Below are positions 1 to 64,000 of a stretch of 64,000 nt of DNA, piece by piece. The translations under genes were made by a program, and so were the position numbers. The notes beneath the pieces are model-generated. The model did no database searches and had not been told where the DNA came from. It saw only the letters and a list, made by a program, of their open reading frames with translations. Source of the stretch: Amoebophrya sp. A120. Lineage: Eukaryota; Protista; Dinoflagellata. The stretch spans positions 2,097,904 through 2,161,903 of the forward strand of contig CAJINV010000001.1 of the NCBI GenBank assembly GCA_905178155.1, written 5' to 3'. Position 1 is the stretch's first letter. The number at the start of each line of letters is the position of its first letter.

Positions 1-395
1 ACTTACTTCTCTACCAACTGGAGGTGGCGACTTTTCGTTCTACAACATGCTGCATTTTCTGTTTGCATTTTCTTACTTTCGGTTTGAGTAAGTAACTTGT
101 TGCCTGCGCGTGACAACAGACGCAGATGCGTCAAGAGGTCTTGATGATGATTAAGGGTTACTAGTAGAAACAACAAGAGTAGAAAAGAGATCGAAAGGGA
201 AGGAGTATGTGGCGCAAAGCAATGCTCTCCAGGAGCGATAAAGATAATCCGCTGTTGAACTTCTACGAGGTGCCTTCAATGTTCTTGCTCCTGTCTACTG
301 AGGTTTTGAATTTGCAAATAAGTTGATTTTTGTCATGAAAGCAAATTTTATCTCCTAAGCTTGTCACCTTGAGCGTCGTCATTGCGAACAATCCT

Positions 396-1642
396 CTACA
401 AGCCTTGACTGCGGTAGACCTCCGGGTCCTGGGAACAGTTCAGGCCGGCGTTTCGGGGCTTGCTATCGGTGAAGGAGTGCGAGAACTTGTTGCTTTTCGG
501 AAAAAACGCGTCCGCCACCTGGTGGGGCCGCGGCTTCTCGTTGCCATAAACACTATCCAAGAAAAAATACTGTTTCACTGTGATGATTTTGCAATATCTG
601 CACCACAAGTTTGTTTACACATGACACACAAATTTTGGCATGCGCGCTTCCCAAGGGAAAACACGGCTAATTCTCCAACTTCTTGCAGGTGTAGCAAGAC
701 AAATAGTTCTGTGTTCCATTTTCTGCATCACAAGTTCACGGTGAAACAGTCTTTTCTTTTCTTGCCATAAACACTGGAGGTGGTGTAGTACAGCGGGTTC
801 TCCTTGTATCCCACGAAAAAAGTGTTACAGTTACAAATTTGTAGTCAATTCAGCAACACAAATTTCTCTGCATGAGAGAGAAAACTTGTAATGCAGAAAT
901 CCTACGGGAAAGCACCTATGAGACGAGGCTTCTATACGTATCCGGCATGACAGAGCTTGTCTGTCTTGCTTGGCCTGCAACACAATGTGTAACTGTCACT
1001 TTTTCCTTGTGATACCTCGCGCAAAGGCGGATAAATCATGCGGTCCGGGTCCACGGGAAACCTCTTCGGCAACACGTGCGCGCTCAGTACCTGGCGGAGT
1101 ATTCAAAATTGTCGTTGCAAAATAAATACAGGCGAACAACAAGCCAAGAAACGTAGAAGTTTCAACAAAAGTCTGCTTCTCTTTCTGCCTACTTCTAACT
1201 TATATTTCATTTAGGTCGTTAACCACTTCTTAGATAGAGTAGTACCCGCTCCGCATTGATGGAATCGGCTTCCTTTTTGATGGTGTTTGTCATAATGAAG
1301 TCCGTGTCCTCGACCACTTATCCTCTGCAAAAGTATCGCACCCGTGGTAATCCCAATCATGCATTGCAAATTCCTTTCTTGTGGTAAACCCACATTATAT
1401 ATAAATTCCATTTGCATTTGTCATGCTAAGGGAATTTGTCATGCGATTTCTACGTAGTGCGATACTTTTGCAATGCATACCACCGGCCGGACCGGCTTCT
1501 TCAGGTCGTCATTTCTCCGGATCACTTCCTTCGGCGTGAGGAGGTCCTTCTTCGATTTCACCCGGTTTCCGAACCCAATCTCGGACTGCGTGGTGCGCCA
1601 GAAGCTCGGCACCGCCTTCTGCGGAAGCTCTTCTTCCGGCAT
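396..1642 (-). CDS. PIERCE1/PIERCE2 (C9orf116/C15orf65, FAP182-like) axonemal microtubule inner protein; spliced
   Basis: Removing introners 1319-1479, 807-1014 and 554-769 plus a GT-AG intron (1091-1245) gives one ORF, MPEEELPQ...ENPLYYTTSSVYGNEKPRPHQVADAFFPKSNKFS...RNAGLN. This resembles the family motif PLYRTSNxxYG...FxPxSxKFS. Family recognised from memory, not by search. Confidence 0.65.
554..769. mobile_element. IR introner, family G
   Basis: TAT...ATA ends; TIR AAGAAAAAATACTGTTTCACTGTGA versus TCACGGTGAAACAGTCTTTTCTTT; TSD AACAC/AACAC. Confidence 0.85.
807..1014. mobile_element. IR introner, family D
   Basis: TIR AAAAAGTGTTACAGTTACA; TSD CCTTG/CCTCG; related to 56975-57183. Confidence 0.85.
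1319..1479. mobile_element. IR introner, family A
   Basis: TIR TGCAAAAGTATCGCAC (1326-1341 and 1457-1472); TSD CCACT/CCACC. Confidence 0.9.
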
Positions 1643-3323
1643 GATAAAAGTTTTTAGTTGAAGTAGATGATACGACCTTCCTACCGCTCACAAAATGTTG
1701 GGCAAAAAAAAACCTACAGTAAGTCAAAATAAAGACCGTTGCGTTGTCTTGCTTTGTAGGATTGTTGAACAACAGATGTCCGATATCTTGATCTTCACCG
1801 ATTTTGATTTTCTTTCTGCTCCTTGCCCCAACGTTGCCCAAAATACAACTCTGACGAGATGGTGCCTCGGTCGTCTCTCAAGCGACTTCAAGTTGTTGCC
1901 GTTGCGTAAAGAAGAATACTATGTGAGACTAAGATGTCACCACAACTGGACTATCTATAGCAGAGTGATGAGCTCGACGTCAACCCGCCCTCGGGCTCAG
2001 ACAATTATCGATATAGCTACTACAAGTTCAAGTAGTACGGGCTTCGAGAAAGTGAAAATGGGAATGAAATGAATCGTCCGAGCTGCGTTTTATCAAATTC
2101 GCTCAAGAAGTGGGTCCAACCTGCATCCGTGTCGTTTCTTGCAAGTAACTGCAACAAATAAAGGTAGCAGATCTTCTTCGCAAGATTTCATCTTTTATTT
2201 TTCCGCAAAAACTACTACAAAAGTATGTTCTTGCTGCTGGGCTCGGTCGCAGTACGTGGTACAAAATATCCTCTACGGCTTCTCGGACGCACACCTGATT
2301 TTCCAAGGACGAGAGACGAAACGAAGTGCGACGACGAGATTTTTTTAACTCGCGTGGACGATATTCATTTCGACGGGCACTATTGGGTCCAAGAAAGGCA
2401 TGAAAACAACACCGCAGATGACCTTGTCTGCGTGACAATCAATGTTGATAAAAATCACCGATAATTTATGAGAACGTATATGTGTTTTTCAACCCGTCAA
2501 GTTGTCGTCATATACATGCACTTAAGGTCTTCAACGCCGTATGTCCATGGTACATCGCGGAGGTTTATCAAGAAAAATGTCGATCCTATCTATGCCCATG
2601 GGTACCTGTAGATACCAGAAAAAATCAAACTTCTTGCCCATTTCACCGAGGGAACGAAGATTTACAGCTGCGTGCGTCGGAGTACGAAATGCATATGCAC
2701 GCACCCAAAACTTGTAGTCAAAACGTACCAGCATGAAATGGCGTCACACGACTGCGTCGTCATAGTAAAAAGCAGGAGCGATCCACCCACGACAACATCA
2801 AAGAATAAGAAAACGGCATCAAACATTGAGCAGCACACTTGACAACACAAAAACTGTGACTACTTGGGCATGACTAGCAAAACTGGTTGAATTTTTACTA
2901 GTCGTGTGATTGTGACCGAATATTCGTATTCCAAAAAAGTTTTACAAAAATTGTCTACTCTCTTCCTATGTCCGACGCGAATTATGCACGGAGATACAAT
3001 CGACAGAGAGCTAGAAGTGGAGCAAGAATCCAGTGGAACAATGATTGAAGGTTAGGATTTATTAGGAAGCCGCCCGCCCAAATGGAGACACTTCTTCGCT
3101 GAAGATCTTATCGTATCGAAAACATTGGCGCAAGCCTGACAATCCTATCACTTAGTCCATGTCTTGTTCGTTCAATCTCTTCTACCCCTGCTACTTATTC
3201 CAAATCGACGAAGGTCGTTATTTGCGAAGTGCACCCTCTGCCGTGAATGGTATCGACAACTTTCATCTTGCAAATAGGGAAGGACGAGACCATGCGTAAA
3301 TACAAATACGCCATATTAGCTGC

Positions 3324-4926
3324 TCAGATGCTGGCTTCAGAACTGAGATCGCTTGAAAAATCATACTCGTATCCTGTGCAAAAGTATCGCACTCGTATAA
3401 ATTTAAATGCAAGTCTTGCATTACAAATATCGTGTCCACGACAAATCTGCACTACAAATCTTATTTCTCATGCTGGGGAAATTTGTAATGCATTTAAATT
3501 TATACGAGTACGATACTTTTGCAATGCATAATTCGTCCTCCTCGTCAACGTTTGTGTCGTCCAAATTGCTCGATCGCTTACTGCTGTGCGCTGTGTCTTT
3601 CGATGAGGAAGAATTGGCGTTTTTTTCACCAGATGTTGTCGTCGTAGTACTTGATGTCGCCGTATTAAAACTACTATTCAGCTTGTAGAATTCCGGAATT
3701 GGTGCGGCACTGATGATGCGCTTCTTGATGTCCAGAATCTGCTGACGCTGTGGCTCGTAGTCGCGGCATTGCATGCCCTCGCGACTAAACATCCAGGCTT
3801 GCTTCTGGTGCTTCTTGTTGCCCTCACAGGACCACTGTAGGTTCTCCAGCTTCTCCAGGTGTTTCGGGGTCAGAACCTGATGGTCGTAGGCGTAGTTTGA
3901 GTGACGTAGTACTAAATAGTCTCTCTTCTTTGAGTGATTTGGATATATAAGACGCAACAAGAGAAGGACACTGAAAACAAAATGGGCACCACCGCCCCTT
4001 CGTTGATTCTCATTCTCTGTCTAAGTCTATGCGTGAAAAAGTACAAGAACCGCCTCTACCTCGTCCTGATGCTCTCCACATAAAAGACAGCGCATCTTGC
4101 AGACATTTGCCTTCAGGAAATAATCCTCACTCATGACGAACATGAGGTAGGGGCAGTTTTTCCGCGGCTCCACGGTGGAAACGGTGTTGTCGAGAATCTT
4201 GTCGAGCACCAGCCGCAGCGTGTCCATGGCAATCTGCCGATTCTTCACTTCTACTAAATGCTCCGGGTCCTGCGAGTGCTCCCAGTAGAATTCCTTCGGC
4301 TTCTTCGTCGATTTCGTCCGACACAGGAGGCACTTGAACTGCAGACCGTGGAAATTATTGATGTCGCCGATCACTTTGCAGTACTGCCGCAGGTCCTTCT
4401 TTACGACGTACTGACATTCGTCTGTGCTCCATTCCAACAGATGATCCCATTCCCCGTTGTAGTTGTCCCACGAGTCGCTGGCAGCCTGGCTGGAGGAGGA
4501 GGATTTCTTGTTGTTCTTGGTTGAGGAGGAAGTCCCTGTAGTTGCTCCATTCTCTTGTTCATCCTCGTCCACATCCACGCACTTGCCGAACATGCACTTA
4601 TCCAAAAACTTCGACTTCTGCCACGCCTGCTGCTTCCGCTCACGGTCCTTCCGCTCCTTTTTCAGCCTTTCCCGCTCGGCATTGTCCGCCTTCTTCTGCC
4701 GCCGGGCCTGCGCCTGCCGCTCCTCCTCCTCCAGCTGCTCCTGTCGCGCGCGCGCTTCTTCCGGACTCAAGTTCAACCGAGCTAATTCTTCCTCCAACTG
4801 ACGCTGCAACTGGGTTTGAGCAGTGGTATTTGAGGAGGTCGCGGGCGCGGCAGGAGCTTTGCTGTGTTTGCTACCGGTGCCCGCTGATGGGTTCTGCTGC
4901 TGGTCCACCCGTCGTCCTCCGCCCAT
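3324..4926 (-). CDS. Protein with coiled-coil N-terminus and U1/matrin-like C2H2 zinc finger(s); spliced
   Basis: ORF 4027-4926 contains CLLC-x14-H-x5-H and a second CLLC. It continues in ORF 3421-3960 after a probable GT-AG intron (acceptor uncertain). Removing introner 3370-3530 gives DE-YDFSSDLSSEASI-stop. Confidence 0.55.
3370..3530. mobile_element. IR introner, family A
   Basis: 35-bp TIR with one mismatch (3377-3411 and 3489-3523); TSD ACTCG/ATTCG. Confidence 0.9.
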
Positions 4927-5743
4927 TTTTTATTGCGTAGAGGGTGTAGTAATAGTCCGTGTAAAGAGATGATATGAGGGTCGGGTCTTTACTGATGAAT
5001 CCAAGATTTGTATACTTTTTGAGTCCAAGTTTATTCTGGTGTAACTGTACCCTCCAGTCTTCTACCAGCGACAATCAAAAGCGTTTTTTTTTGGTTGAGG
5101 ACTGTACTAGCGTTTTTCCTTGATGTTTGTATTTGTTCATGTACTACATAGAATTTTGCAATTTTCAAATGTCAACTAGTGGTCACATTTTGAAGAGTCT
5201 CTTTTTCTGCTCTCTTTGCATGTAGGTACTTACGTACGTGGCTAAAAGGTTTGAGATCCTCTTTCAAATGCCCGCCATGCTGCTTCGATGTTCAAGTCTA
5301 TTATTTCCATGCAGCTACTGCGTCAACTTGTTCCGCGGGCTACAAGAAAATGAAAAGCTCGTTTGTCAGTAGTTAATTGATACTTCGCAGAGTACGGAAT
5401 AAAAAACAAAAACATATGCCTAAAGCACGAAGACGATAGAGAGTTCCGCCTGGGTCTCATCTTCATCTTTTTTCTGATTCCGTGACGTCGCATTGCGAGT
5501 GACATGACATCTCGGAATTTGCTGGAACAAATCTACTGGCGGGCGACCACGGCCACGTCACTTCTTCAACGTGATCGGTTCTTGTGGTTCGTCTGAGTGC
5601 ATTCAGTATAGTTCTTGCAGTCAGAGACCCGACTATGTTGCGCAACAGTTATTCAATATTCAAGAAGGACATGTTTGACATTGTCAAGATCAGAAAGAGG
5701 TGCTGTGGCTGCCACGACTCAATTACAACACCTCGTCTTCTCC

Positions 5744-8462
5744 CTAGTGCTTTCGTTTTTTTGTCCCGTAGGTGCCAGGATCGTAGTCCTCGTCTTCGGA
5801 GCGCATGTCGACGTCACTCAAATCCTCGTCCATCTCCTCGCTTTCGGGGTCTTCCCCCGGCACAAAGTCGCTGTCCTCCGAGTTATCATCCAGCACCTCG
5901 TGCTGCTGTCGTGCTGCCGCGCTCGCCATCGATTTCGCAGGCATCTGCAGCTCCGGCACCTTGACTCCCCGCTCCTTGAGCGCGGCCAGGAGCGGTGGAC
6001 ACTCCTCTTTCGGGACCTGAGAAAGAATGTACAAAACTTCGGAAGGAGCTGCGAGGCAGTAAGAACTACCTTCAACCGCCTTCAGAATGAATGATCTTCA
6101 CGAAACTAGCGCTATTGACGGCGATCAGAGTTGTGATACAGAATCTTCACACACTTGTCGTGAAGACAATTTGTCGTCGCGTCCCCTCACGATAGGCCAC
6201 CAAGAAGTAGAAACAACTCAAATGAAGAATAATCCGCAACTACACCAGTTCCTATTTTTTATACCTGTGTAAATTCGAAGGTGGCGTCTTTGGTGACAAC
6301 GGACATGACGAGGAAGCGATTGCTGTTGTGCATGTCCGTTCCCCGCTGCAGCTGTATCGCTAATATCCGCGAGTACATGATGTACAGAATCGGTTTGTGA
6401 ATGAACAAAATCGCCTTCTTCAGCGGAAAGATCATGCCGTTGTTGCTCTTGTGGCTGCACATCACGCACTTCCCGCCCCGCGCCGACATGTAGGTGTCCA
6501 ATGCGAGGGTGAGCGTGACGTCCGACAGCATGGTGAATAAACGGGAGAGAAACTCGTACAACAGCAAACTCCTTTTCCCCGTCGTGGGCTCGCGATTCAG
6601 GTTGTGCTTCTTGAGCTCGACCTCCTTAATGTTGTTCAGCTCCATCGCGTCCGGCGTCGGGAGCGACAGCGCCTCGGACTGCATGCAGATGAAGTGGTGC
6701 TCCTGCGACCCGTGGCGAATCGGCATGGAGAGCTGAAACACTAAATGCATGTCGTTCCGCAGCCCCTGTAATACGAACAGTTTCCGCAGCGTGCTGTAGC
6801 GAATCATGAAGTCGCTGCTTTTCCCGTGCAGGCTGAAACCGTTGCTGTGAAACTTCAAACTGCCCCGCAGCGCGGGCACCGCCCACTTGAGGTCCGGCAC
6901 TTCGCAGACGGTCTCGCTCACGTCCATTTCCAGATCCAAGCCCGTGATCATGGCGGACCGGAGCTTCTCCGCGCGGGTCTGGTCTTCAAACTCGTTTGCG
7001 TTTTTCTTCTTGTTGCCGCCACGCTTATTTCTCCCGCCCACGTTGCTCGCGTCGTCGTCACCCGGGTTATGACAATGCGCACCTCCCCCTCATTTGTATA
7101 GCATGAACGGCAATACAAGCATCAGCAAGAGTGCCGGTTTTGCATGACAAAGTTACACTGGAGTGTATTACTATTTGGGCCACCGGAATTTGTCATACAT
7201 GCCAACAGTGCCAAGAGGCAAAGGCTGGATTGGGTATTTTGCATGACAAATGAGGGGAGGGGGAGTTGTGCACTGTCATACGGGTCCAGGTCCCCGTCGC
7301 CGCGCTCGGGCTCGATGTAAAACCGGACTTCCGTCAAAAGTTCGGCGCCGGTGCGAGAACTACCTTGGTCGGCGCGGAGCGCTTCGTTTTCGTCCAATCC
7401 GAACGGGTCTTCCAGCTCGACGTGCACCTCGTTGCGGTTGGGGTTTGTCACCTGGGACACGTCCCGCGCGACCAAATGCAGCACCTGCTCGTCGTTCTCG
7501 TTCCGAAGACTGTACTCCAGCTCGTCATCACCGAGAAGATCTAAATCCCCCCAGTTCCCCCCGCGCGTCGCCAGCAACCGGTTGCTCAGGCCCGCAATCC
7601 GCTTGTTCAGCTTTGGGGAGGGGGAGCGTTCGTCGTCCGAGGAGGAATCACTTTCGTCCTCCTTGGCCAGCAGCTCGTCCGCCAGTAGCGGCGCCGCTTT
7701 GTGAACCATTTCCCGATGAAACACGTGACTACTTAAAATGCTCTCGATGTTCAGGATGTCTTCCTTTTTGAAGCCATCGTAACGGAAAATATTCTTTTTC
7801 GTGACGAACTTCAGCAAAAAGCTCCTGCCCGACTATCAAAACGAAAAATCCCCCCTCCCCATATCGAAAGCGAAATATTGTGATGCTGTATCTGAGTACA
7901 CAAATCGACTTGTAATGCTAGAAGGCCAGGACGAGACGCAGCTGTGGCCTCGGTTGCAGGCAATTTGTCATGCTGTTTCCCACTTCCAGCTGCCCCCTGT
8001 CATGCTGACGATGCAAGGCTTTCCCACGCCAAGCAGCACTCGAGTCCGCATCTTTTCCCTTCTAGCATGACAAAGCTGATTTGTGACCACAAATCTGCAT
8101 CACAAATTTCTAGGTTGAGTATGGAGTGGGGGGATTTTTCACTTTGATGCCGACACCTGGGTCACCTCCGGCCGCTCCAGTAGGTCGCGGAAAAAAAACG
8201 ACTGGATCTTGTTCGTAAGCACGTTTTTGAACCCGCACTGCTCCGGGTTCAGTCGGAACAAGCCCAACGCGCCCGTGGGCACGTCCCGAATCTCGGAGAA
8301 CGCGAGTTTTAACTGTTGTTCCTGCTGATTGATGTTCGCTGGGTTATTGTTGTTTGTCCCGCCGGAGGAAGGGCCTGCTGCACCACTACTCCCGCCGGCG
8401 TTCTTGCCGCCGCCGGTGGAGGATGAAGAGGCTGGGTTCATGTTGGGCCGGTGGGAGGACAT
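5744..8462 (-). CDS. SSRP1: FACT complex subunit SSRP1/Pob3; 4 exons
   Basis: Motifs FRYDGF, RGGNWG, LTEVRFYI, LHGKSSDFMIRY, PIRHGSQEHHF and IFPLKKAILFIHKP, plus the acidic tail DSEDSDFVP. The frame is restored by removing introners 7834-8149 and 7068-7280 and GT-AG intron 6017-6264. Confidence 0.9.
7068..7280. mobile_element. IR introner, family B
   Basis: TATGACA...TGTCATA; TSD CGGGT; highly similar along its length to 22973-23191. Confidence 0.92.
7834..8149. mobile_element. IR introner, family F-like
   Basis: TIR ATCAAAACGAAAAATCCCCCC versus GGGGGGATTTTTCACTTTGAT; TSD CCGAC; ends ATG rather than ATA. Confidence 0.88.
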
Positions 8463-10158
8463 CTTTTTTGTCGCCGGACGATATGATATTGTCGTGATAA
8501 AAAAGAAAGTTATGCGATGTGTTTAAATGGAAAACGAAAATTTGTACTTAATTCAACGAGCTCAGGGTCTGGAGGTACTATAGGTCGTCATTGGTAATTA
8601 TGCTGGCACTTAGTCCAGTTCTACATGGTACTTGTCGTCTTATTTCTTCTGGGTTGGCATCTTCTAGTGGTAATGGTGACTCAATCATCGGCGAAAAACC
8701 GCTATGGGTCGTAAAGTTTATTGACGTTATGTATACTTCAAGTTGTCGCTGTATTGTTTCGACATTAGTATGTGGCTCGTGAAGTAGATCATTTTGCTTG
8801 TACTAGGTGGACCTGAGCATGATCAACAAAACGAGTCGGGGCTGGCAGTGCCGCAGCAGAAGAGAAACAGAAATCACATGAACAATGGTTCAGGTTGTAG
8901 TTGTGAAGATTACTATCGTCAAAAAATGGAATTAGGATCTTCGTCACGGTCCGTCTCTTCTTGTTCTTACGCTTGGCGGAATAACGGATAAAAAGTATGT
9001 TGGTATCTCTTGCTGCTCTATCACTACGCATGAAGATAGCCATGATAATGTTCGAGCTCCTTGACCACTGCTTTTGATGACCTCAAGGACTTTGTTGGGA
9101 AGCGTGTTGAAGATCAAGCTGGTGCCCAGAAATTCGAATGATGTGAATGTGATCCAGGACTAGATCAGGCATAATATCTAAATAAGGATGAATGTCTCCT
9201 CAGTGGTTACTTCATAAATGCGCCAGGACTACTAAGCGGAGCAAGGGTTTGCGATATCGATATTGTCAACAAGCGCAGCATGAAAATAACTAAATCTTGA
9301 GAACAAAGTTTACTTCTGCACGCCAAAAAATTGACTGATGGGGCCATAGGGTCGTCGTCGTTTTTCCGGTGGCTATAATTTCCCTCGTCACTCTCTGCGG
9401 ACGACGCTGATATTGCGGTCCGCAAGTATTCAATTTGACCAACGTAATTAGAATCTTAAGGACAACGAACGGATGTTTCTTTTGTCTTGTTTCTATTTCA
9501 TCTCCTTGTAGTACCATTCAGTCTAACAAGTCAAGATTCGTTTTCGTCCGCTGTGTCTGTTATTTTCAGACAACGGCTTCGCTTTTTTGACAGGTGGCAG
9601 CTGATGATGAAAAGAGGTGAACTTCTACGTCCCCTTCGACGCTCTACTTCCGAGCTGAAGTTCTTTACTTCGACTTCCTCGTGATCCGATCGAGTAGAGG
9701 TGAAGCAAGAAGAAGTTCTGCCGCCTTTATTCCGATCAGCTGCGCTGCCGATAGCGGTGCTCTACTCGTCCTCCTGCTGGGGTCGTGAACTTGCTTTTAA
9801 TGGTTAATATTTCAGAAGAACGAATGTTCGAACCCATCTCGTGAGTAGTCTTTGACAGGACGTCGACAAAGACGAAGTAGGTTTATGTATATGAAGTACT
9901 TTGAATAGCGTTCAGAAAAAATCATCTTCGGAGGTAAATGTGCAGCGACATCACCGTCTCCTCTTTCATGTCACAAAATTAAGAACTAGCTCATCTGCGG
10001 GATGATGTAGTAGTTGCAAAACGCACTGCAAATTGAAACTAACTAGATCCATCCTGTTTCTCCCGTTCTACGTAAAAACCGGCACGTACTCCTCCGCAGG
10101 GCAGGTAGAGAGCTGCACAACTACTACCCTTTGTAATTGTCTCTGCTGTTGTAGCTCC

Positions 10159-13100
10159 TCACGCCGAAGCAGTGATGGCGTTCAACCCCGAGCTCTGCAG
10201 CATCAACTTCTGCACGCACAGCAGGGCTTCCCGGGCCACCTCACGCTGGCTAGCGAAATATCCCTCGGGAACTTCTGGTCACGTTGTGGAAAATCAGGAC
10301 TCAGCAACTATTGAAGATATTTCCAGCCGGACGTCGTTACATGCATATGTTGATCCTCGATCTAGAATCGTGGCGAATGGAGGCTCGCTGCAAGAACCGC
10401 ACATAGCATATTACCGCGGCAAGAACGGGTGGAAACATCTGCAGGCTGTATCGTAGCTACAAATAGACACGACCCGATGGTACGCGTGGTTTAGTTCATC
10501 TAAATCGGTTTGTTTTTTGCCTCTACTTGACCATATGAAGTCCTTCGGGATATGGACATCAGCTCCAGCATTTTGTCCTTAGCCCCACGCGTTGTTGCGA
10601 TGTGCTTACCTACAGAGTCAAATGGAGGAACAGGATTAGGATTTTCTTCGCAATTAGAATTATAGTACTGTTGAGGAGGATGGCTGAGATTTTGCATCGA
10701 AAACAAAAAGGTGAGCATCATCATGCAAAAAACACTAGGCTCAACAATCGTATACCGACGGGATGCAGGCGGGCGAATTCCCCAAGATCGTGGCAGGCGA
10801 CCGCGTATCAACTGTAAAAATGTCTGGGTCTGGAAGAGGGGTGTCATGCTTGTCTGGCATGACAAAAAAGTTTGTGATGCGTGTCCACGACGAGACCCTT
10901 ATGCCTGTCATGCAAAAACGCAGTGTCTCATGCGAAAAACGCAACACAAAGCAGCGCAGATATTTCTCATGCTTGGTTGTGCATTACAGAGCATTCACTA
11001 TTCCCAACACAGCATTACAAGTTTCCAGACCCAGACATTTTTACATTTGATACCGCGAGAGTTTCTGCGTCCTTACTGGTTCGCACAATCACAATATCAC
11101 AGGAAAAAGTGTTAACGTTAACGGAATTTGTGATGCAGTAGTACATCACAAAACTACGTGCCCCCCAACTTTGTCATGTATAGCATGCATACCAGGCAAA
11201 ATTTGTGATGCATATTTGCAATCTATGAAAATCGTTAACATTAACACTTTTTTGTTTGATACACCATCAGGTGGTCGATCACCTTGAAGTTGCTTCCCTC
11301 GCACTTCAAAACCTGCATTTTTGTAAGGCTAAGCAGTGGTGGAGTACTTGCGTAAGATGTAGCTGACGCGGCTTGTTTCCCTTTCGTTTCTGTTGATGTT
11401 GGCATGTTGTACTCTACTGTACTCTTCAGTATTTTCAAAAACATCGCAAATCGAAATCATGTAGTAAGTAAATGAATACGTTTTCGAGCCAGAACTTTTC
11501 ACTGTGGATGAATCCCCACTTGAGCCTGCCGGACATGACCTCCCGTTCGAACCGCTCGAAATTGGTCAAGATCTTGACCTCCGCCTGCAGCGCAGAGATC
11601 AGCTTCTTGATGAGGGCGATCAGCTCCGGGTCCCTCCACTTCTCATATTCCAGGGCGGACACCAGGTTCATCGTCTCCTGCTCCGCCATTTCTGATTTTG
11701 GAAGAAATTTGAATTTCGATGATGATGAAATTGGTGGAGTTGGACAGTTTATACGATTTATTCTGTTCCATTTTTTTTCCATGTTTGTAGCAGGGCCTCC
11801 TGTTGTGTTTGCGCAGACGAGCTGGCGTGAAATAGGTAAATGAACTTCAATTTGTTCCCCTTCAACATCATGATGCGCGACAAGGACCTTAACGACGATC
11901 GGACGATCGTGATAAGGGCTGACAAATGCTGTTCTTTCAAAAACTACCCCTTGAAAACGAAAACAATAAATCCTGTACCTTCACACATGGTCTTCTTCGC
12001 GAGCAGGTTTTCTATTGCCATGAGCGCAATGCGGATCACTTTCTCAGTGCGCACCGTCTTCAAAATCTCGTTGATACTCGAAATCACGCTGGTTGGCATC
12101 TCGACGTCTGTTTTTTTTTTTTGAAAACTATTTTCATTTTGTTTGTGATTGTGAAGATCATGCGTCCTGCGTCTGTATAATGGATCGATGATGTAGATGT
12201 TGTACATCATCTTCGGTCGAGTATTCGCCGGCGAGGAGCAGGAGCGACGGATTCGTCGCACGAAAAACGAAAATCAAAATGAATCAATAAATCAGTACCT
12301 TTGTTAAAGCTCGTGAGCCAGACACACATCAGTGCTTTGTACATGGTCGGAACGCTGCTACTGGAAACGCCACTCAAAATTCGCATCTGCATCGGCGGAA
12401 AAAGGGTCTGAGAGTTTTTTTTAACAGAGACTCTTCAAAATTTGCTAGTTGTCTTTTTTCGATGAAAAGAATTTCGTGAGACAAAGATAAAGAAGTCTCA
12501 GCGTCTACTTCACAAATTTCGATGGCAAAGGCCCGAAAAAAAGCAGGAAAATAAATCCAGTGTTTTTTAGTATACCGATCGCCAATCGGAGCACTTCAGA
12601 AGATTTGCCAAAACGTCGAGTTTACCCGCCTCGGTACCGCTGTATTCCGAGCAGCCAGTATGAAAACGAAAAAAGAACGCGATCGACGGTGCCTAGTCTT
12701 CTTTCATGAACGATGTCGACAGATTAATGGCTATAGCTGGGCGCGATTAAGTGTCTGTCTTCGTATCCATTTTTTTTTTTTTTCCAACATGCACATGCTG
12801 GCGTGACAACTTATGCAACCATATCAATGCTAAATGCAGATGCATGTCAAGAAGATGAAGAAATGAAATCAAATGGTAGTCGCCGACATCTCGGTTCGTG
12901 CACGGCCACGCATGTAAGTACTGAAATGGAAATGCAAATGACCCTCAGGCGCCTGTCGAATTAAGTACAAAGTTCTGTTTTGCTTCCATATGCCTTGACC
13001 TGTGCGGTGGTAAACTTTGCTGGGTATCTGCACATCACGCCGCTGAGCAATATGGGTCTCCCAAGCGTTACATCCTCAACTGTTGCGTGATTTGTCATGC

Positions 13101-13360
13101 AAAATGACCATGAGCCACAAGACGATCAAGCTGCTTCGCATGACAAATTATCGAAGGGCTAAACAACATCTAAGTCCGTGCCTAATTGTAATTTGTGATG
13201 CAAGAGGACTTGCAGTTGAGAATGTAACAGTTGAAAACGCCATAAGCAAGCTGGCCGCCTTGTCGCACATGACCGTGTCGCGAAACTTCATCAGCTCTGC
13301 GAGGTTACTCGTGTTTTCCGGCGTCGCCAAAGCGGCATACAACCCGATAGGACTATGGTA
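10159..13360 (-). CDS. ATP6V1H: V-type proton ATPase subunit H; many exons, 5' start not identified
   Basis: Motifs EKVIRIALMAIENLL, LTNFERFEREVMSGRLKWGFIHSEKFWLEN, TLAVACHDLGEF, GAKDKMLELM and REVAREALLCVQKLM. Stop at 10159-10161. The 5' coordinate is approximate. Confidence 0.85.
10806..11052. mobile_element. IR introner, family C
   Basis: TIR TATCAAcTGTAAAAATGTCTGGGTCTGGAA; TSD CCGCG. Confidence 0.92.
11095..11261. mobile_element. IR introner, family D variant
   Basis: TIR AAAAAGTGTTAAcGTTAACG; TSD CACAA/CACCA. Confidence 0.85.
13051..13244. mobile_element. IR introner, family E
   Basis: Inner TIR GTTACATcCTCAACTG versus CAGTTGAGAATGTAAC; TSD AGCAA; related to 40342-40577. Confidence 0.88.
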
Positions 13361-25493: not shown

Positions 25494-25795
25494 AAATCGA
25501 TAGTATCAGCATCCTTCGCAACACTTGCAGGGACACTACATCAAGCACAAGCGCTGCGTCATAGTACTCTTTTACTCATAATCAAAAACTACTGTACGTC
25601 TAGCTCAATGTCGTCGTCTCGGTCTGCTCGGACTCGGTGGGTGATTCTGAATCACAAGCCCGAGTGATCAAAAGTCGGCAGATCAAGTTGTAGCAGCAAG
25701 AAAAAGGACAATGAGCTAGCAGACAGAGTTCTGATGAAAGAAAAGTTTTTGATGAGCGCCGCACTAGCTTCTTTGACTTTGATCAAAGAATACTT

Positions 25796-26608
25796 CTAGA
25801 TGGCAACGTCGATCGATGTGTCGTCAATGGATTCAAGCAGGGACGTTTCCCGGTCGTCGTCCTCCTTCGACGGTTCCGGTTCGCGCTTATCAAGTGTAAA
25901 AATGTCTGGGTCTGGAAGAATGCGCGATTTGTCATGCTGCTTTTCCATGACCCATAAGGTCTGGAATGCCGGAGCTCGCATGACAGATTCTGCGAGACCT
26001 TTGCAATGCCTATCCTGCATGAGAAACTACCTCCCGACTTGGTCAAAATTGGGCGACTTTTGGTAATCACGCAACACAGATTTTTGCATGCTGCAGATTT
26101 AGCATGACAAGTTGCAATCTTCCAGACCCAGACATGTTTACATTTGATAGCGCTCCCCCTCCTGCAACTTCGCTTGCGCGCTTTGCGCCAGCGCCGTGGC
26201 AGCCGCGAGGTCTGCAGAAGTAGCTGGTGGTGTTCCTGCGGCGCGCTCAGCAGCGTTCATTTTGTCGGTTGTGGTGACAGAAGCTGCTCCTGTCGCAGCT
26301 GCAGCGGCGTCCAGGACGACCGGCGCGCCGGTCCCAGTCAACGCCTTCTCCTCTGCGTCGCCCGTGGCTCCGACCAGGTAGGAAAAGAAGCTGACCATTT
26401 TTTCACCGATGAAGCTCAGCCGGGGCTTGTTGTTGTCTTCGCGGCCCCGGTTCGCGCGGCCCAGAGCGCTGCCGCGGAACCGGGGTCTCTTGCCCACTGT
26501 TCCGGACACGGTGGCGGGCCGCCCGATGAAGCCTTTGGTCGATCCCACACACATCAGAGCGAGGACCATCAGCGTGATCGCGCTCGGACTCCGGACGAGA
26601 ACAACCAT
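25796..26608 (-). CDS. Small hypothetical protein with signal-peptide-like N-terminus
   Basis: N-terminus MVVLVRSPSAITLMVLALMCVGSTKG. Removing introner 25888-26149 gives QEGER-EPEPSKEDDD...VAI-stop. Confidence 0.6.
25888..26149. mobile_element. IR introner, family C
   Basis: TIR containing TGTCTGGGTCTGGAAGA; TSD GCGCT. Confidence 0.92.
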
Positions 26609-27942
26609 TTTTGTTTTTGATATAACCGACGGTGGTGATCTGCTTGAAAGATTGTTGCTTCAGATTTCTCGGTCGGAATAAAACAGTTTACGAGTAGTTT
26701 CTGAAAAACTACTAAGTACTTTGTAATTGTAGTGCTAGTGCTGTGCTTCGACTTGACTTTCAGTTGTGCGCAAAACTTTTCTACTGCAGCAAATTTGTAG
26801 TTGAGTCGTAGTGATTGTTGGCCTAAAAAAGGAGCGTTTTTTGGGGCAAGTATCTAGTTAGAATTGTGGAGCTGGTTTTGAATTTGATGTCGGTTTACAT
26901 TCAGAAAAAACGGAAATTGGCACACGAATCGTTGACTTGCATACTCATGTTTAGTATTTGCGAACGAAAACGAATGAAAAGGAAAAACGACACGAGCTAA
27001 TTCGGAATATTGCATGTACGAACGACCACGAGCACGACCGAGACCATGAAAGAGGAAATAAGACACCGACTAGATTGGTAGAGAACTAGACTTCATCTAA
27101 GTTCAAATTCAGATTGAGACTGTACGACTGTACGTTGCACGGACGATGCAGGAACTTCCAAAAAGGACGAATTCACCGAAAATAGAACGTCAGACGCAAC
27201 CGATTTAAAAGGGCCTCAGGAAAAATGAACTCGAAGTCAGTACTTTGTTGAACAAGAACACAAACAAGATGCACCAATCCAAGTTCCCAGTGATTGGACC
27301 ACCACGACTGTACAGAAGAAAGCGGAAGGGGAAGCGCAAGAAAAAATCAGAAGAAGAGGAAACAAAAATCGGCAACATTATCGTGCAGCATCTACGTAAT
27401 GGTAGTGGCATGGGGAAAAGCAGCAATTACAATTAGGTTTTTTCGTCGTCAGGTACATTTTATGTCGTTTCATCGCTAGGCCGTCGGGAGTTGCTCCCAC
27501 ATTATACTTTTATAGTTTTTCAATTTAGTTCTTTGAGTTGCAGCTCCTGCGGAAGTGTAAAGAAATCAGCTCCACAGGAAGAAGAACTCATCTGTTCTAT
27601 GAATGTCACGCTAGCTGCGTTCATGATGCGCTCGCAAACGAAATCAAAAAAGGCTACAAAATCGACAGAAACGGTGGTGCAATTGTCGTGGTTATTCATT
27701 TGTATGTATAAACTGAGAAGCTGTTGGTTCTGCTTCAACAATTTGGACGCCTTAATGCTATTGTGCAACCCCAAGTGAGTTTTCGTCTATATCCATTTTT
27801 TGTCGACCACTTTATCTTCGTATCCGTAGTACGTATTGTAATTGTTCTTTTACTTTTTCCAAAATAGGCAAGAAAACCCGGAGGCGGCATCAAGTGCAAC
27901 GACTTGACCATTTCCATTCATCACCATGCTGTTCGAACTTTT

Positions 27943-30900
27943 TCACCGCGAAGGCGCACTGGGGCTCGAGTTTTTAGCAAGGAGACACCCGCTGGTTCCG
28001 GCCTGCAGAGGGAAAGGCAACCGGGAGGAGGTTGCCAAGTTTCCGAAGCTGAACGTGTTTGAGTTTTTCCGGCTGTCCCGGCCGAACCCGAACCGCGGGG
28101 TTGGAATCGGCGACGGCACGGCGCTGGAGTGAGGTGGCCCACGCGTCGGAAAAAGGAAACTCGTCGCACTCAGGGCTGCGGTCTGTTGCGCCGCCGGCTG
28201 CAACAGCTGTCGGGGCGTCGTCAAAAGCTGCGCAGGGGTCGCGCTACCGGAAGAAATTTTGCTGGTGCCCGATGGCAAAGAACACGACACAGCAGAGGGA
28301 GGACGCTGCACCTCAGCTTCTTGGTGTTCTTGCTGTTGACTGGTCGTGCTCGTCGTGACCACAGGAATTACAGGGGCGCTGGTCAAACTACTCTGTTTCA
28401 TTTCTCCTTGTTCCGGCCGTGGCGGCTGTTGTTCCCGGGGCGACCACAATGGGCGCAGCCCGGCGTGCGCAGCGGGTGCTGGAATTTTGGGCTCCTGAAG
28501 TGTGGGCGTGACAAATTTAGTTTTATTACCCGTCTTCAATTCATGAGATTGATCCGCGGCTGGTGGAATTACAACTCCGATCGTGCCAGCATCCAATTTA
28601 TTTCCAGCATGATTCATCTGATGAACAAACGACCCTGCTGCGAGCATTGAGCTTTTGCTTCTCAGAGCCGCCGAAGCAGAAAGAGAAGGGGATGGTTGTA
28701 ACAATCTCCTGCGAGACGTGCTACTGGTACTAGCAGACTCTACTTCTAGCTGAAGTTGATGCTGCATGCTCTTAGGCTGGACGCTGGCCGACCGCAATTG
28801 CGGCCCTTCTAGGCGGGTAGTCGTTACTCCCATCATCTTCCTTTCCCGTTCGAGCGAGCCGTTTCGTCGGTCAGAAAATTGGAACCCGGTGGTAATCCCG
28901 CCGGGTCGCAAAAAGCGACTCGCGGAGCGCCCGCGCCCGAGAATGGTCGTCTGCTGATTTATTTTTTCTGCCGTCACTCCTGCCGGCGCAAAGCACCCTT
29001 CTATTTTTCCATGGTGCAGCACATCACGTTGCATCTGGAAATCTTCGAAATGGTTATCACACAGTGCGTTCCCGTCTCCCACGGTTGTTCTGGCGTACGC
29101 TTGCTGACCAATGACTTCATTATCAATTCCCGAAGGAGAAGCAGCAGCAGCTGTTGCAACTGGAACAGGAACATTCGTACCAATCCTTTCACTGCTATTT
29201 TGCGGCGGATTTTTGACAGCATGGTGTAGTCCTTGATCGTCGTCTAAGGAATTATCGCTCGGAACGTCTACATCTTGTTCAACAAAAACTACATCAGCTG
29301 CATTCTCATCACTATTATTTCCATTTTCCCAAGTGCTGGCGTCTGCTTCCGTTTTATTCCGCGCCTGCAGCTTCACCTGCTGCCCGCCACCGTCTTTGTT
29401 CATCTCATCACGATCCCCGCCGCCCCCGATTCCCGGTGGGAACAGCGACAATTTCGGCGGTGTGAGGCCAAGCGAAAATTTGATTGAGGTTGGCGTCGGA
29501 ATCGCAACCTTGTTCTGCTCCGTTTTCGCGGCCAAAATCTGCGATGTACCCGGCAGCGGCCGCGGCGAAAGCACAACGGGACTCATACTCAACGGCGTAG
29601 TTCTCTGGCAAGCCGCACTCCGTGTGGATTGTTGTAGGCTTTGAACAATCTTCGCGGTACCATCACCACCACCACCAGAGTGATTTTTAACAAGTGTCGG
29701 GTCGTCGCTGAGACGTTGTCCACGCGCTGCACTGGGACTCGGACAAAGGCTCCTGCGCAACATCGAGGTTGAAGTTGTGACATTGCTATTGCCAGTCGGC
29801 GCCAGCCCAGTATTTTTCACACTGTTGGCCACCTTGTGCTCCGTTACGCCGCGACTCACAGGGGACGAGAATCTTGACGCACTGTTTCGCCGTGACAACG
29901 ACCCAGGCTGTAGTACTGTTCCAACTCCCATCAACGTATGCTGCAGCGGCGGCGGCGGAGCCAAAAACCGCTGTCCGCCTCCGACTACTTTGCGGATGAC
30001 TTTATTGGTGCAGCTTGTGGATGGGTTATCTCTATTTGACGACGAAGCATTGAAGGTCGTCGTTGTTGGCGCGCATCCGCGCCGGCCCAAGCTGGTGGTT
30101 GTGCCGCAGGAGCTTCCGACGGACAAAAGCCGGTGCATCCGCGGGCTTTTCGGGTGGAAAATTTCCTGCTCCTGGTGTTCTTGCTGTTGTACTGTAATGA
30201 CACCCGGAAGCTCGTGCTCGTCGGACACGACCTGAGCGTGAGCGACCGGGGCTGCAGTAGCAGTTGCTGCTGGTGCTGGCTCTTTTGCATAAGCACCCGC
30301 CCCAGGAGTTGCTGCACTTCTACTATCAGCCGGCTGCACTTCGAATCCTCGTGGCGTACGAAGTGTCACTTTCTCGTCCGGACGCGCATTCTGAAAGATC
30401 GTGTAGGGGTTCGCAACGCCGCCTCGGTGTGTTCTAGATATTCAAGAAAAAAACACCATCTTCACAATCACGTTTGCACATTTTTGCAATACAAGAAATT
30501 TTTGTCATGCGCAAAAATGCATCACTACAGTCAAGAGATATAGGCGATTGCCCTTTGTGTTTTTGCAATACAATAAAAATTTGTCACGCAAGGCAAATTT
30601 CTGATGCAAAACCTCCTAAGTGTGATTGCGATGGTGTTTTGTTCTTAGTAGAGGAGAAGCCTGTTCTAGAAGTAGCGTCTGGATCCGGGAGCGCAGGTTT
30701 GTTGCGGTAGACAGTCGAACCTGACTTAGTTTCAATGGCACGCGAATCGACACCGTCTTCCTCTGACCAACTTGACGCCGGCTGCGGGGGCTCGAATAAA
30801 ACGGTCGGCGTGTTGACAGAAAGTTGTTGCGCTTGTCCAGCATCGGTTGGGGTTGCACTAGACGTACCGGTTGTAATACAGGTCGTTACGTTCTCCTTCC

Positions 30901-33900
30901 CCGCACCACTGGACGAGATGTTGAAAGTCGATAAATCATGAGCTGTGGTGTCATTGTGCTCGACGAAACAAGATGCGCCTTCAACCGTTGAACTACTGCT
31001 CCCAGGAACAGCATGGCCACCGCAAGACCCACCTCCTCCTCCACCGGAAACCGACGTCGCACCGTCTCCACCCAGCATAGAAGTGCAACCAGTCAAGTCC
31101 ATCATGGATATCTTAGGGCATTCCGTGGACGCCGCGGAACAGGGACTGACGCTATTCATCTTCTTCCAAGAAGCCCCGCCGGAGCTGGCGTTTCGGTGAA
31201 CGGTGGTGGTCACGGCCGCGTAGGTGCAGTCATTTACAACTTCGGGCGTTTTGCTCGTCGTAGCGTGGATGTTGTCAAGGTCTTCTACGTGTTCCTCGTA
31301 CACGGCTTTCTTGTTGACATCTTGATCCCAGAATGGCATTTTCGACTGAAGATTTTGTTTGGATACAGCCAAATCTGGTGCTGAAGCCGGCGTACTGGTT
31401 CTTGACGTCAACAACAGATGGCCCAAATTCAGTTTCGGAACCGCGCTTGCAGAAAAAGCGTAGGGAGGGGTCACACTGTCTGTGTTCGCCTTGTAGTTCA
31501 TGACTTTGATTTCTTCCTGGTTTGATAAAGATTCCGCCATCTTTCCAGCAGATGAAAATCCGCTGTTTGGACGGAAGAGAGCAGGAGCACTCGTCGTGCC
31601 CGTTTCATCATGATGTGTCGAATGGTCAACGCCCTTGTTGGTCGACGTGCACAAAGACTTCTGCGACCGCCGTGGGGGAATGACCTTCAGATTCTGCTTG
31701 CCCGAAGATAAAAGGGAATTCAAACTGTTTTTGCCGGCTGACGAGGTGGTAGCAGTAGCTGTGCTTGTAGTACTAGCGTTCTTCATCTCATGTTGCCAGC
31801 GACTCGAGTTCTTCGATAATTGTAGAGAAGCAGCATGACGGAGATGATTATAGCTCGCCTCTTTGCTTTTCTCTTGGTCATTCCGGAGATATTGCTGTTT
31901 CGTTTGTTGTTCGTGTCCGACACTATCATTAGTCACACTTTTTTGTTGTCCACCTCCAACTGCTCCTACACCCACCCTGAGTCCGTTCTTCATGTTCTTT
32001 TCCTTTTTTCCTCGAACGCGTCTCGCCTGCTGGTCTTCGGCTTCCTCATCGATAATGCCTTGCCGCTCTCCACAGGCACGCTGGTACGACGAGATGAACT
32101 GGTAGGTACCTCGAGTTGTACTACCATTGTTCTTCCCCCCAGTGACGTCGGCTGTCGAGCGCGACCGCTGCTGGCGGTTATAATTTTCTTCATGATCTCG
32201 TCTAGTACAACTCGAGGACCACGTTCGGAGGTGACCAACGGACTTACTCAACATGTCTGCTGGTGCTGCACCCCGACGGAGATGAACTTGAACCTTCTGG
32301 TTTTTTACAAACGCCGCACCAGAACAAGCCACAGGATAATCCTCGTCGTCCTCTGAAGATTCTTGACTTCCGGAATTATTGTTCTCCGAGTCGACGTCCG
32401 ATCCGCGGCCGTGCACCCCCGCATGTTGCTTGTTCGCCGGAACAACGGACGTCATTGGACGAGGCCCGCCCTCCCGAGCGTAGAAATCCTTGCCACAAGA
32501 AGCAAGAACATTCTCATGGTACACAACGTTTGAATTATCGGCATCCTCCTCGTCCTCGGAGAGGTTACTTTCCTCAGAAGATTCTTCGGAAGATTCAGAT
32601 TCATCTGTGCTGCTTACGACTACATCACTGTGACGAACGTCGTTCTTCCCCCGAACGGATGCCGATAGCAGGCGAGATTTTTGTTCCACTGCAGTGCCAG
32701 TACAACCAGGATCTACTTCGGGAAGATGCTTTTTGCTTTCAGGATCAACCTCCGCATGTTGATCATAGGGCGGAATCAGTCCCGTTCCCGTAGTACCCCT
32801 TTCCTCCTCCTCCTCGTCGCTACTGTAGTTGCATCCGTCTTCAGCATCGATGGCCTGACGAACGTGGTCTTGGCGATCTGCGGCTTCTTGCTTTGTTCGG
32901 TGTCCACCTCCCTGAACGCCAGCAGTTGCGCGTGTTAACATTTCTCGCCCAACGAAGCGAGGGGTAGCGGATTGAGGTACTAGTGGTGCCGCGTCTACAA
33001 CTTGCTCGACGCCAGTCTTCGTAGCGCTCATGCGGGAGCTCTTGCTCACCTTCTCGCTCACCACCTGCTCAGTCATTTCTATGGCTCCTGTCGCAACTGG
33101 ACTGTCGCCAGCGGAGAAGCCTCCACCTCCTTCCCCGTCTTTCTCTTCCGGAACCATCATCAACCCTCCGCCGGCACTACTGCCCAAAAGCGAACTTCCC
33201 TCCTGCATAAATAACTCGTTGCTGCTTTCCTCCGCCGCGATCTCCGATATGAACGAAGAATAACTCCGATCTTGGTCCGATTTGTTGTGTCCCGTCGTTC
33301 CAGGGGCGCCGCCGGAGGACGTACCATGTGAAGGACTGTGCCTAGTTTTCCGGCCAACCGCACCAGTGGGCGTTCTCGGGCTGGTGTCTCTGTCTCGCTG
33401 TGCAGAGTCGGAAAAGCGGCTCTGCTTCTGGTTCTGCTTCTGCTTCTGATTCGGCAGCTGCATATTACCGACCAGATTAGATTCGTTCTCCTCTGTATTC
33501 AACGTGGCTCCGCCGGTGGAAGAAGTACGTTTGTGCTTAGTGTTCGCTTTATTTTGCGCTCCTGCTCGCGCGGCAGCCGCGGCCACTTTAACTGCGCACC
33601 GATTCTTGAGCAGGCTGCTCTGCGTTTGTTCCATGTGACGCTTGATATCGCGGGACGAAGGGCCTGAATCAGAGTTCAAATACAAGAAATTGTTAGGCCC
33701 GTTTACCAAAAACGACTGCGCGCACCTCGTAGCAAACTGATACTAGATACAGCATGCAAGAGGAGCCCACAGCTCATCATGACCCACAGTGCGCAGACGA
33801 AGTAACATATTGTTTCCAGAGTAGAACCTATACGATTTTCTCCCCCGGCACCGCCACCTCGCTCTGCTCCGCCAGCCAACTGCAGGAGCGCCCTGGTCGC

Positions 33901-34143
33901 GGCTGAGTCGGGGTCACGCTGGTAACTCCGGAAGACTCGTCCACGCAGGCTAGGCTCACGCGGATCAACAGATGAGGACAGCGTCGCGCTGTCTTTTTTG
34001 GAGACGGCACTGGTTCTCACTCCGTGATGGGTCGTCGTGTACAGCATGCGCATCATATCTTGTGTCGAAGTAGAATTCGTGCAGGAGCTTGGAGTGAGGT
34101 CATTCTCAGTCTGTTCCTCTACCTGTTCCTCTACTTCGGCCAT
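27943..34143 (-). CDS. Very large Ser/Thr/Gln-rich disordered hypothetical protein
   Basis: The 1041-aa and 808-aa ORFs fuse in frame on removal of introner 30439-30647. ORF 33703-34143 can join through a plausible GT-AG intron. Confidence 0.6.
30439..30647. mobile_element. IR introner, degenerate, G-like
   Basis: TIR AAGAAAAAAACACCATC..CAATCAC versus GTGATTGCGATGGTGTTTTGTTCTT; TSD CTAGA/GTAGA; removal fuses two long ORFs. Confidence 0.8.
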
Positions 34144-34342
34144 GTCGTAATTTTGTTCCGCACCAAGGTCCTCCTGGAGTTGCCTAAAAAATGTTTATCC
34201 GTTCTTGTTTCTATGATCGTATTCTTACTTTATTGATTGCTCCTGCTCGCTATTTACAAAAATGCATGTTCATGATCAAGGCGCAGCCGCAGGAGCACAA
34301 CATCGCCGTACTAAAAATCGAAATGCACCACGAAAAAATTGT

Positions 34343-36668
34343 CTACTTCGTCTGCATCACCGGCGCGGAGTGGCGGCGATCTTGCTCCGTCGGCACGTCA
34401 GGGTTAATATGTTCCGCTGACGAAGACGAAGGATCAAACTCATCCGCCTTCAGTTCTTTCCGCCCACGGTGTCGTGGCGGTCCTTGACGTGGCTTTGCAA
34501 TCGTTGTACTACAAATCCCAGCGTTTTTAGTCCCTTCAGCGTCGCGAACTCCAGTTGTTCGCGTGCCACTTCCTCCAACGCAAAAGTCCGTAGTCATCTT
34601 TGTCTTGTTGTCGTCGTTAAAATAATCCCCACCAGTACTACAAGAAGTTTTCAGGGAGGTGCAGATCTGCATCATTTTCAGCGTGTTCTCTTTCAGGTGG
34701 CACAGTTCCACGTGGCTGTTCTCCACTTCCGTCAAAAGTCGATTGCGTTCCTTCCGCAAAGAATGCACGACTTCCTCCTCGCTGATCCGCATGTTCAGCA
34801 GGCGTTCCAGCTCGTCTTGCTCGCGCCTGGTGGTCTCCACCAGTTCTCTGCGCAGAGCGTCAGTGTGGTCTAACATCAGACGACTTCTGGTTTTTTCATT
34901 TTCTTTCTCTCCTCCCGACGGCACGTGATCTGTGCTGCACAGTAGATTCGCGGGAGCTGCTGCTCGAGTGCTGTAAAAAATCGGAGTTCGACGAAGATTT
35001 TTCTTTTTCGAGCTTCTATCTTCAGGACTTTATTCAGTTTCACGTGATTTCAAAGATAGCCATCAATTACAAGGAAAAAATCGCAAAGAGAAACAAACAA
35101 CTGGAACTGCAGAAAATGAAAACATGGACATCTCCTGTTCGATACTCCTCATGCAGCCGCCCAGAAGTTTGATCAAAATCTTCTGTCTCGCCTCGTCCAC
35201 CCCCCCGGCTGTCCTTGATTCCATCCTGTCGCTGCCGGACTGCCTGCTCCTTGGGGCTGCTCGGGCTGCCATCGTCCATCACCATCGTGTAATTGTCCCC
35301 TGCATCAGCGATCTTCATGTCCACCTCGTTGTATTTTGCTTTGTCTTTTTCACCCTTCTGCACCTCCTCAGTTCTTTCGGCAGCAGGTTTTCTAGCAGCT
35401 ACCGCATGGTCCACCTTTTCGTGATTGGCACCTGCTGCTGCACCCGGGCCACGTGGCACGGCTGGCAGCAAGGGGCTGATCGGGTCTTCATCCTCCTCAT
35501 CCAACTCCTCCTCCCTCTTAGATCCGTCGAACTCCCGCTGGGTGGACACAGCTTTTGCTGTAGTACTCTTCTCCCGTTGGTCCCGCCCTTCTCCAGGAGA
35601 ATCTTCACCAGATTCACTTCGAGGGCGGGATGATCCCTTCGCATTGCCCGCCAAGGAATTCCGTGTAGGAGGAGCTTTACCTGTGACCACCGGCAGCACA
35701 TCGTCCGGTTGATCTTCGTCAAACACAACATCACCCTCGTCCGGATCCAACGGCTTCGGCACTGCCGCGCGTGCACAGCTTTCCCGCCGCTCGTACGATA
35801 GGGCAGAAAGGAGCTGAGGTGATGCAACACTTCCCATCTCGTCAGACGTGGTCCTCGTCGCCGGGTTTGCCTTGTTTGAAGGAGAAGCACCAGCACGACG
35901 AGCTGTTGTTTTGCCACTATTTGCACCATGGCCAACATCTTCCTCAGCAAGAACAGAAGCCGACGTCGGCCGCGGTCGTGCAAGACCTTCTACATGGTCG
36001 TTGCTCTTTACAAGGTTTTGGGCTCTCTCGTCTGAGCACTTGTTAGGACCGCCTCCCTGTTTTTTTCCATTATCGTTGTCCTCGACTCGATCAGCTTTTA
36101 CTTTATTGATCCGCTCATCCACCGTGCCGCCAATCATCGTGGTCTCGACCACACTCGTGTTTCCATTTTCGTCTAGAAACTCCACCTGCTCCTCGTAGAC
36201 AAATTGTTCATCCTCGTCTGTAGCCGGATCTGTGCTGGTACAACGACCGGGTGGCTTCATAATCTCCGAAGAACCAGTAGACAATACTCCCCCACGACCG
36301 GTAGGTACTGCTATGTCCTCTTCCTCGCGTTCATCTTCTTCTTGAGTAACATCATCGTGTGGTCGCCCTCGATTTTTCAGGTGTTGGCCAATAGGAAAAT
36401 CATCCTCGCTGTCCGAGGAGTCCAATAAGGTGGTTGAGATTCGTGGGTAGCGATATAATGGCACTCCCTGCTCCGGAATGTTGACGGGCAGCTCTCGTGT
36501 GTCGTACAGCGGCGAGGCGCTCATGATGTTCATCATTATTGCGGCAGGCACCTCTCGTTCGTCTCCAGCCTCCTCGTTATCGATATTGTTCGTGGTCCCG
36601 AACACAGTTTGCGAGTGCGGTGCACTGGAAAACTCCGCATCGTCCGTCCTCGTGGGTGTCGTCGCCAT
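34343..36668 (-). CDS. Acidic disordered and coiled-coil exons; possibly the 5' part of the 27943-34143 gene
   Basis: ORFs of 533 aa and 193 aa (coiled coil DALRRELVETTRREQDELERLL). GT-AG junctions linking them in frame are possible but unproven. Confidence 0.5.
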
Positions 36669-37663
36669 TTTGATTATTTACGGAAAATGCCGTTTCTTCG
36701 GATTATTTTTGAGGTCGCTTTTACTGGCGCTCAACAACCAAACGCAAATGTTTGTGTTTCAAAGTTGTGACATGAGTGAGGGCTCGTGACCGAATAAGTA
36801 AATCTTCGGTCGAAAGAAACAAGAAAAGCAAAAGCAAAACTACATTTTTAATTTCAAATGGGTATAAAATTTTTTGCGGCCGTCGCAACGCACGTAGTCC
36901 TCTTTATCTTTGCCTACATCATCTTCGACCTTCTTGAGCTTGACCTTGATTGATCATCTTTGTTCCTTCAGCTGCACGATCGTTGTGTTTTTGGCTTTCG
37001 CGTAGTCCACACAAAACAACTGTCAACAGGGCGCGATCACTTTCGCAAATACTGTTCTGAAGTCATCAACATGATCGTCAAAAAACAGGTTCGAAGTCCA
37101 AGCAGGTTGATCTTTGCCACCATCTTCACATCATCTTTCTGCGTTCTCGTTCCACACACAGACACGCAACTTCTGGTGAAGAAGATGATCCCATCTACTA
37201 CAGCTGATCGAAATGAAGATGAACCATTACACACTGGCACTGCAACAAAAAAACTACTCTATGTCTATGTATGAAAAGCATCGTACCAGCCTCCATAGCC
37301 TCAGCCTGTCTAGTAAGCTATCAAGCTGCATACACGACACGCTCGCTTTTGCGGGTTCAACAGAATTTCTTTTGCGCGCACCGTGAAAATCTGTATCTTT
37401 TCCTTTCCGGAGTAGTGAAAAAACACACACTTGAATAGTTGGATTTTGCAAGAAGGATCAGTGTGATCTTTAAGTTTAAGTTTTTTACGACAGAGCTGCA
37501 ACATCAAGAACACGCGGAGCTACACATACACTTTTTGTCCATCCACAAAACCAAAGTGCTGCAGCTTTTTTGTCTTTTTTAGCGCCATCTTTGACATCAA
37601 AGCGTACTAAGATTCTGCGAATCGCCATGATCAGAATGCAGGTGCAAAATAAAATCGTTCATC

Positions 37664-38683
37664 TCAGCTTATTTTCACTTGAATCCTGGACATGATCCGG
37701 GACCGACAGATCGGGCAAGTATCCACTTTCCCCGAGCAAACCCCACATAACGCTAAGTGGCTACAAGGCCGAAGCAGCACGCTCCGGTCCCGTTCGAAAC
37801 AGATGCAACACAGACTTTGCTCCTCCAGATTCGTGGATCTCGTATCCAGTATTTCCCGTATGCGCGAAATCTGCCACTGCAGCCACTCCCGGTACGTTTT
37901 CAAGTCTGGCGTCGGTCGCTGCGCGAGCTCGTGCTGACTGCATTTCATTTGCGACAGTTTCTGTCGCAGCTCCGTGATCTCCGAGGCGATCTTGGCGCAG
38001 TCCAAAGACCTGCTCTCCACGTTGGCCCGCAAGACCTCCATCCGGCGCCGCGAATGCGTCGCGGCGATCAGCGACTCACAGGTGTACATGTGGTTCATCG
38101 CCATACCCAGCTCCGTGCGGAGAATCTCCGCGGACTGGAGAGCGGAGGTGGTGGGGCTACCGGGGATGTTAGAAGCAGTCGTGCCGCTAGTACTGGTGCC
38201 TCCAGGTGGTAGGACCACTGTACTTGCAGAACTGGCTCCAGCTGTTCCTGTTGCACCACCTGTTGTAGAACCACCTGCTACTGCTCGAGACCCTTTTCCT
38301 TGCCCAGGACCTCCGCCTCTACTAGAACTACTGGAGGCCGCCCCCGCCCCCGTAGTTGCTGTCCCACCTCCTGCCATCATTGACGCGTTGTATTGCCGCT
38401 GCCTGTCTGCTATCGACGCGAGCACTTGATCTTCCGTCGTGATCGCCATAGAGGTTGCTGCACTGTTTGCAGCCAGGAGTGCAGCAGCAGCCGCTGACGT
38501 CGTACCGGTAGAGCTTGTACTTCCCCGAGGTGGGGACGAGACGATCATCTCTTGAAACCCCCTTCTGGAGGACGACGAGGTCGTTCGCGAGGGAATCGGC
38601 GGCGGCTGCCCGGCGTGGAGCTGGGTAGTGCTGGCACCGAGCGCATCCGCCACGGACTCCAGAATTGCGATGTCTTCCTGCAT
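37664..38683 (-). CDS. C-terminal RING (C3HC4, IAP/MGRN1-type) E3 ligase-like protein with coiled coil
   Basis: CCICFERDRSVLLRPCSHLALCGVCSGKVDTCPICRSRI at the C-terminus. Probable ATG at 38683. Confidence 0.85.
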   Translation of the reverse strand: MQEDIAILESVADALGASTTQLHAGQPPPIPSRTTSSSSRRGFQEMIVSSPPRGSTSSTGTTSAAAAALLAANSAATSMAITTEDQVLASIADRQRQYNASMMAGGGTATTGAGAASSSSSRGGGPGQGKGSRAVAGGSTTGGATGTAGASSASTVVLPPGGTSTSGTTASNIPGSPTTSALQSAEILRTELGMAMNHMYTCESLIAATHSRRRMEVLRANVESRSLDCAKIASEITELRQKLSQMKCSQHELAQRPTPDLKTYREWLQWQISRIREILDTRSTNLEEQSLCCICFERDRSVLLRPCSHLALCGVCSGKVDTCPICRSRIMSRIQVKIS

Positions 38684-39557
38684 GGTCTGTGACTGTGCTG
38701 TTTTGGTTCTGCAGCGGCCAAGCAGCGACAACAAACGAGTTCGCCGTGCTGGTTTGATTGCCGGCCTGCAACTACAGGTAAGTCGTTCTCTTTCTTCATA
38801 TGATGTTGATAAAGGTAATGGGTAAGGGTAACTCGAACTCGCAAGACATACAAAAAATGTCACTCGATGATGTAGGAGCCATTTTCACTTTGACGAACCT
38901 TCATCTTGCGTTAGCGGCCCCTTGGGAAAGCTGTATTGAAGAGCTTCGGCTTCGCTCTTAGTCTTTCAAAAAAAAAGACCACCGCATGAGTGCTCCAATT
39001 GGCTTCATTGTAAGTAGAGAGTTCGCACTGTCAGTGGTCTTCGACTCGCATCTTCGCTCGTCTTTTTTTTTTTGCTCGATCCGCACACTCAGCAACAAAA
39101 AAATCATGATGGCACCACGAGAATCACGACCAAGAAAAGGCCACGTAAAAGAGTAAAAACATCGACAGTGAGGTAACGTCGGCAGGTGACACCCAGGAAG
39201 ACTCGAGGCTTTTCAGGTGCGGTCATAGCTTTAGCTACAACAAGTGCAGCAGCTTCATGCATATTTGCTTTGTGCGATCATTTTCTGTTGTAGTTATAAC
39301 ACTCCAAACAGGGGCGTGACGGCAGCCCCGTCCTCGTCACGTCTGCCCAGGATGGCCGCAACAAACAACATTTACTAGTGAGAATTGAGCTGAGCAGTTA
39401 TGGCACATGAGAAGTTGCCTTTGGGGAAGGTGGGTAGATGGTCGTGCATTAGGTTTAGGTAATGTACAAACTTCAACTTAACTGGTACTGAAAGAAAAGG
39501 CAGCAGGTAGCACTGAAGCCGCTGCCGATCATACTGTAAACAAACATGTTGGAAGAA

Positions 39558-42500
39558 TTACTTCAAGGATCTTAAATGTTGACCAGCAGCAAAATAGTAT
39601 CGGATTGCGCCGAGGATTTGTCGACCGGTCTTGAGACCACGCAGCACGCGCAACACTCGCTCTACAAGATACCAAGACAGGAGGAGTTTGAGCAGAAACA
39701 CTGTAAACACGCGCATCCTGTTCGAGGGAGCAGCGCCGGTCAGGCCCGAGGACCAGGATCCGCCGTTGAAAGCAGCGAGCCCCAACTCTTGCAGGTCCGC
39801 AAAGGCCCCCCGTAGCACCCACCGCGTCCACCAGGCTCTCACTGGAGCCAAGTATCGAACCGTTTTCAGGAGCACCGGTGCGAGCTTCTTTAAAAAACCC
39901 GTGTCAAACGGCGGCTGAATCGGCGGCAGTAACTCCAACTGCTTCGGCAGCACTTGTCGGTAGCGGAAGAAGCTCCTTTTGTAGCTGAGCTCCTCAAATC
40001 CAAACCGTCCGTGCACGCGCCCGCACCCCGAACGCCGGATGCCGCCGAAGGGCAGATTTTCGTGACCGAAATAGAACAACGGCGCGTTCTGCATCATGGC
40101 GCCCGATTGATGCATTTGTTTTACCGCTGAAATCAGAGCTTCGTCGTAGCCAAACACGTATGTGTTGAGCGGACTGTCGTGGATCTGGTGGATCAGACCC
40201 GCAATCTCGGCGGAAAGCCGTTCCAGCCGGTCGGAGGCAGTCTCGACGGAATTCCGCTCCGTTTCCAAAGCTTGATCGGCCGAAAAATCGTCGTCGTAGA
40301 GGATAACCGGGAGCAACGGGCCAAAAATCTCGTCCTTCAAATATAGGGCTCCCAAGCGTTACATTCTCAACTGTGACATGAATTTGGCATGCAGAAGCAC
40401 CATCCTCATCCACGCGATCAAGCTGCTTCGCATGACAAATTTGCCTAGGGCTAAACGGCAGCTAAATCTGTGCGGCATTTATAATGCTACAGGCGCAATC
40501 TCCCCCCTTTCACTTTTCCCATTCTTGCATCACAAATCCATGTATCAGTTGAGAATGTAACAGTTGAGAACGCCATATCAAAATCGGGTCCTCCATGCTG
40601 GGGCCGATCACGAGGTGGAAGGGAAAGTAGCAGCACGTTGGGTGGTAGAGCAGGGCGGGGGAAGTAGTGGAGCTGGTGTTGTTAGAAGCCGGAGGAGTAC
40701 CACCTGCAGTTACAATTTCCTCTGCAGTCGTGGTTGGAATCACTATTGCGACTTTGCTTGCAGAAGTACTTCTTGCCGACGCGGACGCGGCCACTTCCGT
40801 AGAAGCTTTGCTACTACTGGCTGTCGTTGCGGCCCCTGAGGCCGACGTGTTTGGGTGCAGCTGGACAGTGGTCGCGGATGTAGAGGCAACCGAGGACGCA
40901 GAGGACACTTGGAATGGCTGCTCTCCACCGCCTCCGAAGGAGGACAATGTCGCTTGGCTATTTTCCTTCGAGCTGTTTTTGCTGTTTTTGTTTTCCTTCG
41001 CAGAGGACAACTCCTGGGATAGCGGGTTATCCGTCTTCTCCGAAGGAGTACGACGCTGAGACAAGTCTATAACCTTCCCCGTTGTTGTCTCCAACATCTT
41101 TTGCAGCCTCTTCTGATGGTCTGCGTTAATCACCCGGCCGTAACTGAGACTCGTGTCCAAACCGCTTTTGTTTAACATCTTGAGGTCTTTCGCAAAAAAC
41201 TCGTTCTGCACAATGTCGGTTACACAGGCCACAAAGTCCTCCAGCAAAATATCCTGTGCAAAAGTATCGCACTCGTACTGCAGTCATGCATTACAAATCT
41301 TTTTCTTAGGGCAGATCCCCATTACAAACTTTATTTCTCATGCTGAGGAAATTTGTAATGCATTTATACGAGTGTGATACTTTTGCAGTTCATACAAAAT
41401 CTTCGGCAGCAAAACGTAGTCTGGCGCCATGCAGACCTGCCCGCAGTTCTGCAACTTTTGTTTCAACATGCGCCGCAACAGCGCCTTGAATTTGTCGTCG
41501 TTCTTCGTTTTGTTGTTCTTGCTCCCCGCTGTTGCAGAACAATACACGTCCCCGTCAAAGAGCGCGTCGTGGAGGAAAATGGCGGGATTTTTTCCGCCCA
41601 ACTCCAGCGTGACCGGGGTCAAATTGCTGCACACGTTGCTGTTAGACACGACTTTCCGCGCAACGGCTTCCGACCCGGTGAACAGGATGTGGTCGAAACG
41701 GTTGTACTGCAATAGCGCCTTATGCAATACAAACTTCCTGCACATGTACAAAATGCATCACAAATTTCACGACGCTAGAGCATGCCACTTGTCATGCTGA
41801 ATAGAATAGCGAGAAAGTTTTGTCATGCAGAAACCACATGTGTACTAGAAGTGTACAAGTACAACACGTACAGGAAATTATACCGTGGATATGCCTGCGT
41901 GAAGCTCGCATCCCCCTCGAACACCAGCACCGCCTCGGGGTCAACATATTCGGGCAGCACCCGCAGGAGGAAACTGCTGCTCTGGGCCGCGACTTCGGTT
42001 GGTTTCAGCACGCAGCAGTTCCCGCTCGCAATGGCGGTGATCAGACCGTCTAGTAAGAGGCAGATGGGGTAGTTCCAGGGGGCGATGACCAAAGCCACCC
42101 CCTTATCCTGAGTAAAAACGTACCCACACCAGAGTCAGGATGGGGATTTTGCACCACAAACCTAGGAGCTTTGTGAGTCACGCATGACAAGTTGCAGACC
42201 GTAAGGTAGTGCAAGTTAGCAAGTGCAGCCGCGTCACAGATTCATCTGCTCATGCTGTTCACAGCATCACAAATTCCAAAACACGACTGCCAATGGCTCT
42301 CATGGGGATGCGCATTACAAGTCTTCCTGTCTTTGCAAATCTGCGTCACAACTCTGGTGTGGGTACGTTTTTACTCAGGATACCCCTTCGGCTCAAACTC
42401 GTACCAGGAATTGCCGAACCAATACTCAACTGGCGTTTGGACATGGAACGGTATCCTGGGTAAAAACGTCGCTCCCACCCCGTAGTCAAGTAGTTGGGAA

Positions 42501-43073
42501 CTTAGCAACACAAATCCAGAAGTTTTGGGAGCCACGCATGCCAAGTTGCAGTCCGTAGTGTAGTGCAGGTTTAGGTTAGCAACGGAAATTGCATCACAAA
42601 TCCATCTGCTCATTCTGTTTTCAGCATTACAAATGCCAAAACACGATTGAAAATGCCTCTATTGGGTCTGCGCATTACAAATGTTCAGTTCCTGTAATCG
42701 CAAATCTGCATGACAACTCTGGGTTGGAAATGTTTTTACATAGGATAACCGGCGCCATCCATTCATCCAATTCCGCGATGGCCTTGTTCAGAAAAAGCTG
42801 GACCGCGATGATTTCCCCCGTTAGCGCCTCCACGAAATGCCGCCCGTGGTCAAATTTCAAACAGGCGACGATCTCTCGTTCCTGCTCGGTCAAAAAACGC
42901 TGGAGCTCCTTCAGTTGGGCGATCCGGTAGTCATACGACCGCGTTTTTCCGCTTCGGAACGTCTGGTGTAGGTCGGAAACCCGAGCTTCCATCCGTTTCG
43001 ACTCGGATCGCTGTCGCAGCAGCTTGTGCGGCGACGGTGGCCCGTCCGAGTGGTTGTTCGGTGAGCTGCTCAT
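39558..43073 (-). CDS. ALDH3: Class-3 (fatty) aldehyde dehydrogenase with C-terminal membrane anchor; 6 exons
   Basis: Motifs EPKGVALVIAPWNYP, LKPTE, FTGS, LELGGKNP (catalytic Glu), NCGQVCMAPDY (catalytic Cys), EIFGPLLP and LPFGGIRRSGCG. The frame is restored by removing five introners. Confidence 0.92.
40342..40577. mobile_element. IR introner, family E
   Basis: TIR GTTACATTCTCAACTG; TSD TCAAA; removal restores DPILKDEIFGP. Confidence 0.9.
41250..41394. mobile_element. IR introner, family A
   Basis: TIR TGCAAAAGTATCgCACTCGTA; TSD CAAAA. Confidence 0.9.
41721..41891. mobile_element. IR introner, family H
   Basis: TATGCAAT...GTGGATA; TSD CGCCT/TGCCT; related to 61677-61827; removal restores TQALLQYNRFDHILFTGS. 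Confidence 0.85.
42104..42382. mobile_element. IR introner, family I (young)
   Basis: Perfect 32-bp TIR TATCCTGAGTAAAAACGTACCCACACCAGAGT; TSD CCCCT. Confidence 0.95.
42452..42747. mobile_element. IR introner, family I (older)
   Basis: TATCCTGGGTAAAAAC...GTTTTTACATAGGATA; TSD AACGG/ACCGG; internally similar to 42104-42382. Confidence 0.88.
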
Positions 43074-44133
43074 GATGTTGATGGCCGAGTCGTCGTGTCG
43101 AGGCAGGAGCGGAGGGAGTCAAGGTCTTGGTCAAGCGACGAGATGCAGCGACCTGGAGGTCGTGCAAGTACCGCCGTGGTCGCAGGAACGATTAAGAAGA
43201 AGGATCAGCGGTTGCGCGCCGGGCACGACCGTTTTCAATTTTTGACGCGGTTACGACCGTTTTGGCAGCATCACCGTACATTCGGTTCTTTGTTTTATTG
43301 CCAACCACTAAGTATGATTTTTTCACAAATGGCACTGGAAGACGAAGATATCAGGACGGTCATATCGGTGGCGCTGAAGTCCGAGATCTAGCATGTGATG
43401 AAACGAGGCTTCAACATACTCGAACAAAAGTGATGGTGATGGATCATGCATCATGTAATATTATACTTACATAGGGGCGCCGGAGTACGATTCGGATCGG
43501 CTTCTGCACGAGGATATTAGCGATACCGCGGGGGAGTGTATTCTTTTTACAAAGTTGAAGGTCATGATTAAACTAAAGTGCAGTGGGGGCACGATCCTTC
43601 AAGTGACACGAGACGGGGACGGGGTGGAGGGGAAGCTGCTAGAGGTAGAGAGGAAAGAGTGAGCACCAGCTGTTGCAGTTCCTGACATAAGTTCTTGCGC
43701 AATCAATCAAGACACTTTCGCTGGTTTGAATCTTTTCGAGATGTTGAACTGCTTTGAAGAAAGGATCTCAGAACTCATTGCGCACCGAATTATGCCTACC
43801 TTGGTTGCAACACGAGGGAGAGCTCTAGAACACTCATCTGCAAAAAAAAATGTCTACTCAATTCACCTTGTTGTTGTTCCTTTTCTTATTTACACCTCTT
43901 CATACAGAAAGTCAAAATTTTCACGCTTCAGTTCCTAACCACTAAGGAGAGTGATGATTTTTCGTGTCTTTCTCTTGTTGCGTCGCATTAACATGTCTGT
44001 ATATAAAAGACGTTCGCGTTTCTTTTGTTCGCGCCACTCGTCCTCATACAGTTTCAATTTGTAGTTTTCACAATACAAAAGCAAATACTCACTCACAAAC
44101 ATCTACATCTTCGTCATTCGCAAATCAATAAAC

Positions 44134-47100
44134 TCAGTAAACATTTAACAACGCTCGAAACTGACCCGGAAAGTCTTTCTCTTCGTTGCATTTCGACAAT
44201 GCAATCCAATCCGCCGCCTCCGCTTCTGTCGTACGAAAATACAGCCGCTGCAACGCCTTCGAAAGCGTTTCTGGGTCGATATCGCTGTAGGAGTCTCCGG
44301 TTGTACGAACTACGCTGGAAGTAGGTGTCGCCGCAGCAGTGTTGTTTGATTTTACAGTAGTTGCGGCTTTCGTCCCAGGAGCTCCTCCTAGGATCGTACT
44401 CGCCGCGCTCGCTAGGTCCCGCGGCGCGGCGTGGTTGACCACGGGATCAAAAATCTCGTCCTATCAACTGTAAAAATGTCTGGGTCTGGAAACTCGTGAT
44501 GCTGGGTGGCGTTTGTTCATGATGAGGCTACAGATGCTGGCTCAGCATGACAAGTTTCTGAGCTCTTAGGTGTTGCCTATTCTGCATGACAAACTGCGCC
44601 TCTGCATCACAGAAAAACGGAGCTCTTGGGTAACGCGCATGACAGATTTAAGAGTCATGCCAGACAAGCATGACAAACATGAATTCTTCCAGACCCAGAC
44701 ATTTTTACAGTTGATACGTCCACAAATTTCCCTAATTCCCCCGGGGAAACAAACGAGTCGGCGCCGGAGAGATCCGCTACCAGCGCCTGGGCGTCCTCGA
44801 CGGAGTAGCCTGCCAGGGCGAGCGGCTCAATCATCCACTCATGCACGTCGGAACCCGTGATCGCGTCTGTGTTGAAGGGATTTCTTTGATCAGATTCAGA
44901 TCTTAGACCACATGTATCGTAAAATTATTCATCAATCCATGGAGAGACGGCCTCATCAACCTAACTGGTGAAAGTTGAAACTCAAACTATTGAGAAGATT
45001 TAAGTGCCATCTTTGTCCCGATCCATGGTTCGGAAGAGCGTGCTGTTGCACAAATCCCGAACCAAATCCGCAAACGGCGAAGGCTGGGGTTTACTTGGCG
45101 CGGATACAACGGCAGCAGTGGAGCTGACAGAGGCTTTGTTTTTTCCTAGGAGGTTGACGCTATTTTTCACGTTCTGCCCTTGTTGTCCTTGTGCTGCAGA
45201 CACTAGCTTGGTGGAGGTCGTCTTCGACGTGTTGCACCGATCATTCAAACCGCTTTCTGAGCCGGCTGGTGATTTCGCGTTTTCCACCGTGGTATCAACT
45301 GTGACGCTGGTCTTTACTCCCTTCTTTTGTTCCACTTCAACGCCGTACTTGTGCTCATCTTTCTTTTCATCGCTGTTGACCTTCTCAAAGTCCAACTTCG
45401 AGACAGAATTCGCGAGTAACGAATTCGCCGAATTTCTGGCACTTACGCGCTTCACCTGTTCCTGCAACGGCGTCTCACTAGTCGACTTCACCGAGCGCCG
45501 GCCTGTGCTGCTCAGTCGAGCGGAGTTCCGCCCTGCACTTCCCTTCGCGGCGCTACTTTCTTTCACGGAGATCCGCGCACTTTGTCGACCGCCGGGTTGA
45601 GCCGGCACGGCGTTCTCCTTTTCAGACTGGATGCTCTCAGTTGCACATGTTGCTGCTCCATCCCCTCCTAACTCCGCAGCGAGGTGGACTGGGGCATCAC
45701 CACCAGCCTCGATGCTCTCGTCTTCCTTCAGAGTACTCAAATCCACTCGAGCGCTCAACCGCGAGGCGGGCATTGGAGGTTCCGGCGTCTTCACGCTTTT
45801 CCTCGGTACTGCACTGCTTGTGTGAGATGAAATCCGCGCTACGGGATTAAAGCTGCCCGTAGAAGTTCCTGCCAACTTCTTGGCACTGTGGCTTGCACTT
45901 TCTACTTCCGGTAGTTCTTTTGAAGCTGCTCCTGTCGACAAATGTCCCTCGGGAATGGCGGGCATAGCGGCTTTAACACCACTTGCAAAGAGTCGCGGGT
46001 TTTTCGGTGTCTGGGAGGATTTTGCTTGCTTCGCCTCCTCCTGTGCTGGACTGGCGGAAGAAACATCGACGTAGTCGGGCTCATATGCACTGGAAAAGTA
46101 TCGCACTCGTAGTAATGGCAGTCCTGCATTGCAAACCAGACTTTCTACCCGAAGTAGCATGACAAGTTGCATTTTTGTACTTGAGAGAATGTGCCATGCA
46201 ATTTTTCACACTAGTACGATACTTTTGCAATGCATAGCTCAACGGCCTTCGACACACGGACCATGGCAGGCGGAATTGACTTTTTTTCTGGGCTATGATC
46301 ATGCTCTCCTTTCTTCTTCGCAAGATCTTCCCCGTCGCCAACAGAAGACTCACCCGCGTTTTGTAGTCCCGTAGCTCCTCCTGCACCGCCCTCTCCTGAG
46401 CCTGGTTTGGCTGTACGACTAGAAGATTCGTCTGTAGCCGACGACAACGGATGCTGAAGCTCGTCTCCTGCACAGGGGGAAATATCCTCCTCTTCTTCCT
46501 CCACAACCGTTAAGAGGTCCAGTTTCGCCCGCTTGCTTTTTCGCGTGTCGAAAGCGGCTTTATTCATTCCACGACTATGCTGTCCCTTTTTCGTCTCGCT
46601 ACCGCTGGTCTCCTCCTCGCCGAAGTCACTCAATGCTTCAGTAGGTGCAGTGAAAGCGCGTGCCAGGCCTGCGCGCTTCTTGTGACCAGGGGCCAGTTCC
46701 TGCGACGATAATTCCGCCTCCTCGTCCTCCTCATATTGGTCGATCGCCCCTAAGTCGTCCGTGGTCGCCGCACGCAGGATGTCCGACGCGGCTTTTTTCG
46801 GTGGCGGATCGGAGGAAACGCGGTTTTTGTCCTTCTGCTTCGCCGTAATCTTCTTGTTGAACAGGCGGATGTGCTTTTGCACCATGGACATGCAAACCGT
46901 TTGGGACTTGCGCTTGTCGATGGCCGCGGCGTCCACCAGCGGAAGTCCCTCGGGGATCGAAGTGAGGGGGAGCTGCTGGTGGGTGGACGAGGGTGTAGTA
47001 GTTGTCGCGGTAGTGGTGGAGTTTTTCTTCGAGGACTTCCTTGTTTTCGCGGGTGTTAGTGCAGAGGATCCACTTGACATTCTGGAAGATGAACTACGGG

Positions 47101-49123
47101 GAGCTGCCTCGTCGCCGACAACTACATCACCTGGGAAGAGTTTGATCTACTTTTGGCTCCGGCTGCTACTGTCATGAGCAAGAGCATCACAGTTCCGTAC
47201 GTCATGACTCACAAATAAATCGCTACATCGCCATAATTGCTCATTGTAGTCAGTATACAGTTGAAGCAAAATCTGTTCAGGAACCTGCTGTAGCAGGGCC
47301 CGCCACCCGCACTGTTGAGACCTGCTCCTCACCAGCCGGAACGGAGCCTGCAGTCGTACTAGGCACGACTAGAGACGTGTTCCGCGCGTCAGCGATGTGA
47401 CTCGGCTGCGTTGTTTCCCGTCCGTACAGCGCTGGGCCTGCCGCAAGTGAACCATCGACCCCGGAACCTGCACCACCTCGCGCGGCGCGCACATTTGAAA
47501 GCTGCGCCGAGCGCGTGGGGGTGGACCGTGAAGTAGTTCCGCCGCTTGTACTTTTCGCGCTGTTCAAAGTAGCTTTAGTTGTTTCGAGCGCAATTTCTCC
47601 TTGATCGTCTCTTGCGGCACCGCAAGTAGCCCCGGCTTCAGCCGTTACGACTTCTTGTACCTTGCTTCCCGTTTCGTCCTCCACGGCGGTCGACCTCGAC
47701 TTTTCGTTCCGTCGGTCGCCTTCCTCGTCTTTTTTTTCTTTCGCGTCCAGCTGCTCGTCCATGGCGGACGTGGATTTTCTTCCACTATTCCTTCCCTCGC
47801 TGTTTCTACTTTTACCAGATTGAGATTGCTTTTGCTTATCCGTTGCAGCCGAGCTGGAACTCGACACGGACTCCGTCCGGGTATTTTTTCCAACGCGCTG
47901 CAAAACCGCGACCTTGGCCCCGGTGGCGAACGTCGACCGTGCTGTGGAGGTTCGAGAGGGTGGACCAGCTCCCGCAATTGAAGACTTCTTTTGGTTTTGT
48001 TGACCACTCTGCTCTTCACCTCTTGTAGGACTAGGAGTTGGAACTGCCGCGGTACTAGACTTTTTCGTACTTTTCTTCTGTGATTTCTTATTTGCGGGAA
48101 GACCAGCGGCTGCAGGTGGTGGAGGTGCTGCCACGACAACTTCGATTTCATCATCCTGTTCAGGTGGCCCACCAGGCGAAACCACAGAAAACTGCGTCGT
48201 CTCCCGCCCGCGGTTTTTTACCGCGACGGAGGGTCGCTGCGTCGATTCGCGTGCAGACGAGGGAGGCATGGTTTTTTACGGCTGGAGGTGGACTTTTACA
48301 ACTCGAGTACTTACTTATCTGATTCCGACAGCACTGATATCTTGACATATATTTATAGTATCATTTTTGAGCTGCATGTACTATGCCTCCTCTCCGTCCC
48401 CCACGCTCGTTTCTTTGTTTTCGCTCAACACGTCATAATACGCCTACAACGCTCCTCTCCACATCTACTTACAAGATTGATCATCCCCAGTCACCCGCCA
48501 CTCATGCAGAGAGATGCCCTTTCCGCTGTTCCGCCCCGGGGGAGTGCGAACAAAAGTCACGCCGTTCATTTTTATGTGCGAGTGATTCATTTCTTGAATT
48601 GTTCTGCGGCCGCTCGTTTCTTATTCAAAAATTCTACAGCACGCGATGTATTTCTGCCTTTCTTGTTCCGTGTTTCTTCACGCACTTGCACTATTACGCA
48701 TTTCGTTCCGCATCTTGCGAGCAGTCACCCGACCCCTGGAATTTCCAGTTCCAAGGGCACACCTTTGCGAAGAAAATGCACAACTCTCGACGGTTCCTCC
48801 GAAGTAGCTTCATCCCTTCGCCCGATTGCCTCACTGTACGCCTGTAGAGACGAAAACCCCAACACTCCCTCCAAAATGTCCCCCACCCGAAACCCCGCTT
48901 GGTGTCCCACGCAGCCGACGTCAACGCGGTCGACTCGTCCGGACTGTGCGTCCACCTGCATCCCGAACAGCAGGTACTGCCGTACTTCACCTCCATGTTG
49001 ATCTTCGCTAGCGTCTTGCTGCAAGTATCGCTTTTCGCTGTACGGGTCGAGGCAGACGCACCAAATTGGGAGGCCGGTGCTTGATTTCGAGCCCGGCCAG
49101 AGAAGCGACGAGGAGGAACCCAT
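44134..49123 (-). CDS. Large multi-exon protein: PDZ-like N-terminus, long disordered middle, EF-hand-like C-terminus
   Basis: GRVDRVDVGCVGHQAGFRVGDIL is PDZ-like and FRTMDRDKDGT is an EF-hand-like loop. Introners 46084-46236 and 44462-44716 join ORFs in frame. The other junctions are inferred. Confidence 0.5.
44462..44716. mobile_element. IR introner, family C
   Basis: Perfect TIR TATCAACTGTAAAAATGTCTGGGTCTGGAA; TSD CGTCC. Confidence 0.93.
46084..46236. mobile_element. IR introner, family A
   Basis: TATGCACTGGAAAAGTATCG...CGATACTTTTGCAATGCATA; TSD GCTCA. Confidence 0.9.
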
Positions 49124-49682
49124 TTTTGTGATCTAATTCAAAAGGAACAGTCTTGCTTTGCGGTTCGCAACTCCGATCGAAGCAAGCTAGATTTCAGAAA
49201 AACTGACTGTGCAGTTAGAAGTATTCAGAACTGAGAAGCACCACACTCAGAAGGTGCAACTTTGAAAAATACTCTCAAAGCCATTTCTGCTCGTACGCTC
49301 GTCCCAAGAAGAAACCAGGTCCCTGAGGCATCCGACACCCGCTGCCCGCTGCAATCACCACGTACTGGTACGACCACAAGCCCCTGCGTTCTGTCTGCAA
49401 GCAGACCCGCCAACACACAGAATATTTTTCTGGTTGAAGAGAGATCCGCATCAACGTGCGAAAAACTAACACAGCACTGACTTCTCACTGGCTTCCTTTA
49501 TTCAACCTCTGGCGCGCCGGGCCACTTCATATTGCGAATCTATCTTCGGGTGCATCTTTCGTTCCAAGCAGAAACCCGAGTGTGTTCGCGAGCCTGTGGC
49601 AACGCCTGCCATCAAGCGCATCGATCAACAGAGAAGAGTCACTAAAAAGTTAGTCCACGTTGTACCTAACTCGATCATAACT

Positions 49683-50648
49683 TCAATGCGACAACAGAGT
49701 TCTCAATTTTTCCATTTTGTTCGTGACCGCCTGCATCGCCGTGTCCACGGACTGCTCCGCCTCCGCAAGTTCCCCGGTCGCAACCTTGTCCATTTCATTC
49801 GCTTTGCATTGAATCATCTTCACGTCTTCCTCGCTTAGACTCGGTTGTCCCGGTTCGTCGTTAGGATCCCCACCTCCAGAGGACGCTGCACTACCACCGC
49901 TACCTCCGCTTGATGTTCCGGAAAACAGCTGCGCCAACGTGTCTTTCGCTTGATCAATGAGTTTCTCCAGCCGTTCCGCGCGGACTACTTGCACCGATTT
50001 TTGATCCGAGCCTCCGTCCGTGCCGGCGTCTTCGTTCTCCGTGGGATTGTTGTTCGCCAAATTTGACCGGCCTTTATCGACGACATTCCCGGTTGCCGCG
50101 TCGAAAGCGGCGGCGTCGCCGGAGCCCGGTTTGGTTGGCAAACCACCACTGGCATCCGCGGGGTCGTCCTCTTGTTCCGTGGGTTTTGGATCAGGTGTGG
50201 TAGCCTGCTTTTCGCTGTCCGCGGATCCCTCCGCGTTCTCCTCTGCGGACTTCTCTTGGTCCTTCTCAGCCTCGTCGGAGGCTTGCTGCTCATCGCCGTT
50301 TTTGTTTTCCTCTTCTGCTCCGTCGGCGAAAAGCGTTCTTCGAGGTGGTTTTATGGTCGTGGCGCGCCGACGATCAAGTAGAACAGCACCGGAGTTGGAC
50401 GGTTTCGACGAGAAATAAGAGTTGTCCTCGAAAAAGCTTGTTATGCTGGTTGAACGACTTACGTGAGCATGGGCTGTTATGCTGGTTGAAAGACTTACGT
50501 GAGCACCATGGGCTCCTGGTCGTGATGTTGATGAGGATGAACACGACGAGGATCCAACCTGAAGTAGGACATGATGTTGACCCGATTCTTCTGAAGTTGG
50601 CCCCTCAGTCGTAAAAGGATGAAGAAAGAGATCAGCCAGGCGACCCAT
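49683..50648 (-). CDS. Hypothetical acidic/disordered protein with C-terminal helical region; may have upstream exons
   Basis: 321-aa ORF with composition like the neighbouring genes. Confidence 0.55.
   Translation of the reverse strand: MGRLADLFLHPFTTEGPTSEESGQHHVLLQVGSSSCSSSSTSRPGAHGAHVSLSTSITAHAHVSRSTSITSFFEDNSYFSSKPSNSGAVLLDRRRATTIKPPRRTLFADGAEEENKNGDEQQASDEAEKDQEKSAEENAEGSADSEKQATTPDPKPTEQEDDPADASGGLPTKPGSGDAAAFDAATGNVVDKGRSNLANNNPTENEDAGTDGGSDQKSVQVVRAERLEKLIDQAKDTLAQLFSGTSSGGSGGSAASSGGGDPNDEPGQPSLSEEDVKMIQCKANEMDKVATGELAEAEQSVDTAMQAVTNKMEKLRTLLSH
50439..50514. repeat. In-frame 36-bp tandem duplication inside a CDS
   Basis: TGTTATGCTGGTTGAA(C/A)GACTTACGTGAGCA twice, encoding AHVS(L/R)STSIT twice. 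Confidence 0.85.
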
Positions 50649-51836
50649 GTTAATGTTGGTCGGTAAGTGGAAACTGGAACTGCGTGTGAATAGAGACTGA
50701 TTTCGATTTTCCTCGTTGTAGGTTCAGTATGCAGCAGCTAAGTCGTGCTAAGTTCGTCCGTTGCACACGAAAGTCACGGAGCACCAGGGGCTACGAACTT
50801 CAAACGATATGCGACGGTCCGCGGCGATATCATGCCCTTTATGTCTGTTATTGCGAAATTGGTTGCAGCGACCGGAGGTCGAAAACGAATACGAGTGGGC
50901 GGGTTCGAGGACACAACGATGCTGCTTCATCACGACTTCATTGGAAGCTACGAGGACTTTGCGAGCAGACAAGCCTGCTCCACCTCCTTGCGCAAACGAC
51001 ACATTTGCTTGCAGAGTCCTTGTGACTTTAGACGAGGATGTTGGAGAGACAACATCAATCATATCACCAAGAGCCATGCAGTTGTGCATTGGCCTCCTCC
51101 AGTGCTCGACGACGCCAGTTTTACTTTCTTTCTCTTGTACGACAAGGTGTCGCACTCGTCGGTTTGCGCTCTCCATGATCTTCCTCGTCAGTGTTGTTGC
51201 CAGTACCCTGCAGAGGGCAGATCTCTCTTCCTAAAAGCTCCGCAACAGCGAAATCCTTGCTCCAGCTAGTGTTAAAAGTCAGTTAGTAGCTACAACAGCA
51301 GCTAGAAGTCTTGAGTGTGATAATTGTGAAATTGAAATTCTAGAAGGTGTTAGTTCGTGATGCACGAAGTAACGTTCTTGCAGTCTGTCACTACAAGAGG
51401 TTGTTTACGATTGAAATTGAAATTCTAGTCCTAGTATTCTCATAGGTGATTTTGTTCTGTTGAAATTACTAGTAATTTTGCATTGTCATTTTCGGAGGTT
51501 TTGATCTTGATGTCGGAGCTTCTACTACTCCAACAAATACCGCAGGTGGCTCACTCTCGCCGTGGTTGTAAAGAAACAAGAAGCTGCTTCGTCAAGTCTT
51601 AGTCTTAGAGCGAAACAACTTCTCATCGAGGTAGCCTTTGACGCGCGCGCGCCACAACTAGAACTAATTCTATGCCATGGAAAGAATAATCAAATAAAAA
51701 GCTCACAGAAGCGCTAGTAGGCTTCGAGGAAAGGCGCTTACTTCCAGTACGAGAAATACCGGCTCTGAGCCTTACCGCACCTTCTATCAGGATTTTTAGC
51801 AGCTCTACACAGCACTAGAAACGGATCCTGTCCTGA

Positions 51837-54800
51837 TCAGCGCGGCCGTGCCGGCTTTTTCCCATTCGGCGTCTTAAACGTCGGCGGGTACAGGTCCGGA
51901 TTGGCAACCACCCGCTTCGCTAATTCGTCCTTTCTTCCCGTGGTCTTCAGGTTACAAGCTTCCAAAATCGCTTTTATCTCCGGCACGGTGCGCTTTTTCA
52001 AGTCTTCCAGCGTGTACTTACACTTCTTCTTGTTCAGTGCCTCCTTTTTCGCCAGTTTGCTCGCTGCGGAGGGCGATTTCTCGTCCGGCTTTTTCGGCTC
52101 CAGGTTCTCCTCGTCGGACAGAATTTGCAAATCCTTGACATTGTTCCGATTCCGTTTATTGTTCCGCATTTTGTGCTGTTGCTGGTGCTGCGCTCTGGAA
52201 TTTGAGTCGTCATTCGCTCCTCCTGGAATTTCTCCTTGTTTCTGCAGTGACTGCCCGAAGGACATGTTGGAAGATTCGTCCTCCAAAATCGGGGTGGGCG
52301 GTTGGTCGTCGTTGTTCCTGCTTCCATTCCTCGCACCAGCTGCCGCCCCCGGCGCTATGGTGTCCCGATTCAAAACGGCCGCGGCTGTATTGCCCCCGGC
52401 AGAAGACGATGAGGCAGCTCCACCTCCACCTCCAACCTGGTGTCTGGCCATCGGCGGTGGGCGGATGACGGAATTTTGCGAACCGTGCCAGTTGTCTTCC
52501 AACACGAAAGGGGGAGAATCGTCGTCCAGCATAGCTTGCCGTTTTTTCTTCGTCTGCGCCGCACCGGCGCCGCGTTTGCCGGAGGGGAGGGGAACTCCAC
52601 CGCCGCCGCGACTCGCTTCCGCAGGCTTCACTTCGATATCTTCCAGGAGAAAATTATTGCTTGTCGTAGAAGCGCCGGGAGGTGGATGATTTTTGTTTTT
52701 TGTTTTCAAATCATCCTTGCTATCCTTGCGCTTATCGCTGGGGTTTATTATCGGTGGATCAGCATCGGCTGCGGAGGACGATGCAGGTGGTGCCGGATCA
52801 TCGGCGCTTTTTCCTGGATCTCGATCTTTATTCAGAGGAGGATCCACCTGCTCCGAATTCACCTGCTGCTTGGCTTTGTTTACCATTACCTCGGGCGGTG
52901 CAACAATTGCTACGCCGGGCTGAAAGCTTTCATCTTCTCGCTTGCTTTTTTTCGAGCCCCCTGCTGCGTTAGCATCTGCATCTTCTGGCCTTTTCTCGTC
53001 TGGGAGACCTGCAGGTGGACCACGACCTCCCTGCTGCTCTACTTCGAGCTTTGTCTTCTTCGCTTCCTCCACTTTCGCAGCAGCAGTGCCAGAGACAAGA
53101 GCACCAGCGTCCTGACTCGAAGATGATCCCCCAGCACCTCCTGCAGTTGTCTCCACCGCCGGCTCCCCCGCGTCGAACACGATCTTCCGCCTTTTCGGAC
53201 AGTAGTGCGGCCCGCGCCTCGTCCCCGGGGGTTCCATTTCGAAGTCCGCCTTCCCCCCGCCCTGTCGGCTCGCAAGAATGGGACTGCGGGCGCGACTCGC
53301 TTTCGAGAGGAAGGAGCTCGTGGCCGCGGTTGCAGATGCTGATGATGAAAACCCATTTCCGGCTACACTGGGGTTTGGGAGTTGCGTTGGGTTGTTCTTT
53401 CTCCCTTTCAGAAGACTGGCGGCACCACCGAATTTCGCACCGCCTGCACCACCGCCAAACATCATTGCAGCCGTGTTAAACACCGCACTGCGGTTCATGG
53501 CCGCAGTGGAAGACTTTTGCTGACTCGAAGTACTAGTTCCACCGCCGACTAACGGCTGGGACGAAGATGACTTATTTTGCTGCTGGCCCGTGGCACCCCC
53601 GACGGTCTTCAGCCAGTTCTCCTTGTGATTCCCATAGCGGATCTGGTTGGTGTTTTCCGTGCCACGGAGCAGTTGGTGCTTGCTCGAAGAGGACTTATCG
53701 CGCTGTTCTGTACCAAAACCGAAACTGCCGTTTGGAGGCGGGTCTTGCTTGTTTTTCGACGCCGCTGCAGTTCCAGTTGGAGATCCTGGCCTTATCTTTT
53801 CGCCAAATTCTTTCTTTGGAACCGGGGGCTCCGGAGGGTCCGGTGCGGCATCCGTCTCTTTCTCTTTCTCCAAACCGGTTACCGTCTGGCCGCGAAGTTT
53901 TGCGAGCAGGTTTTGTTGCCCCCCTGAAGTAGAGCCTGATGCGCTTGCTGCTGCTGCTGCTGGCGGATTTTTTGTACTGACGAGAACATCAACTCCTGGC
54001 ACTGGCACTTGTGCCTTCTTGTTTGCCCCCTCTTCTTGTTGCAAAAGTAGCCCGCCTGCCGCTGCCGCTCCGTCAGCGTTGTGCTTTTTCTCTTTGATGT
54101 GCTGCTTGCTCGAAGATTTTTCCTGATCCACATCGCTGTTCTTGTCGTGTTTCTTTTTCTCCCACATTTTTGCCATCTCGGACACTTTCGTTGAAAGTGG
54201 CTGTAAAGGAGAGCCTGCGTCGATTATGGGGGTCGGCGGATAATCCTCTGGTGGAACACCAGCGGCGTTATCATCTTCGTTGTTCGCAACCACCGGGGAG
54301 AACGCTGGCGAGCCGCCAACCTGCTCCGCCGAAAGCTTGTCTTTGTTCCTGCTACTTTTCGCTACATCAACTGCTCCTTCCGACACTGCAGATCTGCTAA
54401 TATTTTTCGTCTCTGCAACGTTCAAGGACGGCGGCGGGGCGATGGGAAGTTTGTTCTGACTTGTTTTCTCAGGAAGGACTAATCCAGCAGCAGGTGGTCC
54501 ACTTGAAGACGAAGAAGAAGAACCTACTGCTGGTGGTGCTGCAGAAGCAGCAGGGAGCGCGCTGCTCCGCATGGAGGCTTTATTATTCGGATGGTCTTTC
54601 ACAACAGCAGGCACGTAAGTCGCCGTCCCGGTGGAGCTGGATGCTTTCTCTACCATCAAGACGTCCTGCTTCAGCTGCTCTTTCGTCTCCCGATTCTGCC
54701 GGTTGAACTGCTCCAATTTGCTACCCACGGCATCTACCAGCTTGTTGCTGTTCTTGTTTCCAACAACGCTGGGCCGATCAGAAGTACCACCTGGCGCATG

Positions 54801-57800
54801 TGGTGGTCGCTCTCGCTGTACGCCACCAGCGCCGATTGACAAAGGAAGATTCTTTCGACTCTCTATCCGCGCAGGAGGACCACGACCAGCATCGCCGGCG
54901 GAAGATGAGGGCTGATGTGCAGCGTGAAGGAGCTGCTCTGGACTGCTCGATGACCCACCAACTCCTCCACCGACCGCCAGCTCCTTTCGCTGTTGTTCCT
55001 TTTGCAGCTCCAGTTCTCGACTTTCGGACCGCAGTCGCGATACGTATTGCTGCAGCCGGCTCTGCTCGTCCATCAGTGCTGTTAACGCCGTGTTGTCACT
55101 CGCGATCTTCTGCAATTTCTCCTTGTACTCTTCCCCGGCCTTCTATCCAGGAAGAAAAACCCACCCCCATTCATTTTTTGCATGGCAAACATTATGGAAA
55201 TTATGCATTTTTTGCATGACAAATTGGATGGGGGTGGGTGTTTTTCCCTGGATACCTTCTTCGCTGTCTCCACGTCCTGCGCCAGTTGCTGGTCCCGGAG
55301 CGCGACCAGCTGCGCGGTCTGCAGTTTCAAATTCTGCACCTCCTGGGACAGTCGTTCCTTCTCGTGCCGTTTCTCGTTCATAGTCTCCTCCATCTGCTTC
55401 TTACTCTCACAAATCTCCTGCTTCGCCTCCTCGAGCTCCTTCTGCGTTTTCAGTTGCTCCTCCTTCAGCTTTTCTAACAGCGCCAGTTGGTGTTTCTTGT
55501 CCTCCTTGTACGTTTTCTCCAGCTCTTCCAATTCCTTTTCCCGCTGCTCCACGCGGTTTAGCGTCGCTTCCTCCCGCTGCTTCCACTGCTTCACGAGTTG
55601 CCGCCGCTTCTCCTCCTCGGTCGTGTCCTCGTCGAGTAACAGGCGCAGTGCTTCCTGCTTCCGCTGCACCTTCGCGTCTAACTCTTCAAGCGTTTTCTTC
55701 CGCTCTTTCTTCTCATCCTCAAACTGCTCCCGGAAGGATTTCCTTTCGTCTTCCAGATTTTCCCGGTGCTTTTCCAAATCTCTCTCCCGGTCCTGCAACT
55801 TCTTGTTCAGCGCCTGCAAATCCTCTTTCGCCCGATTCAGATCCTTCTCGACCGATAATTTGCTATTCCTTATTTTCCCCTCGAGTTCCTCTTTTTCGTT
55901 CCGCATAGTTTGAATTTCGGATTTCACCGTGGAAATTTCCGCACTTATTTTGCCCTTTTGCGCCTCCAAATTGTGGATCTCGTTGCTCTTCTTCAACCGC
56001 ACCTCTTCCAGCGCGGCGACGTTCGACTGCGTGTCCATCGCTGCTTGTTTGGCCTCCTCCGCGGCCTGCTGCTTCTTCGTCAAATCTTCCTTCAGCTGCG
56101 TGCGTTTCCGGGAAAGATCCTCGAAATCCCCCTTCGCGGCGGCGAGCTCGACTTTCTTCGAGGACAAATCTCTGTCTAGGTCGTCCACTTGTGTCCAGAT
56201 AGTTGTCCTCTTCCGTTCCAATTCCAAAATCTCCGCACTCAACACTTTCGCTTGGTCCTGCTCGATCTGGTTCCGCAAATCTTCGTGCCGTTTCCGCAAA
56301 TCCGTCATCTCCGCCGTTCTCTTGCTCGCTTCGGTCTCCATCTGGATCTTCTTCGCTTGCAGGTCCTGCAAAGCTGTGGTGTGGCTGAGCTTCTCGATTT
56401 CCAGTTCGCCTAGGGAATTGGACAACTCGATCTTCGAACTTTCCAACCGGTGCAGCTCCTGTTTCAGCTCCACGCCGCGCGCGTGCTTGCGCTCGTTCTC
56501 CGCCACCTGCTGCTCGTACTGACCGGTCAGGGACTCGATGCGCTGCATCAGCACACTCGCCTCGTTTGTCATGGTGGTCACGTCGGCCCGGGCGTTGTCG
56601 CTCTTCTTAGTGTAGGCTTCAATTTCCGCTTCCTGCTCCTCGACGCGAGATTCTTGCTCTTTGACCTGATAGAAAAGAAACGAATGCAACAGTTGTAAGT
56701 AAGTACTTCCGTGTGCTTCTCCTTTTCTGCACCTGCTGTAACCGTAGATGTGCTGGAGAACACAATCTCATTCCCTGTGTCTATTTCATGCAAAAGAAAA
56801 AAAAAGTCATGTAATTGATGCAACACAAAAGAGCGAAACTATACCTTCTCCTTCAGCTCCTCGAAATGCTTCTCCAGCTCTTCGTATTCTTGTTCTAATT
56901 GCTTATTTCCTAATCCGAGTTTGTTTATCCTCTCCTTGGTTTCCTGCTTTTCCGTCTCCAAGTGCTCTAAACTGTATCAAAGGAAAAAAGTGTTACAGTT
57001 ACACATTTGTTGGAATTCTAGCATCACAAGTTGCTCTGCATGGCAAAAGTAATGCGCAGACTATAAGGGAAAACACACGCGAAATGACGCTAGCAAGCTC
57101 AAGCATTTCCTGCATGACAGAGGTTGTCTGTCTTGCTTGTCTTGCGTCAGGGTGTGTAACTGTAACACTTTTTTCTCACGATAAACTGCTCTGCAGCTCC
57201 ACTGCTTCCTTCCGCATTTCCTCCAGCTGATTCTGCTTCTTGTCCAAATTTGCATCAACAGCCGCCATCCGCTCCTTCCGCTGCTCAAACTGCAGCTCAA
57301 ATTCCTCGAATTTGTTTGCTTGCTCCGCTTCAATTTTCTGCTTCTCGAAGGAAATTTCCTGCAGTTTTTCCTGCATTTTTCCCAACTCCTCCTCCGCTTC
57401 CGTTCTTTTCCCATTGATCGCTTCCGTTTCTTCCTTGAATATGCATTGCAAATGTATCTGGGTCTGGAAGAGTGCAAGCTTGTAATGCGCACTTCATAAC
57501 ACAAAAAAGTCTCTCATGCATAGGCAGCAAAAGTTGCCCTCTTTCTGTCACCAAAATGGGGCATTTGTCATGCGGATTCGGCATTGCGCAAGCTTTTCGA
57601 AATCTGTAATGCTAGAGCTTCCATGCTATACCTTCTGTGTCATGCTAAAGCAGCATGACTCTTCCAGACCCAGACATATTTGCATTTGATATTCAATTGG
57701 TGGATTTTATTTTCCTCCTCCGCGTATGCCTCGACCGCCTTCGACAGCATGGCCCGCTGCATCTCCAGCCGTTCTTTCGATTCCGCCGCGGCTTTCTCCC

Positions 57801-59990
57801 GCTTCTCGATATCATGGACGACGGACCGCACCGCTTCCTGCGCGGCGCTCATTTCACTGGCCCAGCGTTGTCGTTCCGTCTCCTGCCGCCCGAGCTCGTC
57901 GTTTTCTTCCTGCTCGAGCTCTTGTAGCTTTTTGTTCGCGGATTCTAATTCCTGCATCTTTTTTTCGTATTGAAACATCAGCTCCTTAGATTTCTCTTCG
58001 ATTTCCTCCAACTTTTCCCGGCTGTACTTCTGGTCTTGTTTCACTGCCGCGAGTTTGTTCGCCTCCTCCTGCAGTTTCTCGTCATGTAACGCGGCGATTT
58101 CGGCGTTCAGAGTCTCCTCCTTCTCCAATCGGAGAAGTTGAATTTGTTGCTCCACTTCCGTTTCCACCTCCTGCGTGCGCTGCGAAATTAGCTCCTCACG
58201 AATCTTCGTTTCTTCGGTAAGCAACTCCTTCTGAAGTTCGGTTTGCAAACGCAAAACGGCCTGTTTGATGATGTGATTTATTTCACGTGAATAAGGCTTA
58301 TTCAATAAGCTCGAAGGAAGAAGTTGTCCGGCAATTATTGGAAGTAGTAGAAGACAAAGCAGACAATTTTTTTTACGTTCAGGAAGCATAAACATGTAAA
58401 TCAAACATACAGAACTCGATCTAAAATACCGTAGAATGTTCCTCCTCCAGCTGCCTCTCCATTTTCGCTCTTTCTTCACCCGCCCAGCGACTCAGCTCCT
58501 TCTTCTGCTCTACTACCTGTTCTTCGTGTTTTGCCTGTTTCTGCTCAATCGACGCGAGTAACCGATTGTACGCTTCCATCGCTTTTTCGTGTTCGGCCTC
58601 CATGGTGGTGCGCGCCTTTTCGAATTCCTCTTCCCTTTCCTGCAAATCTTTCGCCAGCTCGTCCTTTTTCAACTTTATCTCCGTTTCCAACTCCGCCAAA
58701 GCGGTTTTCTTCTGAATGTCCAGCTCCTCCTGCAATTCCGTGATTTGCTGCAGCACTTGTTGCCGCTGCTGGTTGTCCGCTTGGGACTGCTGTTCCAACC
58801 TTTTCTGGTTGTCGGCTTCCGCAGTTTCGGCCTGTTGTTGTTTTTCCCGTAACTCGTCCTCCACTTGCGTCAACTTTTGACGAATCGAAGACACGGAAGC
58901 TTCGAGCTTTTGCAGCTCCTGCTTCTTGTCTGCTTCCTCCTCGGCCATGTTCGTAGCCGTGTTCGACAGTGCAGCGATCCGCTCCTCGTAGTATTTCACG
59001 CTCTGCTGCTTTTCCGCCAGCGCCTTTGTCATCTGCTCGAGATTTTCTTGGAGGACCTAGTTTTATTAGCAGACTCAATGACAAGGATCACGCCACTTCA
59101 AAGCCAAGATTGTTCAACCACATCATGGAGAAGAACGAAGCTCTCAGCGGCCTTGCATCTTTCTCTCTCGTTCTTTTCTTTTGTAGATGCAACACGTTGT
59201 AAAAACAAAAGTACCAGTCTAATAAGCATAAAATTGGTGTTTGATTATAATCTTAATGTCAGAGACAGAAGAACATGAAGAGACAACGCAACAGGGTGGA
59301 GAGGGGGACAACACTTCAGCCCGTAACGTCCACATGAGACAGACCACGCTGCTTGGGAAAGTAGCTCGAAGTGGAATGTACAAAATGTGGTGCTCGCATA
59401 AAACTGTGATCCCAATGTGCAAGGTGGTTACGGGCGCCGGCTCCACCATCCAAGCACTCACAGTTTTATCGTGTTGATGGTGGCATAAAAAGTGAAAAAA
59501 ATACCTTCTCCTTCCCTTCCGTTTCCTGCCACACGCCCTTCAATTCTGCCAGCTTCGTTTCAAAGGAAATTTCCTTCGCCCGCATTTCTTCCTCCTGCTT
59601 CGCGAGAGACAACTGCGATTGGAGAAATGACTGCTTCCACGAGCAACGATCGTCAATGAGTTTCAGGGAAGACGTGCTGATTTGCTCATGCTGCTTTCGA
59701 AACTCTTTGTTCATTTCCAGTACCAAATCGCACCTGGCGATATCTTCCTTCTTGAACCTTTTCGCCGGGTTCTTGTTGTCTCCTGTGGTTGGCGGCGAGG
59801 AGGAACTACTGCAACTTTCCTCGTCGCTACTCGCGATGTCCTCGCGGGGGCGCTTGTCGTGAAGAACATCTTCGTCCTCATCGACAATGCCGGTTGCAGC
59901 TCCCGCTGCAGTAGTAAAAATTGTAGAAGGACCTGCGACGGCGCTGCCGGCGGCCGTGCTGAGGTTGTTCTTGTCCAGGCCGTCAACCAT
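51837..59990 (-). CDS. Giant coiled-coil protein with long disordered tail and C-terminal SAP domain
   Basis: About 1000 aa of heptad-rich exons (55082-59990) followed by a 1092-aa ORF ending in the SAP consensus LKKRTVPEIKAILEACNLKTTGRKDELAKRV. Introners 57440-57691, 56975-57183 and 55144-55254 join the frames. Confidence 0.75.
55144..55254. mobile_element. IR introner, family F-like (shortest, 111 bp)
   Basis: TATCCAGG..GAAAAAC.CCACCCCCAT versus ATGGGGGTGGGTGTTTTTCCCTGGATA; TSD CCTTC. Confidence 0.9.
56975..57183. mobile_element. IR introner, family D
   Basis: TIR GAAAAAAGTGTTACAGTTACACA; TSD AACTG. Confidence 0.92.
57440..57691. mobile_element. IR introner with family C core and an A-type outer end
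   Basis: TATGCATTGCAAATGTATCTGGGTCTGGAAGAG...CTCTTCCAGACCCAGACATATTTGCATTTGATA; TSD TTGAA/TTCAA. Confidence 0.88.
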
Positions 59991-61202
59991 GTCTTGTTCC
60001 CAGCCACTGCTTCAGCTTTACTTTTCGTGCCAGGGTAGAAAGGGTTCTCCTGTCACATCTGTAGAACCAGTGTGCAGTCGTGGACGGCACTAGTTCTAGC
60101 GGTAGCGCAGTCCGCACTATATAATGAGTTGCGCGCCATCATATTTGCTAGGTAGACTTCTAGGAGCGAGTGACAATGGCAGCACGAAAAATGGCTCCGG
60201 CGAAAATCTTTAGGATGACAATGACTGTAAGTTGCACGACTTACTACAAGAACGTAGCTTCATGTAGTTCTCATCATCGCGCGGCTCGACCGCGGCACTT
60301 TTGTCTAAGTGAAAATTCATGAAGAGTCGGGTTGTTTGATTTTGCCAGTGCAAGTTGCTGGCGGTGCCCTCAGTATTTGCGGCAGCTCCTAGGGGAAGAA
60401 CAATCGAGTGTATCAAAATACAGGCGCGATGAACAAGGCGGCCACAAATCTTCTTCAATCATGCTTTTCAGGACTGGTTGAAGATGAAGATCAACCGAAG
60501 TTCGCGGTTCCGAAGTACTAGGAGCAGAGATTTCTTGTATGTAAGGACGAACGCGACATCAAGCTCAAGCGAAAAAGACAACAAACCTCAGGGATTTCCA
60601 AATCCAATACTGCTCTCACCACACACCTGACTTCGCTTCCTCAACACGAAACAACTTCGGACACAACAAATCGAGATCACACACATTCGAAACACTGGAA
60701 TGTTCTTTGACATAGGTACATCGAACTCGAAGTCGAACCACCACGACAAATAGAACTCAAACTCTCAAAAATCTAGCCCGATGTGAGGAAGCTCCTGCGT
60801 CAAATCTTTTTCATCAAACTTTGTACAGCTGGGGGCAGTTGTGAAACCATTTGTAGTTCGAAGGTTTCAACTCGTGATCATGGCCATGATCAAGGGGTTC
60901 TTTGGAGAAGCTCTATACAAGGGAAACGGTCGGGGGGCCCGCCTCCGTGTTGAGAAGTTGTGCATTATCACTCGACATTGTTGTTCCATTTGCAGCTTCG
61001 GAAACCGAAACGACAAGATCATACAAGTTTTTCTTGGCTTCTATTAATCGTAAACGATGCAGCGAACCTGCAGCTTCGATGTGTTTTCTTTTTTTGGCTT
61101 GAATGTGTATAGATGTGATGAATCTGATAGAAGAAAAAGTCCTAAGTAACCGTATTAGCCTTCATGACCGTGCCGGAGCTGTAGCTGCGAGTCATCTCAG
61201 CC

Positions 61203-63034
61203 TCATTCGATGTCGCTCCCGTCGGCGCGCTCGGTCATGGCGTGCACAGCTTGCTTGGCCCAATCCTTGGCGCTCCAGTCTTTCGGCACTGCACTCATGG
61301 CCAGCACGTGCTTTCGGAAATCGTCTTCCTGGTTCACTATTGGGGCGATCTCCGCTGCCTTCGACCTGGTACATAGTGAAGTTTCCAAAGAAAGCATTTC
61401 AGCAGTTGTTGTGCAGTGCTTCGATCGCGATTATTAGACCACTTAGAACTACTAGAAGCAGCTCCAGAGCAGAAATATCGGAAAATAAACGAAGCGGATT
61501 ATTTTTATCTTTTTCTTCTTGCAAATCATTATCAAAAATGTGATCATCAAGCGGTAGTCACAACATCAAAAAGGTACCATGCCGTGAAGAACTGCGCGAA
61601 CGCAGACTTCAGATTGATGATTTCGCGCTTTGCCGAGCTGCCGATTGCCTCGCTGCTGTAGTTTCCTAGCTCCTTCTATGCAATGTAAATTTCCTGTACA
61701 TGTACAAAATGCATGACAAATTTCGCTACCTTGCAGAGCCCAGCTTGTCATGCTGCACTAGGATTGGAGGCAAGTTTTGTCATGCAGAAACCACATTTGT
61801 ACGTGTACGGGAAATTTACTGTGGATACCTTCAGGGTGGCGTTGGCTTCGTCCACCGGTATTGGCTTGACTAGGGTTTCGTTCGCGAGCTGTGGGTGTTG
61901 GGATTTATTGTACAAAGTGTTTTCTATCTCCTGCACCTCGTGCTTTACCCCCTCGAAATATCGCTCGGTCTCGTCTCTCGCGAGGCGCTCTCTCTGCATC
62001 TCCTGCTGGTACTCCACATAGCCGGATATGGCCAAAAGCTCCTGCCACGTCTGGTCCCGAGCCCGGTCTGTGTCCAGCCTGTCTTCCAGCGAATTTTCAA
62101 AGTCACTTGTTGTTGGAGGCGGGTTCTTTGCTTGATCATGCACTGTTGTGTTACCTGCTGCGGTCGTGTTACTACCATATTTACTTTCAAACACGATGCT
62201 CGTTTGTTCCCCATTGGCCCCCATGACTTCTATTCTCGGTGTCAGACCGACGGAGACCCGGCCTAAATTCATCATCTGCGAGCTTTGCTTGGATGAGGGC
62301 CGGTTCCCAGCCTCGACCATACTGATGCCGGCGTAGAGATCAAAAAACGCGGCGTTGGTGCGCGGAGACGTCGACAATGCATCCGCGTTTTCCGACAAAA
62401 GCTGCCGCTGCACAATCTCCTGCTGCCGGGCAAGTAATTCCGCGATCTGCTTTTGGTGAATCGCCAAAACCTGCTCCAAATCCTCCGTGATTCCTTGCTC
62501 CTGTTGCTCCCCCGGCGCCGCAGTGGTTCGGCTCTGTGCCGTCGCTCGTGATAATTGCTCAGTCTCTCTTTCATCGCTCCGGAAGACCACGTCTTGGTTG
62601 GGTATTTCAGTCGGGGAGGGGAGAAAACTGCTGGGATCGAACGAACCTGGGGGCAGGCCGCCTCCAAATTTATTGTTTTTTACCTCTGAAACCATGGTCG
62701 CCTGTGCCTGCGCGGCGGCCTCGGCCTGCGCAGCCTTCTCGGCTTCCATCGGCGCGAACCGGAGTTCTCGGTTTTTCTCCGCCACCTCCTGCATTCTTGA
62801 CCACTGGTCCTTCCAAAAGCGTCCAACCTCCGTCCTCAAGTCCCGCTCGTTCTCCCGGTGTTTTATCATCTGTGGATTGGATTTTTGTGTTTCTGCTTTC
62901 AACACTTTCAGTTTCAGCATACTGTTCAAATTTTCACGAGAAACCAAGGACGTCGTGGTCGTGTCGCAACAATATGATTGTAGTTCACCAGCACAAAAGA
63001 AAAGTCCATGAAGAAAGAACAAAACATGCCTCAT
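61203..63034 (-). CDS. Hypothetical protein, possible signal peptide, coiled-coil segments
   Basis: 428-aa ORF that continues after introner 61677-61827 (TLK-ELGNYSSE). Probable last exon within 61203-61397. Start uncertain. Confidence 0.55.
61677..61827. mobile_element. IR introner, family H
   Basis: TIR GTAAATTTCCtGTACAtGTACAAA; TSD CCTTC. Confidence 0.9.
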
Positions 63035-64000
63035 TTCCTACTGTACTACTACTAGAACTAGAAGTAGAAATTACTATACCAGCTCTGTCCTTTGCAGCAG
63101 CATGTGTTTTGATATCACGATGTGGAGGCTCTTGCTGACGACGGAGAGATTTTTCACGTTGTGCCAGTCTCGGTATAGGACGACCTTTTCCCTTCCTTTC
63201 TTTGGCGCGTACACCGGATCTATGAGGAAGGCGAGAAACTGTTCGTTTTTGGTGGAAAAGAAAAAGTGGAAAGGTGTATGTGAAGAAGAAATGAAAAATA
63301 ACGACCGTGTTGAAGCTTAGAGCGACTAGAACTTCTACCAGAAGAACCAACTAGCTAGGCTACACGCAATATTCTTACGTGAAAAACGTATACAGAAATT
63401 TTCAAAAAATATTTCTACACCACTTTGACTTTGCATTCTCATTCATCCAACTGTATATCATACCAGCTCCAGGTTTTTTGCCACGACCTTCCTTAATGAA
63501 GGTGGGTCCTCCGGGACCGCCTCTTCATCCGTCTGGGGCGCTGGCCCCAGACTCGGTGTCGGATCCGCCATGTAGTTGGGCTCAAATCTAATCTGCACCG
63601 TGGTCATGATAGCAAAGTTATTTTGAATGGGTTTGATAATTGATTTTTCGCAGGAATCAAGGCGGACAGCAGAAGTGGTAAGAGACCACAAAAGTAGGCG
63701 TTTAATGCTGCAACTCAGAGCAGGGTTGTATTACTTACCCGTTGATGTACCTCTACAGTATGTTACTGCTCATCAAACCGGGGCACGACTCTGGCTGCAC
63801 TTTGCTACTCTAAATTCAGCCTTCTTTGGTACTTGTCACACTTCATCTCGCAGTAAGCAGCACCTCGTGTCCTTGCATTGACGTTCAACGTTGGAAAATG
63901 TAGGTATTTCCAAGTGGTGTTTGTGTTTCACGAAAAGTGGACCTGTTTCATCACCAGAGAACAGCAAAATGTGCTCATCAGACAACGGAAGTGAAACGAC

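What the first reader, a model, noticed from the sequence alone, without database searches (positions are those of the whole stretch)
554..61827. One insertion grammar unites at least nine TIR families of intron-forming elements: TAT...ATA ends and a 5-bp target duplication
Seen: 25 elements with unrelated inner TIRs all start TAT, and 23 end ATA. All are flanked by 5-bp direct repeats (17 perfect, 8 with one mismatch). All lie inside coding exons, and removing an element plus one repeat restores conserved protein motifs. I saw none between genes. Established: inverted-repeat introners with non-canonical splice sites are known from Amoebophrya. Inference: the uniform ends and TSD length point to one transposase lineage mobilising every family, and to a removal mechanism that reads the element rather than GT-AG. 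No transposase is present in this window.
Basis: partly seen in the sequence, partly recalled or inferred. Interest (0 to 1): 0.85.

Follow-up and report, generated by a model that had tools for sequence, protein, structure and literature searches.

The report
Transposon introns cut at fixed offset
These are the already published transposon-derived introns of the marine parasite Amoebophrya A120: RNA contigs show they are removed to the base without normal splice signals, likely by a cut one base before their TAT start and four bases after their ATA end, and nearly all carry one shared internal motif that likely marks a common, still unidentified mobilising protein.

Summary
Observation confirmed: 25 elements, all starting TAT, 23 ending ATA, with 5-bp duplications (17 perfect, 8 one mismatch). 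The window is Amoebophrya sp. A120. Its introners, TAT starts and a 5-bp example are published (PMC7789003). Spliced contigs lack exactly element + 5 bases at 9 of 9 joints displayed. In another assembly, a motif-blind scan gives 5-bp repeats in 233 of 455 short inverted-repeat pairs, 210 of them TAT..ATA. Sites show no GT-AG bias. Three refinements, none found in print: (1) the duplication is fixed at 5 bp across families; (2) eight mismatched duplications fit one register, intron = N-TAT...ATA-NNNN, though the upper bound rests on two cases; (3) the families are not unrelated: GCAT[GCT]ACA[AG] occurs in 24/25 window and 397/415 outside elements, often 31-33 bp apart, with no strand bias. I also found three missed older elements, one of 1.8 kb. 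No transposase was found; the single-lineage claim is inferred. Known system, sharpened into testable rules.

The parts
554..769 (-). introner, repeat AACAC/AACAC (+ strand; all host genes are on the - strand)
   Evidence: removal fits RNA contig length arithmetic
807..1014 (-). introner, CCTTG/CCTCG; GT-AG under the 1|4 register
   Evidence: length arithmetic
1319..1479 (-). introner, CCACT/CCACC; mRNA keeps repeat position 1 from the upstream copy
3370..3530 (-). introner, ACTCG/ATTCG; mRNA keeps position 4 from the upstream copy
   Evidence: contig piece starts at 3531; other side not displayed
7068..7280 (-). introner in the SSRP1/POB3 gene, CGGGT/CGGGT
   Evidence: RNA joint 7062|7281
7834..8149 (-). 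introner in SSRP1, CCGAC/CCGAC; transcript 5' end is CAT, still removed exactly
   Evidence: RNA joint 7828|8150; orthologs without indel
   Evidence: annotated protein P0004
10806..11052 (-). introner in V-ATPase H, CCGCG/CCGCG
11095..11261 (-). introner in V-ATPase H, CACAA/CACCA; conserved Met needs position 2 from the upstream copy
13051..13244 (-). introner in V-ATPase H, AGCAA/AGCAA
13354..15189 (-).
   Evidence: X4 loose end at 13350 continues with 15192 onward
13609..15076 (.). unrelated 1.47-kb fold-back element nested in the composite introner; 28-bp TIR, no TAT ends, no evident duplication
   Evidence: no Pfam or Atlas hit for its 149-aa ORF
20595..20848 (-). introner, ACTCG/ACTCG
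22973..23191 (-). introner, CCGCA/CCGCA; the one window element without the strict motif
23256..23412 (-). introner, AGGTG/AGGTG
25888..26149 (-). introner, GCGCT/GCGCT
30439..30647 (-). introner with degenerate right end, CTAGA/GTAGA
   Evidence: removal not tested with RNA
40342..40577 (-). introner in the aldehyde dehydrogenase gene, TCAAA/TCAAA
   Evidence: RNA joint 40336|40578
41250..41394 (-). introner in ALDH, CAAAA/CAAAA
   Evidence: RNA joint 41244|41395
41721..41891 (-). introner in ALDH, CGCCT/TGCCT; mRNA takes position 5 from the downstream copy (a GC-AG reading is also possible)
   Evidence: RNA joint 41716|41893
42104..42382 (-). introner in ALDH, CCCCT/CCCCT
   Evidence: RNA joint 42098|42383
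42452..42747 (-). introner in ALDH, AACGG/ACCGG; mRNA keeps position 4 from the upstream copy
   Evidence: RNA joint 42446|42748
44462..44716 (-). introner, CGTCC/CGTCC
   Evidence: RNA joint 44456|44717
46084..46236 (-). introner, GCTCA/GCTCA
   Evidence: RNA joint 46078|46237
55144..55254 (-). introner, CCTTC/CCTTC; GT-AG under the 1|4 register
56975..57183 (-). introner, AACTG/AACTG
57440..57691 (-). introner, TTGAA/TTCAA
61677..61827 (-). introner, CCTTC/CCTTC; GT-AG under the 1|4 register
554..61827 (.). shared internal motif GCAT[GCT]ACA[AG], 0-6 strict copies per element, both orientations, often 31-33 bp apart
   Evidence: outside loci

Best explanation
These are Amoebophrya A120 introners: short non-coding elements with TAT...ATA inverted-repeat ends and a 5-bp duplication that sit in exons and are removed from the RNA together with exactly five flanking bases, likely by a relaxed spliceosome cutting one base before TAT and four bases after ATA, and likely spread by one integrase-like transposase that binds a motif shared by the families. 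Insertion (inferred): a DDE enzyme of the integrase/IS3/Ginger clan, encoded elsewhere, binds repeated GCATNACAA sites inside each end, cuts at TAT and makes a 5-bp staggered cut in the target, with either orientation and little target preference. Removal: the exact element+5 loss is shown; the register intron = N5-TAT...ATA-N1N2N3N4 is inferred by intersecting eight mismatched duplications. In that register the element supplies +2 T, +3 A and +4 T of a donor like the host's own GTA(T/C) donors, +1 and the last two bases are whatever the target held, and the 3' cut is placed by distance from ATA, probably helped by the terminal hairpin. Because both ends read TAT, either orientation gives an intron and the protein is restored unchanged.
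For: Exact removal: 7 of 7 elements in 39800-47000 and 2 more in 1-13500; three others by contig-length arithmetic (541-1478 loses 755 = 221+213+166+155; with the canonical intron). Frame restored by element+5 in 149 of 161 outside junctions with coding-like sides, of 398 scored. Orthologs have no indel at 7834 and at five of six V-ATPase H sites; 7068 and 12659 lie in unalignable stretches. Fixed repeat: 233 of 455 short TIR pairs have a best repeat of 5, 210 of them TAT..ATA; control 32 of 1820. No GT-AG bias. Register: position 1 upstream (1319), 2 (11095), 3 (13354), 4 (3370, 42452, 12659); position 5 downstream (41721, 10259). Host donors have +3 A in 9 of 9 (the 3876 row is printed one base off). 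Motif: 397 of 415 outside elements, 1207 hits against 9 shuffled; no transcript-strand bias, 30 against 35; absent from the three older elements, which are still removed, so it suits mobility better than splicing. No orientation bias in any of 15 families. IS3EU/GingerRoot have TA..TA ends and Ginger2 4-5 bp repeats (PMC10045372). A120 family 38 is listed as Ginger with 5-bp TSD and TA/TA termini (PMC12130899).
Against: No transposase: the long TAT..ATA copies examined hold nested insertions or are chance pairings, with no convincing ORF (8 of 15 candidates inspected); Farhat et al. found none in A120 and call general transposase mobilisation ruled out. No single element fixes the cut: the bound at position 5 rests on 41721, which can also be read as GC-AG, and on 10259, known only from an annotated protein. 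U1 snRNA was not detected in A120, and no lariat or branch point was tested. The terminal three pairs are predicted paired in only 15 of 25 elements, including near-zero values for exactly removed 41250 and 41721, so a simple stem ruler is not enough. First-T transversions occur at 3' ends only (4 of 7 against 0 of 3), but p = 0.2. TAT is only mildly more conserved than inner A/T sites (1.2% against 2.7%), which transposition alone explains. The 10-bp phasing is weak (R = 0.44 at 10.5, 0.28-0.37 at periods 7-9.5). All RNA evidence is contigs of one study whose RNA status is a guess by the tool.
Confidence: 0.55

Rival explanations
1. Removal is not spliceosomal: a structure-guided nuclease and ligase recognise the terminal hairpin and cut at fixed offsets, as proposed for euglenid non-conventional introns.
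For: A TIR stem is predicted in 23 of 25 elements. No constraint at +1 or at the 3' dinucleotide. U1 not detected in A120. A CAT-starting element is removed exactly.
Against: N-TAT matches host donors at +2 and +3. Nearly all spliceosomal proteins are retained. Elements with decayed stems and a 1.8-kb insert are still removed. Tunicates splice TE-derived non-GT/AG introns with a modified spliceosome (PMC11282704; PMC13326754).
Confidence: 0.2
2. The cut is not at one fixed register: it slides within the duplication or sits flush with TAT, using GC-AG or GA-AG where available; perfect duplications hide this.
For: 17 of 25 duplications are perfect and uninformative. All six lower-bound cases also fit a cut flush with TAT. 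41721 fits GC-AG and 44462 fits GA-AG. [quoted passage not shown] Contigs drop minor forms.
Against: 10259 excludes the flush cut and has no canonical alternative. All eight informative cases intersect at one register. All nine predominant A120 non-canonical motifs in Table S4 have T second, though aligner choice may contribute.
Confidence: 0.25
3. The uniform grammar is a survival filter, not one mobiliser: several transposases act, and only TAT-ended, 5-bp insertions give removable introns and persist in exons.
For: Other element types occur but only nested inside introners (13609-15076; L050, L063). A Mutator-type introner family exists in A120. Polarella introners use many repeat lengths (bioRxiv 2020.10.14.339549).
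Against: A filter on ends does not explain a multi-copy internal motif shared by the families, without strand bias and absent from older but still removed copies. It also predicts TAT-ended copies between genes at normal rates, whereas elements are enriched in coding-like sites (77% against 41% of random positions).
Confidence: 0.15
4. The elements spread through RNA (reverse splicing or copy-paste of the excised intron), with no transposase needed.
For: No transposase reported in A120; Farhat et al. favour copy-paste. Strong exon bias fits a transcription-linked route.
Against: Both orientations are equally common. The repeated unit is TAT..ATA with target-derived 5-mers, not the excised intron with its extra five bases. 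A fixed 5-bp duplication is the mark of a staggered DNA cut (established knowledge).
Confidence: 0.07

Closest known systems
Introner elements (IEs) of Amoebophrya sp. A120 (Farhat et al. 2021, PMC7789003)
   Same: Same organism and objects: inverted repeats starting TAT, then about seven variable bases and an A stretch; short direct repeats (Fig. S19 legend: 5 bp); non-canonical, RNA-supported removal.
   Different: The paper gives 3-5 nt variable repeats, leaves the border position unknown and rules out general transposase mobilisation. Here the repeat is fixed at 5, a single register is proposed, and a shared internal motif is found (figures not seen).
A120 introner families in Gozashti et al. 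2025 (PMC12130899), especially family 38
   Same: TIR DNA elements; family 38 (about 810 bp) is tabulated as Ginger, 5-bp TSD, TA/TA termini, with Copia/Gypsy-like homology.
   Different: The other families in the 56 of 58 rows read get automated repeat lengths of 2-6 (one 11) and mixed splice mechanisms and are attributed to diverse classes. No window element was matched to a numbered family.
IS3EU/GingerRoot, Ginger2/TDD and IS481EU DNA transposons (PMC10045372, PMC2836005)
   Same: TA..TA ends (IS3EU/GingerRoot), TNT..AYA ends (IS481EU), 4-5 bp repeats (Ginger2; 5 bp for TDD-4/5).
   Different: No group combines TA..TA with 5 bp: IS3EU/GingerRoot make 6 bp, Ginger ends are TGTNR, IS481EU makes about 4, 15 or 25 bp. 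No enzyme here to place.
Polarella/Symbiodinium, Aureococcus and Micromonas introners (bioRxiv 2020.10.14.339549; PMC11282704)
   Same: MITE-like insertions removed with one repeat copy; Polarella class 12 has a 5-nt repeat and a donor spanning repeat and element.
   Different: Those recruit G[TCA] and AG from element or repeat, which constrains the target. Here the target is unconstrained.
Euglenid non-conventional introns and Fritillaria non-GT/AG introns (PMC11282704)
   Same: TIR pairing of intron ends, repeat-like junctions, transposon origin.
   Different: Euglenid pairing is at +4..+6 and -8..-6, here +2 with -5; Fritillaria introns have a fixed dinucleotide class.

Membership tests
A120 introner elements (Farhat 2021) | Host is Amoebophrya A120 | tested here: met
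   P0001 100% and P0004 99% identical, source-named A120; P0001 equals the spliced product
A120 introner elements (Farhat 2021) | Inverted repeat starting TAT, about 7 variable bases, then 3 or more A | tested here: met
   End logo of 415 outside elements; window ends. One family (13051, 40342) lacks the A run at that place
A120 introner elements (Farhat 2021) | 3-5 nt direct repeat at the exon borders | tested here: met
   5 bp
A120 introner elements (Farhat 2021) | Removed from transcripts at non-canonical sites | tested here: met
   9 joints, none GT-AG in any register
MITE / non-autonomous TIR transposon | TIR, fixed TSD, short, non-coding, multi-copy | tested here: met
MITE / non-autonomous TIR transposon | Autonomous partner with the same ends | tested here: inconclusive
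   None in the window or in 638 kb of outside loci; no whole genome held
IS3EU/GingerRoot | TA..TA termini | tested here: met
   TAT..ATA; definition from PMC10045372
IS3EU/GingerRoot | 6-bp TSD | tested here: not met
   5 bp in 233 pairs, 6 bp in 2
Ginger1/Ginger2 | TGTNR termini | tested here: not met
   TAT; a few single-end TGT variants only; definition
Ginger1/Ginger2 | 4-bp (Ginger1) or 4-5 bp (Ginger2) TSD | tested here: met
   5 bp fits Ginger2/TDD only
Ginger / IS3EU / IS481EU | Integrase-like DDE transposase | not testable with these tools
   No autonomous copy retrieved; record not searchable
Transib (features recalled, not from a call) | CAC..GTG termini with 5-bp TSD | tested here: not met
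   Repeat length fits, ends do not
U2 spliceosomal intron | GT (GC/GA)..AG ends | tested here: not met
   5 of 28 window elements compatible in some register; outside set at background
U2 spliceosomal intron | Donor core +2 T, +3 A | tested here: inconclusive
   Met if the inferred 1|4 register holds
U2 spliceosomal intron | Branch point and lariat | not testable with these tools
   The shared motif contains TNAC but has no strand bias; no raw reads with cover
Aureococcus/Micromonas/Polarella-type introner | Near-canonical sites carried by the element or recruited from the TSD | tested here: not met
   definitions
Euglenid non-conventional intron | End pairing at +4..+6 with -8..-6 | tested here: not met
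   Pairing starts at +2/-5 under the inferred register; definition

The most novel reading that the evidence does not exclude
A120 runs a second splicing code written by a transposon. For tens of thousands of introns the machinery ignores +1 G and the 3' AG altogether, reads TAT as donor positions +2 to +4 and measures the 3' cut four bases past ATA, in either orientation and across 1.8 kb. All the main families are non-autonomous satellites of one undescribed integrase-like DNA transposon with TA..TA ends, a 5-bp duplication and multi-site, helically spaced end motifs (a Mu/Tn7-like end layout; that comparison is recalled), targeted to exons.
Probability: 0.3. Interest if true: 0.8.

Novelty: already known. 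Interest (0 to 1): 0.52.

Why it matters
Farhat et al. left two questions open for about 30,000 A120 introners: where they are cut and what moves them. A fixed 1|4 register is checkable at once with public RNA reads at mismatched duplications. It would correct intron annotation, where sliding borders have produced variable repeat lengths and many apparent splice classes, and it would define a spliceosome that needs neither G at +1 nor a 3' AG. The shared motif gives a concrete bait for the missing mobiliser and argues that many 'families' are one system. An element that is removed without trace from any exon position, in either orientation, is also a clean model of mass intron gain.

Tried and rejected
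No whole genome is held and the outside record cannot be searched for integrase domains, so no genome-wide transposase search was possible. TIR patterns found nothing in viral contigs (the first omitted the C variant). None of the 132 outside loci overlaps the window outside elements, so there is no DNA-level empty-site test. A G bias at +1 seen in the window (12 of 24, read) vanished in 180 outside elements (58/180) and was dropped. The motif as branch point was rejected for lack of strand bias and absence from older removed copies. Single-linkage subfamily clustering collapsed and was replaced by centroid clustering. Selection on TAT for splicing was inconclusive. A search for the annotated protein spanning 30439, which would have tested position 5, found nothing. 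Nine other relaxed candidates for decayed elements were left unclaimed for lack of RNA or protein support. The nested element's ORF has no Pfam or Atlas hit. Earlier scan notes held nothing on this genome or sequence.


Full report
Observation. A scan that assumed neither end motif nor repeat length returned TAT..ATA elements with 5-bp flanks as the dominant class. An end-anchored scan, BLAST of the elements against the window and direct reading gave 25 elements: all start TAT, 23 end ATA, 17 have perfect and 8 one-mismatch repeats. Only an assumed length of 5 gives high flank identity (0.90, against 0.21-0.35 for lengths 2-4 and 6-10). Three shuffled windows gave 1-4 weak hits. The elements fall into 14 inner-TIR groups, about 12-13 families once BLAST links are used.

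Organism and prior work. Two window proteins match proteins named Amoebophrya sp. A120 at 100% and 99%, on a contig of 16.5 Mb. Farhat et al. 2021 (PMC7789003; I read the abstract, passages, sections 10, 16 and 25, supplement passages and supplement part 3 of 5; figures are not held) already describe A120 introners. Their inverted repeats start with TAT, then seven variable bases and three or more A; direct repeats are 3-5 nt with a 5-bp example; there are 29,850 copies; U1 was not detected; no transposase was found in A120; the border position is marked unknown. Gozashti et al. 2025 (PMC12130899; passages, and 56 of 58 A120 rows of supplement file 8; files 13-14 not searched) assign mixed repeat lengths and mechanisms. 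They list family 38 as Ginger with 5-bp TSD and TA/TA termini, and family 65 as Mutator with 8-9 bp. The system is thus known.

Removal from RNA. Logan contigs of runs X1 and X4 are flagged only as probable RNA and come from one study, but they skip ordinary GT-AG and GC-AG introns. In 39800-47000 all 7 elements are skipped as element plus 5 bases. In 1-13500 two joints are displayed and exact (7062|7281, 7828|8150). Three more fit by length: 541-1478 loses 755 bases = 221+213+166+155. One (3370) is shown on one side only, and 10806, 11095 and 13051 were not displayed because the tables were cut. Nine elements lie outside the laid stretches. DNA run X5 contigs run into the elements, and no element+5 joint is among the rows shown (432 rows hidden). 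The spliced SSRP1 product equals the annotated protein. Orthologs have no indel at 7834, 10259, 10806, 11095, 13051 and 13354; 7068 and 12659 lie in unalignable stretches.

Missed members. 13354-15189 is a 1836-bp TAT..ATA element with AGGAC/AGAAC flanks that contains an unrelated 1.47-kb fold-back element. An X4 contig leaves the genome at 13350 and continues with sequence from 15192, and the annotated V-ATPase H protein crosses the site. Two decayed elements, 10259-10552 and 12659-12990, keep TAT/ATA and a weak TIR while their flanks match at only 2 and 1 of 5 bases. An intact duplication is therefore not needed for removal.

Wider sample. One family's TIR retrieved 132 loci from a single other assembly (JACKZZ01 contigs), 638 kb after merging, with that family over-represented (191 of 415). 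A scan blind to TAT found 455 short TIR pairs, chance pairs included. The best flanking repeat was 5 in 233 (210 TAT..ATA) and 6 in 2; 18 were 7, mostly TAT elements read one base in; shifted controls gave 5 in 32 of 1820. The anchored scan gave 415 elements, 338 with perfect repeats, and 0 in 366 kb of shuffled sequence. Of 398 junctions scored, 161 had coding-like sequence on both sides, and in 149 of these removal of element+5 restores the frame. Elements are coding-like in 77% against 41% of random positions. In the window all 26 tested elements fit minus-strand exons by RNA, protein or open frame, against a model coding share of 0.58; the model itself scored 3370 below zero and called 44462 on the plus strand.

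No GT-AG reading. In 180 stranded outside elements, position 5 is G in 58 and positions 3-4 are AG in 15. Sites compatible with GT-AG in any register number 9, and with G[TCA]-AG 21, both at background (3.6-5.7% and 9.9-14.2%). In the window 23 of 28 have no such solution. No family of 15 shows orientation bias.

Register. A mismatch between the two copies shows which copy the mRNA keeps. On the transcript strand, position 1 (1319), 2 (11095), 3 (13354) and 4 (3370, 42452, 12659) come from the upstream copy, and position 5 (41721, 10259) from the downstream copy. 11095, 12659 and 10259 rest on the annotated protein, which the paper says was built from transcript alignments; the Met at 11095 is also conserved in orthologs. 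If the register is fixed, only one fits: intron = N5-TAT...ATA-N1N2N3N4. The element then gives +2 T, +3 A and +4 T, and host donors in the window are GTA(T/C/G) or GCAC with +3 A in 9 of 9. All nine predominant A120 non-canonical motifs in Farhat's Table S4 have T second, which agrees but may reflect aligner choice. A passage in PMC13326754 notes that unmethylated U6 favours U at +4. The weak point is the upper bound: 41721 can also be read as GC-AG, leaving 10259. I put the 1|4 register at about 0.65. A TIR stem is predicted in 23 of 25 elements but the terminal three pairs in only 15.

Shared motif. GCAT[GCT]ACA[AG] occurs 63 times in 24 of 25 window elements and twice elsewhere in the window. 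It occurs 1207 times in 397 of 415 outside elements, against 9 in shuffles; a further 547 hits lie outside called elements, mostly in clusters that I did not resolve. At family level, the commonest spacing of adjacent copies is 31-33 bp, and outward-pointing copies sit 40-41, 48-51, 71-73 and 80-84 bases from the end. A formal test of 10.5-bp phasing is only suggestive. The motif has no transcript-strand bias (30 against 35) and is absent from the three older elements that are still removed, so I infer a DNA-level binding site for the mobiliser. I did not find the motif, the fixed repeat across families or the register in print (searches; passages of PMC11282704 and PMC11453091). The final Roy et al. 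2023 paper was not retrieved; I read passages of its preprint. bioRxiv supplements and all figures were unseen and could bear on this.

Mobiliser. None was found. Of 15 long TAT..ATA candidates, the 8 inspected are introners with nested insertions or chance pairings of neighbours, without a convincing ORF; 22 window ORFs have no transposase domain. By ends and repeat length the nearest groups are integrase-like: IS3EU/GingerRoot (TA..TA, 6 bp), Ginger2/TDD (TGT, 4-5 bp) and IS481EU (TNT..AYA) (passages of PMC10045372 and PMC2836005). None is met in full, so these work like such MITEs without being filed in any of them.

Verdict. The added value is three testable rules: a fixed 5-bp repeat, a likely 1|4 cut, and a shared end motif.

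Noticed in passing
window 13609-15076: A 1.47-kb fold-back element with a 28-bp TIR and many internal inverted repeats, nested in an introner, with no evident duplication; its size is close to a 1474-bp entry under A120 family 25 in PMC12130899, match not tested.
   Followed up: partly
window 541-553 and 762-774: At element 554 the direct repeat extends to 13 bases because the element's right end resembles the exon before the left copy; possible conversion or repair at insertion.
   Followed up: no
window 11023-11052, run X8: A 2026 RNA run with the same species label has no exon cover but 69-76 reads carrying this TIR family with other flanks and the shared motif: one abundant transcript with a retained element, or another strain.
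   Followed up: no
L050, L063, L036, L075 (merged coordinates): Introners of 739-1148 bp, some with clearly nested unrelated elements; one nested 764-bp element in L050 itself has TAT..ATA ends and a near-perfect 5-bp repeat but a different repeated motif.
   Followed up: partly
L001-L132: An assembly held among the metagenome contigs (JACKZZ01) carries relatives of all 25 window elements at 73-95% best identity, so a second A120-like genome is available for presence/absence comparison.
   Followed up: partly
window 44867-45007: A GC-AG intron without TIR, confirmed by both RNA contig sets.
   Followed up: yes
whole window: All genes examined lie on the minus strand: SSRP1/POB3, V-ATPase subunit H (six introners plus five canonical introns), aldehyde dehydrogenase (five introners), a RING-finger protein and a SAP-domain protein.
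   Followed up: partly
window about 16120-16250 and 25350-25490: A non-TIR intergenic repeat of about 130 bp seen by eye twice; the first copy is followed by a telomere-like CCCTAAACCCT at about 16261. A second repeat links about 16060-16120 with 17080-17140.
   Followed up: no
element ends such as 41721, 57440, 46084: In several families bases 4-12 of the TIR resemble the internal motif, so the terminal site may itself be a degenerate copy (one search scores some at position 4).
   Followed up: partly

Follow-up and report, generated by a model that had tools for sequence, protein, structure and literature searches.

Introners of Amoebophrya sp. A120 have already been published (Farhat et al., 2021, PMC7789003; Gozashti et al., 2025, PMC12130899). 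In the former account, splice sites are variable relative to the hairpin and putative transposases are reported only in A25; the latter includes an A120 family (family 38) with a "5-bp TSD, TA/TA termini" and homology to Copia/Gypsy coding regions. The elements in the 64,000-nt stretch of the A120 assembly that we analyzed (GCA_905178155.1, contig CAJINV010000001.1, positions 2,097,904 to 2,161,903; hereafter the window) are such introners by their TAT-start inverted repeats, A stretch, short direct repeats and non-canonical junctions, and their lengths match published A120 families, e.g., 279, 252-261, 209, and 319-322 bp. The passages of these accounts that deal with A120 introners do not describe an internal motif, pairing at 31-33 bp, uniform removal of the element plus 5 nt, or an N-TAT register. 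An SSRP1 exon in the window is 100% identical to the Amoebophrya sp. A120 protein and 54% identical to the protein of A25 (GCA_905178165), a strain in which the repeats begin with TTA.

Transposons of the hAT group make 8-bp target site duplications (TSDs), and CACTA elements have CACT ends and 3-bp duplications. With their TAT ends and 5-bp duplications, the window elements are not members of either group as commonly defined, although their working may be similar. In particular, a short motif placed inside both ends, unevenly and outside the terminal inverted repeat (TIR), recalls the subterminal repeats of hAT elements (Herves, PMC3143072; Ac, Tag1, Tol2), and the account of Herves describes cooperative binding of a short subterminal motif by its transposase (PMC3143072). 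Unlike in hAT elements, a single motif is common here to 16 or more families whose inner TIRs differ, and it obeys a strict three-turn pair rule. IS3EU/GingerRoot elements share TA..TA termini with the window elements but usually have 6-bp instead of 5-bp duplications (PMC10045372), while A120 family 38, as portrayed in PMC12130899, agrees with the window in both termini and duplication length. A literature search found no subterminal motif in IS3EU/GingerRoot, and the word "subterminal" is absent from PMC10045372. Among introns, those of Euglena (PMC12501133) and Fritillaria (PMC11282704) are likewise described as transposon-like, with terminal repeats and non-GT-AG junctions; in them the position of the cut is determined by its constant distance from a terminal signal. 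The Euglena code, however, is given as terminal pairing, with CDG at +4 to +6 and CHG near the 3′ end (PMC12501133), whereas the window elements end in TAT[C/G] and their nt 4-8 pair poorly between arms; the relevant parts of these two reports mention no internal DNA-phased motif. Our motif was not found in print, the matches listed by a literal 9-mer search all being on unrelated subjects.

The motif, GCATBACAA, occurs 55 times in the window (30 on the plus and 25 on the minus strand), compared to 1.79 ± 1.38 expected and at most 6 in 100 dinucleotide shuffles; the variant with A as fifth letter occurs once. All but one of these matches (54 of 55) fall inside 25 TIR elements that together occupy 5,245 bp, or 8.2% of the window, so that density is 10.3 per kb within elements and 0.017 per kb outside. 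Shuffling the elements alone gave a mean of 0.49 copies and a maximum of 3 (1000 shuffles). At least one exact copy is present in 24 of the 25 elements and at least two in 18, the exception (22973-23191) having only one-mismatch copies; even the 111-bp element at 55144-55254 contains two copies, one of them exact and the other with a single mismatch. A motif-blind finder supplied 21 of the elements (24 rows, three dropped as overlapping or weak), which hold 43 matches; the other four (7834, 23256, 30439, 41721; 11 matches) were added by eye, with possible circularity, and their ends were corrected by 1-3 nt.

The elements are short, with TAT…ATA inverted repeats and 5-bp target duplications, and comprise 13 families, A-M (Table 1); being multicopy and present in both orientations as well, they show the traits of MITEs. 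All 25 left ends are TAT, which was also a criterion of the finder, and a 5-bp duplication (5/5 or 4/5 match) flanks 24 of them. Most have an A-tract near nt 11-15, which is absent from families C and D. A preliminary description of this stretch had claimed that the motif recurs in introners in both orientations, is rare outside them, and persists in the 111-bp element. Our counts bear this out, enrichment over a composition-matched background included, and the eleven examples that it quoted are all exact plus-strand matches, although the motif ranges more widely than was proposed, with copies also at 725-3491 and up to 61785. Its view of the families as unrelated holds for their interiors and fails for their ends, which share the TAT, nearly always the duplication, and mostly the A-tract.

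Table 1. Introners of the window and the one exact motif match outside them (window positions; nt, positions within the element; TSD, target site duplication; "skipped," absent from transcript contigs, with the length removed).
Position	Strand	Feature	Details
554..769		Family H introner	TSD 5/5; sites nt 47+, 82-, 141+, 172+ (31-bp pair)
807..1014		Family E introner	TSD 4/5; 32-bp pair
1319..1479		Family B introner	TSD 4/5
3370..3530		Family B introner	TSD 4/5; 31-bp pair
7068..7280		Family C introner, SSRP1 gene	32-bp pair; frame restored by removal with one TSD
7834..8149		Family I introner, SSRP1 gene	Three 32-bp pairs; one end CAT, not TAT; by eye
10806..11052		Family A introner	Eight sites with at most 1 mismatch; host exon unrecognized by gene model used
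11095..11261		Family J introner	32-bp pair; host exon unrecognized by gene model used
13051..13244		Family D introner	Three exact sites, no 31-33-bp pair; host exon unrecognized by gene model
17531..17539	-	Sole exact motif copy outside elements	No TIR element recognized around it
20595..20848		Family K introner	33-bp pair; frame restored by removal with one TSD
22973..23191		Family C introner	One-mismatch sites only; 32-bp pair kept
23256..23412		Family B introner	By eye; frame restored by removal with one TSD
25888..26149		Family A introner	TIR element
30439..30649		Family L introner	Worn, uncertain ends; no clear TSD; six sites with at most 1 mismatch; by eye
40342..40577		Family D introner	Skipped with one TSD (241 nt)
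41250..41394		Family B introner	Skipped with one TSD (150 nt)
41721..41891		Family F introner	Skipped with one TSD (176 nt); mismatched TSD constrains cut register; by eye
42104..42382		Family G introner	Five sites, all +; skipped with one TSD (284 nt)
42452..42747		Family G introner	Six sites, all +; skipped with one TSD (301 nt); mismatched TSD constrains register
44462..44716		Family A introner	Consecutive 33- and 31-bp pairs; skipped with one TSD (260 nt)
46084..46236		Family B introner	31-bp pair; skipped with one TSD (158 nt)
55144..55254		Family M introner, 111 bp	Two sites 34 bp apart; skipped with one TSD (116 nt), GT-AG compatible
56975..57183		Family E introner	Skipped with one TSD (214 nt)
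57440..57691		Family A introner, reversed relative to 44462	Four sites, all -; skipped with one TSD (257 nt)
61677..61827		Family F introner	Three exact sites; 32-bp pair

Within the elements, the sites are spaced by rule. Same-strand pairs at 31-33 bp, a range set after viewing the window data, number 25 in 11 of the 13 window families, compared to 3.3 expected; over 3000 randomizations the largest count was 11, and the best 3-nt window anywhere reached 14-16. No same-strand spacings of 21-30 bp occur in the window. A larger set of 169 further elements not matched by the search pattern, which shares families with the window (best matches 72-94% identical) and is not evolutionarily independent of it, contains 97 such pairs against 16.0 expected (at most 28 in 500 randomizations), in 14 of 25 families against 7.7 expected. 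The spacers of paired motifs are unrelated to one another in sequence, and the paired sites are therefore not tandem duplications. Spacer length was shifted by at least 2 nt in only 6 of 86 pairs, compared to 64 of 182 other intervals, with equal substitution rates in the two (0.21 and 0.19); per base, length change was lower for pair spacers in 10 of 12 untied families (p = 0.04). Motif number, order, and orientation vary by family. Opposite-strand spacings of 15-18 and 33-35 bp were not significant at the family level in the window and recur in the larger set. Distances from site to element end are broad (30-54 nt), with a mere hint of phasing. Five long elements have 21 sites within 200 bp of an end and 2 in their cargo; the positional bias that the preliminary description had suggested checking is thus a subterminal one, and we dropped the idea, drawn from the scaling of site count with length, that sites tile the whole element.

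The motif is also conserved. Its divergence was 0.129, compared to 0.234 in the other interior, 0.299 at its own degenerate middle base, and 0.118 in the TIR, and between nearest neighbors the motif again diverged less (0.047 vs. 0.167). It is present in at least half of the members of all 16 families, which, together with this conservation, supports the proposal of a shared cis code and places that code under purifying selection. Family 5 (window family E) is an exception, its motif being no better conserved than the rest (0.175 vs. 0.148). Motif density is not lower in elements with TSD mismatches or a reduced TIR score. Motif decay was alike in aged and young copies and in exonic and non-coding copies, both comparisons being of low power: aged copies are not more diverged at neutral sites (0.006, CI -0.012 to 0.024), which leaves the age test powerless, and the "non-coding" copies are mostly probable missed exons. 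Shared-insertion pairs number only four, identical or nearly so.

All 10 elements under read cover, which spans 40200-60199, are cut out with exactly one duplication, and a 5-bp TSD stands at all 10 joints, in contigs that are RNA-like and presumably of RNA origin. This removal is non-canonical, since of the 10 only 55144 permits GT-AG and only 41721 GC-AG. Elsewhere, removing the element plus 5 nt clearly restores the frame at 7068, 7834, 20595, 22973, and 23256, and gives the best, if modest, fit at 11095 and 61677; frame is uninformative at 554, 807, 1319, 3370, 10806, 13051, and 25888, and at 30439 it fits +3 or +6 at the assigned, uncertain coordinates. Target duplications of elements in coding DNA resemble the coding background and are GT/GC-AG compatible in just 16 of 214 cases. 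As these coding-DNA insertions lack a splice consensus, something must recognize each element for splicing, and the motif is among the few universal features. Introns lacking a TIR, a comparison that the preliminary description had called for, are mostly motif-free (exact motif in 0 of 14 putative introns in the window and 5 of 40 in the other assembly), although a few TIR-less GT-AG introns retain the motif lattice (L096, 3845-4020). We looked for RNA-stem selection on the TIR and did not detect it: mismatches show no G-U preference on the RNA strand (195 vs. 185), and own-arm similarity exceeds cross-arm similarity in two of eight families, an outcome that the finder favors. Rfam returned no match in the window.

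Taken together, the evidence points to a double-stranded-DNA site rather than an RNA or snRNA signal. Judging from sequence, GCATBACAA would most likely be a binding site for a shared transposition machinery, a reading to which we give a probability of about 0.6. Like known subterminal protein-binding repeats, the motif is short, repeated, near the ends, and conserved, the binding itself being predicted, and a fixed three-turn spacing with free spacer letters would be a signature of duplex DNA. One protein may bind two sites on the same helix face, separated by three turns, and inverted sites at distances of ~16 and 34 bp would add to these to give a loose lattice. Candidates for such a binder are an integrase-type (IS3EU/Ginger-like) transposase and a shared co-factor; it would gather both element ends before cutting at TAT. 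More tentatively, the inverted ends may themselves direct splicing, the intron beginning one base ahead of TAT and ending four bases past ATA, so that TAT takes up positions +2 to +4 of the GTAT donor common in this host; splicing would then not need the motif. The earlier suggestion that a motif on both strands lets an element work in either orientation is thus not needed, because the inverted ends present the same signals both ways. Neither the window nor the fetched loci yielded a transposase or binding protein in the long-element check, and six candidates of 457-1104 bp (ORFs of two read by eye) included no cognate autonomous element. The inner TIR (nt 15-30) is family-specific and the motif universal, a combination that a shared host factor would explain just as well as a transposase. 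In the viral contigs and prokaryote genomes scanned, we found no evidence of the motif beyond A120-like DNA: the pair-plus-end pattern was absent from the former and gave nine scattered single matches in the latter, none in a TIR element. A three-motif scan of the viral contigs returned 45 rows, all single-strand and nearly all evenly spaced tandem repeats, which we regard as unrelated; a match at L080 was attributed to chance.

A DNA site could also serve the host. A host DNA-binding protein on the motif lattice might mark introners on the chromosome and recruit a U1-less spliceosome during transcription, and transposon lineages would have converged on this motif since insertions lacking the mark would be neither removed nor tolerated in exons. 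We consider this conceivable but unlikely. It would account for a universal motif among differing inner TIRs and unrelated interiors, for junctions without splice consensus, and for the insertion of most large families in both orientations (e.g., 47/33, 16/11, 14/14). It also fits the concentration of elements in modeled coding DNA (214 of 263, in 50% of bases), the 15.5 sites per kb kept by 33 library-homologous gap elements that the strict finder missed, and the U1 that the A120 sections of PMC7789003 give as undetected. Yet orientation-independent signals already come from the inverted ends alone, the cargo of long elements is bare, and ten GT/GC-AG-compatible elements, albeit a small sample, still carry the motif (1.07 vs. 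0.83 exact sites per 100 nt); nor was post-insertion selection seen in the low-power comparisons above. The fuller version, in which introns are defined on DNA by a protein lattice on paired sites that marks tens of thousands of insertions, steers a U1-less spliceosome to scarless removal at any junction or orientation, and perhaps also mobilizes the elements, seems to us similarly doubtful.

Recognition of the motif on RNA, through a protein or a small RNA, or its use in internal intron-defining stems, is improbable. Both orientations occur in 181 of 214 elements, motif bases are predicted to pair more often than the other interior (76% vs. 60%, about half with another motif copy), and the motif presumably resembles the UGCAUG splicing element. 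However, a single-stranded RNA splicing enhancer would be specific to the transcript strand, whereas counts show no bias (281 vs. 300), sense and antisense folding are equal (p = 0.17), and RNA-verified elements carry only the reverse complement in the transcript (42104, 42452, 46084, 55144) or only the forward word (57440). Of the two options put forward in the preliminary description, subterminal DNA-binding sites therefore gain from spacing, symmetry, and position, while RNA or snRNA recognition loses by the single-orientation elements and the GT-AG introns. A functionless leftover of common descent, or of internal duplication in one old element family, would explain the end grammar common to all families, the outer TIR modules that some share, and the interior similarity that remains in five family pairs after motif masking. 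This account is already largely refuted and very improbable, as the rate of divergence at motif letters is one half to one third of that at neighboring letters, with no such slowing at the degenerate middle base, the unrelated spacers are of fixed length, and motif arrangement differs among families. Ciliates excise internal eliminated sequences precisely, leaving one duplication, and similar motif-guided excision from the DNA of the transcribing nucleus would suit a scarless, junction-independent removal in both orientations with a seemingly DNA-based signal. We consider it very unlikely here: the three mismatched duplications on which the cut register rests all agree with a single off-centre register, which coincides with the host GTAT donor, element sequence is joined to exon-like flanks in raw RNA-Seq reads (run X8; runs X8 and X9 comprise element-derived reads only) and at high depth in the RNA-like contigs, and the same contigs also skip ordinary GT-AG introns.

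What is new here is the same-strand pairing at 31-33 bp, a distance held while the spacer letters drift, along with motif conservation close to that of the terminal repeats, subterminal placement in long elements, the lack of transcript-strand bias, and scarcity in ordinary GT-AG introns. Two questions are stated as open in PMC7789003, namely how Amoebophrya removes the >60% of its introns that lack GT-AG without a detectable U1 and what moves introners that have no known transposase. A universal 9-mer with a 31-33 bp rule can serve as a defined bait for isolating the responsible protein by pull-down, and as a marker for locating and dating introners with eroded ends. The N-TAT…ATA-NNNN register that we propose is a testable splice rule, and would give a reason why TAT-ended transposons could become introns where GTAT is the common donor. 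Should the binder prove to be only the transposase, the motif would be a helpful detail of a conventional kind; a link to splicing would make it a novel mode of intron definition. The motif thus offers a handle on introner spread and possibly on introner removal.

The paired DNA motif GCATBACAA (B = G, C or T, either strand) is a real and strongly enriched feature of a known introner class. It occurs 55 times in the window against 1.79 expected, and 54 of these matches fall in 25 elements that make up 8.2% of the window, bearing out the recurrence within introners claimed in a preliminary description. Of these elements, 21 were defined by a motif-blind finder based on TAT ends, target duplications (TSDs) and terminal inverted repeats (TIRs), and account for 43 matches; four were added by eye. 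Shuffling the element sequences alone gave 0.49 matches. Every element begins with TAT; a 5-bp duplication flanks 24 of the 25, and an A-tract near nt 11-15 is found in most. BLAST grouping divided them into 13 families, which the preliminary description had called unrelated. This holds for their interiors but not for their ends: in a larger set, motif-masked interiors of different families aligned in five family pairs only, while the ends are alike, so the families are unrelated inside and share one end grammar. Of the patterns tried, GCATnACAA (together with the one-base-shifted TGCAnnACAA) was the sole 8-letter word to occur in half or more of the members of every family for which at least two members were usable, 16 families in total. 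One non-TAT end (TAC, TGT, CAT, TAG or others) with a perfect 5-bp duplication was seen in 23 of 396 copies from the metagenome assembly JACKZZ01.

The minus-strand exon at 6262-7065 matches a 643-aa SSRP1 labelled Amoebophrya sp. A120 at 100% identity, compared with 54% for the A25 protein. Further elements came from metagenome contigs scanned with a pair-plus-end pattern, which returned at least 162 stretches, stored as 160 loci; among the matches listed, all but one derived from a single assembly, JACKZZ01. These loci contain the same families as the window and yielded 314 elements (2 on reversed control sequence), from which 145 pattern-matching elements were set aside and 169 kept for tests. 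The exact motif was present in 151 of these 169. Outside strict elements there are 338 exact matches. Of these, 278 adjoin library-homologous DNA and 12 are close to the edge of a locus; the remaining 48 include several in worn elements.

The copies also follow a spacing rule, a feature absent from the preliminary description. With at most one mismatch, 25 same-strand pairs in the window lie 31-33 bp apart, in 18 of the 25 elements and 11 of the 13 families; three turns of B-DNA measure 31.5 bp. Random placement of the sites gave 3.3 such pairs and never more than 11 over 3000 runs; with the 3-nt window free to sit at any distance, randomised sites reached 14-16 pairs. No same-strand pairs at 21-30 bp were found in the window elements. 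In the 169 further elements, 97 pairs had the 31-33 bp spacing, where random placement gave 16.0 and at most 28 in 500 runs. These pairs fall in 82 elements belonging to 14 of 25 families. Another 20 same-strand pairs lie at 21-30 bp, and opposite-strand spacings peaked near 16, 34, 47-49 and 65. Spacers between paired copies are unrelated to one another or to the flanks. When nearest relatives were compared, a length change of at least 2 nt was found in 6 of 86 paired distances and in 64 of 182 other intervals, with letters changing at equal rates in both; counted per base, 10 of 12 untied families show this difference in stability.

Motif letters diverged from the family majority by 0.129, versus 0.234 for the other interior, 0.299 for the motif's degenerate middle base and 0.118 for TIR nt 4-25, a figure favoured by the finder. 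Nearest relatives gave 0.047 for the motif versus 0.167 for the other interior. The preliminary description had suggested looking for positional bias relative to the ends, and five long elements (457-1104 bp) have 21 sites no farther than 200 bp from an end, as against 2 in cargo. In long TAT-ended elements the ends bear the motif and the cargo enclosed by them, GC-rich or A-rich repeats, is unrelated, so such ends can carry passenger DNA.

Contigs from read runs X1 and X4, presumed by guess to be RNA, skip all ten elements in 40200-60199, each time by the element plus exactly 5 nt. An aldehyde-dehydrogenase-like gene (39600-43080, named by eye from its translation) has five introners inside a 2.4-kb stretch; they represent four families, and a single transcript contig skips them all. 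Removal of the SSRP1 element at 7834-8149 leaves a junction that fits both orthologues by eye, with no extra residues. In three elements with mismatched duplications, the retained letters are compatible with one register only; from these three junctions we infer that the intron runs from one base before TAT to four bases after ATA, a register under which the element at 55144 has GT-AG ends. GTAT opens each of the three RNA-verified GT-AG introns and is the most frequent donor of modelled TIR-less introns, where it accounts for 16 of the 50 gaps (out of 54) with a frame-keeping GT-AG; AT follows 4.8% of interior GTs. This donor is either the consensus of the host or a remnant of old introners.

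Coordinates of introners, introns, transcript gaps and non-coding duplications (window positions or JACKZZ01 loci)
Feature	Sequence	Position	Remark
One-end-variant element	window	7834-8149	in SSRP1
One-end-variant copy (example)	L046	2872-3123	perfect TSD
One-end-variant copy (example)	L055	3400-3667	perfect TSD
One-end-variant copy (example)	L072	2613-2764	perfect TSD
Long cargo-carrying element	L055	505-1608	
Long cargo-carrying element	L061	294-1127	
Long cargo-carrying element	L096	3143-3773	
Long cargo-carrying element	L112	2348-2843	
RNA-verified GT-AG intron	window	56666-56844	GTAT start
RNA-verified GT-AG intron	window	58261-58429	GTAT start
RNA-verified GT-AG intron	window	59057-59504	GTAT start
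TIR-less transcript-contig gap	window	~44867-45007	GC-AG at inferred ends
TIR-less transcript-contig gap	window	~47128-47283	no clear GT-AG at printed ends
Non-coding duplication	window	16118-16255 and 25350-25493	144 nt at 91%
Non-coding duplication	window	16076-16115 and 17099-17138	40 nt at 97.5%

Several further repeats were noted. A palindromic satellite at 14100-15050, in a long non-coding stretch, has periods of 18, 94 and 158 bp and is made of two units, each self-complementary; it lacks GCATBACAA and could be a centromere-like or origin-like array. The 144-nt duplication contains a short hairpin, with a telomere-like word after it at about 16258. A 324-nt modelled intron (L093 1996-2319) has a strong inverted repeat and a telomere-like run, no motif and no library homology, and is probably a different element class. 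Two loci share a 268-nt introner at 100% identity (L058 989-1257, L069 3000-3268); the two gene copies that host it are about 90% similar, and their GT-AG intron has diverged strongly. This reflects either assembly collapse or gene conversion.

We considered whether the motif acts in DNA or RNA. A coding model, seeded with minus-strand ORFs and with all its coding segments in the window on the minus strand, recovers the RNA-verified introns and places 214 of 263 elements in coding DNA. An RNA signal is very unlikely. The word is forward 446 and reversed 511 times across all 214 coding elements (p=0.04, pattern-selected elements included), and a small strand bias is present among interior changes (537 vs 466, p=0.03). 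Against an RNA signal, the 149 non-pattern elements gave 281 forward and 300 reversed words, RNA-verified elements have the reversed word alone in four and the forward word alone in one, most large families insert in both directions, sense and antisense strands fold alike, TIR mismatches in the RNA strand are G-U 195 and A-C 185, and TIR nt 4-8 pair poorly. Relative to the host gene, two families are confined to a single orientation, one including the window elements at 807 and 56975 (9/0), the other those at 41721 and 61677 (5/0). The comparison with GT-AG introns and non-coding DNA that the preliminary description had called for also favours the elements: one-mismatch density is about 17 per kb in elements, versus 1.0 (window) and 3.4 (JACKZZ01) in TIR-less modelled introns, 1.05 and 1.55 in long non-coding DNA, and 0.3 and 0.7 in coding DNA. 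Exact motifs occur in 0 of 14 and 5 of 40 TIR-less introns, a few of which look like old introners turned GT-AG with the lattice kept (e.g., L096 3845-4020). With no consistent transcript-strand preference, equal folding and scarcity in TIR-less introns, the motif acts like a site in double-stranded DNA that goes with the elements rather than with introns in general.

On the plain reading, the copies would be subterminal binding sites for the mobilising machinery, and we put the probability that they serve mobilisation only at roughly 0.6. Subterminal binding sites of this kind have been shown in the hAT element Herves (PMC3143072). No protein binding the motif was found, and six longer candidate elements lacked an evident transposase. 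A transposase alone sits uneasily with a universal motif beside a family-specific inner TIR, and thousands of consensus-free exonic insertions must be recognised by something; element duplications resemble coding background, and GT/GC-AG is permitted at just 16 of 214 elements. A DNA-bound host mark on the motif that also guides splicing is a tentative, rather unlikely alternative. Marginally less probable than an RNA signal is a functionless relic, the conservation contrast between motif and interior being seen in 9 of 10 families. Removal of the elements by DNA excision is the least probable of all; ordinary GT-AG introns are skipped in X1 and X4 too.

Among published systems, as far as the available text of PMC10045372 goes, IS3EU/GingerRoot resembles these introners in its TA..TA ends but usually has 6-bp duplications, unlike the 5 bp here. 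Matching ends are found in A120 introner family 38, for which PMC12130899 gives '5-bp TSD, TA/TA termini' and homology to Copia/Gypsy coding regions. The motif was not found in open-licence literature or supplement text; the repeat-logo figures of PMC7789003 could show it. The paired motif is apparently an undescribed form of subterminal repeats. It makes testable two questions that the consulted part of PMC7789003 states as open, namely how non-GT-AG introns are removed and what mobilises introners. The putative link to splicing would, if true, make the finding exceptional.
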